Notes: generated by a model not told the origin, from the sequence alone. Shown: positions 1 through 64,000, numbered from the stretch's first letter. The stretch: DNA of 64,000 bases from an uncultured Chloroflexia bacterium (GCA_963713975.1 OY970218.1:224001-288000), one strand, 5' to 3'. Program-made: numbers and translations.

Positions 1-54
1 GCACCGGACGCAATGCCGGATTGGCCGCTGGATGGCACCCGCTACCATCGGGGC

Positions 55-1116
55 ATGAGCCAGCTCGACCCACGGACCCTGCGCGCCCTCACCAGGGCCA
101 TGCCCAAGGCGGAGCTCCATCTCCACCTGGACGGCTCTCTCCGCATCGACACGGCGCTCGACATCGCGCGCACCCGGCGCGTGGAGGCACCCGTCACGTT
201 TGCGGGCATGCGCGGTGTCCTCGTCGGCCCGGACCTGGTGACGGACCAGGCCGAGCTGCTCAAGGCGTTCGACCTGCCGATCCTGCTGCTGCAGGACGCC
301 GAGGCGCTCGAGCGCGTCGCCGACGACCTCGTGACCGACAAGGCCTGCGAGCACGTCCGCTACATGGAGATCCGCTGGGCGCCCCTGCTCCACACCCAGC
401 GGGGGCTGAGCGGACGCCAGGTCGTGGAGGCGGTCTGGCGGGGCGCCCACGACGCCGCCAGGCGCCACGACGTCCAGGTCAGGCTGATCGCGACGCTCAT
501 GCGCTCGCACGCTCCCCAGGACAACCTCGATCTCATCCTGGACATGGCCCAGGAGGGCATCCCCGACGGGCTCGTCGCCGTGGACCTCGCGGGTCCCGAG
601 GCGCGCTTCCCGGACCCGGAGCGGCACCGCGGGGCGATCGACATGGCGCGCGACCTCGGGCTCCACGTCACGCTCCACGCCGGCGAGTGGGGCGGTGCTG
701 CGCAGGTGAGGCGGGCGCTCTCGATCGAGCCTGAGCGGATCGCTCACGGCCCGCTGGCCATCGACGATCCCGGGCTCGTCGCCGACCTCATCGAGAAGGA
801 GGTCTGGCTGGATCTGTGCCTGACCTCGAACTATCAGGCCCAGATCGTCCCGACGATCGCCGATCACCCGTTCCGCCGCCTGCTCCACGCCGGCGTCAGG
901 GTCACGCTCAACACGGACGACCTGACCGTGTCCGATGTCACCCTGTCCGAGGAGTACGCCCGCGCCGTGGAGGAGCTCGGGGTCACGCTGCCGGAGCTGT
1001 GGGCCGTGAACACCGGCGCGATCGAAGCGGCCTTCTGCGGCGAGCCCACCAAGGAGTCACTGCGCGAGACCTTCCTGGCCTGGGGCGCGGGTGTCCCCGA
1101 GCTGATCCATCGTTGA
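55..1116 (+). CDS. add: Adenosine deaminase
   Basis: PKAELHLHLDGS, DLAGPE, HAGE, RIAHG and NTDD motifs. ATG at 55 lies 6 nt after a TACCAT -10 (leaderless start). Confidence 0.92.
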   Translation: MSQLDPRTLRALTRAMPKAELHLHLDGSLRIDTALDIARTRRVEAPVTFAGMRGVLVGPDLVTDQAELLKAFDLPILLLQDAEALERVADDLVTDKACEHVRYMEIRWAPLLHTQRGLSGRQVVEAVWRGAHDAARRHDVQVRLIATLMRSHAPQDNLDLILDMAQEGIPDGLVAVDLAGPEARFPDPERHRGAIDMARDLGLHVTLHAGEWGGAAQVRRALSIEPERIAHGPLAIDDPGLVADLIEKEVWLDLCLTSNYQAQIVPTIADHPFRRLLHAGVRVTLNTDDLTVSDVTLSEEYARAVEELGVTLPELWAVNTGAIEAAFCGEPTKESLRETFLAWGAGVPELIHR

Positions 1117-1155
1117 GCCGGTCGCCAGTAGGCCGGTGACGCCCGAGAAGGGCCG

Positions 1156-1437
1156 GTGACGCCCGAGACGATCCAGCTGGCGGTGCTCGTGTTCGCCCTG
1201 ATCGCGACCCGGCCGTTCGAGGAGGGTCGCTGGCGCGCCGGCCGCATCTCCGACCGGACGTCGGCCCTGCTGGTCGTCGGGCGGCTGCCGTTCCTTGTGG
1301 TCGGCTTCGCCCTCATCACGGAACGCGAGCCCGCGGTGGTCCTGGGGATGACAGTGATCTCACTGGTGATCGCGGCCCTGATCTACCCGCTGGTGGTGGG
1401 CCGCCTGCGGCGTGTCCGCGGCTCCGGCGGTCGCTGA
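1156..1437 (+). CDS. Small membrane protein (about 3 TM), unknown function
   Basis: 93-aa ORF with hydrophobic segments, co-oriented with add, GC3-biased codons. Confidence 0.75.
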   Translation: MTPETIQLAVLVFALIATRPFEEGRWRAGRISDRTSALLVVGRLPFLVVGFALITEREPAVVLGMTVISLVIAALIYPLVVGRLRRVRGSGGR

Positions 1438-1473
1438 CCGGTCCTCGGCGGCCCGGCAGGCACGGGCCTAGGT

Positions 1474-1630
1474 GCGCCCGTGAGCCGCTGGGCGGGTGAA
1501 CCGTCGGGTGCAACGTGACTTGCGCCGATGGGCGGCACGCCTGTCGGCTGGGCAGGGCCCTGGGAGCGACGAACGTGCCGCCGGGCGACTCAAACCGGGA
1601 TGCACCCGACCGTTGAACCGGTAGGCGGCA
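1474..1630 (-). repeat. 157-bp dispersed palindromic repeat, copy 1
   Basis: Reverse complement aligns without gaps to 19061-19217 with 14 mismatches by manual count. Nested inverted repeats; lies between convergent genes. Confidence 0.92.
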
Positions 1631-1660
1631 TGGGCGGCACGGCTGGGGGTCCTCGGTCCC

Positions 1661-2509
1661 CTACCGGTCGTCCGCGGCCAGCCCGTCGAGGATGGTGGCG
1701 AGCTCCGAGGCGTCGGCGGCGATGCGCGTCGGTCGCTCCTCCGGCGGCAGCGCGTCCGCCATCTCACGCGTGGTGACGCCGGTCAGGATCAGGACGGTCC
1801 TCGCGCCCACGGCCCTCCCGGCCGCCACATCCGTCGGCGCGTCCCCGATCATCACGGCCCGCGAGACGTCGCCGTCCACCAGCCGGGCCGCGGCCTCCAG
1901 GAGGTACGGGCCGGGCTTTCCGATCGTGACCGCGGCCGTGGTTCGTGCGGCAGTCTCGATGGCCGCCACGACGGAACCGGCGCCGGGCCGGAAGCCGCGC
2001 TCGGTGGGATAGACGGGATCCCGGTTGGTTGCCACCAGGACCGCGCCGGCGCGGATGCAGTCCGCGGCGGCGGCGATCCGCAGGTAGGTCAGCTGCGGGT
2101 CCAGGCCAACCACGACCACGTCCGGGTGGTCGGCGGCGGCCCACCCGTCGATGCCCTCCTGACCCATGCGCGTCGCGGCATGCGCGGCCGTCACCACGTC
2201 GAGCCCGGCCTCTCGCAGCTCGCGCTCCAGGCCGCTTGCGCCCACCGCAAGCACCCGCCGTCCGCCCGGCATCGCATCGCGGACATACATGGCGCTGGCG
2301 AGCGCGCTGGTGACCACGCGGTCGGGCCCCACCGGTGCCCCGTGGCCGGCGAGGCGGGGCAGGTAGTCGCCGTGGTAGTGCATCGCGTTGTTGGTGACGT
2401 ACACGACGTCGTCGCCCAGGGCCGCACGGGCGGCCAGCGCCGGCCCAACCCCGGGCACGGCTTCCGAGGCGCGGTAGACCACGCCATCGAGATCGACAAG
2501 GAGGAGCAC
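1661..2509 (-). CDS. HAD-IIA family hydrolase (NagD-like)
   Basis: DLDGVVY, VTNN, ATNRD, GKP and MIGD..TD motifs. Confidence 0.92.
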   Translation of the reverse strand: MLLLVDLDGVVYRASEAVPGVGPALAARAALGDDVVYVTNNAMHYHGDYLPRLAGHGAPVGPDRVVTSALASAMYVRDAMPGGRRVLAVGASGLERELREAGLDVVTAAHAATRMGQEGIDGWAAADHPDVVVVGLDPQLTYLRIAAAADCIRAGAVLVATNRDPVYPTERGFRPGAGSVVAAIETAARTTAAVTIGKPGPYLLEAAARLVDGDVSRAVMIGDAPTDVAAGRAVGARTVLILTGVTTREMADALPPEERPTRIAADASELATILDGLAADDR

Positions 2510-2531
2510 CGCACGATGCTACCGTCTGTGC
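2510..2531. promoter_or_regulatory. Overlapping back-to-back -10 elements for two divergent leaderless genes
   Basis: Minus-strand TAGCAT (2516-2521) is 6 nt before GTG 2509. Plus-strand TACCGT (2520-2525) is 6 nt before ATG 2532. The gap is only 22 bp. Confidence 0.7.
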
Positions 2532-3137
2532 ATGCCCCCCGCCCCGCGCACATCCCCGTTCGAAGGCACGGACCGCCTCATCATCGACGGCACCAACATG
2601 CTCTACCGCCTGGGGGCGGCCGCGGGTGGGCCGGCCCCGGCGTCCGCGATCGTGGGGCGCATCCGCGGGGCGGTCCCGGCGACGATCACGATCGACCTCG
2701 TCTTCGACGGCGTGGGCCACGGGGTGTACGGGCGGCTGGCCCAGAAGATGACAGTCCGCTACTCCGGTCGGAGGAGCGGCGACGACACCATCCTGGACCT
2801 GGTATCGGAGGCCGCCATGCAGGCTCGAGGTGCCGTCACGACCGACCGGGTGCTGGTCGTGACCAACGATCGTGGGCTGCGCGACCTCCTGGCGGCGAAA
2901 GGCGCGCGTACCGTGCCGCTGCAGTGGCTGATCGGCAAGCTGGACGTCCCGGTGCCGGGAACGCGAGGCGCCAGGGGGACGTCGATCGGCGCCGGACGGC
3001 CGCCCGCAAACAGGGGGCCCGCCGCCTCCCCGGACGAGGACCGGCGCCGCTGGTCCCCGGGACGCGGAGCGACCTCCAAGACCGGGCAGGCACGCAAGGT
3101 GGCCAGGCACAGGCGCCATCCACGCATGTCCGGCTGA
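2532..3137 (+). CDS. NYN/PIN-like domain protein (YacP-like) with basic disordered tail
   Basis: IIDGTN, VFDG, SGDDTI and VVTNDRGL acidic PIN/NYN motifs. Confidence 0.82.
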   Translation: MPPAPRTSPFEGTDRLIIDGTNMLYRLGAAAGGPAPASAIVGRIRGAVPATITIDLVFDGVGHGVYGRLAQKMTVRYSGRRSGDDTILDLVSEAAMQARGAVTTDRVLVVTNDRGLRDLLAAKGARTVPLQWLIGKLDVPVPGTRGARGTSIGAGRPPANRGPAASPDEDRRRWSPGRGATSKTGQARKVARHRRHPRMSG

Positions 3138-3177
3138 GGTCACACGCCAGCGGCGCCCATCCTGCTAGCATGCCGCG

Positions 3178-3651
3178 GTGATCGTCGACAGCCTGAACCA
3201 GCTCTGGTCCAACCTGCTCGCGTTCTCTGGCGCGTTCGTGACGCCGGACTGGGGCGGGCTCATCGGCCTGCTGCCGGTCTTCCTGCTCATCGGGGTGGTG
3301 GGGCCGTTCCTCACGCTGCTCGTGCTGGCCTGGGTCGTCTACGGCGTCCGCAAGCCACGGCCCAAGGTCGCGTTCGCGGATCCCCGTCGGGCCGCCCCGC
3401 TCGACGAGGATGGTAACGCGGTCTTCCCCGCCGGCGAGCCATACAGCCCTCGTGAGCAGATGATCTACGAGCCGGGGGCAACGCAATCCCAGGCTGGGGA
3501 AAGCCTCGTGGTCGCGTGCCCCAAGTGCGCCCTCGTCCGCTCCGCCGCGGAGGACACGTGCGGCAACTGCGGCCTCACCTTCACCCTCAAGCCAACCACG
3601 CGCTCACTCCGCTCCGTCGGTCCGCCGTCGGGTGGAGCCGCCGCCGCCTGA
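3178..3651 (+). CDS. Membrane-anchored protein with C-terminal zinc ribbon
   Basis: N-terminal TM helices and CPKC...CGNC. TGcTAGCAT extended -10 lies 6 nt upstream of GTG. Confidence 0.8.
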   Translation: MIVDSLNQLWSNLLAFSGAFVTPDWGGLIGLLPVFLLIGVVGPFLTLLVLAWVVYGVRKPRPKVAFADPRRAAPLDEDGNAVFPAGEPYSPREQMIYEPGATQSQAGESLVVACPKCALVRSAAEDTCGNCGLTFTLKPTTRSLRSVGPPSGGAAAA

Positions 3652-3738
3652 GCGCCTGACCTCCCGGCGGGCGACCGCCGGCGAACCCTTCGAGCCCCCG
3701 GGAACGACCCGTCGGCTCCCAGCGTCCCGGGAAACAAC

Positions 3739-4677
3739 ATGGCACAGGCATCCTCGCTCCTGTTCGTGCTCGGCGTCATCGCCACCGCCATCGGGTTCGC
3801 CGCACATGTCGGCCACGCGGTGCTGCTGGCCAACGGTCGCCGGCTGGTCGTCCTCGCACCGGCAACCCGGCCGGCCTTCGCCACCGGCGGCGTCACGGGC
3901 TCGTTCGTGACGGCCCGCGCCACCGCCGCCTCGTCGCCGGTCGAGCTGGCCGCCTCGCCCAGCCCGCTGTCACGCGTGGCGACGACCTTCACGGCCGTGG
4001 CCTTCGCGCTGCTCGTGGCGTCGGCGGCCATGCGCGGGATCGTGGTGGGCCGTGGGCCGTACGGCAACCTCTACGAGTTCAGCGTCGCGTTCGCGGCATC
4101 GATCCTGGGCGGTTACCTGTGGCTCTCGCGACGCTACGCGATCCGCCAGATCGGGTTCATCCCCGTGGGCGTGGCGCTCGCCATGCTCCTGTATGCCGCG
4201 TCGCTGCCGTCGGAGATCGAGCCGCTGGTGCCCGCGCTCCAGAATGCACCCCTGCTCACGATCCACGTGGGCATGGCCGTGCTGGCGTACGGGATCTTCG
4301 CGACGTCGTTTGCCGCGGGCCTCGCCTACCTCGCCCAGGGGACGGGCGACCGGTTCGCCTGGCTGCCGTCGCACAGGACGCTGGACGAGGTGGCGTACCG
4401 CTCGGTGATCCTCGGCTTTCCGATCTTCGCCACGATGATCGTCCTGGGGTCCTGGTGGGCATCGATTGCCTGGTCCCGCTACTGGGGGTGGGACCCGAAG
4501 GAGACCGCGGCCCTGGTGACGTGGCTTACCTACGCGGTCTACCTCCACGCACGCAACCAGCGACGATGGGCCGGCCGACCGGCCGCGCTGCTGCTCGTGA
4601 TCGGCTTCCTGATGGTGCTGGTCACCTACTCGGGCAGCCTGTGGTTCAGCGGGCTGCACGCCTATTCGGGGCTGTAG
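3739..4677 (+). CDS. ccsA: Cytochrome c biogenesis protein CcsA/ResC (system II)
   Basis: WWD motif WASIAWSRYWGWDPKE, conserved His (TIHV, GLHAY), multiple TM. Confidence 0.92.
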   Translation: MAQASSLLFVLGVIATAIGFAAHVGHAVLLANGRRLVVLAPATRPAFATGGVTGSFVTARATAASSPVELAASPSPLSRVATTFTAVAFALLVASAAMRGIVVGRGPYGNLYEFSVAFAASILGGYLWLSRRYAIRQIGFIPVGVALAMLLYAASLPSEIEPLVPALQNAPLLTIHVGMAVLAYGIFATSFAAGLAYLAQGTGDRFAWLPSHRTLDEVAYRSVILGFPIFATMIVLGSWWASIAWSRYWGWDPKETAALVTWLTYAVYLHARNQRRWAGRPAALLLVIGFLMVLVTYSGSLWFSGLHAYSGL

Positions 4678-4759
4678 CACCGACGCGGGACCGTCCGCGC
4701 CGACCTCGACCATCGGCCCTAGCCTTCGACGCCGTCCCGGACCATGGTGGGCAGTGGAA

Positions 4760-4834
4760 CGCGGGAGGCAGCGATGGATCGTCCGTGCTCCTGCCGCCGG
4801 GACGATCCTGAGCCACTGGCGAGACAGGCCCGCG
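4760..4834 (+). ncRNA. c-di-GMP-II riboswitch
   Basis: P1 CGCGGG/CCCGCG, A, P2 GGC/GCC, kink-turn AGCGATG/CTGA, P3 GATCGTCC/GGACGATC. Loop CGCC pairs with 3' GGCG (pseudoknot) and loop TG with CA, followed by GA-CA-GG. This is the class II architecture, ending 8 nt before a GGAGG RBS. Confidence 0.8.
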
Positions 4835-4853
4835 AGCAGCCGGAGGTGCCGCG

Positions 4854-5129
4854 ATGGCGCTGCACTCCCCAGTCCACCACGCCGGCATGGCCGGCTCCCA
4901 CCTGTATCGCAACTTCCTGATCGCGATCGTGCTCGCGTTCGTGGCGGTCGCCCTGATTGCGGTGCTCGGATCGGTGAGGGTCTCGTTCAGTCCCGGGATC
5001 ACGCCGTCCGATGAGGCGCGGGGCCTCATCGAGTACCGGGCCGCCGAGCGCGCCGATTGGGTCGCGGGCATGACGACCGAGGGTGGATCGCTGCTCGAGT
5101 TCCGCGCCGCGGAGCGGACCAGCGAGTAG
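4854..5129 (+). CDS. Small single-pass membrane/secreted protein with duplicated (I/L)E(Y/F)RAAER motif
   Basis: GGAGG RBS at 4842-4846, one hydrophobic helix, repeats LIEYRAAERA and LLEFRAAERT. Confidence 0.75.
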   Translation: MALHSPVHHAGMAGSHLYRNFLIAIVLAFVAVALIAVLGSVRVSFSPGITPSDEARGLIEYRAAERADWVAGMTTEGGSLLEFRAAERTSE

Positions 5130-5150
5130 CGACGCCACGCTCGATTCGTG

Positions 5151-5180
5151 GGCCGGGCGCCCCGGCGCGGGCGCCCGGCC
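5151..5180 (+). terminator. GC-rich hairpin, probable terminator
   Basis: Perfect 12-bp stem GGCCGGGCGCCC/GGGCGCCCGGCC just after the 4854-5129 stop. No U-tract. Confidence 0.5.
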
Positions 5181-5413
5181 CGGGGGCTCCGGCTGTCCAC
5201 CAGGGGCGTCTCGAGGCTGGTTGCAGCGAATTGATATCGACCAAGCCCGGCAACGAGCAGTCGGATCCCGGGCAACGGTCGGAAGGGACGAGAGGGATAG
5301 CTCCGCCTCCAGCGACCTTCGGATCGTCATGCGCCGTGCAGAGCCGCGGCTCCCTCTCGAGCTGGTCCGCGGCGCATGCCGGACGGCCCTGATGCAAGCT
5401 GGACGCGCAACCT

Positions 5414-5500
5414 ACCGTGAAGGTCGCGACTGCGGTCTTGGTGACGGAGCCGGACACCGCGAGGCGGTACCTCGCCGACCTGCGCGCCCGGTCTGGGCTG
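5414..5500 (+). pseudogene. Fragment of a small HTH-like gene (TARRYLADLRARSGL)
   Basis: 5464-5496 matches the reverse complement of 7178-7210 at 29/33 nt with a conserved reading frame. Truncated by the convergent SRPBCC gene. Confidence 0.5.
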
Positions 5501-5502
5501 GC

Positions 5503-5934
5503 CTACCTCGGCTCCGACTCAAGCACTTCCTTCAACTTGGCGAAGTCCCGCAGGTACTGCTTCTTCCCGACGCCTGAGATGATCGGCCAGATCACCTTGG
5601 TGAAGCCGACGGGGTCGACACTCATCGTGACCTTCACGCCGGCAGCGGTCGGCTCGAACCGGTACGACGAGTCGAAGGGCACGGGCTTCGTCACCTTGAA
5701 GGCAAACAGCTGGTTGGGGACCAATGCCGTGACGACCCATTGGGTCGTGCTCTTCATGCCCATGGATCTGCGGATGTCCCGCCCGGTGGAGCCCACGGCC
5801 AATGGCCCGTCCGAGGTGAAGCTCGAATCGATGAGGCCCGACTGCCACCGTGTCTCGTTGGACGGATCGGCCAGAAAAGCGAACACATCATCGACCGACC
5901 GGTCGATCTCGATGCTGCTCTCGAACGCGGCCAC
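5503..5934 (-). CDS. SRPBCC/polyketide cyclase family protein
   Basis: ESSIEIDRSVDDVFAFLADPSN..RW N-terminus, LKEVLE C-terminus, GAGG RBS. Confidence 0.88.
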   Translation of the reverse strand: MAAFESSIEIDRSVDDVFAFLADPSNETRWQSGLIDSSFTSDGPLAVGSTGRDIRRSMGMKSTTQWVVTALVPNQLFAFKVTKPVPFDSSYRFEPTAAGVKVTMSVDPVGFTKVIWPIISGVGKKQYLRDFAKLKEVLESEPR

Positions 5935-6586
5935 CCTTCACCTCGCTTAATGGGATGTGAACCCGGCCTGGTTTGCGTCGCGGCAGCGTACTCGACGCGG
6001 GGCCGCCCAGGGAAGTGCCCGCGTCTCGTGATCGGCTTCCTGCTCGGGGTGCCGCTGGTTCGCGTCGTGATCGCGCGTCGAGTCTGGCTGCCATCAGATC
6101 CGCGCTTGCGGGCTCGGGCCCGGCGGCTACCCGGCAGATCCTGTCGCGTGACGGCCGGCGGGCGTCGAGGTCCGGTCGACCTCGTCCTGACAGCCTGACC
6201 ACCATCGCCCGAGGCCCTGCTGGACGTAGAGCATCGCGGGGCGAGGACTGCGCTACGACCGAGCCGCGACCGACTCGCGGCAGTCTCCTATGGTTTCGGT
6301 CCGGGCGTCGTGGTCGTGGTCGAGAAGCCAGGCGTGAGCTTGCGCCGGCGACGTCGGCTCGCTGTCGTCCAGGTGCCCGCTGCGTCGCCTGTCAAGCTCG
6401 CCAACCTCGCAAGGTCAGCGGGATGTGCCCGCGCCGTGTCGATCTCCCCACGCTGCCGAGCGGGACGACGAAACGGTCGGCTGGCTTACGCGCGCACGAC
6501 TAGGCGGGCTGAAGAAGACCGGATCCCATGCTGCTGATATAGGCCTCGAGCCTGATCCTCACCAGACCGCGAAGGGAGCGACGATC

Positions 6587-6963
6587 GTGAATGGTCCCGT
6601 GGAGTCGCCAAGCATGCCCAGGTGGTCGGGCCGTATTCGCCGGCAGTCCGTGCGGGAGAGTTCCTGTTCGTGGCCGGGCAGCCGGGGCTCGATCCCTCGA
6701 CCGGATCCGTCCCCCCAGGCGGCTTCGAGGCGGAGGCCAGACAGGCGTTCGTCAACCTTCGGCCAGTCGTCGAGGCGGCCGGAACCGGCCTCGGGCGAGT
6801 CGTCAAGACGACGGTCTTCATCGCCAGTGCCGACGACTTCGCGGTGATGAACCAGTTGTCTGCCGAGTTCTTCCCGGCGGCCCCGCCGGTCCGCTCGACG
6901 CCGATCGTCGGGCTGCCACGCGGTCTTCGCATCTCGATCGATGCGGTCGCGTTCGTGGGCTGA
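6587..6963 (+). CDS. RidA/YjgF family enamine deaminase, frameshifted near 6619
   Basis: GPYSPAV, LFVAGQ, VVKTTVF and PVRST motifs. AAGGGAG RBS then GTG 6587 (VNGPVESPSMP) is one base out of frame with (Q)VVGPYS; adding one C to the CCC run restores it. Confidence 0.8.
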
Positions 6964-7125
6964 CGAGAGACTCGGTGGGATCGGGCCGGTTGGGCGTCGT
7001 GTTGGCTTCCGCCTGAAGCGACCGTCGGCGATCGCGGGGTATCGGGCGCGGCCAGGCTGGGGCTGATCGCTCGCCCGGGCGCCGTCGTGGGGAGGCGCCG
7101 CACCAGCCAGGCTCCAGACGCGGCA

Positions 7126-7215
7126 CTACAAGCTGGCAACTTGGCCGCCCCTCTTGATCAACTGCTCGGTGATGAGACCTGACCGTGCGCGCAGGTTGGC
7201 GAGGTCCCGCTTCCC
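7126..7215 (-). pseudogene. Second fragment of the same HTH-like gene (KRDLANLRARSGLITEQLI)
   Basis: Homologous to 5464-5496 in inverted orientation. Confidence 0.5.
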
Positions 7216-9980
7216 GGGAATCACCGGCGTGGCCCCGTGCGAACCGCGCCCAAGCGAGCTCGGCCCAGTGTTACGATCGCGCACCGCGGAGGTGCCTGAC
7301 GATCCCACCGAACGCCACCGCCCGGCCGGTATCCCTCGACGGATATCGGCCCCAAAGGACCCGACTACACCCGCCGCTGAGGCCGGCGGGCCTCTTGGCA
7401 CGCCCGGAGCTCGAAACGGCTCTTCGAACCAGCCTCACTTCCCGAACGCTCACGCTCCTGTCGGCTCCCGCCGGGTACGGCAAGACCAGCCTCCTCGCCT
7501 CGATCACCACTAACCCTCCCCTCCCCCATGCGTGGCTCACCGCGCACGAGGATGACGACGACCCGCTTCGGTTCCTCTATTCCCTCGTCACGACGCTCCG
7601 CTTCTTCGACCCGGCTTGCGGCGCGACAGCAGCTGCGCTGCTCGCCGGGTCCGCGACGCCGGATCCGGCCCACATCCTCGATCGGCTCGTTGATGACCTC
7701 GACAGCTTCGCATCACAACCCGTCGTGCTCGTCCTGGATGAGCTTGAGGTGCTGGGGAATCCGGCCGTGTATGGGCTCCTCGACCGACTCCTCCAGACCA
7801 CCCCAGCACACGTGCACGTCGCCATCGGGACTCGCCGCGACCCCCCGATTCCGCTCGCCCGACTCCGGGCCCGCGACCAGCTCTCCGAGTTCCGCGCCGC
7901 GGACTTGCGACTGACCGATCTCGAGGCCCAGGCTCTCCTCGAAGCTGCCGGTCATCGGCTCGAGTCCGACGACCTGGTCGCGCTCTACGACCGAACGGAA
8001 GGGTGGCCAGCCGGATATCGATTCCTGACCGCGGCCCTGGAGCGGATTCCCAATTCCGCCGATCGAAGCCGCTACGTCGATGCGCTCGCCCGGTCCGATC
8101 GCTTCGCTGCTGAGTTCCTCGTCGACGACGTCCTCATCCGCCAGGATGCCCCCCTCCAGGTCTTCCTCCTCGGGACTTCCATCCTCCAGGAGCTCACACC
8201 GGCGGCCTGTCGAGCTGTCACCGGGCGGACGGACGCGGCCGAGGTCCTGGCAGACCTTGCCACGAGGAACCTGTTCATCACCCAGCTGGAGGATGGGGTC
8301 TATCGGTACCACGCTCTGTTCCGGCAGCTCCTCGAATCCGAGCTCGCACGATCCACCCCTGAACGGGTGCCCCACCTCCACGCCTTGGCCGCCGCCTACT
8401 ACGGCAAGGTCGAGCCGGATCGTACGATGTCGCATCTCATCCGCGCCGGCCTTGACGCCGAAGCCGCCACGCTGGTCGAGGACAGCGGAGGGGCGCTCCT
8501 GCGGCAGGGCTTCACCGCCTCCCTTGAACGCTTGCTGGACCTCCTGCCCGCATCCGTGTTCGATTCGCGGCCCCGGCTCTCCTACCTACGGGCAGCATGC
8601 CGTTTCGAGCAAGGTGACGTCTCCGGCGCGCTGCCGCTGGTCCTGATAGCAATCGACGGGCTCCAGGCAGCGGGAGACCCGCATGGCCTGGGACAGGCCG
8701 CCGCCCTCCTCGCCACCATCGCTGTCGTCCAGGACGACCTCGAGCGTTCTGGTCCCCTCATCGACCAGGCGCTTGCCCTCCCTGTCACCCCCGCCGATCG
8801 GGTGACGCTGCTCCTCGGGAGGGCCCGGCTCGCACTCCTCGATCGTCGATGGGTGAGCGCCCAGAACGACCTGGAGGACGCACTCCGGGTGGCGCAGCAG
8901 CACGAGGAACCGGACCCGCTCTACGCCCTCATGTACCTCCATCCGACCTTCCCCTTCCTTCCCAACGGTCTCGACCTCACCGAGCGGGCATGTGCCCTCG
9001 TGCGGAGCCGCCTCGGCGATCCGCTGCCGGCGGGTCCGCTCCGCATCATGTACGACAGCCAGATCGCGATCTCCCACCTCATGCGCGGCCGCCTCGATGA
9101 AGCGCTCCTTGCCTGCGATGACGGCCTGCAGCTCATCCAACAGCTCGGCGTGGATGCAGGCGGATCTGCCCTCCTACTCGCCACCACCGCCATTTCGGTG
9201 AACATGGCCCGCGACAACGACCAGGTCGTGGACAGCCTGCTGCAGATGTTCGAGCTCCGTGCGGGACGGGCCGGGATGCCTGATGCACAGATCCCCGGTG
9301 CGTTCTTCCTCCACGGGAGGCTCTGCTGGATGGAGGGCAGGCTAGAGGAGGCGCACCAATTCCTCGACCGAATGGCTCCCGCCGTCGACGCGGGGCGCCT
9401 CCCGGGAGTGCCGGTCCTGCGCGCGATTCTCAGCGGGATGATGCTCATGAGCCGCCACGACTTCGAGGAGGCAGAGCGAAGCTTCGTGAACGCCTTGCGC
9501 ATGGAGTCGGATCGCCGTGCCTCGCTGGCGTTCGGAGCAGCCCGACCTCCGCTGGCCCACCTCTACTTCACTTGGGGTCGGCGACAGGCCGCGCTCGACA
9601 CCCTGGGTCCGATGCTGGCCGAGTGCGAGGAGCGGGGAACTCCGGGGATGTTGTTGCGCGAAGGACGGCTCATTGTCCCGGTGCTTCGTTTGGCAGTTGA
9701 GTCGGGGATCCATGCCGGGACCGCCCGGCGCCTCCTCCTTGCCCTCGGCGACCTCGAAGCCCTGCCGGTCGAAGTACCAGGGACCGGCCAGACCCTGACC
9801 CGACGGGAGATCGAGGTGCTCATCCTGGTCTCGGCGGGAAAGGGCAACCGGGCCATCGCCGAGGAACTCTCCATCAGCCTGCACACGGCAAAGCGCCACG
9901 TCGCCAACATCCTCGCGAAGCTCGAGGCTTCGTCGCGGACCGCTGCCGTCGCCCGCTCTCGGGAGCTCGGCATCACCTGA
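7185..9980 (+). CDS. MalT-like large ATP-binding LuxR regulator (true start probably about 7290-7330)
   Basis: TRLHPP, Walker A APAGYGKTS, VLVLDE, TEGWPAG, YRYHALF, and C-terminal LTRREIEVL..GNRAIAEELSISLHTAKRHVANILAKL HTH. Confidence 0.92.
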   Translation: MRAGWRGPASRESPAWPRANRAQASSAQCYDRAPRRCLTIPPNATARPVSLDGYRPQRTRLHPPLRPAGLLARPELETALRTSLTSRTLTLLSAPAGYGKTSLLASITTNPPLPHAWLTAHEDDDDPLRFLYSLVTTLRFFDPACGATAAALLAGSATPDPAHILDRLVDDLDSFASQPVVLVLDELEVLGNPAVYGLLDRLLQTTPAHVHVAIGTRRDPPIPLARLRARDQLSEFRAADLRLTDLEAQALLEAAGHRLESDDLVALYDRTEGWPAGYRFLTAALERIPNSADRSRYVDALARSDRFAAEFLVDDVLIRQDAPLQVFLLGTSILQELTPAACRAVTGRTDAAEVLADLATRNLFITQLEDGVYRYHALFRQLLESELARSTPERVPHLHALAAAYYGKVEPDRTMSHLIRAGLDAEAATLVEDSGGALLRQGFTASLERLLDLLPASVFDSRPRLSYLRAACRFEQGDVSGALPLVLIAIDGLQAAGDPHGLGQAAALLATIAVVQDDLERSGPLIDQALALPVTPADRVTLLLGRARLALLDRRWVSAQNDLEDALRVAQQHEEPDPLYALMYLHPTFPFLPNGLDLTERACALVRSRLGDPLPAGPLRIMYDSQIAISHLMRGRLDEALLACDDGLQLIQQLGVDAGGSALLLATTAISVNMARDNDQVVDSLLQMFELRAGRAGMPDAQIPGAFFLHGRLCWMEGRLEEAHQFLDRMAPAVDAGRLPGVPVLRAILSGMMLMSRHDFEEAERSFVNALRMESDRRASLAFGAARPPLAHLYFTWGRRQAALDTLGPMLAECEERGTPGMLLREGRLIVPVLRLAVESGIHAGTARRLLLALGDLEALPVEVPGTGQTLTRREIEVLILVSAGKGNRAIAEELSISLHTAKRHVANILAKLEASSRTAAVARSRELGIT

Positions 9981-9984
9981 CGAA

Positions 9985-10506
9985 ATGGCTCTTTCGAGCG
10001 ATGGCGTGGCAGCGCCCGGATCGTACGTTGCCCTCATGCTCGAAGGGCTCAAGGATCAGGTCGCGGCGGAACTGAGTCGGCACGACGCGTGCGTGCTCAC
10101 CACCAGCGGACAGCAGGGTGTCTGGGCGATCCCGGTCCGCTGCCACAGTACCGGACTCGACGTCGAGTGCCTCGTGCCCCGATGGTCGGACTCGGTCCAT
10201 TTCGTATGCGTGGATCCCGAACTCCTGCTCCTCATTCCCGCTGCGGGAGGGGCAGTGCAGTGGCTCCAGTACTGGGGCCGTGTCGAGCGGGTGACCAACG
10301 ACCCGCGCAGTCACTACCTCACGATCCTCGTCACCCCCAACCGGATCGACGTCATCGATGAAGCCCGTGGCTGGGGAATCCTCGAGAGCCTCGAGATTCA
10401 GGCTGCGAATGGCGGAGAGATGGAAATACAACCAGGGAACGGCCGGACGGTCGAGGAGCGCAGACGGGGTCGGAGTCCCCCGAGGTGGCGACTCGAGCAG
10501 GGGTGA
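9985..10506 (+). CDS. Hypothetical protein, possibly pyridoxamine 5'-phosphate oxidase-like split barrel
   Basis: Starts 4 nt after the LuxR stop. CVLTTSG..GVWAIPV and WLQYWGRVE resemble the PNPOx-like fold (weak). Confidence 0.6.
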   Translation: MALSSDGVAAPGSYVALMLEGLKDQVAAELSRHDACVLTTSGQQGVWAIPVRCHSTGLDVECLVPRWSDSVHFVCVDPELLLLIPAAGGAVQWLQYWGRVERVTNDPRSHYLTILVTPNRIDVIDEARGWGILESLEIQAANGGEMEIQPGNGRTVEERRRGRSPPRWRLEQG

Positions 10507-10580
10507 CCGCATGAGCTCACTCCTTGCATCCTCCCGTCCCAAACCGAAGCAATCCGTACGACCCACAGGGGTGAAGTGAC

Positions 10581-11096
10581 ATGTCAGATGGCAAAGCGAC
10601 ATCGGCCCCTTCCGAGGAGGAGATTCGCAAACGATTCGAGATGGGCAAGGGCATGAGCCAGGGGAAGCTCGGCAATCGGTTGTCCCTCGTGCACGCCGGC
10701 TTCTACCGAATGATGGGTGGGCGGAAGGGCGCAAGAATCAATGACGCCCTGGGCGACCGCCCGGTCCTGCTGCTCACGACGGTCGGCCGCAAGAGCGGCA
10801 AGCAACGGACTGTGCCCCTCATCTACCTCGACGATGGCGACGCCCGGGTTGTCGTCGGATCAAACGCCGGCCAGGCGACCGACCCGGCCTGGATCCACAA
10901 CCTGCGGGCGCAGCCCATGGGCTCCGTGCAGGTCGGCAAGGACCGGATACCGGTCGTCGCGGAGATTCTCTCCGACCAGGCGGCGGCAGAGCTGTGGCCC
11001 CGGCTCAACAGGATGTATCGGGGCTACGAGTTCTACGCGGAGATGACCGATCGCACGCAGCAGGTCGTACGCCTCCGACCCGTTGGCCAGGCGTAG
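10581..11096 (+). CDS. Deazaflavin (F420)-dependent nitroreductase family protein (Ddn-like)
   Basis: LLLTTVGRKSGKQRTVPL, VVGSNAG..DPAWIHNL and Y..Y...TDR motifs. Confidence 0.9.
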   Translation: MSDGKATSAPSEEEIRKRFEMGKGMSQGKLGNRLSLVHAGFYRMMGGRKGARINDALGDRPVLLLTTVGRKSGKQRTVPLIYLDDGDARVVVGSNAGQATDPAWIHNLRAQPMGSVQVGKDRIPVVAEILSDQAAAELWPRLNRMYRGYEFYAEMTDRTQQVVRLRPVGQA

Positions 11097-11099
11097 CCT

Positions 11100-11219
11100 T
11101 CGACGGTCCCGATGCCGGGCGTCGAGGGCCCGTCTGGGCCGCGACAATCAGCCACCGTGAACGCGGCCTCATCCACGTGGGGATCGGAATCGGGACCTCA
11201 GAGCGTGGCGGAAAGCCGG
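11100..11219 (+). pseudogene. Fragment of an unknown gene (HRERGLIHVGIGIGTSERGGKP)
   Basis: 11177-11219 matches the reverse complement of 21779-21821 at 37/43 nt, including synonymous third-position changes. Confidence 0.55.
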
Positions 11220-11220
11220 C

Positions 11221-12717
11221 TCAGGCCGACAGCTCGTCCCCGAATTGGACCACCAGCTGAACGAGCGCGTCGACCTCGCGTTCCGTGGTCCGGGGGTTGA
11301 CGAAGCACGGCCGGATCGCGAAGCATCCGTCGACTGTGGTGCTCGACGGGATGATGTTCGTGTCGATGCGCAGGCGGTCGAGGATTCGTCGGTTGAGGTC
11401 GTTCACCTCGTCGTGGTCGACGACGCCCGGCGGCACGTACCGGAAGCAGGTGATCGAGAGCTGCGGCTCCGCCAGGAGCTCGAGGCGCGGGTGCGCCACC
11501 GCAGCGCCCGCCACGGCGCGGGCGAAGCCCACGTGACGTTCGACGCGCGCTACGACGCCCTGCCGGCCGATCTCCCGAAGTAGCGCCCAGACAACGACAC
11601 CGCGTGGCGGCGCGGAGAGCTCCACGCTCTGGTCCGCCCAGCGGCCCGCCATGGTGTCGAACTGCGAGACGGCCTGGGTCGAGAGGGGCGCGAACGACCC
11701 CTCGAGATACGCGGCCTCACCCTCGGCGAAAGCCCGCGTGAGCACGCCCTCGTCGCGCACATAGGTGGCGCCCACGCCAAGGCCGGTCGCGAGCCACTTG
11801 TGCGGGTCAACGATCCACGAGTCGGCATCCTCAACACCGGCAAACAGATGGCGCAGCGACGGGGCGGCGTTCGCGATGAGACCGTAGGCGCCGTCGACGT
11901 GGAGCCAGGTCCCGTACCGCCGGGCCACCTCCCCAGCCCTGCCGATCCGGTCGACGACGCCGGTGTCAGTCACCCCCGCGTTCGCCACGACCGCGACCGG
12001 GACGATGCCTGCGCGGACATCGGCGGCCATGGCCGCATCGAGGGCGTCGATGGATATCCGGCCGTCTTGGTCAACGGGGATCGCTGCCACGCCGTGGCGC
12101 CCGAGACCCAGCACTGCGGCGGCACGGTGGACGGTCCGGTGCGCGACTTCCGACGTGTAGATCCGCGCCCGGAAGCCAGTGGGCATCCCATCCTCGCCGA
12201 CGTCGTGACCCCGGCGTTCGAATGCTGCCTGGCGGGCCGCCCCGAGGGCGAGGAGGTTGGACGTCGAGCCCCCACTCGAGAAGACGCCGGTGACGCCATC
12301 GGGCAGCCCGCACAGCTCGGCGAGCCAGCGCAGTCCCGTGTACTCGAGCGTGTTGAACGATTGGTGGAGGTAGCGCTGGCCGCCGGCGACCGCCGATGCG
12401 GCAAGGGCCGCCGCCGGGACGGTCGCTGCGCCGGTCGTGATGAAGCTGAGCCAGCCCGGCGCGCTGATCCGGCTGCCCTGGATGACAGCCTCCGCCAGGT
12501 CGTCGATGGCTGCCTCTGCACCCACGCCGCGGGCCGGCAGCGGGCCGGCGGCCGTCGGCAGGCTGCCCGGAGGCGGAGCCGGGAAGGATGGTGCGGCGTG
12601 GCCGTCCGTGTAGATATCGAACGATGGCGCGAGGCGGCGGAAGAGCTCGTCCATCCGGACAAGCTCGGCGGGCTCGGCAGGGAGATCGCGGAGGGACGGC
12701 GGGGCGGGACGTTCCAT
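11221..12717 (-). CDS. Group II PLP-dependent decarboxylase (aromatic amino acid/DABA decarboxylase-like)
   Basis: SGGSTSN, HVDGAYG and DPHKWL (PLP lysine) motifs. Confidence 0.9.
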   Translation of the reverse strand: MERPAPPSLRDLPAEPAELVRMDELFRRLAPSFDIYTDGHAAPSFPAPPPGSLPTAAGPLPARGVGAEAAIDDLAEAVIQGSRISAPGWLSFITTGAATVPAAALAASAVAGGQRYLHQSFNTLEYTGLRWLAELCGLPDGVTGVFSSGGSTSNLLALGAARQAAFERRGHDVGEDGMPTGFRARIYTSEVAHRTVHRAAAVLGLGRHGVAAIPVDQDGRISIDALDAAMAADVRAGIVPVAVVANAGVTDTGVVDRIGRAGEVARRYGTWLHVDGAYGLIANAAPSLRHLFAGVEDADSWIVDPHKWLATGLGVGATYVRDEGVLTRAFAEGEAAYLEGSFAPLSTQAVSQFDTMAGRWADQSVELSAPPRGVVVWALLREIGRQGVVARVERHVGFARAVAGAAVAHPRLELLAEPQLSITCFRYVPPGVVDHDEVNDLNRRILDRLRIDTNIIPSSTTVDGCFAIRPCFVNPRTTEREVDALVQLVVQFGDELSA

Positions 12718-12865
12718 GACGGGGCATGGTCGCACAGCCGGCAAGCGAGCCGACGTCGCGTGCCCGGATCATGACGACGGGCGAGGTGGCGCTTGCCATG
12801 CAGCGCCGCCTGTCGCCACCGTGGCGACCGTTGCGTCGATCGCCGTTCTGACCGATCCTTGGTTG

Positions 12866-13471
12866 ATGCCGTCCGACCTCGAGGCCAACCCGCTGCTCGC
12901 CGTTGTCTGGGTCGGGATGGTCATCGGCCTGGTTGCGCTGTGCATTCTGCTGTGGACCCAGCTGCAGCAGAGGTCGAGGCGCTATGGCGGCGGCAAGCGT
13001 GCCGCGATCGTCATGGCGCTGGCCGTCGTGGGGCTGCTGGTGGCGATCGCACCGGACTTCCTGCCGATGGACATCGGGATCTTCCTGCTGGTCCTCTCGG
13101 TCGTCGCCATCTACAAGCCCGAGCAGGTGATCAAGGCCACGGGCGGCGCCCGTATCGAGTGGCGTGCGCTGCGCGACGGACGCGAGCTGCAGCTCCTCGT
13201 CAAGGAGCATGGCGGCCCCCTGTACGCCAGGCAGAACGCAGAGGTGCAGGAGCGGTTCGAGGCGCTGTCCTCGGTGGAGGGGCCCGAGACGGAGGTCTAC
13301 ATCGGGCTCCTGCGGGAGACGCTGCTGGAGGACCCGGATGCCCCCGGCTTGGACGCGAAGCTGGCCGGCCTGGCCGAGGCGGATGCCGCGCTGCGGGAGA
13401 CGATCGGCGCCCGGCCGACCTGGGAGAAGGAGCTGGAGCGCCGCGCCGCGGCGGGAGCGCCGGTCGAATAG
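12866..13471 (+). CDS. Hypothetical membrane protein
   Basis: Three N-terminal TM helices then a helical domain. Start placed at MPSDLEANP. Confidence 0.75.
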   Translation: MPSDLEANPLLAVVWVGMVIGLVALCILLWTQLQQRSRRYGGGKRAAIVMALAVVGLLVAIAPDFLPMDIGIFLLVLSVVAIYKPEQVIKATGGARIEWRALRDGRELQLLVKEHGGPLYARQNAEVQERFEALSSVEGPETEVYIGLLRETLLEDPDAPGLDAKLAGLAEADAALRETIGARPTWEKELERRAAAGAPVE

Positions 13472-13473
13472 CC

Positions 13474-14385
13474 CTAACGGCGCGGGGTGAAGTCCCAGGC
13501 GATGGGCTCACCGCGCCAGGCGTCCCGGGCCAGCATGGCCGCACCTTCGACGGGTTCCAGCTCCAGCGTGATGATCCGTGCCCATGGCGCGCCGTCGAGC
13601 ACCGCCGTGCGGATCCGCCTACCGAACCAAGGGGACGCGTCGAGCAGGCCGCCGTACACGACCACCGCGGGCTTGGGACCCAAGCCCAGGCGAGTCACCT
13701 CCTCCCGGACGGCCCCCGAGACACGCCCGCACCAGCGGCTCACCATGCGCTCGGACAGCCTGTCACCACGCTCGGCAGCGGCGACGACGGCGGCGCCCAG
13801 GTGTGCGGCCTCGGGGGCGGGACGACGACCGGTCCAGCGCAGATGCTCCGCCGCGATCGCGCGTTGCAGCTCCCCGTCGCCCCGACCACGCCGTGCCGCG
13901 CGAGCCGCGAGGGCCCCCAGCACGTACCCGCCACCGAAGATCCCGTGGCCGCGGTCGGTGACACGGCCATCAGGCCCGCGCCCGATGACGTTGCCGCCTG
14001 TTGAGACGGGAACCACCAGGCCCACGGCATCGGATGTGCCGGCCCGCAACGCCGCGAGGGTGTCGTTCACGACGCTGACCCGGGTCGCGGGCAGGCGGGC
14101 GACCAGGGCAGCTTCGAGGGCGCGAGCGTGCTCCGGTCGGTCGATGCCGGCGCCGGCGACCAGGAGGAGCGCGATGGCCCGGTCCGTGGCTGCCTCGCGC
14201 CCCAGGGCTGCGATCCGGTCTGCGGCGACGGCCGCGCCGTGCCGCTTGGGGTTGGCCCCCGGACCCTCGGCGCGGGCGATGTGCCCGCCGTCGGGCGTGA
14301 CCGCAATGGCGACGGACTTCGTCGCCCCGGCGTCGACGCCGACGAGCGCCAGTGGCCCGGGATCGGCACGGACGTGCGTGGTCAC
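13474..14385 (-). CDS. BadF/BadG/BcrA/BcrD ATPase family (N-acetylglucosamine kinase-like)
   Basis: VGVDAGATKS, GPGANP, VVNDT..AL, STGG, YGGL and EPVEGA motifs. Confidence 0.85.
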   Translation of the reverse strand: MTTHVRADPGPLALVGVDAGATKSVAIAVTPDGGHIARAEGPGANPKRHGAAVAADRIAALGREAATDRAIALLLVAGAGIDRPEHARALEAALVARLPATRVSVVNDTLAALRAGTSDAVGLVVPVSTGGNVIGRGPDGRVTDRGHGIFGGGYVLGALAARAARRGRGDGELQRAIAAEHLRWTGRRPAPEAAHLGAAVVAAAERGDRLSERMVSRWCGRVSGAVREEVTRLGLGPKPAVVVYGGLLDASPWFGRRIRTAVLDGAPWARIITLELEPVEGAAMLARDAWRGEPIAWDFTPRR

Positions 14386-14767
14386 ACGGTCATGATCGCC
14401 GACGCGTTGCGGGCCCGTGTCGGGCGTTGCGCGTGCGCCGCGCCGGAGCTGCGGCCGGAGCTGCGGCGGGGGTCGCACGCGGTCGCGCCTGGCGCGCCAA
14501 GCGCTAAGCGTTAGCCGGCGGCGAACGCTCCAAGGCCCAACGCGACACTTGCCTTGCGTCCGCAGGCCGATGATCGCTGTCAGCGAACGTCAAGGCCGCT
14601 GGGGTACTGACACGTTCCGGCGGGAGGTCTTCGGCCTCCAAGCGTTCACCCTGGGCGAACGCGAGTACAGGACGGGTCGCCGAACGCCAGTGCAGGGCGT
14701 GCCGACGAGCCAAGGACGCAGTCCCCGGCGCTGCGCCCGGGGCCGCGCTGATCTAGCACGCCCGTTC

Positions 14768-14883
14768 TGTGGACAACGGCCCGGTGGGATCGGGGACAAC
14801 CCGAGGACCCGGGTGGATGACCGGCCGCACGGTGTGGATGACCCGCCGCGGGCTGTGGACCACGGACCCCCGCAAGTGGACCC
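14768..14883 (+). promoter_or_regulatory. Array of six DnaA-box-like 9-mers with 21-bp period
   Basis: TGTGGACAA 14768, CGGGGACAA 14791, GGTGGATGA 14812, TGTGGATGA 14833, TGTGGACCA 14854, AGTGGACCC 14875. Confidence 0.72.
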
Positions 14884-14922
14884 ATGCAGCCCCGGGACGG
14901 CGCGTTTGACGAATCAGGCTGA

Positions 14923-14971
14923 CAACAACATGTTGCGATGCGAACCATGTCCGGACCACAACATCTTGTGG
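14923..14971. promoter_or_regulatory. Tandem NrdR boxes
   Basis: CAACAACATGTTGCGA (14923-14938) and CCACAACATCTTGTGG (14956-14971), 33 bp apart, upstream of the RNR gene. Confidence 0.85.
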
Positions 14972-14980
14972 TTTTCGGGC

Positions 14981-15009
14981 TTGACCGCGCCCCACCTGCA
15001 CCGTACAGT
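14981..15009 (+). promoter_or_regulatory. Sigma-70 promoter of nrdJ
   Basis: TTGACC-17 bp-TACAGT. Confidence 0.75.
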
Positions 15010-15305
15010 TTGAGGGTCGCCCCGCCACCGGACGACCCCTCTGAGCATGTCACAGGCGCGGTCCAGAACCCCGCGCGCGTGCCCCGAGGAACCCGACTGG
15101 CGGAACGACCCGACGGACGGCCCCGTCAGCTACGTCACCCCATCTTCGTGACCGCGGGACCACCAGCCGGACGGAGTCCTGTCTGTCCGCGGCCCACCTC
15201 CCGCCTGGCATCCGGGAAGCGGCCTGCGCGAGCGGGACCCCCATCCGGTCCGACGGTGGCAAGGCGAGGTCCCGCGGACCGCGGGAGCGGAGGAGTACAC
15301 GAACC

Positions 15306-18300
15306 ATGGCCCAGGCTCGCGAGGTTGTCCCGGTGATGGAACAGAAGGTCACGCCCAAGGCCCGTTCGGGCAAGACCGGGACCAAGGCAGGCGCGGCGGC
15401 CCGCAAGGGGCTCGGCGGCGTCTACGGTGCCAGCTTCACCGGCGAGGGGACCCGCGGCCTCACGTTCGAGCGCCGCTGGACCCGCCCCGGCGTCCATCCC
15501 TACGACGAGATCGCCTGGGAGTACCGCACCGCCGGCATCTCCAGCGAGAGCGGCAAGACCGTCTTCGAGCAGAAGGATGTCGAGGTCCCGGTCGCCTGGA
15601 GCCAGCTCGCGACCAACGTCGTGGTCAGCAAGTACTTCCGCGGGCACGTCGGCACGCCGGAACGCGAGCACAGCGTCCGGCAGCTGATCGACCGGGTCGT
15701 GAACACGATCGCCGCCTGGGCCGAGACCCAGCGCTACTTCGCCACGGACGAGGACCTGGCGGCGTTCCAGGCCGAGCTGACCCACCTGCTGGTCCACCAG
15801 AAGATGGCGTTCAACTCGCCCGTCTGGTTCAACGTCGGGATCGAGGCGAAGCCGCAATGCTCCGCCTGCTTCATCAACTCGGTCCAGGACAACATGAGCA
15901 GCATCATGGACCTGGCCAAGACCGAGGCCATGCTGTTCAAGTACGGCTCCGGCGCCGGTGTGAACCTGTCCCCCATCCGCTCGTCCAAGGCCAAGATGTC
16001 CGGTGGCGGCATCGCCAGCGGGCCCGTCAGCTTCATGCGTGGCTACGACGCGTTCGCGGGCGTGATCAAGTCGGGCGGCAAGACCCGCCGCGCGGCCAAG
16101 ATGGTCATCCTGGACGTGGACCATCCCGACGTCGTCGAGTTCATCGACAGCAAGGCGCACGAGGAGAAGAAGGCCTGGGCCCTCATCGAGCAGGGCTACG
16201 ACCCCTCGTTCACGGGCGAGGCATACGGCAGCGTCTTCTTCCAGAACGCCAACCACAGCGTCCGCGTGACCGACGACTTCATGAAGGCCGTCGAGCGTGA
16301 CGCCGAGTGGCAGACGCACGAGGTCAGCGACGGCCAGCCCGCCGGCACCTACAAGGCCCGCGACATCTTCCGCAAGATGGCCGACGCGGCCCACCTGTGC
16401 GGCGACCCCGGCATCCAGTACGACAGCACCATCAACGACTGGCACACCAGCCTGAACACGGACCGGATCTATGCGTCCAACCCGTGCTCGGAGTACATGT
16501 TCCTCAACGACACGGCCTGCAACCTGGCCTCCCTCAACCTGATGAAGTTCGTGAAGGAGGACGGCGAGTTCGACGTCGACGCCTTCCGCTTCGCGGCCAA
16601 GGTGACGATCACGGCGCAGGAGATCCTGGTCGACAACGCCAGCTATCCCACGCCCAGGATCGAGGAGAACAGCCACCGCTACCGGCCGCTGGGCCTGGGC
16701 TACGCGAACCTGGGCGCCCTGCTGATGAACCGGGGCTTCGCCTACGACTCCGAGGAGGGCCGCAACTACGCCGGCGCGATCACCGCGCTGATGCACGGCG
16801 AGGCCTACCGCCAGAGCGCGGTCATCGCCCGCGACCACGGCGGCGCCTTCGTGGACTACGACCTCAACCGCAGCTCGTTCCTGCGGGTGATCGCGAAGCA
16901 CCGGGACGCGGCCTACGCCCTGCCCGAGACCGGCGTCCCGCAGGAGATGCTGTCCAGCTCCCGCGGCCTGTACGACGAGGTCCTGGACCTCGGCACGGCC
17001 CACGGCTTCCGCAACGCGCAGGTCACCGTGCTCGCGCCCACCGGGACCATCGCGTTCATGATGGATTGCGACACGACCGGGATCGAGCCCGACATCGCGC
17101 TCATCAAGTACAAGAAGCTCGTCGGCGAGGGCTACCTCAAGATCGTCAACCAGACCGTGCCCGCGGCCCTGCGCAAGCTGGGCTACACCCCGGCCCAGGT
17201 CGAGGAGATCATCGCCTACGTCAACGAGCGCGAGACCATCGAGGGCGCGCCCGGCCTGAAGAATGAGCACCTGCCGGTCTTCGACTGCGCGTTCAAGCCG
17301 GTCAACGGCGAGCGGTCCATCCACTACATGGGCCACATCCGGATGATGGGCGCGGTCCAGCCGTTCCTGTCCGGAGCGATCAGCAAGACCGTCAACATGC
17401 CCGAGAACGCCACGGCCGAGGAGATCGAGACGGTCTACCTCGAGGGCTGGAAGCAGGGCCTCAAGGCCATCGCCATCTACCGCGACGGGTCCAAGCGCTC
17501 CCAGCCGCTGTCCACCGGCAAGAAGAAGGACGAGGGCTCGGCCGAGGACAAGGAGACGATCGACGGCCTGCGCCGGCAGCTTGCGGCCGCCCAGGTGGAG
17601 GCCACCCGGCCCCATCGCCGCCGCCTCCCGTCCGAGCGAACGGCCGTCACGCACAAGTTCGAGATCAACGGCCACGAGGGATACATCACCGTCGGGCTGT
17701 ACCCGGACGGCCAGCCGGGCGAGATCTTCCTCAAGATGGCCAAGGAAGGCTCCACGATCTCGGGGCTCATGGACACCCTGGCCACCTCGGTCAGCCTGGC
17801 GCTCCAGTACGGCGTGCCGCTGCGGGACGTGGTCAACAAGTTCGCCCACGTGCGCTTCGAGCCCAGCGGCTTCACCGGCAACCCGGAGATCCCGATTGCC
17901 AAGTCCCTCGTGGACTACATCTTCCGCTGGATGGGGAGCCGCTTCCTGCCGACCGACGAGAAGGGCGCCCTCGGGCTGATCGACCGCTCCGCGGTGGTCG
18001 CCGAGGCCCCGATGGCGTTCGGGGCGTCCGCCCTGCTGCCGCGGGCCGACGAGGGCATCACCGCCCAGTCGGAGGCGATCGCATCGGCTCCGGTTCCCGT
18101 TGTCGCCCCTGAGGACGTCGCCAAGGCGTCCACGGCCGTCGCCGCTCCGGCGGCCCCGTCGATCAGCGTGTCGGTGGACAAGCGTGATCTCGTGACCGTC
18201 GCCAGCAACGGCGCGGCCAACGGCTCCGCCGCCACCAACGGCAGCGGGAACGGCAAGCGGACGCTCGAGTCCTTTACCGGGTCCCTCGGCGGCTCCATCG

Positions 18301-18428
18301 GCGGCGCCAAGGTCGCCTTCGCCGCCCAGGCGGACGCCCCGTCCTGCGCCGAGTGCGGCTCGATCATGGTCCGCAACGGCAGCTGCTACAAGTGCCTCAA
18401 CTGCGGGTCCACGTCCGGCTGCAGCTGA
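15306..18428 (+). CDS. nrdJ: Vitamin B12-dependent (class II) ribonucleotide reductase with TSCPD and C-terminal zinc ribbon
   Basis: FNSPVWFN, CSACFI, GGKTRRAAKM, ASNPCSEY, ACNLAS, APTGTI, GAISKTVN, YRDGSK; C-terminal CAEC..CYKCLNCG..GCS. Confidence 0.97.
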   Translation: MAQAREVVPVMEQKVTPKARSGKTGTKAGAAARKGLGGVYGASFTGEGTRGLTFERRWTRPGVHPYDEIAWEYRTAGISSESGKTVFEQKDVEVPVAWSQLATNVVVSKYFRGHVGTPEREHSVRQLIDRVVNTIAAWAETQRYFATDEDLAAFQAELTHLLVHQKMAFNSPVWFNVGIEAKPQCSACFINSVQDNMSSIMDLAKTEAMLFKYGSGAGVNLSPIRSSKAKMSGGGIASGPVSFMRGYDAFAGVIKSGGKTRRAAKMVILDVDHPDVVEFIDSKAHEEKKAWALIEQGYDPSFTGEAYGSVFFQNANHSVRVTDDFMKAVERDAEWQTHEVSDGQPAGTYKARDIFRKMADAAHLCGDPGIQYDSTINDWHTSLNTDRIYASNPCSEYMFLNDTACNLASLNLMKFVKEDGEFDVDAFRFAAKVTITAQEILVDNASYPTPRIEENSHRYRPLGLGYANLGALLMNRGFAYDSEEGRNYAGAITALMHGEAYRQSAVIARDHGGAFVDYDLNRSSFLRVIAKHRDAAYALPETGVPQEMLSSSRGLYDEVLDLGTAHGFRNAQVTVLAPTGTIAFMMDCDTTGIEPDIALIKYKKLVGEGYLKIVNQTVPAALRKLGYTPAQVEEIIAYVNERETIEGAPGLKNEHLPVFDCAFKPVNGERSIHYMGHIRMMGAVQPFLSGAISKTVNMPENATAEEIETVYLEGWKQGLKAIAIYRDGSKRSQPLSTGKKKDEGSAEDKETIDGLRRQLAAAQVEATRPHRRRLPSERTAVTHKFEINGHEGYITVGLYPDGQPGEIFLKMAKEGSTISGLMDTLATSVSLALQYGVPLRDVVNKFAHVRFEPSGFTGNPEIPIAKSLVDYIFRWMGSRFLPTDEKGALGLIDRSAVVAEAPMAFGASALLPRADEGITAQSEAIASAPVPVVAPEDVAKASTAVAAPAAPSISVSVDKRDLVTVASNGAANGSAATNGSGNGKRTLESFTGSLGGSIGGAKVAFAAQADAPSCAECGSIMVRNGSCYKCLNCGSTSGCS

Positions 18429-18446
18429 CCAACGCGCGCCCCAAAC

Positions 18447-18477
18447 CAAAGCCCCGGGTGATCCGCCCGGGGCTTTG
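18447..18477 (+). terminator. Intrinsic terminator after nrdJ
   Basis: CAAAGCCCCGGG-7 nt-CCCGGGGCTTTG. Confidence 0.8.
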
Positions 18478-18592
18478 TGGTGCCGGGCGACGGCGGTCCC
18501 ACGCCAGAGGGGATAGAGTCGAACAGCGATCAGGCTTGAACACGAGGTCGGACTTGGCGAAACAGGATCGGGGCGGTCTCTCGGAGGCCAGG

Positions 18593-19018
18593 ATGGCAAA
18601 GCGACTCGGCCGGACCCTCGAGGTCGAGTTCGCGGGCAACGAGATCGTGGGCCTGGGCGGCGTGGCCGGCGGCCTGGCCGAGGTCGGCGACGAGGCCTGG
18701 GTGGCGCTGCAGGTCGAGGAGAAGCACACCCACCCGGCCGAGAACGTCCTGCAGTACTGGCCGTGGCTCGAGCGGAGCCGGCGGCGCCTGGTCCTGGTCC
18801 ACGCCATCGCCCCCAATGCCCGCAAGCGCTCCGGTCATCGCACGGACCTCACGAAATGGCTGGGCGCGATGATGGAGCGTGTCCTTCCCGGCCGCTTCAC
18901 CTACTGCCGCGTGGACCTCGGCACGAGCGACGAGGCCGCCCAGCTGGAGGCGGCCGCGGCCGCGATCCGTGCCCTCCGCCGCCCGTCCAGGGGTCGGGCC
19001 CTGGTCTCGGGGCTGTAG
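18593..19018 (+). CDS. Hypothetical protein
   Basis: GGAGG RBS then ATG 18593; strong GC3 bias. Confidence 0.7.
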   Translation: MAKRLGRTLEVEFAGNEIVGLGGVAGGLAEVGDEAWVALQVEEKHTHPAENVLQYWPWLERSRRRLVLVHAIAPNARKRSGHRTDLTKWLGAMMERVLPGRFTYCRVDLGTSDEAAQLEAAAAAIRALRRPSRGRALVSGL

Positions 19019-19060
19019 CGCTCGCACTTTGGGTGATCCGGGTGGCGGCGGCTTAATTTG

Positions 19061-19217
19061 TGCCGCCTACCGGTTCAACGGTCGGGTGCATCCGGGTTTG
19101 AGCCCTCCAGCGGCACGTTCGTCGCTCCGCGGCCCCTGACCAGCCGACAGGTGTGCCGCCCTGCGGCGCAAGTCACGTGGCACCCGACGGTTCATCCGCC
19201 CAGCGGCTCACGGGCGC
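19061..19217 (+). repeat. 157-bp dispersed palindromic repeat, copy 2
   Basis: About 91% identical to the reverse complement of 1474-1630; lies between convergent genes. Confidence 0.92.
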
Positions 19218-19268
19218 TCGTAGGAGGCAACCGGTTCGGTCTGTGCCGACCGGCCGGCGCGGGCCCGG

Positions 19269-20291
19269 CTACGCGGGCTCGAGCAGGTCGTCCAGCTCCC
19301 GGTCCAGCTCGTGCTCCCATGACTGGCGACGGACCGGCCGGGCGCCCCGCCAGGTGCGCGCCCTCGACTTGACGCCCTCGACGATATCGGGACCTGCCGG
19401 CGCAGCGAGCTTGAGGGCCGCCCTGAGCGGCATGACCATGGTCTCGGCGGAGGCGCCGTCGGCGGGCGACAGCCGTCGCACGAGGTCCAGGACGGCCGGC
19501 AGGTCCGTGATGTCGCCCTGGCGCCCGAGGCCGGCCGCGGCCTGGCTGGCGGCGAAGACGTCGTCCGATGCGAGGATCGGCCGCAGCGCGCCGGCGACAG
19601 CCGGGTCCGGGTCCCAGCCGGCGAGCTGGACGAGCGCCTGGTGCCGGGGACCGGATCCCGGCGCCCCGAGATCCGCGATCAGCTGCGTCCTGCGTTCCGG
19701 CGTCTGGAGGCTCGTCGGCATCCGCAGCAGGTCCGCCTGGACCTCCTGCTGGATCTCGGGGGTGATCTCGAAGCCCAGCGGGCTGTACTGCCGGAACCCC
19801 ATGTCCGCCAGCCGCTCCGACACTGCGCCCGGGACAGCCTCCTCGGCGTCATCGGGTGCATCGTGTGCGCCGGCCTGGATCTCTGAGAGCGCCTCCTCGG
19901 CCGCCTCGACGTGCGGCTCGATGCCATCGGAGGTCAGCGGGCCGTCCGCGTACGGGGCCGGCAACCCGACCGCCTCGCGCTGGGGATCGTAGACGGCAAG
20001 CCCGGCCCGCCACGCCGCCTCGCCGACCGCCGTCGTGATCTCCTCGACGCGGCTCCACGGGATCCCGATCGAGACATGCGAGCGATGGACGTCGAACTCG
20101 AACGCCGGCTGCATCTCGCCACGCCCCCGCAGGCCTCGGTAGCGTCGCTCCATCGCCTCGATGAACGGATCGAGCCGCTTGTCGTGGCCAAAGGCGAAGC
20201 CCGAGGACCGGGCAAGCCGGTCGACCTCGGCGGAGGCCTCCTCGGCCGTGAGGGCGCGATCGACGGGCAGGACGAAGAGGTCGAAGCTCAC
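19269..20291 (-). CDS. Hypothetical protein with C-terminal HEAT-like repeats
   Basis: GGAG RBS then GTG (SFDLFVL). GLAVYDPQ N-domain; RHQALVQLA and ASQAAAGLGRQGD HEAT-like helices. Confidence 0.75.
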   Translation of the reverse strand: MSFDLFVLPVDRALTAEEASAEVDRLARSSGFAFGHDKRLDPFIEAMERRYRGLRGRGEMQPAFEFDVHRSHVSIGIPWSRVEEITTAVGEAAWRAGLAVYDPQREAVGLPAPYADGPLTSDGIEPHVEAAEEALSEIQAGAHDAPDDAEEAVPGAVSERLADMGFRQYSPLGFEITPEIQQEVQADLLRMPTSLQTPERRTQLIADLGAPGSGPRHQALVQLAGWDPDPAVAGALRPILASDDVFAASQAAAGLGRQGDITDLPAVLDLVRRLSPADGASAETMVMPLRAALKLAAPAGPDIVEGVKSRARTWRGARPVRRQSWEHELDRELDDLLEPA

Positions 20292-20450
20292 GATGCGATC
20301 TCCCGTACCGACATGGTCTCCCTTCGCTGACCGGCGACGCGCGTCGGCGATGCCGAACCCGGTGTCGGTGCCAGTATCGTCCAGATGGACCTTTCGCCCC
20401 GTACGGCCCGGATGCATCCTTGATTCGACCGCCGTATGGAGGTGTTGACG

Positions 20451-20651
20451 ATGCAGGCCAAGGTCGGTGACCGGATCGCGATCGAGTCGGAGCGCGTGGG
20501 CAAGAAGGACCGCCTCGGGGAGGTCCTGGAGGTGATGGACTCGCCCCTCGGAATCAACCTCCGGGTCCGATGGGACGACGGCCACGAGAGCGAGATTCGC
20601 CCCAAGGCGGGCAGCGCCCGGATCCTCACGGCCGCACCCAGGTCCGGGTGA
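20451..20651 (+). CDS. DUF1918 domain protein
   Basis: MQAKVGDRI..RLGEVLEV..RVRWDDGHES.I.P; GGAGG RBS. Confidence 0.85.
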   Translation: MQAKVGDRIAIESERVGKKDRLGEVLEVMDSPLGINLRVRWDDGHESEIRPKAGSARILTAAPRSG

Positions 20652-20681
20652 CACCGCCCCGCGACCCTCCAACCCCGCGGA

Positions 20682-21332
20682 TCAGGCCTGCGCTGCCCCG
20701 CGACCCGCGAGGTAGCCGCCGAACCCGGTGATCCACAGGATGATCGGGTACACGATCCAGCGCTCCACGCCGCCAATGCCGAGCCCGGCCAGCGGCATCG
20801 CATCGCCCATCGTCATGTAGCCCACCAGGGTGAGCAGGGCGGTCGCCCCGCACAGCAGCGAGAGCCAGCGGAATGGCCCGGACGTGACCAGCGAGCCGGT
20901 GAGGGCCGCGATGCCGCCCGCGATGAAGGTCGCCATCGCGAACAGGGCGTGGGGCGTGCCCGTATTGCCGGGGAAGACGCCGACCCCGAGCGCGCCGATG
21001 CCCAGGACCGCGATGGGGATGGTGACGGCCCGCCGGCCGAGCCCGCGATGGACGAGCAGCGCGGCGGCGATGACGAGGATCCCGACAGCGATCATCGACC
21101 CGTCGAAGATGCTCGCCGACGGCTGGAAGACGAGGTCATCGGGCGGCTCGGTCCCACCCAGGTCGCTGATCTCGTTGCCGCCGGTCGTGTACGGCAGGGG
21201 GTAGAGCGCCTCGGCGCTGATGATCCCCAGGAGGATGATCAAACCGGCGAGGAACAGGAGGGCTCCACCGGCTCGCAGCGAGGCGGCAACCCCGGCCGGC
21301 CTCGAGGCGAACCGGGCCGGCTCCCCGCTCAT
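20682..21332 (-). CDS. DUF998 membrane protein
   Basis: N.ISDLG, GVGVFP..H and GGVER...YP motifs; ATGA overlap with the upstream small gene. Confidence 0.85.
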   Translation of the reverse strand: MSGEPARFASRPAGVAASLRAGGALLFLAGLIILLGIISAEALYPLPYTTGGNEISDLGGTEPPDDLVFQPSASIFDGSMIAVGILVIAAALLVHRGLGRRAVTIPIAVLGIGALGVGVFPGNTGTPHALFAMATFIAGGIAALTGSLVTSGPFRWLSLLCGATALLTLVGYMTMGDAMPLAGLGIGGVERWIVYPIILWITGFGGYLAGRGAAQA

Positions 21333-21493
21333 GCCGGGCTCCATGGCCCTGCCAGCGCGAGCCAGACCAGGGCGATATTGATCCCCGGGCCCGGCAGCAG
21401 CATGGGCAAGAACGCGAGGACCAGCAGCGCGGCCGCGGCCACCGACGAGCCGAGGACCGCCAGGGGAGCCAGGCTCCGGAGCATGCGGGTCAT
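21329..21493 (-). CDS. Small hydrophobic protein (54 aa) coupled to DUF998
   Basis: GAGG RBS, two hydrophobic segments, stop overlaps the DUF998 start. Confidence 0.6.
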   Translation of the reverse strand: MTRMLRSLAPLAVLGSSVAAAALLVLAFLPMLLPGPGINIALVWLALAGPWSPA

Positions 21494-21661
21494 GGACACC
21501 TCTGCTGGATGCGCGGGCCAGTCGGCGACCGATCCGCGGTGCCTAGGGTGCCGGGGCAGGGCACGCGCGCCCAAGGGCCGACGGGTCTCTCGGCCCGGGC
21601 CATGTGGGTGGCAGGTCGCTGCCAGACGGCCACACGGCGCTGGAGTCAACGGCCCGCCGGT

Positions 21662-21821
21662 GTGGGCCCCCAATTCGATCTCAACCTAGATCAGGCCACG
21701 CTGGGAGCCGTCACGGTGATGCGGCTGTGGATCGGATCGGCGGTCGACAAGCGTGGCTGCAGCCGTCATGGGTGAGTTCCGGCTCTCCGCCACGCTGCGA
21801 GATCCCGATTCCGATGCCAAC
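21662..21821 (-). pseudogene. Degraded copy of the unknown VGIGIG-SQRGG gene
   Basis: Reads VGIGIGISQRGGEPELTHDG, frameshifts, then VDRRSDPQPHHRDGSQRGLI*VEIELG. Homologous to 11177-11219. Confidence 0.55.
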
Positions 21822-21826
21822 CTGAC

Positions 21827-22216
21827 TCAGCCGGGAAGCTCGCCCCGGGCAAGCGTGTCCCGCAGCGCCGACGGGTCCTCGCTCGCCAGAACCATCCTCC
21901 CGTCCCCGGTCATGTAGAGGAGGTCCACGTTCACACCGGCCTCCGCGACCCGGCGCAGCAGCGCCGCGGCGGATCCTGGTGCGTTGGCCACCGCGACCAC
22001 GGTGACGTCGCGCTCGGAGCAGATCTCGAAGCCGGCGTCGATCAAGGAGCGCTCCGCCTGGGTCGCGTCGGAGACCAGCAGGTGGAGCTCGCCGCGGCCG
22101 TCGCGGACCATGCCGCAGGCCCCATCGATGTTCACCCCCGCCCGGCCTAGCGTGTCGCACGCCGCAGCGAGGGAGCCTGGCCGGTCAACCAGGCAGATGG
22201 TCAGCTCGATCGTCAT
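21827..22216 (-). CDS. Tandem ACT domain protein
   Basis: DRPGSLA..LGRAGVNID and NAPGSAA..VAEAGVNVD; AGGAGG RBS. Confidence 0.88.
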   Translation of the reverse strand: MTIELTICLVDRPGSLAAACDTLGRAGVNIDGACGMVRDGRGELHLLVSDATQAERSLIDAGFEICSERDVTVVAVANAPGSAAALLRRVAEAGVNVDLLYMTGDGRMVLASEDPSALRDTLARGELPG

Positions 22217-22326
22217 CAAGCGCCTCCTATGGAACCTGTCGGGTCCATTGTCGCGCTCGTGTCACGAACTCCGGCAGCGGTCGACGGGACGCGGCTCGGG
22301 GGCATCAGGCGGTGGCCTGGGGACGA

Positions 22327-22602
22327 TCAGATGATGGCCACGATCCGCGGCATCGGCACATGCCATCCGATCAGCTCGCAGCCCAGCAGGTGGGGCGCCC
22401 CATCTCCGGGCGTGCACGCCGGGCAGCCCCACGGCGTGAGCCCGCCGTCGTCGGCCAGGTAGGCGACGTCACACGCGCTCTCCACGGGATCACAGTTGCG
22501 GCCGTGGCACTCGCAGTTGCAGTGGAGCCAGTGCTCGCAGGTGCACGTGGCGTCGGGCGCCGGCGCACGCAGGACCGATGCCGGAAACGGGGACGCTTGC
22601 AT
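22327..22602 (-). CDS. Cys/His-rich small protein (metallothionein/zinc-finger-like)
   Basis: AGGAG RBS then ATG 22602; 91 aa with 10 Cys and 5 His. Confidence 0.62.
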   Translation of the reverse strand: MQASPFPASVLRAPAPDATCTCEHWLHCNCECHGRNCDPVESACDVAYLADDGGLTPWGCPACTPGDGAPHLLGCELIGWHVPMPRIVAII

Positions 22603-22822
22603 GAGGCTGCTCCTGGACACGGCCATCGCGCGGCGAACGACCCTTCGCAACCCGGTGGCGCCTGCGATTGTGCGCCATCGGGTCAACCACGGTGGAGCGC
22701 CCGTGTTGGAGCGCCCGGATGGTGCGGCTGGACAGGCCGCAGCGCCGGTGCATCCACCGGTTCGTGCTCCAGCCCCGGTTACCGGCCGCGTATGCTCAGG
22801 GTCCACGTCACTGGAGGCTCCC

Positions 22823-23686
22823 TTGGCCAGCGTCGCCGTCCTGACCGACTCCACCGCCGACCTGTCGCCCGGGCAGGCCGCCAGCGCGGGGGTCACCGTC
22901 GTCCCGCTCTACGTCCGGTTCGGCGCCGAGGAGCTCCGGGCCGGCGTCGACCTCACGACGGAGGGGTTCTGGGAGAAGATGCTCGCTCCCGGGACGGAGA
23001 TCCCCACGACCTCGGCACCCTCGATCGGCGACTTCACGGCTGCCTTCGAGGCCGCCTTCGCCGCCGGTGCCGGCGCGATCGTCTGCCCCACGCTCGGCCA
23101 CAAGCTCTCCGCCACGTTCCAGAGCGCCACCCTCGCTGCGGAGCAGATGCCGGACCGCGAGATCCACCTGATCGACACCGGTTCCACCTCCATGTCGACC
23201 GGCATCCCGGCCCTGATGGCGGCCGACCTCGCCCGGACCGGCATGGCCGCCGCCGACATCGCGTCCGAGATCCGCAGGCGCCTGCCGGACGTGGACCTGT
23301 TCGTGGCCGTGGACACGCTCGAGTACCTGCGCAAGGGTGGCCGGCTGTCCGCCGCCCGCGCAGTGGTGGGCTCGATGCTGTCCGTCAAGCCGATCATCAC
23401 CGTTACCGACGGCGCGGTGGTCATGGCCGACAAGGAGCGCAGCCGGGCGAAGGCCCGCGCCCTGGTCATCGCAAAGATCGCCGAGGCGCCCGTTGAGCGG
23501 CTGGCCATCCTGCACACGCCCACCAGCCCGACCGAGGAGGTCGAGGCCTTCCGGGCCCAGCTGCTTGCGGCCATCCCGGGCGGCGTTGACCCGGCGATGG
23601 TCACGACGGGGCTCATCGGCGCGTCGACCGGCCCGCACCTGGGTCCCGACCTGATGGGCGCCGCGTTCCTGCGAGCGGCGGTCTGA
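22823..23686 (+). CDS. DegV/FakB fatty-acid-binding protein
   Basis: VLTDSTADL, PTTSAPS, LSATFQSA, LEYLRKGGR and H.GP motifs; GGAGG then TTG start. Confidence 0.92.
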   Translation: MASVAVLTDSTADLSPGQAASAGVTVVPLYVRFGAEELRAGVDLTTEGFWEKMLAPGTEIPTTSAPSIGDFTAAFEAAFAAGAGAIVCPTLGHKLSATFQSATLAAEQMPDREIHLIDTGSTSMSTGIPALMAADLARTGMAAADIASEIRRRLPDVDLFVAVDTLEYLRKGGRLSAARAVVGSMLSVKPIITVTDGAVVMADKERSRAKARALVIAKIAEAPVERLAILHTPTSPTEEVEAFRAQLLAAIPGGVDPAMVTTGLIGASTGPHLGPDLMGAAFLRAAV

Positions 23687-23744
23687 GGGAGCTTGCGCCC
23701 GCCGGACGGAGACTGACTCGAACCGTCCGCGAGTCGTCCGGCCT

Positions 23745-23770
23745 TGTATCAATGTGATATCATTCTGATC
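23745..23770. promoter_or_regulatory. Probable RHH operator/promoter of the SPFH operon
   Basis: AT-rich TGTATCA, TGATATCA (palindrome) and TGATC at 10-11 bp spacing, upstream of SPFH plus Arc-like gene. Confidence 0.55.
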
Positions 23771-23809
23771 GCGCCGGATGTTGCGCGACCAGGAGAGAAG
23801 AGTCACGCG

Positions 23810-24712
23810 ATGAACAAGGAACGACTTGCCCGGACACTGCCCGGAATCCCGATGCTGCTCGGCCTCATCGTCCTCGCCGCTGCCCTGCTGCTCGGGATCA
23901 TCTGGTACATCGCCGCGGTCCTCGAGCCGGCCCCCGACAACGTCGGACTGGCCGAGGTGGTGCCCATCGTGGTGCTGACCCTCGCGTTCGTCGCGACCTG
24001 CATCGGCTTCGGCGGGTTGACGCCCGTCAATCCGAACCAGGCCCGCGCCCTCGTGCTGTTCGGCAAGTACCGCGGCACGGTGCATGCGCAGGGTCTCCAC
24101 TGGGTGAACCCGTTCAGCGAGCGCCGCAGGATCTCGGTCCGCGTCCGCAACTTCGAGACGTCCAAGCTCAAGGTCAACGACAAGGACGGCAACCCGATCG
24201 AGATCGCGGCCGTCGTGGTGTGGAAGGTCACCGACACCGCAGAGGCCCTGTTCGAGGTCGATGACTACGAGAACTTCGTCAGCGTCCAGGCCGAGGCCGC
24301 GCTCCGGAACCTCGCGACCTCACATCCCTACGACACGCATCTGGACGACCAGGTCGCCCTCCGGGCCAACCAGGCCGAGGTCGCCGACCAGCTCCGCCAG
24401 GAGATCCAGGACCGCCTGGAGAAGGCCGGCGTCCTGGTCATCGAGGCCCGGATCAGCCACCTCGCCTACGCGGCCGAGATCGCCAACGCGATGCTCCGCC
24501 GCCAGCAGGCCAACGCGGTGATCGCGGCACGCACGCGGATCGTCGAGGGCGCCGTCGGCATGGTGGAGATGGCCCTCGAGATGCTGTCCGCGAAGAACGT
24601 GGTGGAGCTTGACGAGGAGCGCAAGGCGCAGATGGTGAGCAACCTGCTCGTCGTCCTGTGCTCGGAGCACGAGACGCAGCCGGTGGTCAACGCCGGGACG
24701 CTGTACCAGTAG
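23810..24712 (+). CDS. SPFH/band 7 domain membrane protein
   Basis: [43 protein letters not shown] and NAGTLY motifs. Confidence 0.93.
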
Positions 24713-24758
24713 GCCCGACCGACGGCGGAGCGGGTTCGATCGACCGGGAGCCCCCACC

Positions 24759-24953
24759 ATGGCCGCACGCAAGCCGTTCCTGCTCCGCCTCGATCCCGAG
24801 ACGTTCGCGGCCCTCCAGCGGTGGGCCGCGGACGACCTCCGATCGATGAACGGCCAGGCCGAGTTCCTGCTCCGCCGGGCCCTATCTGATGCCGGGCGCC
24901 TGCCCGAGCGGCGATCTCCCTCGGCACGCGATTCGCCGGACGATCGGACGTAG
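24759..24953 (+). CDS. Arc/ribbon-helix-helix DNA-binding protein
   Basis: [27 protein letters not shown]; typical partner of this SPFH family. Confidence 0.88.
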
Positions 24954-24972
24954 CCGCTACCGTGGGCGGTGC

Positions 24973-26505
24973 ATGACCATCGAACCCCGGCCATCCCTCC
25001 TCGCCCGCTATGGCGCGCCGGCCGTCGTCTTCGCCGTCGCGCTCGTCCTGTACCTGCAGACGCTCCTGCCCGGGATGGCGTTCGATGACTGGGGCGAGAT
25101 GCAGACGGTGCCCCACGTCCTGGGGATCGCCCACCCCACCGGCTACCCCACGTACGTGCTCGCCGCCTGGCTGTTCGAGCTGCTGCCGATAGGTGACGTC
25201 GCCTTCAGGGCCAACCTCCTCGCGGCGGTGTGCGTCGCCCTGGCCCTGGCCGTCGCCACGTCCGTCCAGCAGCGGCTCGGGGTGCACCCGGCCATCGCTG
25301 CCGTGGCGTCGCTGGCCACGGGGGCCGTCGCCACGGTCTGGACCTCCGCCACGGTGGCCGAGGTCAACCCGCTCCACCTGCTGTTCATCGCCCTGCTCCT
25401 GGACCGGTCCCTGGCCTGGGCGGACGGGCGGCAGCTGCGGGACCTGGCGCTGGGCGGGCTCCTCATCGGCCTGTCGCTGGGGAACCACGCGCTGACCGCG
25501 TTCGTGGCGCCATACCTCGTGCTGTACGTCCTGTGGTCCGGGCGGGAGACGCTGCGGGCCAACCCGCACTGGCTGCTCGCACCCGTCCTGACGCTCCTCG
25601 CCGGGATCTCCGTGTACCTCTACATCCCGATTGCCGCATCCTTCTCGCCGCCGCTCGTCTACAACAACCCGGTCACGTGGGACGCTTTCCGATTCCTGGT
25701 CACCGGCGAGCAGTTCCGCGGCCAGTACCAGGGCCTCCTCACCGGGGACGGGGTGCGGACCTCCCTCTCGTCGCTCACGGCGCTGTGGTCGCTGCTGGTG
25801 GCGACGGGGTCGGCGGTGCTGCCGCTGCTGGGTATCGCGGGGGCTGTCGTCCTTGCCCGCCGGCGGCCCGCCTTCGCCGCGGCGCTGGTTGCGATCGTGC
25901 TGACCATCTTCCACGTGTGGGCCAACTACCTGCGGCTCGAGCACTACCTGCTGGTGCCGTGGCTGGTCATCGGGATCCTGGCGGGCGTGGCCCTCGATGC
26001 GGGGGCGCGGGCAGTCTCGCGGGTCCTGCCATCACGGTCGCGCCCGCTGCCGGCGGGCGTTGCGGCGATCCTGGGCGGCGTGCTGGTGGCGGTGCTGGTG
26101 ACGTCGAACCTGCCGGTCGTGGACCGGAGTGGCGATCGGAGCGCGGACGCCTACGTCGACGAGGTGTTCGCGGCGCTGCCTGCGGATGCGGCGATCCTGA
26201 CGTACTGGGGAGCGTCCGCCCCGCTGTGGCACGCGACGCTGGTGCAGGGCCGGCGACCGGACGTGCTGGTCGTCGATGACAGCAACATCGTGTACGAGGG
26301 CTGGGGCACGCGCGAGGCACGGATCGCGTCGCTGGCCTGCGAGCGACCCGTGTTCATCCTGCACCTGGGCGAGGACGGGCTGGTCCCGACACGGGAGGCA
26401 TACACGCTGACCGAGGTGGCGAGGCCCGTGGTGTCGTGGGGTGGACCCGTCGGTACCGCCCCAGCGCCGGTGTACCGGGTGGAGCCCACGGATGGGTGCC
26501 CGTAG
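24973..26505 (+). CDS. DUF2723 / TMEM260-like GT-C glycosyltransferase
   Basis: [25 protein letters not shown] and YLYIP motifs; many TM. Confidence 0.85.
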
Positions 26506-26511
26506 GCCCGG

Positions 26512-27984
26512 CTACTCGGCGGGCTTGATCCCGCGCGGCTCGACCACCGTGACCACGACGACGCCTGGGGCACTGCCGAGGGCCGCGAACGACCCGGTGA
26601 CATCGTCGGTAACGTCGACGACCAGGGCCCAGCGGCCCACCTGCTCGGGCGCCGCGACGGCCGTGCGGACCCGTGCGAGCCGGCCCGGCGCCAGGGGGAC
26701 CCGCTGCACCTCGACGGGGGCCGGCACGGCAACCGTCCGGGCGCCGCTGTCCCCCTCGCCGGCATCGACCGCCAGCACGTCGAGCGGGATCCAGGTCGCC
26801 GTCAGGCGGGTGTCGAGGATCCGCCGTGCGGGCTCGTTCGGGCCGGGGCTCAGCACCTCGGCCCAGCTCTCGTCGCCCGTGTTCGCGACGGACACGGTGA
26901 CCTTCATCTGCTCTCCCGCCGTCAGCGTCGCGTCGCGGACGGTGAGCCGCACGGTCGCCCGCCGGGGACCCGGCACGAACACGGCCGTCGGCGCGCTCCG
27001 GGCAACGACCTTGCCGAAGCGACGGTCCGTCAGCGTCATGCTGGCGACGTAGGCACCAGGCTTCGCGGGCAGCGCCGCAGTGGCTCGCAGCGTCCTCCCG
27101 TCCATCCTGGCCGTCGGCCGAGCCGGCGCGGTGTCCACGCTCGCTCCCGGCTGTCGCGCTGCTGTCTCGGCCGCCACCACAAGCGGCGATGCCACGCGGT
27201 TGAAGGTGGCGCGGACATCGGTGCCGGGATACCGCCAGCGCCGTGGCGCGCGCAGCCGCCAGAGGGCCGTGACGGCATCCTTCGACACCCGGATCGAGGG
27301 CTCGGCCACCACGACGCCGGCAAACGGCGCGGGCTTGGCGGTCGGCGTGACCACGGCCGCCACCCGGCCGCCACTCGACCAGGCGAAGCGCTGGAGCGCC
27401 CAGACGCTCATCCATTCGCCACGCCAGTCGCCGTGGGCAAGGGGATCCATCACCCACACCCGCCCACGCCCGCGGTCGTACCGCTCCACGTACAGCGCGT
27501 GGTTGTCCTTCTTCCCCTTCTTCTTCCAGAACGCGACGTCCCACCGTCCGAACCAGCGGGGCAGGTCACCCTGGTCACCCAGAACGACGGCACCGGCACC
27601 CCGGCCCAGACGGGCGAGCAGCGCGCCCCATGTCAGCGTCCCGCCACCGCTCGCGGTCACGGACACGCGGAACCCCAGCCGGCGGAACGCGACCTGCAGG
27701 TCCCCCAGCGACGACCCGCCGCGCAGGTCGCCGGAGAGCCGCCGCAGTCGCTCGTGGCCCACGCGCACGTCGCCGTTGGTCCACTTGTCGAGCATCATCG
27801 CGGCCGATGCCCACATGCAGTCGATCTGGGGCTGGGAGTCGGTCTCGGTGACGAAGGCGGGGCGGTAGCCGGGCAACGGGCGCGGCGGCTCCAGGGCGGC
27901 CGCGGGTCGCGGAGCCACGCCGAACAACGTCACGAGGACGAGACAGGCAGTGGCAAGGGCTCGAGCTGGTCGCGTGATCGGCAT
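26512..27984 (-). CDS. Secreted C39-like papain-fold peptidase with C-terminal Ig-like domains
   Basis: Signal peptide ending AAA-LE. Q..DC..AS..M, NHALYV and VWVMDP give a Cys/His/Asp triad. V.NTGDESW Ig-like segment. Confidence 0.72.
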   Translation of the reverse strand: MPITRPARALATACLVLVTLFGVAPRPAAALEPPRPLPGYRPAFVTETDSQPQIDCMWASAAMMLDKWTNGDVRVGHERLRRLSGDLRGGSSLGDLQVAFRRLGFRVSVTASGGGTLTWGALLARLGRGAGAVVLGDQGDLPRWFGRWDVAFWKKKGKKDNHALYVERYDRGRGRVWVMDPLAHGDWRGEWMSVWALQRFAWSSGGRVAAVVTPTAKPAPFAGVVVAEPSIRVSKDAVTALWRLRAPRRWRYPGTDVRATFNRVASPLVVAAETAARQPGASVDTAPARPTARMDGRTLRATAALPAKPGAYVASMTLTDRRFGKVVARSAPTAVFVPGPRRATVRLTVRDATLTAGEQMKVTVSVANTGDESWAEVLSPGPNEPARRILDTRLTATWIPLDVLAVDAGEGDSGARTVAVPAPVEVQRVPLAPGRLARVRTAVAAPEQVGRWALVVDVTDDVTGSFAALGSAPGVVVVTVVEPRGIKPAE

Positions 27985-28176
27985 TCCCGGTGTCGGTCGG
28001 GCGGTGGCATCGCCGGCGACCTGCCGGGACACTGGAGAACCGCTGGAGTGCCTTCACTGTCATGCCGGGCCACCCCCGGGACCATGGTTCGGCGGTCCCT
28101 GCCCGGCCGCCCGATGGTCCCGGGGCCCGGGGCCGGGGGGCACCGGTGTCCACGGCGATGCTGCGCGGCGGATGCC

Positions 28177-29076
28177 TCAGGGCCAGGCGATGACCGCGTC
28201 CAACACCGTGACGCCGAAGCCGCCCTCGCTGTTCTCGAGGACGAGCCTCCAGGGGTTGGGAGCGGTCACGGGCAGGGTCTCGGAGACGCGTGTCGCCGGT
28301 CCCTGGTCGGTCAGCACGTGCCTCCCCGGGCCACCTTGCTCGACGAGGCTGATCTGGTACAGGAACGGGTGGCCGCCCCAGTCCGCATCAAGCGTCACGC
28401 CGCCGTCGGTCCTCGGGGTCACGACGGCCTGCAGGCCGTTGGTCACCGGGTAGTCCATGCCGTCGAACCTCGCGTTGGCGATGGCGATCGACGGCGCGGT
28501 GGCCGGGAAGGTGAGCGTCACGTCCACCAGGGGCGTCTCGATGCCCTCGCCTCGCAGTGTGACCACGAAGTCCGCCTCCTTCGTGGTCGTCTTCGCTGAC
28601 AGCCGGCCGTCCGCGCCATTGGTACAGCCGACCTCATTGTCGCCCTCCCGGAGGCACATCTCGGCGCTGCCCTGCGGCGAGGTGACGGCCAGGTCGATGG
28701 TGACCTCGCCGCCGCCCCCTGCCCGGAACGAGACGATGCGGTCCTTGCCGTCCGGGTCGAGTTGGGCGTCCAGCATGAGCTGGGTGATGACGATGGTGGC
28801 CGGCGGGGCCGACGGCGTGGTCGGCTTCGGCGTCGCGGTTGGCTTCGCGGTCGGCGAGGCCGTCGCGCTGGGGGACGGTGGGGTCGACGGTGCCTGGGTC
28901 GGTGACGGGCTCGCCGACGCCTGGGCAGATCCGGAGCCGGGTGCCGATGACACGATCGCCGCCGTGGGGCTGGCCGTGGTCGAGCCTCCTCCGCCAATCA
29001 TCGAGATGGCGAGCCATCCCGCGCCCAGGACGGCAACGACGACGACAGCGAGGAGGACCCGGTGCGGGAGGGTCAT
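28177..29076 (-). CDS. Membrane-anchored exported protein with Ser/Thr/Pro-rich linker
   Basis: N-terminal TM, SPSPTQAPSTPPSPSATASPTAKPTATPKPTTP linker, beta-rich domain. TACTAT -10 lies 6 nt before ATG. Confidence 0.82.
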   Translation of the reverse strand: MTLPHRVLLAVVVVAVLGAGWLAISMIGGGGSTTASPTAAIVSSAPGSGSAQASASPSPTQAPSTPPSPSATASPTAKPTATPKPTTPSAPPATIVITQLMLDAQLDPDGKDRIVSFRAGGGGEVTIDLAVTSPQGSAEMCLREGDNEVGCTNGADGRLSAKTTTKEADFVVTLRGEGIETPLVDVTLTFPATAPSIAIANARFDGMDYPVTNGLQAVVTPRTDGGVTLDADWGGHPFLYQISLVEQGGPGRHVLTDQGPATRVSETLPVTAPNPWRLVLENSEGGFGVTVLDAVIAWP

Positions 29077-29094
29077 CGGCCCATAGTAGGCGCG

Positions 29095-29598
29095 TCAGGC
29101 ATCCCGTGGCGGCGCGGCCCTGGCGAGGCCCTCGACCACCTCGACCCCCGGCAGGGTCAGCAGGATCGACGGCGGCGCGATCACCTTCCAGCTGCGACTG
29201 CCGCCACCGAGGACGATCCGGTCGCGCTCCATGACCGCCGCGTCAACCCAGACCGGGAGCCCGGCCGGCAGGCCGAACACCGTCACTCCCCCGATCTCGT
29301 GACCCGTCAGGGCCTGCGTCTCCTCGGGTGAGGCGAACGACGACTTGCGCCCGAACCGCGCCTTCACGACCTGGTTCACGGCCAGGCGATGGGTCGCGAG
29401 CACCACACACGCCGCGTACACCGGGGGCGTCCCCTTGCCCGCGACGACGATCGTGTTGGCGGAGTCCTCCGGCGCGAACCCGTAGGCGGCACAGAAGGCG
29501 GCCGTGTCCGCGAGCGCTGGATCGCAGGCGAAGAGCTCGTACGCATCGTGGCCGGCGAGGGCGGCCTCGAGCGTGGCGCGGTCGGGTTCGATCGTCAT
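29095..29598 (-). CDS. YbaK/EbsC aminoacyl-tRNA editing-like protein
   Basis: CDPALADTA, SANTI, TGHEIGGVT and GGGSRSWK motifs. Confidence 0.88.
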   Translation of the reverse strand: MTIEPDRATLEAALAGHDAYELFACDPALADTAAFCAAYGFAPEDSANTIVVAGKGTPPVYAACVVLATHRLAVNQVVKARFGRKSSFASPEETQALTGHEIGGVTVFGLPAGLPVWVDAAVMERDRIVLGGGSRSWKVIAPPSILLTLPGVEVVEGLARAAPPRDA

Positions 29599-29751
29599 GG
29601 CCGGGAACGGTACCGCGTGGGCGGCCGAGCCGCGTGGGCGGCCGAGCCGCGTCGCGTCCTGCCCAACGGTCGCCGCAACGGTCCGAACCTCCCCTACCCT
29701 TGTCGCATCCACCCCTGCCGCATCGCTCGCCGTGCCAGACCGGAGACCCCG

Positions 29752-31269
29752 ATGACCGAGCCCCGCATCCCGTCCAGCGCCGAGAGCCAGGCCGCGATCG
29801 CTTACCTGCACCCGCGCACCCAGCTGTTCATCGGCGGCCGGTTCCGCGACGCGGTCGGCGGCGCCACGTTCGTGACCGTCAACCCGGCCACCGGACAACC
29901 CCTCGCGGAGGTCGCGAAGGGCGGTCCAGCCGATGTCGACGCCGCCGTCGCCGTCGCGCGCGAGGCGGCGGACGACGGGCGCTGGTCCCGCCTGGGACCC
30001 GCCGACCGCAAGCGGGTCCTCGTCCGGTGGGCAGACCTGATCGACGCCGACGGCCAGCAGATTGGCCTGATCGAGACCCTGGACGCCGGCAAGCCGATCA
30101 CCGACACGGTGGGCCTCGACGTGCCCGAGACCGCGGGCTGCATCCGCTGGCACGCCGAAGCCGCCGACAAGCTGTACGGGCAGGTCGCTCCCTCGCCGGA
30201 AGGCACCGTCGCCACCATCACCCGCGAGCCATGTGGCGTGGTCGCGGCGGTCATCCCCTGGAACTACCCGGCCCAGATGGCCGCGTGGAAGCTCGGCCCG
30301 GCACTCGCGACCGGGAACACGGTCGTGATCAAGCCCGCCTCGACGACCTCGCTCAGCCTGCTGCGGATCGCCGAGCTTGGCGCCGAGGCGGGCCTCCCGG
30401 ACGGCGTGCTAAACGTAGTGACAGGTCCCGGTCACGTGGTGGGCGAGGCCCTCGGCCGCCACCCGGACGTTGACTGTCTGGCCTTCACCGGCTCCACCGA
30501 GGTGGGGCGCCGCTTCCTCCACTACTCGGCGGACACGAACCTCAAGCGCGTCCTGCTGGAGCTGGGTGGCAAGAGCCCGCAGCTCGTGTTCCCGGACGTC
30601 ACCGACCTCGCAGCCGTCGCCGCGAACGTTGCGGTCGCCATCTTCTGGAACATGGGCGAGAACTGCAGCGCAGGGTCACGCCTCATCGTTCACCGCTCGC
30701 TCAAGGACCGGCTGCTCGAAGCCGTCAAGGCGGAGCTCCTCGACTGGCCGGTGGGTGATCCCCTGGACCCCGCCACGCGGATCGGCGCGATGATCAACCG
30801 GGGCCACATGGAGACGGTCCTGGGCTACATCGAGGCCGGCCGGCGCGAGGGCGCCAGGGTGGTGACCGGCGGCGAGCGGATCCTGGAGGAGACCGGCGGC
30901 TTCTTCATCCCGCCCACCATCTTCGACAACGTCCGCAACGACATGACGATCGCCCGGGAGGAGATCTTCGGCCCCGTGCTGTCCGTGCTGGAGTTCGAGA
31001 CCGAGGCCGAGGCCGTCGCCCTGGCCAACGACACGCCGTACGGCCTGGCCGCCTCGCTGTACACCGGCGACCTCAACATCGCCCATCGCGTCGCGCGCGA
31101 CCTGCGGGCCGGCGTCGTGGGCGTCAACGCGTACGCGGAGGGCGACATGACCACGCCCTTCGGCGGATTCAAGCTGTCCGGCTTCGGCGGCCACGACAAG
31201 AGCGTGCATGCGCACGACCAGTACACCGAGACCAAGACGATCTGGATCCAGCTCGCGACCTCGGGCTGA
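29752..31269 (+). CDS. Aldehyde dehydrogenase (PuuC/gamma-glutamyl-aminobutyraldehyde dehydrogenase-like)
   Basis: PWNYP, FTGSTEVG, LELGGKSP, GENCSAGSR, EEIFGP, and DKS.HA.D.YTE.KTIWI C-terminus. Confidence 0.92.
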   Translation: MTEPRIPSSAESQAAIAYLHPRTQLFIGGRFRDAVGGATFVTVNPATGQPLAEVAKGGPADVDAAVAVAREAADDGRWSRLGPADRKRVLVRWADLIDADGQQIGLIETLDAGKPITDTVGLDVPETAGCIRWHAEAADKLYGQVAPSPEGTVATITREPCGVVAAVIPWNYPAQMAAWKLGPALATGNTVVIKPASTTSLSLLRIAELGAEAGLPDGVLNVVTGPGHVVGEALGRHPDVDCLAFTGSTEVGRRFLHYSADTNLKRVLLELGGKSPQLVFPDVTDLAAVAANVAVAIFWNMGENCSAGSRLIVHRSLKDRLLEAVKAELLDWPVGDPLDPATRIGAMINRGHMETVLGYIEAGRREGARVVTGGERILEETGGFFIPPTIFDNVRNDMTIAREEIFGPVLSVLEFETEAEAVALANDTPYGLAASLYTGDLNIAHRVARDLRAGVVGVNAYAEGDMTTPFGGFKLSGFGGHDKSVHAHDQYTETKTIWIQLATSG

Positions 31270-31353
31270 CGGGGATGCCGGGCGCACCGGGCGACCACGA
31301 ACATGGGCAAATCTAGGTAGAGTCCGGAGCCTACGCTGGATGCGTCCCGGGGC

Positions 31354-31402
31354 GCACGAGGAGGCGCCCACCCTTCCCCCCAGGGCGGGCGCCTCCTCGT
31401 GC
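31354..31402. terminator. Long hairpin between ALDH and haloacid dehalogenase
   Basis: Perfect 16-bp stem GCACGAGGAGGCGCCC/GGGCGCCTCCTCGTGC plus inner pairs. Confidence 0.55.
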
Positions 31403-31492
31403 CTCTCCGGTGCACCATGCGACGCCCGGCCGGCCGCAGTGCCCCGCCGGGCGTCGCGATTCACAGCCGTGGCGGGATGCTAGCCTCGAGCC

Positions 31493-32194
31493 ATGACCAA
31501 CCTCGACTTCGGGCGCTTCGACGTGCTGACGTTCGACTGCTACGGCACGCTCATCGACTGGGAGGCCGGGATCCTCGCCGGCCTGCGTGCCATCCTCGAG
31601 GAACGAGACGTCCGCCCGGCGGACGACGAACTGCTCGAACGGTACGCCCGTACGGAGGCGGCGATCGAGGCGGGCGGCTACCTGCGCTACCGCGACGTGC
31701 TGGCCCGCTCGGCGGACCAGGTCTGCCGTGAACTGGGCGTCGAACCCTCCGCGGCCCAGCTGGCCCGGTTCGGCTGGTCCGTCGTGGACTGGCCCGCGTT
31801 CCCCGACTCCGGCGAGGCCTTGGCGCGCCTGCATACGCGATTCTCGCTGGCCGTGATCACGAACTGCGACGACGACCTGTTCGCGGCATCGAGCGCGCGG
31901 CTCGGCGTCACGTTCGACCACGTGGTCACCGCCCAGCAGGTGGGCAGCTACAAGCCCGACCACCGCAACTTCCAGGTCGCCTTCGAGCGGATCGGCGCGC
32001 CGCGGGAGCGGATCCTGCACGTGGCGCAGAGCCTGTTCCACGACCACGTGCCCGCGAAGGAGCTGGGCGTGGCCACGGTCTGGATCGACCGCCGACACGG
32101 GCGGGTGGGCGGGGGTGCAACCCCAACGGCCCAGGCGACGCCTGACGTCACCGCGACATCGATGGCGTCGTTCGCGGACATGGCGCTGGGCTGA
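31493..32194 (+). CDS. Haloacid dehalogenase type II
   Basis: FDCYGTLIDWE, ITNCD, YKP and HVAQSLFHD motifs. TGcTAGCCT lies 6 nt before ATG. Confidence 0.92.
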   Translation: MTNLDFGRFDVLTFDCYGTLIDWEAGILAGLRAILEERDVRPADDELLERYARTEAAIEAGGYLRYRDVLARSADQVCRELGVEPSAAQLARFGWSVVDWPAFPDSGEALARLHTRFSLAVITNCDDDLFAASSARLGVTFDHVVTAQQVGSYKPDHRNFQVAFERIGAPRERILHVAQSLFHDHVPAKELGVATVWIDRRHGRVGGGATPTAQATPDVTATSMASFADMALG

Positions 32195-32252
32195 CGCCGC
32201 CCCGCGCGGCGCGGAGCCGATCCGCGGCCGGCTGCTGCGGGTCAGCTGCGGG

Positions 32253-32522
32253 TCAGCTCCCCGCGAGCAGGTCCACAACGCGCGGCTTGGCGCTCTCGGC
32301 CAGGTGTGCGTCCAGCATCCGCGATGCGGCCTCGACATGGGGGCAGACGCGCGTCCCAGCGAAGAAGTCGCAGTCGCACGTCCAGCCACCCTCGCCCAGC
32401 CCGATCACGTGGGTACCACCACCCGCATCGAAGGTTGCCGCAAGCCCGCCGATCTGAAGCCGGTCGTGCTCCAGGGCGTATCGATGTGCCTTCTCGGCCT
32501 TCGTGACGATGGTGCTCTGCAT
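32253..32522 (-). CDS. Small SWIM zinc-finger protein
   Basis: CDCDFF....CPH SWIM motif; K.EKA.RYA N-terminus. Confidence 0.8.
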   Translation of the reverse strand: MQSTIVTKAEKAHRYALEHDRLQIGGLAATFDAGGGTHVIGLGEGGWTCDCDFFAGTRVCPHVEAASRMLDAHLAESAKPRVVDLLAGS

Positions 32523-32894
32523 GCTGATTGGCCCTCGGCTCTGGTGGCGGCGGATCGGCGGGTGTCCCTCCATGGTCGTGCCGACGTCGCCGGTGGTCAA
32601 GCCCGGCGGCCGTGCGACCGGCGGCGGGCCGTCCCGGCGAGGGCCGGGGTGCTGATGGCCTGCCGGAACGGTACGGTTGGCCCCTCACCCGCCGGTTGCC
32701 GGGCCGTGATGCTACGCCGCGTCGATCCACCTTTCCCCGAGATGGAGCGACACCGGAGGCGCGGCCACGGGCAGGGCCACCGCTTCCTGCGGCATTCGTG
32801 CCGTACGGACGAGCGGCAATTCCACGGAGCTCTTCCCCCGAGCCGTGGGATCGCCGCTCGACTCCCGTCCAGCTCGTACCGGGGTGCACCGCGG

Positions 32895-32911
32895 ATACTC
32901 CCCACGGGTAT
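32895..32911. promoter_or_regulatory. CsoR/RcnR-type operator-like site
   Basis: ATAC-TCCCCACGG-GTAT: a G/C tract flanked by an ATAC/GTAT inverted repeat. Confidence 0.5.
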
Positions 32912-32923
32912 TGAGTTGGGGGG

Positions 32924-32984
32924 TTGTCAAGCGGCGCGCGATGGCCTAGACTACTGGTCCAATGGCGTGTCATTTGACACGCCA
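32924..32984 (+). promoter_or_regulatory. Sigma-70 promoter of the sigma factor gene with a perfect palindrome just after the TSS
   Basis: TTGTCA-17 bp-TAGACT (32924-32952); TGGCGTGTCA-TT-TGACACGCCA (32963-32984). Confidence 0.65.
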
Positions 32985-33096
32985 CTACGTGTGTCGGGTG
33001 GCGTGGATCCGGCACTCGCCCTGCCTGCGGGCCGGGCGGCTGGTCGCAAGTCCACGGACCGCACGGTCGGGTGCGGCACCGTTCAGCTGGAGCAAC

Positions 33097-34665
33097 GTGA
33101 TTTCAATCGATCCGTCTACCCCCGCCTCCGACAAGGAGGCCGAGCTCGCCGCGGCTGCCATCGAGCTGGACCCCGTGGCCGCCGCGCTCGAGGCCGATGC
33201 GCTGATCGCCGAAGATGCCAGCGCGGAGGTGCCTGCCGCCAAGGTGGCCGTCGCCAAGGCGCCGGTCGCCGCCCCCGTCAAGGTCGACGCCGAAGCAGAG
33301 CCTGAGCCCGTCCAGGCCGAGGTCCTCGACACGGACGACTCCGTCCGTCTCTACCTGCGGGAGATCGGTCGCGTGCCGCTCCTCACCGCGGAGGAGGAGG
33401 TCATCCTGGCCAAGGGCATGGAGCTGGGTGGCCAGGGCGAGACCGAGCCGTGGAAGGCCATCCTCGCCATCCATGAGTGGACGCTGCATCGCACCGAGCC
33501 CACCGCCCGCGCCAAGGACAAGCGCTACGTGCTGCCGTTCGAGGCGGCGTCGCACCGCATCGTCGAGACGGCGATCCGCTCCGACGACGCGCTCGACCTG
33601 CTGGTCACCGCTCCGCCGCTCGGCCTCGCCGACGCCCTCAAGAAGGTGGAGACGGACGGCCTCAAGGAGCGCCTCATCCATGCCGGCGACATGCGCTCCG
33701 TCTACAACGAGCGGCTGGACAGCGACACCTTCCTGGACCTGCTCAACTGGATCGAGGGCGAGCTGGGCCGGCCGAATGCCGAGATCCGCGCCAGCGCCGC
33801 GCTCAAGGACCTGCGCGAGTGGGCTCGCACCGAGATCGCCTACCCGGCGATCCAGCGCTACCTGGATGCGGGCAACGACGGCGAGACGCTCGACGAGCTC
33901 GGCCCGACGCTCAAGGCGCTGGCGAAGACCTCGCGGGACCACCTGACGTCGGCCAACCTGCGCCTCGTCGTGTCGATCGCCCGCAAGTACATCAACCAGG
34001 CCGGGATGGGCCTGCTGGACCTCGTCCAGGAGGGCAACGCCGGCCTGATCCGCGCCGTCGACAAGTTCGAGTACGAGCGCGGCTTCAAGTTCAGCACCTA
34101 CGCCACCTGGTGGATCCGCCAGGCGATCCAGCGCGGCCTCGCGGACCAGAGCCGGACCATCCGGATCCCGGTCCACATGGTCGAGACGATGGGGCGCGTC
34201 GCACGCGTCGTGCGGGAGCTGTCGACCCAGCTGGGCCGCGAGCCCACGAACACCGAGATCGCCGCGGCCCTTCCCGACGAGACGCCGGCGATGACGCCGC
34301 AGCGCGTCGAGGAGATCCGCAAGCTCGGCCGGGAGCCCGTCTCCCTGCAGTCACCGGTGGGGGACGAGGGCGACGCGGAGCTGGGCGAGCTGATCCCGGA
34401 CGAGGACGCGGTCTCCCCGCTGGACGTGGTCGCTGACCGCATGCGCCGGGAGCAGATCGAGCACGTGCTCGCCAGCCTCGACGGACGCGAGCAGCGCGTC
34501 CTGCGCCTCCGCTTCGGCCTCGACGACGGGCATGCCCGGACGCTCGAGGAGGTTGGTCGCGAGTTCGGCCTGACCCGTGAGCGCATCCGCCAGATCGAGG
34601 TCCAGGCGCTGCGCAAGCTGCGCCACCCCTCCCGCAGCCGCAAGCTCCGGGAGTTCGCCGCCTAG
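33097..34665 (+). CDS. RpoD/SigA-family sigma-70 factor with a large insertion after region 1.2
   Basis: [44 protein letters not shown] and [20 protein letters not shown]; GGAG RBS then GTG 33097. Confidence 0.93.
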
Positions 34666-34687
34666 TCTTCTGTCCGAACAGACACAG

Positions 34688-34724
34688 AACGGCCGCGTCG
34701 CACGCCGACGCGGCCGTTTCGTTT
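34688..34724. terminator. Intrinsic terminator between convergent genes
   Basis: AACGGCCGCGTCG-CACGC-CGACGCGGCCGTT followed by TCGTTT. Confidence 0.8.
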
Positions 34725-34739
34725 GTCCGGATCCCGGTA

Positions 34740-36731
34740 CTACCCGACGATCGCACCTGCGCAGTCCAGGGCCGACATGGCTGCCCCATCGACCGTCACG
34801 GGCGTGCAGGCCGAGGCCACCCAGGAGGTGACATCGGACGTGCCGGCCTGGCCACCGCGTGCCTCACCACCGGTCGAGACGAACCTGAGCTCGCCGGACG
34901 CGACCAGCGCCTGGAGCCGCTCCAGGGACAGCGCGTTGTCGCTGCCGCTGAATCCACCCATGGCCATGGCGGCCCGGCCCGTGGACAGCTCGACCTGACT
35001 GGCCGTGGTCGCATCGCTGACGGCCACGATCCACGTCGCCGCTCCCTGTTCCGCGATCAGGTACTCCAGCGTGGCGGCATCGAGGGAACCACCCTGGGCG
35101 CTGCCGGAGCCGCCATTGCCGGAGCTGCCGGCGGGGCCGTTGCCGGTGCCGTCGGCTGGCGTTTGGCCGATCGCGCCACGCGCGCCCGGAATGCCGTTCG
35201 CGGGGGCGCCGTCGATGGAGGTCGAGGTCGGACCCGCCGACGGGTCGCCGCCGGAGTAGGCCGTCGCCATGGTGTCGACCGCGTAGGCTGCCGGTCCCGC
35301 CAGGAGCATCGCGAGGGCAAGCCCCGCGGCCGCGGCCTGGACCCGGCCCCACCTTGCGGAGACCGGGAGCGCAAGGATCGGCAGCATGACTGCCGTCACA
35401 ACGATAGCGGCGAGCCCGAGCCCCGGCACGAAGCTTGGGGTCCGGTCGAGCAGCATCATGGCGACGCCGGCCGATCCCAGGATGACGATGCCCAGCACGA
35501 CGCCCACCCACGGGTACCGCTCGCGGGCCCGCCACATGGCCACCACGCCCCCGCCGACGAGCGCGCCGACCGCAGGTGCCATCGCCACGACGTAGTAGCT
35601 GTGGATCACGCCGGACATGAAGCTGAAGACGATCACGTGGACCGCCAGCCACCCGCCCCACATCAGGAACGCGGCGCGTGCGAGGTCCGTTCGTGGGGCA
35701 CGCAGGCGCGACGCGAGGCCGGCGGCTAGGCCAACCACGGACAGGGGCAGGAACCAGGCGATCTGGCCGCCCAGCTGGCTGTTGAACAGCCGCAGGATCC
35801 CGGGGGTGCCGGAGAAGCCACCGCCACCCCCACCGGACGCCGCGCCAGCCCCACCCTGGCCAAAGATCCGGCCAAGGCCGTCGTAGCCCAGGACGAGGTC
35901 CAGCGCGGAGTTGTTGGTGCTGCCGCCGACGTAGGCGCGCGACCCGGCCGGGATGAGCTCCATGGCAACGACCCACCACGAGGAGGCGACGATGACGGAG
36001 AATGCCGCGACCGTGAGGCCGGCGATCCGGCGACGGACCGAACCCGGAGCAGCGATCGCATAGACGATGGCGAACACCGGCAGCACGAGGAATGCCTGGA
36101 GGAGCTTGGTCTCGAACCCGAGACCGACGAGGATCCCTGCCATCGCGATCCAGCGAAGGCTGTTGTGCTCGAGCGCCCGCATGAACGCATACGCAGACCC
36201 GACGAGGAGCAGCGTTAGCAGAGCGTCCGGGTTGTTGTAGCGGAAGATCAGGACGGCTGCGGGGGTCAGGGCCGTGACGAGGCCGGCGATGATCGACGCC
36301 GGGGCGCCGAACGTCCGGCGCACCGTCGCCATCAACAGGGCCACCGTTCCGACACCCATGAGGGCCTGGGGCAGCAGGATGGAAGCGGGGCTGAGCCCGA
36401 AGATCCGCACCGAGAGCCCCATCACCATCGTCGCGAGCGGCGGCTTGTCCACCGTGATGAAGTTCGCGGGGTCGATCGAGCCCATGAACCAGGCGGACCA
36501 GCTCTGCGAGGCAGCCCACGCGGCGCCTGAGTAGTACACGTTGGCGTAGCCACTCACAGTGAGGTTGACGATGTACAGGAGCGAGGCCAGAGCGAGCACA
36601 GCGGCGGTCGCTGGGAGCACCCAGGTGGCCTCGCCTGCGCGGGCTCGGATCAGGAGCCGCTCGAGTCGCGCGGTCGGAGCCTGGGCGGGGCGGACACGCG
36701 GTTCGGCGCTGGGCGGGGCGAGGGTGGTCAT
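34740..36731 (-). CDS. GT39/PMT-2 family glycosyltransferase (YkcB-like)
   Basis: GYANVYY, ITVDKPP, RYNNPD, GYDGLGRI, HSYY and MAMGGFSG.D motifs. Confidence 0.9.
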   Translation of the reverse strand: MTTLAPPSAEPRVRPAQAPTARLERLLIRARAGEATWVLPATAAVLALASLLYIVNLTVSGYANVYYSGAAWAASQSWSAWFMGSIDPANFITVDKPPLATMVMGLSVRIFGLSPASILLPQALMGVGTVALLMATVRRTFGAPASIIAGLVTALTPAAVLIFRYNNPDALLTLLLVGSAYAFMRALEHNSLRWIAMAGILVGLGFETKLLQAFLVLPVFAIVYAIAAPGSVRRRIAGLTVAAFSVIVASSWWVVAMELIPAGSRAYVGGSTNNSALDLVLGYDGLGRIFGQGGAGAASGGGGGGFSGTPGILRLFNSQLGGQIAWFLPLSVVGLAAGLASRLRAPRTDLARAAFLMWGGWLAVHVIVFSFMSGVIHSYYVVAMAPAVGALVGGGVVAMWRARERYPWVGVVLGIVILGSAGVAMMLLDRTPSFVPGLGLAAIVVTAVMLPILALPVSARWGRVQAAAAGLALAMLLAGPAAYAVDTMATAYSGGDPSAGPTSTSIDGAPANGIPGARGAIGQTPADGTGNGPAGSSGNGGSGSAQGGSLDAATLEYLIAEQGAATWIVAVSDATTASQVELSTGRAAMAMGGFSGSDNALSLERLQALVASGELRFVSTGGEARGGQAGTSDVTSWVASACTPVTVDGAAMSALDCAGAIVG

Positions 36732-37240
36732 GACTGGCTCCTGGTCGAAGGCTGGACGACGTGGGGTGAGGGCCGTCGGTCGGTCCGGATCCACGCCCTG
36801 AGGAGGACGAAACGCGCCACCGTTGCAAGGGTGTTCGCGACGATGAGGACCGCCAGCTCCACCATCCGCCCGGCGCCCGGGGCGACTGCGTCCAGGAATC
36901 GCACGGAGAGGGTGGTGATGGCCAGGGCGACGCCCAGTGCGGCGAGGCCGCCGGCCTGGTCGCGGAGCATCGAGCGGCGGCCGCGAACACCGAAGGTGAG
37001 GCGCCGGTTCGCGGCCGTGTTGCCGATCGCGGTGACGACCAGTGCGGCGGCGTTGGAGGCCGTCGCGCCGAGGACGGTACGCAGCGCCAGGTACAGGACC
37101 GCGTAGGCGACCGTGCTGACGATCCCGATCGCCGCGAACGAGATCACCTCGCGCCCGAGGCCCGACCGCAGGATCGCGGTGGCAATGGCGACCGGTGCAG
37201 CCGCCGTCATTCGGAGCCGGAGTTGGGTGGGGGCAGTCAT
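36728..37240 (-). CDS. GtrA family flippase-like protein
   Basis: SFAAIGIVST, NTAANRRLTF and ATVARFVLLR; ATGA overlap with the GT gene. Confidence 0.85.
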   Translation of the reverse strand: MTAPTQLRLRMTAAAPVAIATAILRSGLGREVISFAAIGIVSTVAYAVLYLALRTVLGATASNAAALVVTAIGNTAANRRLTFGVRGRRSMLRDQAGGLAALGVALAITTLSVRFLDAVAPGAGRMVELAVLIVANTLATVARFVLLRAWIRTDRRPSPHVVQPSTRSQS

Positions 37241-37461
37241 CGGGAGCCGCCCGTGGACGCGCGGCCGGGACCGGCGGCGCCGGCTGTCAAGGGCTGGTGA
37301 GGAGACGTCGGGCAACGACCCTGGGTCGGGTCCGGGGAGGGTGTCGTATCCATGCCCGGAGTCTCGGGGTGGGCCCCTTTCGGACCGGTTACACGCAGGC
37401 GTTGCTGGGCCGTAGAGTCCCCCACATGACCGGCCCCGACGCCGGACAGCCCCGGTCCGCC

Positions 37462-38706
37462 TCAGCCCGGCGAGGCGTGGCTCCAGGTCACGGCGAAGCG
37501 AGCTCCACCGGAGGGCGACCTGCCAACCGTCCAGCGGCCGGCCGTCGCGCGCACGATCGTCTCGCCGATCGCCAGGCCCAGTCCCGCTCCACCGGCGTCT
37601 CCGGCTGTGGCCAGCGAGCGGTGGAACCGGTCGAAGATGCGAGCCTCGTCCTCCGGGGCGATCCCGGGGCCCGAGTCGTCCACGGTGACGGTAGCCCGCG
37701 AGCCGTCGAGGCTGACGGTGAGGTCCACGGTCCCCTCCTCCGGGGCGTACTTGCAGGCGTTGTCCAGCAGCACGCCGACGAGGCGGTCGAGCAGATCCGG
37801 GGGCGCCGTCACCAGCACCGGGCCGGCGGGGACGTGGATCCCGAGCCGAAGGCGCCGGGTCTCGGCGACGGCGGCGAAACGGTCGGCGGCGTGGGTCGCC
37901 AGCACGCCAAGGTCCACCGGCCCGGTCGTCGTGGACGGGGCGGCGGCATCGAAGCGCGCCAGCCAGAGCATGTCCTCCAGGAGCCGGCGCATCCGCTTCG
38001 ACTCGCGGTCGATGCGCCCGAAGGCACCGCGGTACCAGTCCGTGTCGCGGTCCTGGGCCAGCGCGAGGCTGGTATGGGCCTCGATGACCGAGAGTGGCGT
38101 GCGCAGCTCGTGCGAGGCATCGGCCGTGAACTCGAGCTGGCGGCGGCGTGCCGCCTCGATCGGCTCGGCGACCCGCCGACCGATCAGCACGGCACCGGCG
38201 AACACGAATCCAAGCAGGAAGGGCGCGATCAGCAGGACCCCGACGACGATGGTCCGCTGCGCATCCCCGACCTGCTCCGCCGACTGGGCAACCACCAGCC
38301 GCCCGTCGGCGACGTCTCCGCCGGCCACCCGCATCGCGGTGCCGTCGATGGTCGCGGTCACCGGCGTCGTCACGTCGACGAGATCGTCCGGCAGCGCCGG
38401 CGTGGTGCTGGCCGCCACGACCGTGCCGTCGTCCATGACGATCCACACCAGGAATGGTGCCCCATAGGGGCGCCCGGGGTCCCGGCCCGGCGATGGTAGC
38501 GTTCCGTCCGGCTGATCGCCCGGAGTGCCGTCCGGAGGCACTCGGAGCATCGCCTCGGTCAGGCGCTGGTCGACCTGGGCTGTCAAGTCCCTCGTGGCGT
38601 AGGCGATGACGCCCGCCGCGATCGCGAAGTACACGACCGCCACCACGAGGGTCGCCGAGAGCGCCACCCGGATGGACTGGCGGCGGACCCCGGGTGCGCC
38701 GCTCAT
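37462..38706 (-). CDS. Sensor histidine kinase
   Basis: ADASHELRTPL, LLDNACKY, DSGPGI and GAGLGLAI motifs; two TM. Confidence 0.95.
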   Translation of the reverse strand: MSGAPGVRRQSIRVALSATLVVAVVYFAIAAGVIAYATRDLTAQVDQRLTEAMLRVPPDGTPGDQPDGTLPSPGRDPGRPYGAPFLVWIVMDDGTVVAASTTPALPDDLVDVTTPVTATIDGTAMRVAGGDVADGRLVVAQSAEQVGDAQRTIVVGVLLIAPFLLGFVFAGAVLIGRRVAEPIEAARRRQLEFTADASHELRTPLSVIEAHTSLALAQDRDTDWYRGAFGRIDRESKRMRRLLEDMLWLARFDAAAPSTTTGPVDLGVLATHAADRFAAVAETRRLRLGIHVPAGPVLVTAPPDLLDRLVGVLLDNACKYAPEEGTVDLTVSLDGSRATVTVDDSGPGIAPEDEARIFDRFHRSLATAGDAGGAGLGLAIGETIVRATAGRWTVGRSPSGGARFAVTWSHASPG

Positions 38707-39377
38707 CGTCCCTCCGGCTCCACGCGGTAGCCGGCACCGCGGACCGTGACGATCCGGATGCCCGCATCGGGCAGCTTGGCACGGAGGCGGCTGAGCTGGA
38801 CATCGATGGCGTTGGAGCCCAGGGGATCCGTCTCGTCCGCCCAGGCATGCTCCGCGATGGCCTTCCGGTCGACGACCGCCGGCATCCGGCGCAGCAGGAG
38901 CTCCAGGATCCGGTACTCGGTGGCGGTGAGCGACCGCTCCAGGCCATCGACGGTGACGAGGCGGGTCACCGGGTCCAGGGCCAGCTTGCCGACGCGCAGG
39001 ACCGGAGCGTCCACCCCGCGTGGACGGCGCTGGAGGGCCCGCACCCTGGCCAGCAGCTCCCCGAAGTCAAAGGGCTTGACGAGGTAGTCATCGGCGCCGC
39101 TGTCCAGGCCCCGGATCCGGTCCGCGGGCGTGTCCCGCGCCGTCAGCATCAGGAGCCCGGTCGGCCGGTCATGCCTCCGCGCCCAGGCCACGACGTCGAC
39201 CCCCTCGGCGCCCGGCATCCGCCAGTCGATCACGGCGACGTCGTACTCGTACCACCTCAGCTGGTCAATGGCATCGTCGCCACGGGCCACGGCATCGACG
39301 TGGTAGCCGGCATCGGCGAGGCCGAGGACCAGGACCTCACGGAGGCCCTCGTCATCCTCGGCCACCAGGATCCTCAT
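38703..39377 (-). CDS. OmpR-family response regulator
   Basis: VAEDD, IDWRMP, GADDYLVKPF and TVRGAGY motifs. Confidence 0.95.
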   Translation of the reverse strand: MRILVAEDDEGLREVLVLGLADAGYHVDAVARGDDAIDQLRWYEYDVAVIDWRMPGAEGVDVVAWARRHDRPTGLLMLTARDTPADRIRGLDSGADDYLVKPFDFGELLARVRALQRRPRGVDAPVLRVGKLALDPVTRLVTVDGLERSLTATEYRILELLLRRMPAVVDRKAIAEHAWADETDPLGSNAIDVQLSRLRAKLPDAGIRIVTVRGAGYRVEPEGR

Positions 39378-39747
39378 GCCGTCAGCCTCCGTTGCGGCTC
39401 GTCAGTCGGGCAGCTTCTGCCGTGGTGATCGTGCCACGGGGGATCATGCGCCACGCGGGGTGCGGTGCGTCGACCGTCACGCACGCCAGGTCGGTCACGA
39501 GCATCGTGGTCGAGCATCGGTGGGCCTCCTTGGGCAAGAGGTGCGGGCCCGGGCCGGGGGGAGGGCGCCGGGCCCGCGGTGGCGTTCAGGGACCAGTCTC
39601 GCCGCCGGACCCTTGCGATCCGGTTACGCGACGCCAGCCGCGCCGTGGTCCCGGGGCGTCAGCGCAGCGTCCACCGGTCCGCGTCGGCCTCCGGTCGGGG
39701 CCATCCGGCAGATGCGGGACGGCGCGCCGGGGTCGATCCTCGGCGAC

Positions 39748-42039
39748 GTGGGTACTGCGTCAGCGACTCCCGCAGCTACGGCGCCAACCGGCACGGTGGT
39801 TCACTCGCCGCTCAGGCGAGAGGGACCGGCGAAGCTGACCGGCGCCGCCCGCTTCACGGACGACATGGTCGTTTCCGGGGCGTGGTACGGCGTGACCGTG
39901 CGCTCCACGGAGCCCCACGCCAGGCTGCTGGGCATCGACCTCGATCCGGGCTTCGACTGGTCGGCGGTCGTGGTGGTCACGGCCGCGGACATCCCCGGCG
40001 ACAACGTGGTGACCCTGCTCGTCGACGACCAGCCCGCCCTCGTCGACGGTGAGATCCGGCACGTGGCGGAGCCCGTGGTCCTGGTCGCCGCCCCGGACCC
40101 GATCCTGGCCCGGGCTGCCCGCGACGCGGTCCACCTTCGCACCGAGCCCCTGCTCGCGGTCCTGGATCCATTGGCGGCAACCGAGTTCTGCAAGGTGTTC
40201 GAGATCGCCAGGGGAGACCTCGACGCCGGGCTCGCGAGTGCCGATCTCGTCCTGGAGGGCACGTACAGGACCGGCTACCAGGAACAGCTCTACATCGAGC
40301 CGCAGGCGATGATCGCGATCCCCCGCCCCGACGGCGGCCTGACCATCCACGGCTCGATGCAGTGCCCGTACTACGTGCACAAGGCGGTCGTGCGGGCGCT
40401 CGGCCTCGATCGCGATCGGGTCGCCATCGTGCAGGAGGAGACGGGAGGCGGCTTCGGCGGCAAGGAGGAGTACCCGTCCATCCTGGCGATCCATGCCGCC
40501 CTGCTCGCCCGCAAGGCGGGGCGCCCCGTGCGCATGGTGTATGAGCGGCACGAGGACCTCGCCGCGACCACCAAGCGACATCCGTCGATCATCCGCCACC
40601 GGACCGGCGTGACCCGTGACGGCCGGCTGGTGGCCCAGGACATCGAGATCGTCCTCGACGCGGGCGCCTACGCAACCGTGTCACCGGTCGTCCTGTCCCG
40701 CGGCGGCATCCACTGCGCGGGACCGTATGCCTGCCCCAACACACGGATCCGCGCCCGCGCGGCCGTGACCAACACGCCGCCCAACGGCGCCTTCCGGGGG
40801 TTCGGCGCGCCACAGGCCGCGTTCGCCGTCGAGACGCACCTGGACCGCCTCGCGGCCGCAGCGGGCATCTCGCCGCTCGAGATCCGGCGGCGCAATGCCT
40901 ACCGGCTCGGTGACGCCACGGCCACGGGCCAGGTCCTGCGCGAGAGCGTGGGGGCACTGGAGACGCTCGAGGCGGCGGCGGAGGCCTCCGGGTTCGAACG
41001 CGTCCGACGCGACCACGATGCGCGGCGCGAGGCGCGGCGCGAGGCGCGGTCCCGGCGAGGTGACGGGAACGCCGGGGCGCGCCTGGACGATCGGTCGGCC
41101 TCGGGGATCGGGATCGCGCTTGGCTGGCATGGCGCCGGGTTCACCGGCTCCGGGGAGGCGAGGCTCGCGAGCACCGCCTCGGTCGAGGTCGACGGCGGCG
41201 GGCAGATCCGGGCCTTCTCCGCGAACACGGAGATGGGCCAGGGATCGCGAACGGTGCTCGCCCAGGTGGTTGCCGAGGCGCTGGGCGTGGACCCCGACGA
41301 GGTCGACATCGCCCCCCAGGACACCGCGCTCGTCGCGGACAGCGGCCCGACCGTGGCGTCACGTACGACGATGGTGGTCGGCGCGTTGCTGGCGACCGCA
41401 TCCACGCACCTGCGTTCAGACGTGGAGGCCGTGACCGGCCGTCCGTTCGCGGCATCCTACCGCTCGTTCGCCCGTGAGCACGGTCCCCTGCGCGCCACGG
41501 AGCGGTTCCACGGCTTCCCGGGGATCGAGTGGGACGACGAGGCCTACCGGGGTGACGCCTACCCTGCCTACAGTTGGGCGTGCGCGGTGGCGGCCGTGGA
41601 CGTGGACCTCGACACGGGCGAGGTGCGGGTCCGGTCGGTCGTCCAGGCCGCCGACGCCGGCCGTATCGTCAACCGGGTCCTGGCCGAGGGCCAGGTCGAG
41701 GGCGGCACGCTGCAGGCCGTGGGCTACGCCACGCTCGAGGAGCTGCAGGCTGCGGACGGCCGCTACCGGAATGACCGGCTCTCGACCTACCTGATCCCGA
41801 CCGCGCTCGACGCGCCCCGGATCGAGACCCTCTTCGTGGGACAGCCGTTCGGTGCCGTCCCGCACGGGGCCAAGGGCCTGGGCGAGCTGCCGATGGACGT
41901 GCCCGCCCCCGCGGTGATCGCGGCGATCCACGATGCGACCGGGGCATGGATCCCGGACCTGCCGGCGACACCCGAGAAGATCCTCGCCGCGCTCTTGGCA
42001 CTGGATATCGAGGCGGGAGCGGAGGAGGCGGCCCGATGA
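39748..42039 (+). CDS. Xanthine dehydrogenase-family molybdopterin-binding subunit (start uncertain)
   Basis: GGGFGGKE, FRGFGAPQ, EMGQG, TVASR, GQVEGG and KGLGE motifs. Confidence 0.93.
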   Translation: MGTASATPAATAPTGTVVHSPLRREGPAKLTGAARFTDDMVVSGAWYGVTVRSTEPHARLLGIDLDPGFDWSAVVVVTAADIPGDNVVTLLVDDQPALVDGEIRHVAEPVVLVAAPDPILARAARDAVHLRTEPLLAVLDPLAATEFCKVFEIARGDLDAGLASADLVLEGTYRTGYQEQLYIEPQAMIAIPRPDGGLTIHGSMQCPYYVHKAVVRALGLDRDRVAIVQEETGGGFGGKEEYPSILAIHAALLARKAGRPVRMVYERHEDLAATTKRHPSIIRHRTGVTRDGRLVAQDIEIVLDAGAYATVSPVVLSRGGIHCAGPYACPNTRIRARAAVTNTPPNGAFRGFGAPQAAFAVETHLDRLAAAAGISPLEIRRRNAYRLGDATATGQVLRESVGALETLEAAAEASGFERVRRDHDARREARREARSRRGDGNAGARLDDRSASGIGIALGWHGAGFTGSGEARLASTASVEVDGGGQIRAFSANTEMGQGSRTVLAQVVAEALGVDPDEVDIAPQDTALVADSGPTVASRTTMVVGALLATASTHLRSDVEAVTGRPFAASYRSFAREHGPLRATERFHGFPGIEWDDEAYRGDAYPAYSWACAVAAVDVDLDTGEVRVRSVVQAADAGRIVNRVLAEGQVEGGTLQAVGYATLEELQAADGRYRNDRLSTYLIPTALDAPRIETLFVGQPFGAVPHGAKGLGELPMDVPAPAVIAAIHDATGAWIPDLPATPEKILAALLALDIEAGAEEAAR

Positions 42040-43505
42040 TCGAGTCGTCGCCCCTCGCCGCCCCTCCGATCCGGTTCCGGGTCAACGGCCGCGCGGTCGA
42101 GATCACGGACGAGCCAGGGGGCCGGCGCCTGCTCGACGTCCTGCGACTCGACCTGGGCCTTACGGGGGCGAAGGAGGGATGCGGCGAGGGCGAGTGCGGC
42201 GCCTGCTCCGTGCTGCTCGACGGCGCCGTCGTCAACAGCTGCCTGCTGCCGGTGGGCCAGGCCGACGGTCACGAGGTCGTCACCGTGGAGGGGCTGGCCG
42301 ACGGCGACCGCCTGTCGCCCCTCCAGCAGTCGTTCCTCGAGACGGGTGGGACGCAGTGCGGGATGTGCACCCCGGGGTTGCTCGTGGCCGCCCATGCGCT
42401 CCTCGAATTGGGACGACCCGCCGGCGAGCCCGACGTCCGCGAGGCGATCGCGGGCAACCTCTGCCGCTGCACTGGCTACACCAAGGTGGTCGAGGCGATC
42501 GAGGCGGCGGGGGCGGTCCACCGGCCGGCAAGGGTCGCGGGCGTCCAGGACGCACCGGTCGCGGGCGAGCTGCCGGCATCGCCGGCCGTTCCCGCAACGG
42601 TGCGACGCCACCACGGGTCCATCCGGTCCGATCCGCGCCTGGTCCGCCCCACCTCCCTGCCCGATGCGGTGGCGCGGCTCACCGCCGATCCGGCGCTCCG
42701 CCCGTTCGCCGGTGGGACGGACCTGATGGTCGAGCTGGCCCACGGATCGGCATCGCCGGGACGCCCGCTGCTGGACCTGTGGGAGCTCGACGAGCTGCGC
42801 GGGATCGAGGTCATCCACGATGAGCTGGCCCTGGGCGCATTGACCACCTGGACGGAGCTCCTCGACTCCACCGTCGCGCGCCACGCGCTGCCGGTGCTCG
42901 GCGAGGCGGCCGCGACGGTCGGTGCCGTCCAGGTCCGGAACCGGGGCACCATCGGCGGCAACTGCGTCACCGCCTCCCCCGCGGGCGATCTCCTGCCGGT
43001 GCTGCTTGCCACGGACGCGAGCCTTGAGGTGGCGGGGCCAGGCGGGACCCGGACGATCCGGGCGGATGCCTTCTGGACGGGCTACCGCACGACCGCCCTC
43101 GCCCCCGGGGAGCTGCTGGTGGCCGTGCGGGTCCCGCTGGTCCCCGGCCGAAGGGTGCGCTACCGGAAGGTCGGCACGCGTCGCGCGCTGGCGATCGCCA
43201 AGGTATCGATCGCCCTCGCCTGGCAGGACGGGGCGACGGCGGCAGGAACCGGCGGCACCGGCCGCGGACGCTGGCGGGGCGTCCGGGTCGCTCTGGGTTC
43301 AGTCGCGCCCACGCCCATTCGCGTGCTCCGGACCGAGGCGGTGCTGGAAGGGCGGCTGCCGGATCTCGCGATCGCGAACGAGGCCGCCGCCACGGTCCGG
43401 GCCGAGATCACGCCGATCGACGACATCCGCTCGACCGCCGACTACCGCCGCGAGGTCACGGGCCGGATCCTGCGCCGCATCGTGCTCGACGGCGCCCAGG
43501 GCTGA
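42036..43505 (+). CDS. Fused [2Fe-2S] and FAD-binding subunits of an Xdh-family enzyme
   Basis: GCGEGECGAC, QCGMCTPG, NLCRCTGY, then AGGTDL, RNRGTIGGN and DDIRSTADYR. Confidence 0.92.
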   Translation: MIESSPLAAPPIRFRVNGRAVEITDEPGGRRLLDVLRLDLGLTGAKEGCGEGECGACSVLLDGAVVNSCLLPVGQADGHEVVTVEGLADGDRLSPLQQSFLETGGTQCGMCTPGLLVAAHALLELGRPAGEPDVREAIAGNLCRCTGYTKVVEAIEAAGAVHRPARVAGVQDAPVAGELPASPAVPATVRRHHGSIRSDPRLVRPTSLPDAVARLTADPALRPFAGGTDLMVELAHGSASPGRPLLDLWELDELRGIEVIHDELALGALTTWTELLDSTVARHALPVLGEAAATVGAVQVRNRGTIGGNCVTASPAGDLLPVLLATDASLEVAGPGGTRTIRADAFWTGYRTTALAPGELLVAVRVPLVPGRRVRYRKVGTRRALAIAKVSIALAWQDGATAAGTGGTGRGRWRGVRVALGSVAPTPIRVLRTEAVLEGRLPDLAIANEAAATVRAEITPIDDIRSTADYRREVTGRILRRIVLDGAQG

Positions 43506-43542
43506 CCGGCCGGCAACGCGACCGCGAGCCGGCGGACATGGT

Positions 43543-44049
43543 TCAGATCGCGGGCGCGTCCAGCCCCAGCGTCGCCGCCAGCTCCTGTACCGCTGCCCGC
43601 TCCGCATCGTTGACCAGGACGCCGCCGCTGCCGAGGAACCCCTGGTCCTCCATGCCCGCCTGCGCCACCGCCACCGCGATCCCGAGCAGCCACGACCTGT
43701 ACGCCGAGGTCTCATCGGGGGTAGCGCCGGCCTCTACCGCCGCCATGGCCGATCGCACCGTCGCGACCGCCCTGTCGCGCGCATCGGGGGCCGTCACGAT
43801 CCTGGCGTAGTCGGGGAACGCGCCACCGGACGCCGCGTGGTCCTGGAGGGTCACGATGATCGACGAGAGCAGCGGATGGGCGACCTGGCCGCGGGCGCTG
43901 TCGAGCACGTAGGCGGCCATCGCGAAGCCCTCGCTGGCCGTCTCCTCCTTGCGACCAGGGCTCGCCGTCGAGATCAGCACGGCCGCCGCCTCCAGGCCCT
44001 GAAGGATCAGCCGCCGGTCATCGGGTTCGAAGTCGCCGAGCAGGGTCAT
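43543..44049 (-). CDS. Hypothetical helical protein (GFLG.GG..V.DAE motif, TerB-like?)
   Basis: GGAGG RBS; C-terminal YRSWLL.IA.AVAQAG...GFLGSGGVLVNDAERAA. Confidence 0.75.
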   Translation of the reverse strand: MTLLGDFEPDDRRLILQGLEAAAVLISTASPGRKEETASEGFAMAAYVLDSARGQVAHPLLSSIIVTLQDHAASGGAFPDYARIVTAPDARDRAVATVRSAMAAVEAGATPDETSAYRSWLLGIAVAVAQAGMEDQGFLGSGGVLVNDAERAAVQELAATLGLDAPAI

Positions 44050-44149
44050 GTCGCATCCTCCGTGCACCGGAATGGTTGACGACGGTGCACGATGTCGACC
44101 TTACCGCCATTCGACCCCGCGAGGCGTGGAAATGTCCGTGGTGAGCCGA

Positions 44150-45298
44150 TCAGGCCGTCGATGGGGACCCGGGCGCCCACAGGATCGCGGCGGGCCGACA
44201 GCGGGTGAGGCACAGGCCACAGCGCTCGCATCGCTCCTGGTCCAGCTCGGCCTTGCCGTTCACGACGTGGATGGCGTCGTAGACGCACGAGCCCTCGCAC
44301 AGCGCGCAGCCGTTGCACAGGTCGAGATCCACCATCGGCGGGCCGGGAACCTGGGCGGCAACGGGCTCGCGCAGGGCCATGCCCCGCACGTCGTCGAGAC
44401 CGGCGTATCCGTGGCCGGCGAGCCAGGCGGCCGCCTCTCCCGCGATCTTCCCGAACACGCCGCGACCGCGGAGGATTGCCGCGGTGCACACCTGCACGGC
44501 CGACGCGCCCGCCATCGCCATCTCGATCACGTCCGTGCCGCGGCTGATCCCGCCACAGCCGATGACGGGCAGGTCCACGGCGCGGGCCACATCGAACACG
44601 GAGCGCACGGCAAGGGGCTTGAGGGCCGGACCGGAGAGCCAGCCAGAGCCGTCGCCGCCACCCAGGCGCGGCCGGCCGCTCTCGATGTCGACGGCCAGGC
44701 AGGGGCCAAACGAGTTGATGGCGACGATCGCGTCCGCACCGGCGCGTGCCGCCTGCTCGGCAGCCCGTGACATCTGGCGTCCGAGCGGGCTGAGCTTGAC
44801 CCACACGGGCACGTCCACGGCGTCCTTGGCCGCCCGGATCGCGTCGACCATCGGGCCCGCGTCCTCGCCGATGTAGTGCGTCGAGAGCTCCAGGGCATCC
44901 GCGAACGGCCGGACGCGGGGCGCGAGCCACGCGATGTCCGCGGCGGAATAGCCCAGGCTCACGATCAGCGGCAGGTCCGGCGTCCTCGCCTGCGGCAGCT
45001 CGTACTCCAGCCACTGCTCCGGCGGGAGCTCGGACCACAGCTCGGCGTTGAGGAACCCATGAGCGATCTCGGCCATGTTAGGCGTGGGGACGACGGCCGC
45101 GGAGCGCGAGATGGTCTTGCTGACCAGGCCCCCGGCGCCACCCGCGGCGCAGGCCAGCATGGCGGCCCCGTCACGCACCGGCGGCCCCGCCGCCGTGAGG
45201 ACCGGGTTGCGGAACCGGATGCCACAGACCTCGACGGAGGCGTCGACGGGCGGTGCCGTCGCGGCGGCAGCCGAGGCGGGCGTTGCGCGCCGGGTCAC
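44150..45298 (-). CDS. Dihydroorotate/dihydropyrimidine dehydrogenase FMN subunit (PreA-like) with 2x[4Fe-4S]
   Basis: FRNPVLTAAGP, VSKTI, VKLSP, AINS, WLSGPALKP, GCGGI; CNGCALCEGSC and CERCGLCLTRC. Confidence 0.88.
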   Translation of the reverse strand: MTRRATPASAAAATAPPVDASVEVCGIRFRNPVLTAAGPPVRDGAAMLACAAGGAGGLVSKTISRSAAVVPTPNMAEIAHGFLNAELWSELPPEQWLEYELPQARTPDLPLIVSLGYSAADIAWLAPRVRPFADALELSTHYIGEDAGPMVDAIRAAKDAVDVPVWVKLSPLGRQMSRAAEQAARAGADAIVAINSFGPCLAVDIESGRPRLGGGDGSGWLSGPALKPLAVRSVFDVARAVDLPVIGCGGISRGTDVIEMAMAGASAVQVCTAAILRGRGVFGKIAGEAAAWLAGHGYAGLDDVRGMALREPVAAQVPGPPMVDLDLCNGCALCEGSCVYDAIHVVNGKAELDQERCERCGLCLTRCRPAAILWAPGSPSTA

Positions 45299-46671
45299 CG
45301 AAGCGGCGCCGTGCGCGGATCGAACGGGTGCTCGCCGATCGTGGCGAGGCGGCCCCACAAGCGTGTCGCCTGGGCACGAGCGGCGTCGAGGAGCCAGTCC
45401 TCGCCTACGAACCGGAGGCGGTGGCCAAGGACGGCGACCTCGCCTGCAACGACCACGTCGCGCACGTTGCGCGCCGAGAGGCCGAACACCCAGTGGCCGG
45501 GGAAGGTGTCCGCATCGGCCGGCGTGGGGACCGCGTGATCCAGGACGACGAGGTCCGCCGGCGCGCCCGCCTCGATCCGTCCGAGCAGGGGCTCGCCGAA
45601 GGCACGGCCCGCGACCCGTGCCGACTCCGCCAGGCGCGCCAGCACCCAGCGCGGATCGGGCGCCACCCCCTCCTCGCGCGCCGCGAGCCAGGCGGTCCGG
45701 GACTCCTCGAACATGTCCGCGCCGATGCCGTCCGTGCCGAGGGCGACCCGGGACCCCGGGAGTGCACGGGACCCCAGGAGCGCCGGTCGCCCCACGGCGT
45801 TGTTCATGTTGGACCGGATGTTGTGCACCACGGTCGCCCCGGCTTCGCGCACGGCCTCGGCCTCCCGCTCGTCGAGGTGCACCCCGTGGGCGAGCAGCGA
45901 CAGCTCGTCCAGGGCACCTGCCCGGGCGAGTCGTTCGATGACGGGGATCCCGAAGCGGGCCCGGCAGTCCGCCTGGTCCACGGCGTCCTCGGCAACGTGC
46001 ACGTGGAGGCCGGTCCCCGTGTGACCGGCGGCCTCGACGCAGGCAGCCAGGGTCGCGTCCGAGAGCGTGAACGAGGCGTGCGCCCCGACCATCGAGCGGG
46101 CGAGCGGCAGCGCCCCACCCGCCGCATGCTCGGCGAAGCGGCGGTTCTCGCGCAGGCCTGCCGCGGAGCACTCGGGTCCGTCCCGATCCGACACCTCGTA
46201 CGCGAGGATGCTGCGGATCCCGGTGGCCGCGAGCGACTCCGCGATGATGTCGAGCGAGCCGGCGATGGCATGCGGGGAGGCGTGATGGTCGACCACGGTG
46301 GTCGTGCCGGCCAGCAGGGCCTCCATGCCGCCGACGAGCGCGGAGGCGCGGATCGATCCCTCGTCCAGCCCGCGGTCCAGCCGCCACCAGACGCGTCGCA
46401 GGATGTCGACGAAGTCCCGGGGAGGCTCCAGGCCGTAGGGCATCCCCCGGGCCAGCGCCGCGTACAGGTGGGTGTGGGCGCAGACGTTGCCCGGGATCAC
46501 GACGCAGCCCCGTGCGTCGATGCGGTTCACGCCGGGATCATCGTCCCCGGACGCGTCCGCCACGGGGCTCACCTCGAGGACGCGGCCGTCGCCCACGAGG
46601 ACGTCGGCGACCTCGACCCGCACCGGGTCCAGGGACGTGACCACCGTGCCGCCGGTTACGAGCAGGTTCAT
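45295..46671 (-). CDS. ssnA: SsnA-like amidohydrolase
   Basis: CAHTHLYAALARG, WWRLDR.LD, DHHASP, YEVSDRDG, GAHASFTLSD, HVAED and SNMNNAVG motifs. Confidence 0.85.
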   Translation of the reverse strand: MNLLVTGGTVVTSLDPVRVEVADVLVGDGRVLEVSPVADASGDDDPGVNRIDARGCVVIPGNVCAHTHLYAALARGMPYGLEPPRDFVDILRRVWWRLDRGLDEGSIRASALVGGMEALLAGTTTVVDHHASPHAIAGSLDIIAESLAATGIRSILAYEVSDRDGPECSAAGLRENRRFAEHAAGGALPLARSMVGAHASFTLSDATLAACVEAAGHTGTGLHVHVAEDAVDQADCRARFGIPVIERLARAGALDELSLLAHGVHLDEREAEAVREAGATVVHNIRSNMNNAVGRPALLGSRALPGSRVALGTDGIGADMFEESRTAWLAAREEGVAPDPRWVLARLAESARVAGRAFGEPLLGRIEAGAPADLVVLDHAVPTPADADTFPGHWVFGLSARNVRDVVVAGEVAVLGHRLRFVGEDWLLDAARAQATRLWGRLATIGEHPFDPRTAPLR

Positions 46672-49307
46672 CGCCGGGTCCCTCCGCCGGCGGGCTCACG
46701 ATCGAGTCGTGGCAGCAGCGCGTGGGCTGCGGCCGAGTCGCGCATCGGGAGCCTGGTCCTGCGGACGCCGTCGAAGGCGTGCAGCGCCGAGGCTACGGCC
46801 GCCGCCGTCGGGACGAGCACCGCCTCGCCCATTCCCTTGGCGCCGCGGGGGCCCTCGGGCTGGGGGACCTCCACCAGGATCGTCTCGACCGGCGGCATCG
46901 TGGCGGCCGGGATGATCCCGAGCGACTTGAGGGTGTCGTTGACGGGCATGCCATCCTCCACGATGAACTCCTCCGTCAGGGCCATGCCGAGGCCCATGTG
47001 GACCCCGCCCTCGACCTGCCCCTTGAGCAGTGCGGGGTTGAGCGCGCGCCCCACGTCCTGGGCCGCGATCACGCGTTCGATCCGTCCGTGGTCATCCAGG
47101 ACCACCACCTGGGTCGCCCAGCCGTAGGCGAAGTGGGTGACCGGCTCGTCGACATCGGGCCCGAGCGGTGTGGTCCAGTCGACGACGAACTCGCCCGGGA
47201 ACTCCCTGCCGGCGAGATCCTCCATGAGCCCATCGCCGACGGCCGCGGCAAGCACGGCGCAGGCATCGAGGACGGCCCGGCCGCCCAGCATCGTGGCGCG
47301 CGACGCCGTGGTCTCCCCGGTGTCGAGCTCGTGGCCCGTGTCGACGACGACCCGGATCCGCTCCGGTGCGATGCCCAGCTCCTCGGCGGCGAGCTGGCGG
47401 AACACGGTGTGGCACCCCTGGCCCATCTCGGTCCAGGAGTGGAACAGCGTCACGGTCCCGTCGGCCTCCGGCCGCAGGACGGCCCGTCCACGCTCGATGA
47501 GGCCGTTGCCGACGCCCACGTTCTTGGCGCCGCAGGCGATCCCCGCGCACCTCGCCGCCCGGTAGGCATCGCGCACGGCAAGCAGCGTGGCCCGGATCCC
47601 GACGCCGGGCCCCAGCCGCTGGCCCGTCCCGAACCGGTCGCCCACGTCGAGCGCGTTTCGCCAGCGGATCTCCCAGCCGTCGATGCCCGCCTGCTCGGCC
47701 AGCATGTCCATCACGCCCTCGAGCGCGAAAGCAGCCTGGTTGGCCCCAAAGCCCCGCATCGCGCCCGACGGCGGGTTGTTGGTGTAGACGGCTCGCGCCT
47801 CGACGTCCACGTTGGGGACGCGATACGGCCCGCAGGCGTGGCCGGCCGCCCGCTCCAGCACCTTGCCGCCCACGCTGGCATACGCCCCGTTGTCCCCGAC
47901 GATGCGCGCCCGGATCGCGACGAGCCGGCCGTCGGCATCGCAGCCCGCCGTGTAGTCCAGCCACATCGGGTGGCGCTTGACGTGGAACCGGAGGCTCTCG
48001 ACGCGGCTCAGCCGCAGGAGGACCGGCCGGCCGGTACTGACGGCGAGGAGCGCGGCCTGCCCCTGGACGCTCAGATCCTCCTTGCCGCCGAAGGCTCCGC
48101 CCGTCGACACCTGGGTGACCATGACCTCGGCCGGCTCGAGGGCGAGGAACGACGCGACCTGGCGCCGGTCCTCCCAGGCACCCTGGCCCTCCGAGTAGAC
48201 GTGGACGCGCGGCAGGGTGACCCGCACGCCATCCGGTCCGACGGCCCCGCGCGGGACCGCGAGGCTCGCCTCAGGCTCCAGGAACGCATGCTCGATCGCC
48301 TGCGTGCGGAAGCTGGCGCTGGCCACGTGGGTGGCCGAGGCGAGGGCCGCCACCGCGTCGCCACGCCGGATGGCGGAGCTCGAGAGCACGTTGCCGCCCT
48401 CGTGGACGGCCGGGGCTCCCTCCTCGAGGGCCTTGAACGGATCGGTCACGGGCGGCAGCGGTTCCAGCGCCACCTCGATCAGCGCCGCGGCCCGGATCGC
48501 GATCGCGCGCGTCTCCGCGGCCACGGCCGCGAGGATGTCGCCCACGTAGCGTGTCGTCTCGCCCTCGGCCACCAGCAGCGGCCAGTCGGGGACGATGAGC
48601 CCCTGCTCCCGCCGGCCCGGGACGTCCGCAGCGGTCACGACGGCGACAACACCGGGCAGCGCGGCTGCGCGGGTGGCGTCGATGCGGTGCACGACCGCCC
48701 GCGGCGCACCGGCGAAGCGGAGCGCGCCGTGGAGCATGCCGGGCGCCACGAGGTCCGCGACGAACGGCTTCTCCCCCAGCGCCAGGGCATGGCCCTCGTG
48801 GCGAGCTCCGAGACCACGGGTCGCGCCCGGATCCCTGGCCAGCAGCGCCCCACCGCGCCGCGTCCGGGCCGCCAGCTCGATCGCGTCGACGATGGCCACA
48901 TACCCCGTGCAGCGGCACAGGTTCCCGGCCAGGGCGTGCGCGATCACCTCGCGGGCGGGTTCGGGGTTGCGCCGCAGCAGGGCCTCGGCCTTCATCACCA
49001 CGCCCGGCGAGCAGAAGCCGCACTGCGACGCCCCGGTCGCCACGAACGCGTCCGCCCACCCGTCCCGGACATGGGCCGACAGGCCCTCGAGCGTCTCCAC
49101 GGCACGGCCCCGCACCCGGTCCACCGGCTGGGCACAGGACACGACCGCGTGACCGTCCACGATCACGGTGCACGCCCCACAGGAGCCCTCTGGCGAGCAG
49201 CCGTCCTTCATCGACCGGAGGCCGCACGTATCCCGCAGGACGTCCAGCAGCGATGCCCCGGGCGCCGCATCCACAGCGACGGCCCGGCCGTTGAGCGTGA
49301 AGTCCAT
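46668..49307 (-). CDS. Selenium-dependent xanthine dehydrogenase-type enzyme ([2Fe-2S] fused to Mo domain)
   Basis: KDGCSPEGSCGAC, QCGFCSPG, EHAFLEPE, GGAFGGKEDL, H.KRHP, MRGFG and KGMGE; 879 aa. Confidence 0.88.
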   Translation of the reverse strand: MDFTLNGRAVAVDAAPGASLLDVLRDTCGLRSMKDGCSPEGSCGACTVIVDGHAVVSCAQPVDRVRGRAVETLEGLSAHVRDGWADAFVATGASQCGFCSPGVVMKAEALLRRNPEPAREVIAHALAGNLCRCTGYVAIVDAIELAARTRRGGALLARDPGATRGLGARHEGHALALGEKPFVADLVAPGMLHGALRFAGAPRAVVHRIDATRAAALPGVVAVVTAADVPGRREQGLIVPDWPLLVAEGETTRYVGDILAAVAAETRAIAIRAAALIEVALEPLPPVTDPFKALEEGAPAVHEGGNVLSSSAIRRGDAVAALASATHVASASFRTQAIEHAFLEPEASLAVPRGAVGPDGVRVTLPRVHVYSEGQGAWEDRRQVASFLALEPAEVMVTQVSTGGAFGGKEDLSVQGQAALLAVSTGRPVLLRLSRVESLRFHVKRHPMWLDYTAGCDADGRLVAIRARIVGDNGAYASVGGKVLERAAGHACGPYRVPNVDVEARAVYTNNPPSGAMRGFGANQAAFALEGVMDMLAEQAGIDGWEIRWRNALDVGDRFGTGQRLGPGVGIRATLLAVRDAYRAARCAGIACGAKNVGVGNGLIERGRAVLRPEADGTVTLFHSWTEMGQGCHTVFRQLAAEELGIAPERIRVVVDTGHELDTGETTASRATMLGGRAVLDACAVLAAAVGDGLMEDLAGREFPGEFVVDWTTPLGPDVDEPVTHFAYGWATQVVVLDDHGRIERVIAAQDVGRALNPALLKGQVEGGVHMGLGMALTEEFIVEDGMPVNDTLKSLGIIPAATMPPVETILVEVPQPEGPRGAKGMGEAVLVPTAAAVASALHAFDGVRRTRLPMRDSAAAHALLPRLDREPAGGGTRR

Positions 49308-49504
49308 GGGACCCCTCGCGGCCGGTCCCCGCTGGACCGTCTGGCCCTAGCCGGGAGCGCTCCGATGTCGAATCGTAGGGACGACTCGAGGGACCCCGCG
49401 CGTGCCAAGTGTCCCGACTCCGCACGAGGCCTGTCCCGAGCCGTCGGGCGACCGACCCACCGTCACGGCTGAAGCCGGGCCGTCGCCAACAGCAGGAGGT
49501 CGTG

Positions 49505-51001
49505 ATGCGCCGACTGGGACTTGAACGGGACGTCGTGGACCCGGTCGTCCGGGACCGTGCTGCCGATCGCTGCCGGTCCCTGGGCGTGGTCCTGCCGACC
49601 TTCGCCCAGCTGGCCGATCCCGACCTCGTCCCCAGCGCCGTGGCCGAGCGGCTTGCCGCCGTCGATCCTGATGCGCCCGATCCGCTCAACCTGTACCGCG
49701 TCCACTGGTTCAATGACGGCACGCGGGCCGCCCGGACACACGTCCCCGACCACCTGGTCCTGCCCGAGGCGCTGACCGGCGTCGTCTCGCCGATCGTGAT
49801 CGCGCTGGGCGACCGGTTCCCGATGATCCGGTCGCACAAGGTCATCGCGGCCTACGGCTGCCTCGCGCCGCGGATCGTGACCGGCCAGTTCGATCCCGCG
49901 ACGGAGCGGGCGGTCTGGCCGTCCACCGGCAACTACTGCCGGGGCGGCGCGGCGATCTCCCGGATCATGGGCTGCCGCGGCGTGGCGGTCCTCCCCGAGG
50001 GAATGAGCCGCGAGCGGTTCGAGTGGCTCGAGCGGTGGGTTGCCGACCCGTCGGACATCATCCGGACGCCGGGCACGGAGAGCAACGTCAAGGAGATCTA
50101 CGACCGCTGCGCGGAGCTCGACCGCGAGCCGGACACGGTGATCTTCAACCAGTTCAGCGAGTTCGGGAACCACGTCGCCCACTACGCCCTCACTGGCCGT
50201 GCCCTGGCGCACGTGTTCGAGGCGGTCCGGGCCCGGCAGCCGAGCGTCCGCGCCGCCGCGTTCGTGTCGGCGACCGGGTCCGCCGGGACCATCGGGGCCG
50301 GCGACTACCTCAAGGAACGGCTCGGCTCGCGGACGGTGGCCGTCGAGGCACTGGAGTGCCCGACCATGCTCGCCAACGGCTTCGGCGAGCACAACATCCA
50401 GGGGATCGGCGACAAGCACATCCCGCTCATCCACAACGTGATGGCGACCGACCTCGTGGCGGCCGTCTCTGACCGGGCCACCGATGCGCTCCTAGTGCTG
50501 TTCAACACGGCCGTCGGTCGCGAGTACCTCGTGCGGCGACGCGGCGTGCCCGCCGAGATCGTGAGCGCCCTCGGGTCGCTCGGCGTGTCCTCGATCTGCA
50601 ACGTGCTGGCCGCGATCAAGGTGGCCCGCCACCAGCACCTCGGACCCGACGACGTGATCCTGACGGTCGCCACGGACGGCGCGGAGATGTACGCGACCGA
50701 GCTGGAGCGGATCGCCGCCCGCGACTTCCCGGGCGGGTTCGACGAGGTGGCGGCCGGGGAGACCTTCGGGGCCTACCTCAACGCCGTCGCGGAGGACCAC
50801 GTCCTGGAGGCGACCCGCGCCGATCGCGAGCGGATCTTCAACCTCGGCTACTACACCTGGGTCGAACAGCAGGGGGTGCCGATCGACGAGTTCGAGGCCC
50901 GCCGCCAACCGGACTTCTGGACGACGATGCGCGGGATCGTCGACCGCTGGGACCAACTGATCGACGAGTTCAATGCGCACGTCGCCGGTGGACCGGCCTA
51001 G
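49505..51001 (+). CDS. Fold-type II PLP-dependent enzyme (cysteine synthase/threonine dehydratase superfamily)
   Basis: SHKV (PLP Lys), [17 protein letters not shown] and IQGIGDKH motifs; AGGAGG RBS. Confidence 0.85.
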
Positions 51002-51017
51002 TCGAGGAGGTGGCCGC

Positions 51018-52481
51018 ATGAGCGCTCCATCGCCGCGCCGGAGAGAGGTCCCACCGCCACCCGCGGTCGAGACGGGGCTCGCGTGTGCCGGGTGTGGCGC
51101 GCTGGGACCCGCCCACCACCCGTTCACGCCACGCTGCCCGAACCGCCGCGCCGGCGACGACATCGACCACGTGATGGCGCGCGGCATCGACCTCAACCGC
51201 CTCGACCCGCCCGCCGACCCGGACCCGAATCCGTTCGTCCGCTACCGGGCCCTGTTCCACGCCTACCACGTTGCCCGGGCGGCGGGCTGGGGTGACAGCC
51301 GCTACGTGGGCCTGGTGCGCGAGCTCGACGATGCCGTGGCACGCGTGGACGGCAAGGGGTTCCGGGTCACGCCCCTGGTGCGGGCGCCGGGGATCGCGCA
51401 TGCCGCCGGCCTCGGCGCGCGGGGGACGGTCTGGGTCAAGGATGAGACGGGCAACGTCGCGGGATCCCACAAGGCGCGCCACCTGTTCGGGGTCATGCTG
51501 GAGCTGCGCGTGGCCGAGGCGATCGCGGGCAGGGAGCCCATTGAGCCCGCGGCACCGCTGGCCATCGCGAGCTGCGGCAACGCCGCCCTGGCCGCCACCT
51601 TGGTCGCCCGGGCGGCCCAGCGCGAGCTCCAGGTATTCGTCCCCGCCAGTGCCGACGTCGCCGTGGTCGACAGGCTGCGCGATCTCGGTGCAGCTGTCGT
51701 CGTCTGCCCCCGCCGTCCTGGCGAGACGGGCGATCCGTCGTACCACCGGATGCAGGAGGCCCTGGCCGAGGGCGCCATCCCGTTCACCTGCCAGGGCCCC
51801 GACAACGGCCTCGCGATCGAGGGCGGGGCGACCGTCGCCTGGGAGATCGTGGACGCCATGCGCGCCGCCGGCGCGTCCCTCGACCGCATCGTCGTCCAGG
51901 TTGGCGGCGGGGCACTCGCATCGGGGATCATGCTCGGGTTCGACGACGCTGCGGTCATCGGCGCGCTCGGGGTCGTCCCGCGCCTCGACACGGTCCAGGC
52001 GCGCGGTGGCTGGCCGCTCGTCCGCGCCTACCGGCAGGTGCTCGCCGACCTCGGCACCGCCGCCGGGGTGCCGCTCCGCCCGGACGTCGTGCACGACGCC
52101 ATCCGTCACGCGGCCAACCACCGGTCGCGCTACATGTGGCCCTGGGAGACGGAGCCCGTGAGCGTCGCCCACGGCATCCTGGACGACGAGACCTACGACT
52201 GGCTCGCGGTCGTGCGGGCGATGCTGGCCACCGGGGGTCGCGCGATCGTCGTCGACGAGGCCGACCTCGTCGAGGCCAACGAGATCGCCCGGGGGGCCAC
52301 CGGCATCGACGCGGACGAGACCGGCACCGCGGGGGTCGCGGGCCTGCTGGCCCTTGCCCGCGGCGGGTTTGTACGACCCGGCGAATCGGTCGCCGTGGTC
52401 CTCAGCGGCGCCCGCCGTCCCGCCCCATCGGCAGCAGCGTCCTCCACTCAGCCCAGGTCATCGCAACGGAGCACGCCATGA
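51018..52481 (+). CDS. Threonine synthase-like PLP enzyme with N-terminal zinc ribbon
   Basis: CAGC..RCP, WVKDETGNVAGSHKARH, ASCGNAA and QVGGGAL motifs. Confidence 0.85.
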   Translation: MSAPSPRRREVPPPPAVETGLACAGCGALGPAHHPFTPRCPNRRAGDDIDHVMARGIDLNRLDPPADPDPNPFVRYRALFHAYHVARAAGWGDSRYVGLVRELDDAVARVDGKGFRVTPLVRAPGIAHAAGLGARGTVWVKDETGNVAGSHKARHLFGVMLELRVAEAIAGREPIEPAAPLAIASCGNAALAATLVARAAQRELQVFVPASADVAVVDRLRDLGAAVVVCPRRPGETGDPSYHRMQEALAEGAIPFTCQGPDNGLAIEGGATVAWEIVDAMRAAGASLDRIVVQVGGGALASGIMLGFDDAAVIGALGVVPRLDTVQARGGWPLVRAYRQVLADLGTAAGVPLRPDVVHDAIRHAANHRSRYMWPWETEPVSVAHGILDDETYDWLAVVRAMLATGGRAIVVDEADLVEANEIARGATGIDADETGTAGVAGLLALARGGFVRPGESVAVVLSGARRPAPSAAASSTQPRSSQRSTP

Positions 52482-53431
52482 GAAGCTTCCTCGGCCGCGA
52501 CATCCTCTCGCTCAAGGACTTCAGCCGCGACGAGTACTTCCGGGTCTTCCAGGTCGCCGACGACCTCCGTCCCTTCGCCCGGGACCGCCGGAACACCGAC
52601 CTGCTCAAGGGCAAGACCCTGCTGACGGCCTTCTACCAGCCGAGCACCCGCACGCGCCTCTCCCACGAGGCCGCGATGCACCGGCTGGGCGGCGCCGTGC
52701 TGGGGTTCAGCGACGCCAAGATGACCCGCGCCGGGGACTTCTACCAGGAGTCGATCAAGGACACGTTCCACATGCTGGAGTACTACGCGGACGTGATCGC
52801 GATCCGCCACTTCCGGCAGGGAGCACCGCACGAGGCGGCCAAGTGGGCGTCCGTCCCGGTCATCAACTGCGGCGACGGATGGGGCGAGCACCCGACCCAG
52901 GTCCTCACCGACCTGTACACGATCCTCCACGAGAAGGGCACCCTCGATGGGCTGACCTACCTCCTGGTCGGCGACATGCGGATGCGGACGATGCACTCGA
53001 TCCTGTACGCGCTCTCGCAGTTCGACGCCCGGGCCATCGTGGTCGGCCCTCCGGACATGAGCCTCCTGCCGGAGTTCAAGGAGGAGATCGACGCGCTGAA
53101 CGTGGACTACGTGGAGGCGGGCGACGTCCGGGACGTGATCGGCGAGGCGGACATCATCTACATGGAGCCGGTGGTCCAGGCGGACTACACGGCGTCGCGC
53201 GTGGAGCGCAGCGGCGATACGGGCCTCACGCCACCGGAGTACGTGGTCACGCGCCAGCTGCTGGCCGACAAGGCACGGCGCTCGTCGATCATCCTCCACT
53301 CGCTGCCGCGGATGGACGAGCTGCCCGAGGACGTGGACGCGACCCGCCACCAGCGGTACTGGTCGGAGGCCTTCAACGGCGTCGCGCTCAAGATGGGCCT
53401 GCTCGCGCTGATCCTCGGCGCCGCCGAGTAG
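52478..53431 (+). CDS. Aspartate carbamoyltransferase-like enzyme (divergent substrate site)
   Basis: FYQPSTRT, RH, GDG.GEHPTQ and HSLPR retained; canonical KGE and RxQxER absent. Confidence 0.85.
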   Translation: MRSFLGRDILSLKDFSRDEYFRVFQVADDLRPFARDRRNTDLLKGKTLLTAFYQPSTRTRLSHEAAMHRLGGAVLGFSDAKMTRAGDFYQESIKDTFHMLEYYADVIAIRHFRQGAPHEAAKWASVPVINCGDGWGEHPTQVLTDLYTILHEKGTLDGLTYLLVGDMRMRTMHSILYALSQFDARAIVVGPPDMSLLPEFKEEIDALNVDYVEAGDVRDVIGEADIIYMEPVVQADYTASRVERSGDTGLTPPEYVVTRQLLADKARRSSIILHSLPRMDELPEDVDATRHQRYWSEAFNGVALKMGLLALILGAAE

Positions 53432-53440
53432 GGGCGCGTC

Positions 53441-54418
53441 ATGCAGACCGACCTCCGTGGCCGCGACCTCATCAGCCTCCAGGAGTGGACGAAGGAGGAG
53501 ATCGACACCGTCCTGGAGGTGGCGCTCCAGCTCAAGCGGGAGCGTGCGCTGGGCATCGCCCACCCGCTGCTGCGGGACCGGGTCCTCGCGATGCTGTTCT
53601 TCTTCTCGTCCACCAGGACCCGGGCCTCGTTCGAGGCAGGCATGGCCCAGCTCGGCGGCCACGCCCAGTTCATCGAGAGCCGTACCACCCAGATCGCCCA
53701 TGGCGACACGGCCACCGAGATCGGCGAGATCCTGGGCCGCTACAACGACGGCATCGCGATCCGCAACGTGGACTGGGGCATCGGCAACGGCTACATCCGT
53801 GACGTAGCGGCGGCCAGCCGGGTCCCCGTCCTCAACATGCAGTGCGATCTCTACCACCCGCACCAGTCCCTCGCCGACCTGCTCACGATCATCGAGAAGA
53901 AGGGCGACCCGAAGGGGCGCACGATCGACATCAGCTGGGCGTACGCGGCCAGCTACCAGAAGCCGATCAGCGTCCCGGTGGACCTCTCCCTGCTGACGAC
54001 GCGCTACGGGATGCACGTCCGGCTTGTCCACCCGCCGGAGTTCCGGCTGCCGCAGGACCTGGTGGACCAGGCCGCCGAGAACGCGCGCCGGAGCGGAGGG
54101 TCGTTCCAGCTGATGGACGACTTCGAGACCGGCATGCGTGGCGCGGACATCGTCTACGCCAAGAGCTGGGGGGCGCTCCTTTCGGCGACGTCCGAGGAGG
54201 AGGGCGCCGCAACGGCCAGGCGGTACACGGACTGGATCACAGACGAGCGGCGGATCGCGCTGGCCGCCGAGGACGCGATCTACATGCACCCGCTCCCCGC
54301 GGACCGCAACGTGGAGGTGGCCGACGCCGTGATCGACGGTCCGCACTCGGTCGTCTACGACGAGGCCGAGAACCGGCTGCACGTGCAGAAGGCGGTGATG
54401 GCGCTCACGATGCGCTAG
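53441..54418 (+). CDS. Knotted YgeW/N-acetylornithine-type carbamoyltransferase
   Basis: SSTRT, TQIAHGDT, NMQCD..HP.Q, SWAY..SY.KP.SVP, VYAKSW and MHPLPAD match the YgeW-like pattern. Confidence 0.82.
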   Translation: MQTDLRGRDLISLQEWTKEEIDTVLEVALQLKRERALGIAHPLLRDRVLAMLFFFSSTRTRASFEAGMAQLGGHAQFIESRTTQIAHGDTATEIGEILGRYNDGIAIRNVDWGIGNGYIRDVAAASRVPVLNMQCDLYHPHQSLADLLTIIEKKGDPKGRTIDISWAYAASYQKPISVPVDLSLLTTRYGMHVRLVHPPEFRLPQDLVDQAAENARRSGGSFQLMDDFETGMRGADIVYAKSWGALLSATSEEEGAATARRYTDWITDERRIALAAEDAIYMHPLPADRNVEVADAVIDGPHSVVYDEAENRLHVQKAVMALTMR

Positions 54419-54550
54419 GCCGTCCCGTCCCTCCGTGGGGCACGCCAGCCAGCCGTCCTCGCTCATGGTGGTGCGCGGCGCATGTTGCCGCCATAGGTCA
54501 GACTTGACGCCGCCACGATCGGGCGCGGCCCCGAAGACCAGGGAGCATCG

Positions 54551-55921
54551 ATGATCCACGACCACGCGCACGACAACGACGAGCTCACTCCGGCCTACGC
54601 CGGCCGGCTGCAGAACGCCCGGATGCCCAAGAACTCGCTGCCGGACGGGGAGCTATCCGCGACGTCCGTGTACCGGTACATCCACGATGAGCTGATGCTC
54701 GACGGCAGCTCCCGGCTCAACATGGCGACGTTCGTCACGACCTGGATGGAGCCCGAGGCCGACAGGCTGATGGCCGAGACGTTCGACAAGAACATGATCG
54801 ACAAGGACGAGTACCCGCAGACCGCCGAGATCGAGCGGCGCTGCGTCAACATCGTCGCCAATCTGTTCCACGCTCCCATGGATGCCGAGGCGGTTGGCGT
54901 GTCCACGATAGGCTCGAGCGAGGCGGTCATGCTGGCCGGCCTGGCCATGAAGTGGCGCTGGCGCCAGCGGCGCGAGGCAGCCGGACTGCCCACGGATCGG
55001 CCCAACATGGTGATGGGCTCCAACGTCCAAGTCGTGTGGGAGAAGTTCTGCCGGTACTGGGACGTGGAGCCGCGCTACGTTCCGGTGACCTCGAGCCGTT
55101 TCGTCGTGGACCCGGACGATGTGATGGCCCGCGTCGACGAGCGCACCATCGGTGTCATCCCCATCCTCGGGACGACATACACGGGTGAGTTCGAGCCCGT
55201 CAAGGAGATCCACGACCGGGTCGTTGCCTACAACGCGGCCCACGGACTCGACATCCCCATCCATGTCGACGCCGCGAGCGGCGGGTTCGTCGCGCCGTTC
55301 CTGCATCCAGACCTGGAGTGGGACTTCCGGCTCCCCCAAGTGAAGTCGATCAACGTGTCCGGGCACAAGTACGGCCTTGTCTATCCGGGACTGGGGTTCG
55401 CAATCTGGCGCTCGAAGGAGGAACTGCCCGAGGACCTCGTGTTCCACGTGAACTACCTCGGCGGCGATATGCCCACCTTCACGCTGAACTTCTCGCGACC
55501 GGGCAACCAGATCGTGGGGCAGTACTACAACTTCCTGCGCCTCGGTCGCGAGGGCTACACGCGGATCATGGAGTCGCTCCGCGATGTCGCGCTGTACCTG
55601 TCGGGCGAGATCGCCGGGATGGACCAGTTCGAGGTCATCAGCGACGGCAGCGCCATCCCGGTCCTGTCGTTCAGGACCAAGGGCGACCAGCCGTTCACGG
55701 TGTTCCATGTCTCCGACCAGCTGCGAATGGGCGGCTGGCAGGTGCCCGCGTACACGATGCCGGCGGACGCCACCGATGTCGCGGTCCTGCGGATCGTCGT
55801 CCGCGAGGGCTTCAGCATGGACCTCGCCGAGGGGTTGGTCGCGGCCCTGCACAAGGCCGTGGACCATCTCGTGCAGTACCCGCCGGCCCACCCGCCGGAG
55901 TCCGGCCACTTCGCGCACTGA
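54551..55921 (+). CDS. gadB: Glutamate decarboxylase
   Basis: NMATFVTTWME, NMIDKDEYPQT, HVDAASGGF, SGHKYG and TFTLNFSRP motifs. Confidence 0.95.
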   Translation: MIHDHAHDNDELTPAYAGRLQNARMPKNSLPDGELSATSVYRYIHDELMLDGSSRLNMATFVTTWMEPEADRLMAETFDKNMIDKDEYPQTAEIERRCVNIVANLFHAPMDAEAVGVSTIGSSEAVMLAGLAMKWRWRQRREAAGLPTDRPNMVMGSNVQVVWEKFCRYWDVEPRYVPVTSSRFVVDPDDVMARVDERTIGVIPILGTTYTGEFEPVKEIHDRVVAYNAAHGLDIPIHVDAASGGFVAPFLHPDLEWDFRLPQVKSINVSGHKYGLVYPGLGFAIWRSKEELPEDLVFHVNYLGGDMPTFTLNFSRPGNQIVGQYYNFLRLGREGYTRIMESLRDVALYLSGEIAGMDQFEVISDGSAIPVLSFRTKGDQPFTVFHVSDQLRMGGWQVPAYTMPADATDVAVLRIVVREGFSMDLAEGLVAALHKAVDHLVQYPPAHPPESGHFAH

Positions 55922-55953
55922 GGGTGGCGCAGGCCGGCGGGTCGCCCGCAACG

Positions 55954-56625
55954 ATGCGCTGGCGGCGCGAGGTCCGCTGGACACCCCGCGACCTGGGCTG
56001 GCGCATCGGTGCGCTGTTCATCGTCGGTTCGTTCCTGTTCGCCCTCGGGGCGTTCCCGCCGTACTTCAACCTGGTCGATCCCCGGCTCGTGGCCGTCACG
56101 TTCGCGGCCGGGTCGGTGTTCTTCACATCCGCCGGCTACAGCCAGTTCCTCCAGGCGCTCAACGAGGGTTCGGAGACGTTCCGCTTCATCGGGGCAAGGC
56201 CGCGGGACATGGTGTGGTGGGCGGTAACCGTGCAGCTCGCCGGCACCATCTTCTTCAACATCAGCACGTTCGGCGCCCTCGTACAGGGCCTCGACACGCA
56301 GCGGGTCGACCGGCTGGTCTGGACGCCGGACATCTTCGGCTCGATCGCGTTCCTCGTGGCGAGCGCCCTCGCATGGATCGCGCTCGTCGGGTTCCGGTGG
56401 GCCGTCAGAAGCGGCGTCGCCGACTGGTGGATCAACCTGCTCAACGCCGTCGGCTCGATCTTCTTCATGCTGTCCGCGATCGCGGCGCTGGTCCTGCCGA
56501 CCACGGACGAGATGGTGAGCATCACGATCGTGAACGCCGGCACGTTCTTCGGCGCCGCGTGCTTCCTGGTCGGCGGCTACCTGCTCTGGCCGGCGGAGGC
56601 ATCGCAGGGCCAGCGCGACACCTGA
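55954..56625 (+). CDS. YrhK-like polytopic membrane protein
   Basis: Repeated GS..F motifs (GSFLF, GSVFF, GTIFF, GSIAF, GSIFF); about 6 TM. Confidence 0.78.
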   Translation: MRWRREVRWTPRDLGWRIGALFIVGSFLFALGAFPPYFNLVDPRLVAVTFAAGSVFFTSAGYSQFLQALNEGSETFRFIGARPRDMVWWAVTVQLAGTIFFNISTFGALVQGLDTQRVDRLVWTPDIFGSIAFLVASALAWIALVGFRWAVRSGVADWWINLLNAVGSIFFMLSAIAALVLPTTDEMVSITIVNAGTFFGAACFLVGGYLLWPAEASQGQRDT

Positions 56626-56635
56626 CCCGGGCTCC

Positions 56636-57466
56636 TCAGGCGGGCGTCGCCCGCCGATCCCGCCCCGCGGCCCGCAGCGCGACCTCGATGAACGGACGGA
56701 GTCGCGTGGAGATGTCCAGCTCCGTCCGCCTGAAGCCGGCCAGCTTCTCGGCCTCGCTGCCTTCGACCTCTGATGGGTCGTCGAGACCCCAGTGGAGCGT
56801 GTTCTCCGAGCCCGGGAACACCGGGCATGTCTGGCGGGCGCGGTCGCAGACCGTGATGACGTAGTCGAACCGCTGGTCGAGGAACTCCGTGATCGGCTTG
56901 CTACGGGCGCCGGACCAGTCGATGCCATGATCAGCAAGCACCCGCACGGCGTAGGGATTGACCTGCGAGACCTCGGTGCCGGCCGAGAACACCTCAAAGG
57001 CGGTGCCGCCGTATTCGCGCAGGAGCGCCTCGGCGATCTGGCTGCGGGCGCTGTTGTGGGTGCACACGAAGAGCACGCGGATGGGACGGTCGGACACGGG
57101 TCGCTTCCTCCTCGCGCGGCCGGCTGCCGCGATGGTCATCTCCAGGTCCATGAGCTCCCCCTCGAGCCGGTCGAGGTCGGCACGCTGGCGGGCGATGACC
57201 TCATGCTGCTCTGCGAGCAGTGGCGCGAGGTCGATGTCGATCCCGCCGGGGTCGAGGCAGAGACGCGCGAGCCGACCAGCGTCCTCAGGCCCGAGCCCCA
57301 GCCGTCGCAGCGCAACGAGCAGGCGCAGCCGGGCAAGATCCGCCTCGCCGTAGTCGCGGTAGCCGTTCTCGCGCCGGGGTGCGACGGGCAGGACGCCCGC
57401 CTGTTCGTACCAGCGGACAGCCGAGGCCGCGATCCCGGCGCGACGAGCAAGCTCGGCGATCCTCAC
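56636..57466 (-). CDS. MerR-family HTH fused to LMW-PTP-type arsenate reductase ArsC
   Basis: MRIAELA..AVRWYEQAG..RRENGYRDY, then CTHNSARSQ, TVCDRARQTCPVFPG and HWGLDDP. Confidence 0.88.
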   Translation of the reverse strand: MRIAELARRAGIAASAVRWYEQAGVLPVAPRRENGYRDYGEADLARLRLLVALRRLGLGPEDAGRLARLCLDPGGIDIDLAPLLAEQHEVIARQRADLDRLEGELMDLEMTIAAAGRARRKRPVSDRPIRVLFVCTHNSARSQIAEALLREYGGTAFEVFSAGTEVSQVNPYAVRVLADHGIDWSGARSKPITEFLDQRFDYVITVCDRARQTCPVFPGSENTLHWGLDDPSEVEGSEAEKLAGFRRTELDISTRLRPFIEVALRAAGRDRRATPA

Positions 57467-58181
57467 CGGTAGCCGCGCGCCTCGCGGAGCTGCGCGGCGA
57501 ACTCGACGGGCAGATCGGTCGCCTCGATCGCGCGGGCTGCCGCCTCCACGTCGTAGGCGACGCGCCGGAACTCGACCTTGTCCGCGACTGTATCTAGGAG
57601 CGCCCAGCAGGCGCGCGGGTCGCCGTCCTTGGGCTTGCCGGCGGATCCGACATTGATGAACCGGGTGCCGGCTACCGTCTTGTCGTAGGGCTTGTGGGTG
57701 TGGCCGCAGACGATGACGTCTGCAGCAGCCCCCGCCGCGATCCGCGCGAAGGTCTCATCGGGCTTGTCCTCGTAGAGGTACTCGTTGATCCGCCGCGGGC
57801 TGCCATGGACGAGCAGGTAGCGCCTGCCGTCGATCTCGAACCGGATCTCCGGATGCAGCGTCCTCAGCCAGGCCGTATTCGTCTCGCTCGTGTGCGCCTT
57901 CGTCCATGCGAAGCCGGCGTCACCCTCGGCCTTGTCGCGTTCCTTGACGTAGGCACAGCCGCACTCGGCTCGTCCGAACCCCGTGCCGTCGTCGTAGTTG
58001 CCCATGACGATCGGGAAGCCCTCGGCCGCCAGGCGCTCCAGCACCTCATTGGGCCAGGGGCGTAGCCAACGAGGTCGCCCAGGGCATACCGCGCGTCTAC
58101 GTCGGCACCCTCGATGTCGGCGAGTACGGCCTCCAGGGCGGGCAGGTTGGCATGAACGTCGGAGAAGATCGCAATGCGCAT
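57463..58181 (-). CDS. Metallophosphoesterase (YfcE-like, CGC motif), frameshifted near 58058
   Basis: SDVHAN, GDLVGY, GNYD, ECGCAY, HGSP, GHTH and [10 protein letters not shown]. One C missing in a C run splits the ORF between 57864-58181 and 57463-58263. Confidence 0.85.
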
Positions 58182-58187
58182 GCCGGT

Positions 58188-58218
58188 AGCGTAGACCTTC
58201 GAGTGGCTTGAAGGTCAA
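58188..58218 (-). promoter_or_regulatory. MerR-type promoter with 19-bp spacer and dyad operator
   Basis: TTGACC-19 bp-TACGCT-6 nt-ATG; dyad GACCTTCAAG-CCA-CTCGAAGGTC spans the spacer. Confidence 0.85.
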
Positions 58219-58360
58219 GCGGGGAACCGGGCCGTGCGACTGGCTTGACGGGTGCCCCCGCATGTGCGGCGCGTGCTCTCCGGGCTCCGCCGCCGACCGG
58301 CGCCACGGCCGATCGGGGTCCGGGCCGTCGGGTCCCGGTTCGTGACACTCGGCATGTTTG

Positions 58361-58399
58361 ACATCTCACGTACCCGTGACACATTAGGGCTTGAGATGT
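58361..58399 (+). promoter_or_regulatory. Putative ArsR operator/promoter, copy 1
   Basis: ATCTCA-N8-TGACACA-N7-TTGAGATGT, same spacing as 59677-59715; TTGACA at 58358. Confidence 0.65.
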
Positions 58400-59145
58400 T
58401 GCTTGTCTTGACACCCCTGCTGTTCGGCCTCAGCTTCCTGTCCGGGATGCTGGGCCTGGGCGTGGCGTTCGTTGCAATCCCGGTACTCGGACTGTTCGGG
58501 TACGACCTCAAGGACGTCATCCAGCCGTGGGCGCTCCTCCTCAACGGCCTCACCGCCATCAGCGCCGCAATCGCGTTCTGGAAGGCCGGGATGGTCGACA
58601 AGCGGGGAGCGCTGCTCCTGATCGTGATCACCACGATCTGCGCGCCGATCGGCGTCTGGCTGCTCCAGTTCGCCTCGACCGAGCTCGTGTGGTGGCTGTA
58701 CGTCGGCGTTCTGGTGTTCCTCGCAGTGCGCATGCTGATGCCGAAACGTGCCTCGACCGAGGTCGTCGCTGAGATCGCGGATGCCAATCGCGGGAGGGCG
58801 GCGGTGGCCGCCGCACCGATCTCGGTCTTCGCGGGGTTCCTGGGTGTAGGGCCCGGCTTCCTGCTGATGCCGACCCTGGCACTCGTCGGGTACAGCGCGC
58901 GCCTGGCAGCCGCCACCAACTCGGTCGTCGTGATCGTGCCCTCCTTTTCGGCATTCGCCTCGCACCTCGGTACTGCGAGCTTCGACTGGCCGACCGTGAT
59001 CGTGACCTCCATCGCATGCGTCATCGGCTCGTGGCTGGGGGCGCGCTTCACGGCCGGCAGGGTCAAGAGCGCCACCCTCTCGCGGATCTTCGCCATTGCC
59101 CTCGTCGTGCTCGCGGTGCAGCGGGCGTGGATACTGCTGTCATAG
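58396..59145 (+). CDS. TauE/SafE (DUF81) sulfur-compound exporter
   Basis: SGMLGLG...IP and GFLGVGPGFL..P repeats, AAATNS, about 8 TM. Confidence 0.88.
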   Translation: MLLVLTPLLFGLSFLSGMLGLGVAFVAIPVLGLFGYDLKDVIQPWALLLNGLTAISAAIAFWKAGMVDKRGALLLIVITTICAPIGVWLLQFASTELVWWLYVGVLVFLAVRMLMPKRASTEVVAEIADANRGRAAVAAAPISVFAGFLGVGPGFLLMPTLALVGYSARLAAATNSVVVIVPSFSAFASHLGTASFDWPTVIVTSIACVIGSWLGARFTAGRVKSATLSRIFAIALVVLAVQRAWILLS

Positions 59146-59191
59146 GTGGCTCCGCCCCGTGCGCTGTCCGCCGCCCGACCGGAGATGTGGT

Positions 59192-59521
59192 ATGCGCACT
59201 GAACTTCCCATCCTGGGAGACCTGCGGATGGACCTGGCCTCGCCAGACGTGGCAGACGCCGCTTCGGCAGCTGCGCTCCTCGCCGACCCGATCCGGGCGA
59301 GCATCGTGAAGATGCTCCGCGGTGGGCCTGTCTGCGTCTGCGAGATGGCCGCTGCGCTGAAGGCACGCGAGAACAACGTGAGCAATCACCTCGCCCGGCT
59401 CCGAGACGCCGGTCTCGTGCGTGCCAGCAAGTACGGCGCCGACACGCGTCGGGTCTACTACGAGCGTGATGCCGCGGCGTGCGAACGCGCGCTCGAGGCC
59501 CTGAGGGACGTGCTGCGCTGA
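59192..59521 (+). CDS. ArsR/SmtB repressor (CVCE type), copy 1
   Basis: LADPIR..I, VCVCEM, VSNHLARLRDAGLV and VYY motifs. Confidence 0.9.
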   Translation: MRTELPILGDLRMDLASPDVADAASAAALLADPIRASIVKMLRGGPVCVCEMAAALKARENNVSNHLARLRDAGLVRASKYGADTRRVYYERDAAACERALEALRDVLR

Positions 59522-59676
59522 AGAACGTCGGAAGGGCCCCAGGAGACGGTCAGGATCTTGCGCAAGGGGCGCGGGCCACGGGCACTGAATGAGGGCGGAC
59601 GAGCGGCAGCCCAGGCCCGCGGCAGGGCGTAGGACGGGTCACAAGGATGCTGGGTAGGGGCCATCCGGCCCACGAT

Positions 59677-59715
59677 GTATCTCAGATCCTACTGATACAG
59701 TCGTGGTTGAGATGT
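59677..59715 (+). promoter_or_regulatory. Putative ArsR operator/promoter, copy 2
   Basis: ATCTCA-N8-TGATACA-N7-TTGAGATGT containing a TACAGT -10. Confidence 0.65.
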
Positions 59716-59745
59716 ATCCCCTCCCACCGTCCGTCGAGGCCCTCC

Positions 59746-60075
59746 ATGGCGATTGAGCTGCCCGTCCTTCCCGATCTCCGGCTGGGCCTGGTGCCGCCGA
59801 ACGTTGGTCCGTCGGTCGAGGTCGCGATGCTCCTTGCCGATCGCAACCGGATGGCGATCCTTGCCCTGCTGCGCTCGGGTCCGCACTGCGTGTGCGAGAT
59901 GGCCGCCGCTCTCGGTTCGCGCGAGAACAACGTCAGCAACCACTTGGCGCGCCTTCGTGACGCAGGTCTTGTGAAGGCCGCCCGAGTGTCGCCTGACCAG
60001 CGACGCGTCTACTACGAGCGGGATGAGGCCGCTGTCTCAGAGGCCATTGCGACGCTGATCGGAGTGGTCCGATGA
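59746..60075 (+). CDS. ArsR/SmtB repressor (CVCE type), copy 2
   Basis: LADRNRMAIL, HCVCEM and RENNVSNHLARLRDAGLV motifs. Confidence 0.9.
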   Translation: MAIELPVLPDLRLGLVPPNVGPSVEVAMLLADRNRMAILALLRSGPHCVCEMAAALGSRENNVSNHLARLRDAGLVKAARVSPDQRRVYYERDEAAVSEAIATLIGVVR

Positions 60076-61118
60076 CCACCCTTGCAGTCCGGCGCCCGGC
60101 AATTCCCTTCTGGGCAACCGTCGCGGGCGGGGCGGTGCTCTGGTTGATCGCATGGTTCATGACCCTGCCACTCGCCAACTGGCTCACCTATGACCTGCTC
60201 GGACTGGAACAGGGCTCACAGTTCGGTGACGCCGTCGCGTTCTTCCTGTACGACGTCCCGAAGGTCCTGCTTCTGCTGACCGGGATCGTCACGCTCGTCT
60301 CGTTCCTTCGATCATTCGTGTCACCAGAGCGGGTGCGCCGGACCCTCGCCGGCCGCGGCGTCCTCCCGGGGACGATGGCCGCCGCGGGTTTCGGGGTCGT
60401 GACGCCGTTCTGCTCCTGCTCCGCCGTGCCGCTGTTCATCGGCTTCGTGGAGGCCGGAGTGCCGCTGGGCGTGACCTTCGCGTTCCTCGTCGCCTCGCCG
60501 ATGGTCAACGAGGTCGCGATCGTGCTGCTCTGGGGGCTGTTCGGTCCTGGCGTCGCGATCGCCTACATGGCCGCCGGCCTCGTGGTCGCGATCTTGGCCG
60601 GACTCCTGATCGGGAAGCTCCACCTCGAGCGCTATGTCGAGGACTATGTCTGGCAGATCCAGGCGGGTACGGGCGCAGCGTCGGTCGAGTTCAAGCCGAC
60701 GCCCGAGGATCGCGTGCGGGACGCTTGGCGCTCGACGGTCGACATCATCCGGCGCGTGCTCCCGTTCGTCGTCGTGGGCATCGGGATCGGGGCCCTCATC
60801 CACGGGTTTGTGCCCACGGACTTCGTCCTGTCTGTTGGTGGCACGGAAAACCCGCTGGCTGTCCCGGTGCTCGTGACCCTGGGCGTTCCGCTGTACAGCA
60901 ACGCCGCGGGCATGATCCCGATCGTCGAGGCGCTGATCGGGAAGGGCCTGCCGCTGGGTTCCGCCCTCGCGTTCATGATGGCCGTCACCGCCCTCTCCTT
61001 GCCCGAGCTCGTGATCTTGCGCAAGGTCATGAAGCCGCACTTGATCGCCGTTTTCGTCGGTGTCGTCGGAGCGGGAATCCTCCTCGTCGGCTACGGCTTC
61101 AACGCCTTCATCAACTGA
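60072..61118 (+). CDS. DUF318/ArsP-type permease
   Basis: FFLYDVPK, TPFCSCSAVP, GVPLYSNAAG and TALSLPE motifs. Confidence 0.9.
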   Translation: MTTLAVRRPAIPFWATVAGGAVLWLIAWFMTLPLANWLTYDLLGLEQGSQFGDAVAFFLYDVPKVLLLLTGIVTLVSFLRSFVSPERVRRTLAGRGVLPGTMAAAGFGVVTPFCSCSAVPLFIGFVEAGVPLGVTFAFLVASPMVNEVAIVLLWGLFGPGVAIAYMAAGLVVAILAGLLIGKLHLERYVEDYVWQIQAGTGAASVEFKPTPEDRVRDAWRSTVDIIRRVLPFVVVGIGIGALIHGFVPTDFVLSVGGTENPLAVPVLVTLGVPLYSNAAGMIPIVEALIGKGLPLGSALAFMMAVTALSLPELVILRKVMKPHLIAVFVGVVGAGILLVGYGFNAFIN

Positions 61119-61144
61119 TCGCATACTGATCGAAAGGAGCACCC

Positions 61145-61381
61145 ATGAAGAAGATCGAGGTCCTGGGACCAGGCTGCAACAATTGCGTCCGCCTCGAGAA
61201 GAACACACGCGAGGCACTCGCGATCGCGGGCATCGAGGCGGAGGTGGTCAAGGTCACCGATTACGCCGAGATCATGGCCTACGGGATCATGAGCACCCCC
61301 GGCCTTGTCGTGGACGGAAGGGTCGTGAGCTACGGGCGCGTCCCGTCCGCAGCCGACATCGTTCCGCTGCTGGGCGACTGA
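61145..61381 (+). CDS. Small redox-active disulfide protein (MTH895/thioredoxin-like)
   Basis: IEVLGPGCNNC and YGIMSTPGLVVDG..GRVP; AAGGAG RBS. Confidence 0.92.
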   Translation: MKKIEVLGPGCNNCVRLEKNTREALAIAGIEAEVVKVTDYAEIMAYGIMSTPGLVVDGRVVSYGRVPSAADIVPLLGD

Positions 61382-61387
61382 CCGGAC

Positions 61388-61981
61388 TCAGGGCCTCGGG
61401 CGCCCCTGGCTGGCCCGCTCGTCACGCGCGGCCAGCGTGGCGGTCTGCTCGATCCGGGCCGCGCGCGTCGCGGGCCGCTTCGCCTGCCGGATCCACCCCA
61501 GGATCATGCGGCGCGCGGAGGGCGGAAAGCCGGCCCAGTGATCCGCGGCGGGCGGGTTGGCATCGAGCGCCGCCCGCAGGTCGTCCGGCACCACCAGGTT
61601 CTCGACGTCGTCGAGCATCGTCCAGCTGCCGTTCTCCTTCGCGCGCTCGATGGCCGCCAGGCCGGCCGGCGCCATCAGCCCCGCCGCGGTGAGGAGCTCC
61701 ACCCGCGCCTTGTTGGTGCGGGCCCAGCCGCTGCGTGGCCGCCGCGGGGCGTAGTACTGCCTGCGACGTTGCTCGTCGACCGTCCCGGCAGTGCCGTCGA
61801 TCCACCCGAAGCACAGCGCCTCCAGGACGCCTTCCTCGTACCCGAGCACGCCATGCCCGTGGCCGGCACGCCAGGTGACGAGCCACGCGTTCGCGGCGGT
61901 CGCGTGGTTGGCCTCCAGCCAAGCGCGCCACTCCTCGCTCGTCTCGCACTGGACCAGGGGGGCGTCGTCGAACGCGGACAT
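61388..61981 (-). CDS. YdeI/OmpD-associated family protein
   Basis: WRAWLEANH, EALCFGWID, W...NK.R and AKRPATRAARI motifs. TACACT lies 7 nt before ATG. Confidence 0.9.
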   Translation of the reverse strand: MSAFDDAPLVQCETSEEWRAWLEANHATAANAWLVTWRAGHGHGVLGYEEGVLEALCFGWIDGTAGTVDEQRRRQYYAPRRPRSGWARTNKARVELLTAAGLMAPAGLAAIERAKENGSWTMLDDVENLVVPDDLRAALDANPPAADHWAGFPPSARRMILGWIRQAKRPATRAARIEQTATLAARDERASQGRPRP

Positions 61982-62012
61982 GGCGCGGAGTGTATGGCGC
62001 AACCGCACGGGC

Positions 62013-62690
62013 ATGTCTCGGGTTCCCCATGATGTGCCCGTGCTTCCTGCTGCCCTGTCCGATGCCGACCTGCCCGCCGCAGTCGCGATCCTCGCCGCGC
62101 GTGATGAGGGCCTCGCCGCCATTGCCGAACGCTTCGGCACCCCGCCACTGTGGGCCAGGGAGCCAGGCTTCCCAACGCTCGTCCACCTGATCCTGGAGCA
62201 GCAGGTGTCGCTGGCCTCCGCGCTGGCCGCCTTCGATCGCCTGGTGGCCGCGACCGACCCCCTGACACCCGAGGCCCTCCTGGCGCTGGACGATGCGCAG
62301 CTGCTGGCCATCGGGTTCAGCCGCCAGAAGGCCAGGTATGCGCGGGCCCTCGGCGTCGCGGTCCGGGACGGTGCGCTCGACCTGCCCGATCTCGCCTCGG
62401 CGGACGACGACGAGGTGGACCGACGGCTCACGACGCTGCCGGGCATCGGGCCCTGGACGGCGACCATCTACCGGCTGATGGTGCTGCTGCGACCGGACGC
62501 ATGGCCGATCCATGACATCGCGCTGGCCCAGGCGATCGCGGAGGTGCGCGGGCTCTCGACCCGCCCTTCGCCCGAGGAGCTGCACGCCATCGCCGAGGCC
62601 TGGCGCCCGTGGCGCGCGGTCGCGGCCAGGCTCTTGTGGCACCACTACCTGTCGGTGCGGGCCGAACGCCGTGCCGGCCGGCGCGCCTGA
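62013..62690 (+). CDS. DNA-3-methyladenine glycosylase II (AlkA family); start 62013 or GTG 62040
   Basis: ILEQQVSLASA, GFSRQK, HhH LPGIGPWTA, D and WRPWR motifs. Confidence 0.9.
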   Translation: MSRVPHDVPVLPAALSDADLPAAVAILAARDEGLAAIAERFGTPPLWAREPGFPTLVHLILEQQVSLASALAAFDRLVAATDPLTPEALLALDDAQLLAIGFSRQKARYARALGVAVRDGALDLPDLASADDDEVDRRLTTLPGIGPWTATIYRLMVLLRPDAWPIHDIALAQAIAEVRGLSTRPSPEELHAIAEAWRPWRAVAARLLWHHYLSVRAERRAGRRA

Positions 62691-62693
62691 GGG

Positions 62694-64000
62694 CTAGGAG
62701 CCCGTCCTCGACCCCGCCTTGGCCCGGTCCCGGTCCGTCACGATCCGCTGCGCGGCGAACTTGCCGGGGGCGCCGGTCACGCAGCCGCCCGGATGCGTCC
62801 CGGAGCCGCACTGGTAGTACCCGCCGATCGGCGTCCGGTAGTCGGCCCAGCCGGGTGCCGGCCGGAAGCTGAACATCTGGGGAGCGAGGAGCTCGCCGTG
62901 GAAGATGTTGCCCTCCGTCAGGCCCGCCACCTGCTCGATGTCGAGCGGCGTGACCACCTCGCGCTGCAGGACCAGGTCCCCGAACCCGGGGAAGAACGAC
63001 TCCAGCGTGCGCTGGACGGTGTCGCCCAAGTTCTGGCGCTCGACGTTCCAGTCGCTCTCGCGGAGCTGGTACGGGACCCACTGGACGAAGCAGGACATGA
63101 CGTGCTTGCCGGGTGGTGCCATGTCCGGGTCGATCGTGCTCTGGATGGCACAGTCGAGGTACGGCCGGGTGCTGTACCAGCCGTACTTCGCCTCGTCGTA
63201 GGCGCGCTCGAGGTAGTCCAGGCTCGGGGCCACGTTGGTGAAGCCACGGTAGTGGTCCTCGCGGTCCGACAACGCCGGGTAGGTGGGGAGCCCGTCGAGC
63301 GCGAAGTTGACCTTTGCCGACGTGCCCTGGAACCGGTAGCGCCGGATCGCGTCCACGAGGTCCGACGGCAGCTCCCGCGGGTCCACCAGCTCCATGAACG
63401 TCCGGCGCGGGTCCAGCGCGGAGACGACCACCGGGGCGTGGTACTCCGTGCCATCTTCGAGGGCGACGCCGGTCGCCCGGCCATCCCTCGTGATCACGTT
63501 CGCCACCGGGGACTCGAGGCGGATCTCCGCCCCCAGCGCCGTCGCCGCGCGTGACAGCACCTGCGTGAAGCCGCCGTTGCCGCCCTTGTGGAACGACCAC
63601 GCGCCCATCACCCCGTCGTGCTCGCCAAGCAGGTGGTAGAGCAGCACCAGCCCCGAACCCTGCGAGCGCGGCCCGACCTTGGTTCCGATGATCGAGGAGC
63701 TGGCGAGGTAGCCCTTGATGATCTCCGACTCGAAGTAGTCGTCGAGGAAGTCCGCCGCGCTGCCCGTCAGCAGCCGGACCGCGTTGTGCAGGACGTCCTT
63801 GGGCAGCGCCTTGAACCGGGCCCCGAGGCCGGCCAGGGCGAGCAGCTCCTCAGGGTCATCGCTGAACAGGTTGGGCGGCGGCGCGTCCATCAGCGGCTTG
63901 AACGCCTGGAGGACCTTGCCCAGGTCCTTGTCGAAGCGGTCGTAGGCGTCCGCATCGTGCCGGGAGTGGCGGGCGATCTCCTGCTGGTTGGCGCCGTGGT
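62694..64000 (-). CDS. Phytoene desaturase-like FAD oxidoreductase (PYROXD2-like), 5'-truncated by window edge
   Basis: KGGNGG, DPDMAPPGKH, TPLDIE, GNIFHGE and CGSGTHPGG.VTGAPG; frame runs open to the window end. Confidence 0.88.
   Translation of the reverse strand, partial: HGANQQEIARHSRHDADAYDRFDKDLGKVLQAFKPLMDAPPPNLFSDDPEELLALAGLGARFKALPKDVLHNAVRLLTGSAADFLDDYFESEIIKGYLASSSIIGTKVGPRSQGSGLVLLYHLLGEHDGVMGAWSFHKGGNGGFTQVLSRAATALGAEIRLESPVANVITRDGRATGVALEDGTEYHAPVVVSALDPRRTFMELVDPRELPSDLVDAIRRYRFQGTSAKVNFALDGLPTYPALSDREDHYRGFTNVAPSLDYLERAYDEAKYGWYSTRPYLDCAIQSTIDPDMAPPGKHVMSCFVQWVPYQLRESDWNVERQNLGDTVQRTLESFFPGFGDLVLQREVVTPLDIEQVAGLTEGNIFHGELLAPQMFSFRPAPGWADYRTPIGGYYQCGSGTHPGGCVTGAPGKFAAQRIVTDRDRAKAGSRTGS

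Follow-up and report, generated by a model that had tools for sequence, protein, structure and literature searches.

We asked how a bacterial gene cluster that appears to encode reductive purine degradation could work when it ends in two carbamoyltransferases and two PLP enzymes. The cluster lies at 39.7-54.4 kb of the window, by which we mean the whole 64,000-nucleotide stretch analysed (OY970218.1:224001-288000), in the 3.62 Mb genome of an uncultured Chloroflexia bacterium (GCA_963713975.1) of soil-type Chloroflexota. In E. coli, two studies describe a reductive urate pathway composed of XdhD-YgfM, YgfK, SsnA, HyuA, YgeW, YqeA, YgeY and YgeX (PMC12507026; 10.1101/2025.04.24.650524). We lean towards the view that our cluster encodes a variant of this reductive (2,8-dioxopurine, 'yanthine') urate/purine degradation pathway in environmental Chloroflexota and Actinomycetota, including carbamoyltransferase and PLP end steps. 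Such a pathway would not end in the known hydrolase and lyase, and it may raise the ATP yield per purine. In the literature searched we found no description of a module of these four operon proteins.

The features of the locus are given in Table 1. All genes named in the sequence-only reading (two Xdh-type enzymes, SsnA, a PreA-like protein and a PLP-PLP-ATCase-like-YgeW-like operon) are present, with minor boundary corrections. The genes of the XdhAB-type Mo enzyme are followed by a translationally coupled Se-XDH-type/SsnA/PreA-like operon on the minus strand, and a second coupled operon diverges from it on the plus strand in the order PLP1, PLP2, ATCase-like, YgeW-like. The orphan ORF has no Pfam or NCBIfam match, no tblastn match in 20 loci from the phylum, and is absent from the tblastn results for the 80 related loci and for later loci, and it probably lies outside the module. 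The glutamate decarboxylase gene downstream is not conserved with the operon. An alignment of seven orthologous intergenic regions shows that blocks of sequence are kept between the two operons, and this genome's copy has no Rfam match at E<=1.

Table 1. Features of the putative purine degradation cluster and its flanks, with positions counted from the first letter of the window.
Feature	Position	Strand	Basis
XDH-family molybdopterin subunit (XdhAB/PucD-like)	39712 or 39748..42039	+	Pfam MoCoBD_1/2, Ald_Xan_dh_C
XDH small subunit, 2x[2Fe-2S] + FAD	42036..43505	+	Fer2, Fer2_2, FAD_binding_5, CO_deh_flav_C
Orphan 174-aa ORF	43543..44067	-	GC3 coding-like
PreA/UacX-like FMN reductase, C-terminal 2x[4Fe-4S] domain	44150..45298	-	DHO_dh and Fer4 motifs
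SsnA-type amidohydrolase	45295..46671	-	NF005540, TIGR03314, E. coli SsnA match
Fused [2Fe-2S] and Mo hydroxylase, 'selenium-dependent XDH' family	46668..49307	-	TIGR03311
Divergent intergenic region	49308..49504	.	Blocks conserved among relatives
PLP1, 498 aa, CysK-like fold-type-II PLP enzyme	49505..51001	+	PALP domain
PLP2, 487 aa, ThrC/dehydratase/racemase-like fold-type-II PLP enzyme	51018..52481	+	PALP domain
ATCase-like carbamoyltransferase, distinct clade	52478..53431	+	TIGR00670, tree, motifs
YgeW-family carbamoyltransferase, short (325 aa)	53441..54418	+	E. coli YgeW match, tree, motifs
Glutamate decarboxylase (next gene after YgeW-like)	54551-55921		TIGR01788, 682 bits

Gene context was counted in two samples, 80 related PLP1 loci and 151 Chloroflexota genomes, and in the neighbourhood counts SsnA was scored as nearby if found within 10 kb. 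The arrangement is not due to chance: the PLP1-PLP2-ATCase-like-YgeW-like block beside Se-XDH and SsnA recurs in a genome of the same family, and SsnA is nearby in 15 of the 16 sampled loci with an ATCase-like or YgeW-like gene.

The upstream enzymes can be assigned by family to varying degrees. The Mo subunit of the first XDH has two candidate starts (ATG at 39712, GTG at 39748) and scores 495 bits against TIGR03196 (pucD), under the cut-off of 784; the small subunit has the ribosome binding site GGAGGAGG and its start overlaps the Mo subunit stop (ATGA). The fused Se-XDH-type protein exceeds the TIGR03311 cut-off (905.7 bits against 830.45) and is a candidate for the reductase that converts urate to 2,8-dioxopurine. 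Its gene overlaps the start of ssnA by 4 nt. SsnA stays below both of its models (NF005540, 414 against 444; TIGR03314, 402 against 455.5) and is the sole match in the genome to E. coli SsnA, with 35.8% identity over 447 aa. The PreA-like protein, whose frame was identified by codon-position GC, combines a DHO_dh domain (118 bits) with Fer4 motifs, reaches 149 bits against the PreA model (cut-off 335), and its gene start overlaps the SsnA stop (GTGA). The slot of the dearomatising reductase, YgfK or UacX (PF01180), is filled by this protein coupled to ssnA. That a PreA-like protein takes the place of YgfK had been proposed from the sequence as something undescribed; the replacement is right, but Li et al. 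2025 (PMC12507026) already name UacX (PF01180) as the YgfK substitute in C. difficile.

A number of pathway genes are missing from the window, and a genome-wide search separates those that are encoded elsewhere from those that were not found. The best scores for YgfK (335 bits against 835), YgeY of the M20 family (81.4 against 321.5) and DpaL/YgeX (TIGR03528, 32.1 against 532, at another locus) are all far under their cut-offs, and E. coli YgeX gave nothing above 50 bits in a tblastn search of the genome. The absence of these three enzymes, claimed at first for the window, holds for the genome, in which the operon co-occurs with ssnA and xdh. The other two enzymes missing from the cluster are present at a distance. 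A dihydropyrimidinase/HyuA-type gene at 2.36 Mb (576 bits, over its cut-off; 41.6% identity to E. coli HyuA) lies 2.1 Mb from the cluster, among F420-LLM, CN-hydrolase and aminotransferase genes, and a carbamate kinase over its cut-off is found at 2.198 Mb; in relatives the carbamate kinase comes after the YgeW-like gene. The selenium cofactor trait is incomplete, with SelD present outside the cluster (349 bits), YqeB not found genome-wide (20.7 bits against 220) and no match to YqeC. Every urate-degrading gut strain that Liu et al. looked at has both YqeB and YqeC (10.1101/2025.04.24.650524).

The YgeW-like protein is the best match in the genome of E. coli YgeW (34.6% identity), although it falls under every NCBIfam cut-off (TIGR03316, 165.9 against 500; NF005538, 178.6 against 453). 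Its clade is sister to YgeW (support 99) and separate from ArgI/ArgF, and the protein contains the YgeW motifs N-[LM]QCD..HPxQ, SYxKP[IL]SVP and KSW and the insert after the R105 equivalent. Phylogenetic profiling, which had been suggested for this operon, shows that the gene tracks SsnA almost perfectly: it occurs in 36 of the 151 Chloroflexota genomes, all 36 among the 38 with SsnA, and in none of the 113 that lack SsnA. An assignment as ornithine carbamoyltransferase was rejected, with a TIGR00658 score of 239 against 281 and, at the positions where ArgI has DVWVSMG and HCLP, the sequences AKSWG and HPLP; we take DxxxSMG and HCLP to be the ornithine motifs of that enzyme.

The ATCase-like gene overlaps the end of PLP2 (ATGA). 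Its product is marginally over the aspartate carbamoyltransferase model TIGR00670 (244.4 against 236.95), under NF002032 (213.8 against 263), and falls in a separate clade (SH-aLRT 99). The carbamoyl-phosphate motifs STRTR, R105 and HPTQ and the R167 equivalent are retained. When clade members were aligned with E. coli PyrB in MAFFT, 14 of 14 had replacements at K83-K84 and R229, and a second, independent comparison, the HMMER alignments to 1ML4 and 6YW9, also has the K84 and R229 replacements. We take K84, R229 and Q231 (E. coli numbering) to be the aspartate-binding residues, going by PALA complexes. Judged from these alignments, the clade has lost residues that bind the aspartate side chain and kept the carbamoyl-phosphate site. 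The protein was rejected as the PyrB of the genome's pyrimidine pathway, given a separate PyrB at 2160452 adjoining dihydroorotase. Two OTCs are also encoded elsewhere, and the two carbamoyltransferases of the operon are therefore extra paralogues and not ordinary PyrB and ArgF in sole copy. This leaves little room for an operon unrelated to urate, which would serve pyrimidine or arginine metabolism or ureido-amino-acid biosynthesis and lie near xdh and ssnA by chance. The narrow pass of TIGR00670 would suit such an operon, as would the public names of the relatives (aspartate carbamoyltransferase for the ATCase-like protein, cysteine synthase for PLP1). Set against this are the lost residues, the PyrB and OTC copies elsewhere, the restriction of the YgeW-like gene to SsnA-bearing genomes, the proximity of SsnA and a divergent layout kept in seven genomes, and we regard this already disfavoured explanation as highly improbable.

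Whether the ATCase-like enzyme stands in for YgeY is a more difficult question. In 12 of 12 ATCase-like-bearing genomes tested outside one Chloroflexota group, this genome included, no YgeY scores above the cut-off, and among the 80 loci the 16 with the ATCase-like/YgeW-like configuration and the eight with YgeW and YgeY (all eight with SsnA nearby) do not overlap. These patterns and the lost residues support the ATCase-like protein as a putative YgeY replacement in this lineage, as the sequence-only reading had suggested. But six of the eight ATCase-like-bearing genomes in the Chloroflexota sample also carry YgeY. It directly adjoins the ATCase-like gene in five of them, and four (G085, G043, G055, G067) have a full YgeY-ATCase-like-YgeW-like-carbamate kinase block. 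This is therefore not a plain one-for-one swap, since both can coexist, and the ATCase-like enzyme may perform something that YgeY does not. It could, for instance, act within the urate pathway on another ureido intermediate or regio-isomer, such as ureidomethylhydantoin or 5-ureidodihydrouracil at its free ureido group, or on one of the two mono-ureido products, while an unrecognised hydrolase takes the second ureido group and just one ATP is gained. The YgeY neighbours agree with this idea, and so do three sister genomes of the same family (L154-L156), which have YgeY-YgeW-like-carbamate kinase and no ATCase-like gene. Candidate hydrolases would be a CN-hydrolase of N-carbamoyl amidase type at 2.363 Mb or the weak M20 homologues, the best being the 81-bit match. 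We nevertheless think it unlikely, as the step left by YgeY in the 12 genomes needs a taker and the ATCase-like gene is the only one gained in the cluster. In addition, all five copies next to YgeY carry in the K84 region the altered motif of the copies in genomes without YgeY, GDFYQ, with GDYYQ in a single case.

The two PLP enzymes fall short of the curated cut-offs for cysteine synthase (PLP1) and threonine synthase (PLP2). PLP1, with N- and C-terminal extensions, an AGGAGG ribosome binding site and an invariant Lys112, reaches 78 bits against the cysK model (cut-off 351). PLP2 has an N-terminal Cys-rich motif (C23, C26, C40 and H51 near-invariant) and an invariant Lys152, and reaches 72 bits against the threonine synthase model NF006050 (cut-off 303). 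The nearest structures to their AF2 models are CysK, CBS and H2S-forming enzymes for PLP1 (pLDDT 89) and ThrC, TdcB, IlvA and serine racemase for PLP2 (pLDDT 88.6). In 51 of the 80 loci PLP2 lies directly after PLP1, and 30 of the 33 loci that bear SsnA contain the pair. The proposal that the pair takes the place of DpaL/YgeX fits this context: YgeX occurs in none of the 38 SsnA-bearing Chloroflexota genomes, nor in any of the five genomes that have PLP1-PLP2 with canonical YgeW/YgeY, and in seven of the eight canonical YgeW/YgeY loci PLP1-PLP2 is the sole PLP candidate. A Rubrivivax locus, for example, carries Se-XDH, SsnA, PLP1, PLP2, YgeW, YgeY, YqeA, YgfK and HyuA, and no YgeX was seen within the part of the contig examined. 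An exception is the locus L081, where a YgeX-like gene (46% identity) adjoins the pair.

A rival possibility is that diaminopropionate is not the substrate of PLP1 and PLP2 and would be dealt with by other means; they might instead act on another intermediate, for instance eliminating urea from albizziin by beta-elimination, or channel the C3 unit through beta-replacement to serine or cysteine. The YgeX-like gene of L081 is in line with this possibility, as is the predicted fold of PLP1, which resembles beta-replacement enzymes; PLP1 also occurs apart from PLP2 and SsnA. Of the 29 loci without PLP2, 26 also lack SsnA, and the gene families that recur across the 80 loci include F420/LLM, CoA-transferase and ABC-transporter genes at PLP1 loci without PLP2. 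SsnA is present in 20 of the 22 PLP1-bearing Chloroflexota genomes, while PLP1 is missing from 18 of the 38 with SsnA; in five clusters from those examined, an ordinary-length CysK-like gene is found instead, and the two scanned both score as cysteine synthase. On the other side, YgeW and YgeY yield diaminopropionate in E. coli, the pair is usually the sole PLP candidate beside them, and the model of PLP2 resembles ammonia-lyases and racemases. We consider other functions for the pair quite unlikely.

Returning to the reductive urate pathway, the steps might run as follows. The XdhAB-type enzyme, judged by its family, would oxidise hypoxanthine and xanthine to urate. The Se-XDH-type protein would reduce urate to 2,8-dioxopurine, the UacX-like FMN/FeS reductase would dearomatise it and SsnA would open the first ring, as homology and the coupled three-gene operon suggest and in agreement with the published UacX variant. 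The second ring would be opened by the unlinked dihydropyrimidinase, the weakest step. Going by gene neighbourhoods, distribution across genomes and active-site residues, we infer that the YgeW-like enzyme would then phosphorolyse one ureido group of 2,3-diureidopropionate to carbamoyl phosphate, and the ATCase-like enzyme, with its carbamoyl-phosphate and alpha-carboxylate sites intact and its side-chain pocket remodelled, the other, a step carried out in E. coli by hydrolytic YgeY. Carbamate kinase, in-operon in relatives, would supply as many as two ATP for each urate, and PLP1-PLP2 would do the work of YgeX by turning 2,3-diaminopropionate into pyruvate and ammonia.

A stricter version of these end steps has both ureido groups phosphorolysed for two ATP per urate, the ATCase-like enzyme acting on 3-amino-2-ureidopropionate and PLP1-PLP2 as a two-enzyme YgeX replacement, perhaps through serine by beta-replacement and dehydration, or as a racemase and a lyase; we put it forward tentatively and hold it to be doubtful. 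In the ATCase-like protein acidic residues adjoin both altered sites (D in GDFYQ, E in MEPVVQ). A kept alpha-carboxylate/N-alpha-carbamoyl geometry, the loss of the basic residues that hold the beta-carboxylate and the acidic neighbours together point to 3-amino-2-ureidopropionate as a possible substrate, in which case the YgeW-type enzyme would cut the 3-ureido group first. If true, this would settle the order of ureido cleavage, on which the two 2025 studies differ. Phosphorolytic cleavage of N-carbamoyl amino acids runs thermodynamically uphill, which counts against the reductive urate pathway as a whole, as do the missing YqeB and YqeC, the lack of a hydantoinase and a carbamate kinase within the cluster here, and the scores of SsnA and the YgeW-like protein under curated cut-offs. 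Taken as a whole, the sequence-only reading is partly supported.

The cluster resembles the E. coli pathway in that its Mo hydroxylase is coupled to SsnA and a dearomatising reductase, in its carbamoyltransferase of the YgeW family, and in the carbamate kinase, hydantoinase-type enzyme and SelD encoded in the genome. It differs in lacking YgfK, YgeY, YgeX, YqeB and YqeC, in its short YgeW sister clade, in the added ATCase-like and PLP1-PLP2 proteins, and in its unlinked HyuA-type and carbamate kinase genes. Like YgeX/DpaL, PLP1 and PLP2 are fold-type-II PLP enzymes at the end of the same type of cluster, but they fall outside that family, exceed its length by 90-100 residues, and form a pair drawn from the CysK-like and ThrC-like branches. 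The ATCase-like protein has the fold, length and carbamoyl-phosphate residues of the PyrB catalytic chain (closest solved structure P. abyssi 1ML4, 236 bits), whereas K83-K84 becomes F-Y or D-F-Y-Q, R229 becomes P, HPLP becomes HSLP, about eight residues are inserted after the R229 position and there is no pyr context.

The C. difficile variant, with UacX (a PydA/PF01180 homologue) and UacY, is described by Li et al. 2025 (PMC12507026). It has in common with our cluster an FMN and Fe-S DHO_dh-family reductase without a FAD domain in place of YgfK, and a Mo enzyme without a separate YgfM. There, the hydrolase UacY replaces YgeW and YqeA, so that no ATP is gained; our cluster would go the other way, with phosphorolysis by two enzymes. 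The logic is that of the arginine deiminase pathway, in which a catabolic OTC and carbamate kinase turn ureido phosphorolysis into carbamoyl phosphate and ATP, an analogy that Liu et al. draw themselves (10.1101/2025.04.24.650524). The substrates differ, and in our cluster a single molecule would give up two ureido groups in turn.

The gene calls and family scans bore out the gene content proposed in the sequence-only reading, namely XdhAB, a fused FeS and Mo hydroxylase of the selenium-dependent xanthine dehydrogenase family (Se-XDH), SsnA and a PreA-like reductase, together with a divergent PLP1-PLP2-ATCase-like-YgeW-like set. The G+C content of the window (67-74%) leads to crowded raw ORF lists, and genes were picked by codon-position G+C combined with family scans.

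Features of the urate cluster and of other genes in the window (window coordinates)
Feature	Position	Strand	Remarks
Adenosine deaminase	1-1116	+	At window edge
Second group-II decarboxylase	11221-12768	-	
Class II (B12) ribonucleotide reductase	15045-18428	+	
XdhAB-type Mo subunit	39712 or 39748-42039	+	pucD-like score 495 bits, below cut-off
XDH [2Fe-2S]/FAD subunit	42036-43505	+	GGAGGAGG ribosome-binding site; ATG overlaps preceding stop
Orphan 174-aa ORF after UacX-like gene	43543-44067	-	Coding-like codon bias
PreA-like FMN enzyme	44150-45298	-	Two 4Fe-4S motifs; GTG start overlaps ssnA stop
SsnA	45295-46671	-	Score 414 against cut-off 444; start overlaps hydroxylase stop by 4 nt
Fused FeS+Mo hydroxylase (Se-XDH)	46668-49307	-	906 bits against 830, passes 'selenium-dependent xanthine dehydrogenase' model
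Divergent intergenic region	49308-49504		197 bp between minus-strand trio and plus-strand four-gene operon
PLP1	49505-51001	+	AGGAGG ribosome-binding site
PLP2	51018-52481	+	GAGGAGG ribosome-binding site
ATCase-like gene	52478-53431	+	ATGA overlap with PLP2
YgeW-like gene	53441-54418	+	9-nt gap after ATCase-like gene
Glutamate decarboxylase	54551-55921	+	TIGR01788, 682 bits against 380

Se-XDH, SsnA and the PreA-like gene are coupled on the minus strand, as are the four genes PLP1, PLP2, ATCase-like (ATC-like) and YgeW-like on the plus strand. Blocks of the region between the two sets are kept in seven genomes, for example around GGACCGTCTGGCCCTA, GAATCGTAGG and CGTGCC..GTGTCCCGAC, and could represent promoter or operator elements common to these genomes. 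An Rfam search at E<=1 found no riboswitch in this region or in the long 5' region of the XDH gene, and its sole match over 38.9-55 kb was a chance-level sRNA inside a coding region. The orphan ORF had no family match in the scans and no relatives among the fetched loci. Upstream of the XdhAB genes lie a response regulator and a histidine kinase. At the other end, the glutamate decarboxylase occupies the slot 3' of the YgeW-like gene where relatives carry carbamate kinase. We rule it out as a fifth operon gene, given its 132-nt gap, its own ribosome-binding site and no counterpart in 80 related loci. The window holds a second decarboxylase of this group. With the adenosine deaminase and the ribonucleotide reductase there are also further nucleotide-metabolism genes within the same 64 kb.

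PMC12507026 (Li et al. 2025) and Liu et al. (10.1101/2025.04.24.650524) describe a pathway of XdhD/DOPDH, YgfK, SsnA, HyuA, YgeW (with YqeA for ATP), YgeY and YgeX. It was solved only in 2025 and has been presented as a gut-anaerobe trait with one ATP-yielding step. Among the variants that Li et al. report are UacX, a PF01180 homologue in place of YgfK in C. difficile, the hydrolase UacY in place of YgeW and YqeA, and an F420-type reductase in Chloroflexota. The proposal that the PreA-like enzyme replaces YgfK agrees with the UacX form, but for this step the description of the variant as new does not hold, since UacX already appears in the text of that article.

Several canonical components are absent from the window's own genome (G000), a single 3.62-Mb contig rated 92% complete. 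The genome family search gave best scores of 335 bits against a cut-off of 835 for YgfK, 81 against 321.5 for YgeY, 32 against 532 for YgeX/DpaL and 20.7 against 220 for YqeB, and no match for YqeC. Hence, among the components that the sequence-only reading had pointed to outside the window, ygeY, YqeB and YqeC were not found, whereas a HyuA-type dihydropyrimidinase, a carbamate kinase and SelD (349 bits) were. SelD is present without YqeB or YqeC, and yet the Mo enzyme passes the selenium-dependent model; either selenium is not needed or maturation proceeds by other means. The dihydropyrimidinase (2359712-2361106; 576 bits; 41.6% identity to E. coli HyuA) is found with a TIGR03842 F420-dependent LLM oxidoreductase, a CN-hydrolase and a class-III aminotransferase (stretch L061, G000:C1:2359712-2368163). 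This cluster resembles a reductive pyrimidine pathway in which an F420 enzyme replaces PydA, and it may also provide the HyuA activity needed for urate. We rejected an SsnA-like amidohydrolase near the window as a stand-in for HyuA, as the two generic amidohydrolases 14-26 kb past the window end have no pathway neighbours. The only carbamate kinase of the genome (2198382-2199278; 375 bits against 358) lies directly 3' of an ArgI-like ornithine carbamoyltransferase (OTC), which is 60% identical to E. coli ArgI, and has the genes of two Rieske ring-hydroxylating oxygenase alpha subunits as neighbours (stretch L062, G000:C1:2191628-2199335). No arginine deiminase was found among six genes scanned in the 14-kb stretch around it. 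Further departures of G000 are the missing YqeB and YqeC, and a hydantoinase and carbamate kinase unlinked to the cluster.

The two carbamoyltransferases of the operon might simply have been the ordinary PyrB and ArgF of this bacterium. The genome has a canonical PyrB adjoining dihydroorotase at 2.16 Mb and, besides the ArgI-like enzyme, a second OTC at 3.60 Mb; the two window genes are therefore extra paralogues. In a maximum-likelihood tree of 40 carbamoyltransferase sequences (a quick search with SH-aLRT support only), the 14 ATC-like proteins group in a single clade (support 99), whose neighbours are E. coli PyrB and the PyrB of G000. The YgeW-like proteins join true YgeW (support 99), apart from ArgI/ArgF; 12 short ones form their own clade and two actinobacterial ones are nearer YgeW. 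They have YgeW traits such as N-[LM]QCD..HPxQ, an insert after the R105 equivalent, SYxKP[IL]SVP and KSW, but are 70 residues shorter and have HPLP rather than HCLP. The YgeW-like assignment is well supported by the phyletic and tree evidence together.

The ATC-like clade retains STRTR, HPTQ and the equivalents of R105 and R167. It has GDFYQE in place of GKKGE (K83-K84) of E. coli PyrB, MEPVVQ with an insert of about 8 residues in place of MTRVQK (R229, Q231), and HSLP in place of HPLP. Alignments made with HMMER against the ATCases of P. abyssi and Arabidopsis concur that K84 and R229 are not conserved. In E. coli ATCase with PALA, we take R167 to bind the alpha-carboxylate and R229 and Q231 the beta-carboxylate, with K84 coming from the neighbouring chain. 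Our reading of these motifs is that the ATC-like enzyme would still handle carbamoyl phosphate and an N-alpha-carbamoyl amino acid lacking the second carboxylate of aspartate. Acidic residues adjoin both changed positions, and a cationic side chain, for example that of 3-amino-2-ureidopropionate, would fit such a pocket. We take the ATC-like protein to be a pathway-specific second carbamoyltransferase.

The sequence-only reading had this second enzyme replacing YgeY, and here the taxonomic distribution gives a mixed answer. We matched presence lists by eye for 151 Chloroflexota genomes, out of about 300 genomes sampled overall; the counts for SsnA, YgeW-like and YgeY take in one genome flagged as unpublished (G145). 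SsnA is found in 38 genomes. The YgeW-like gene is found in 36, all with SsnA, and in none of the 113 genomes lacking SsnA. YgeY at E<=1e-50 is found in 37 (32 above the cut-off), 34 of them with SsnA, and the ATC-like gene in eight, seven with SsnA. Four SsnA genomes have no YgeY: G000, its family-mate G088, G037 (73% complete) and G112, which also lacks the YgeW-like gene. Exactly the two of good quality, G000 and G088, carry the ATC-like gene, and none of ten further ATC-bearing genomes has YgeY above the cut-off in a whole-genome family search (best 99 and 97 bits). These genomes speak for a replacement, but the other six of the eight Chloroflexota carriers have YgeY too, adjacent to the ATC-like gene in five. 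Four of them (G085, G043, G055 and G067) carry a full block of YgeY, ATC-like, YgeW-like and carbamate kinase; the short contig of G012 has ATC-like and YgeY only, and in G006 the two lie on separate contig ends. Strict exclusivity is ruled out by this side-by-side occurrence in one Chloroflexota group, and it is this coexistence that counts most against a straightforward replacement. The five ATC-like copies adjoining YgeY share the K84-region motif GDFYQ (GDYYQ in one). Sister genomes without an ATC-like gene carry YgeY, YgeW-like and carbamate kinase, and the distribution suggests a series from YgeY only, through YgeY plus ATC, to ATC only. In the lineage of G000 no candidate for the YgeY step is visible other than the ATC-like enzyme, which, as it coexists with YgeY elsewhere, may have a different exact role. 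The gene is rare in Actinomycetota (3 of 151 genomes sampled). Window-derived queries found no PLP1, SsnA, YgeW-like or ATC-like gene in a genome of the same genus (G079, 97% complete) or in one of the same family (G124, 94% complete), so that within the family the entire module is an accessory trait.

PLP1 has at least 120 close relatives (72-100% identical), annotated as 'cysteine synthase' or 'PLP-dependent enzyme'. A profile built from 15 PLP1 sequences retrieved 596 relatives among 599 candidate stretches from species-representative genomes. We kept the best 80 with up to 10 kb per side, many of them cut by contig ends, and annotated them by tblastn with the proteins of the window and those of the E. 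coli K-12 cluster (>=40% query coverage and set identity thresholds). Among these 80 loci, PLP2 follows PLP1 in 51, SsnA is present in 33 (30 with PLP2) and the Se-XDH type in 28. ATC-like and/or YgeW-like genes are found in 16 (both in 12; ATC-like only in L073, L095 and L105; YgeW-like only in L075), and canonical YgeW and/or YgeY in eight (both in seven). The two modules never occur together (0/80). SsnA lies beside the former in 15 of 16 loci and beside the latter in all eight; carbamate kinase accompanies ATC/YgeW-like genes in 8 of 16.

A YgeX-like gene is found in six of the 80 loci, of which only L081 (46% identity) also has Se-XDH. In a Rubrivivax MAG (L122) the order is Se-XDH, SsnA, PLP1, PLP2, YgeW (83%), YgeY (82%), YqeA (75%), YgfK and HyuA, and no YgeX was detected in the 17.5 kb fetched. 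Whole-genome family searches found YgeX in none of five genomes with PLP1-PLP2 and YgeW/YgeY (best 53 bits). In the Chloroflexota sample YgeX at E<=1e-30 occurs in five of 151 genomes, none with SsnA, and in none of the 38 SsnA-bearing genomes, while 20 of the 22 genomes with PLP1 have SsnA. The best candidates for a YgeX substitute are PLP1 and PLP2 as a pair.

PLP1 has an invariant Lys112 (SHKV) with PSTGN and GSAGT loops. PLP2 has Lys152 (GSHKARH), ASCGNAA, VQVGGGAL and a GILDDETYDW block that is strongly conserved. Its N-terminal C-x2-C...C...H motif is missing from some Acidimicrobiia copies. The AF2 models are confident (pLDDT 89.4 and 88.6). Foldseek with these models relates PLP1 to cysteine synthases, CBS and H2S-forming enzymes, and PLP2 to threonine synthase, threonine deaminases and serine or aspartate racemases. 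PDB sequence and fold searches place PLP1 in the CysK branch and PLP2 in the ThrC/dehydratase/racemase branch, with no specific function; no diaminopropionate ammonia-lyase is among the top PDB matches listed for either, and the ESM Atlas gave only generic 'PLP-dependent enzyme' clusters. A PLP1-PLP2 complex prediction (score 0.00, mark 0.32) speaks neither for nor against binding. The pair might act as a lyase plus a racemase, an option raised because the Percudani commentary describes the intermediates as thought to be D-configured. Alternatively, it might carry out a beta-replacement to serine followed by dehydration.

Among the clusters fetched, a CysK-like gene of about 350 aa is found in at least five other Chloroflexota SsnA clusters from other families. 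It adjoins the YgeW-like gene in L157-L161, which also carry a second, distant SsnA-like amidohydrolase (25-30% identity), whereas in L163 and L164 it lies near SsnA. Two of these genes, those of L157 and L163, were scanned, and both score as cysteine synthase. One further Chloroflexota SsnA cluster has a ThrC-type gene. Non-YgeX fold-type-II PLP enzymes thus recur. PLP1 is also found with neither PLP2 nor SsnA (26/80 loci), and F420/LLM, CoA-transferase and ABC-transporter genes are recurrent where PLP2 is missing; PLP1 is therefore not confined to the urate pathway. In nine loci without PLP2, mostly from Proteobacteria MAGs (L102, L111, L116, L120, L126, L131, L136, L140 and L143; PLP1 58-64% identical), the neighbours are luciferase-like monooxygenase (LLM) genes, a gene with an F420-dependent NADP oxidoreductase domain, a radical-SAM/CofH-like fusion gene, an SDR, and genes for CoA-transferase subunits and parts of ABC transporters. 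They are a different context for the same PLP1 family.

The module shows that the pathway is widespread beyond gut anaerobes as well. Its carriers are uncultured, metagenome-assembled members of the Chloroflexota, Actinomycetota, Acidobacteriota, Myxococcota and Proteobacteria, and several have sample labels that name soil, groundwater or bog. Public annotation calls the ATCase-derived clade PyrB and the PLP pair cysteine synthase. If the variant is confirmed, the substrate-level ATP yield of purine fermentation would be doubled, thousands of systematically mis-annotated metagenomic proteins could be corrected, and alternative enzymes would become available for engineered urate-degrading probiotics. 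It would also offer a natural experiment on the order in which the ureido groups are cleaved, which is in dispute: Li et al. and Liu et al. disagree on which ureido group YgeW removes, a question that the Percudani commentary leaves open.

Full-text literature searches, limited to main texts, turned up neither a form with two carbamoyltransferases nor the PLP1-PLP2 pair. The neighbourhood network in the text of Li et al. (PMC12507026) colours any PF00185 gene 'YgeW' and any PF00291 gene 'YgeX', which would mask the variant found in G000. We conclude that the cluster represents a genuine variant of the reductive urate pathway and that this variant is conserved. Its upstream half matches the published UacX form, and its lower half is rebuilt with a new ATCase-derived clade, a short sister clade of YgeW and a conserved, unassigned PLP pair.
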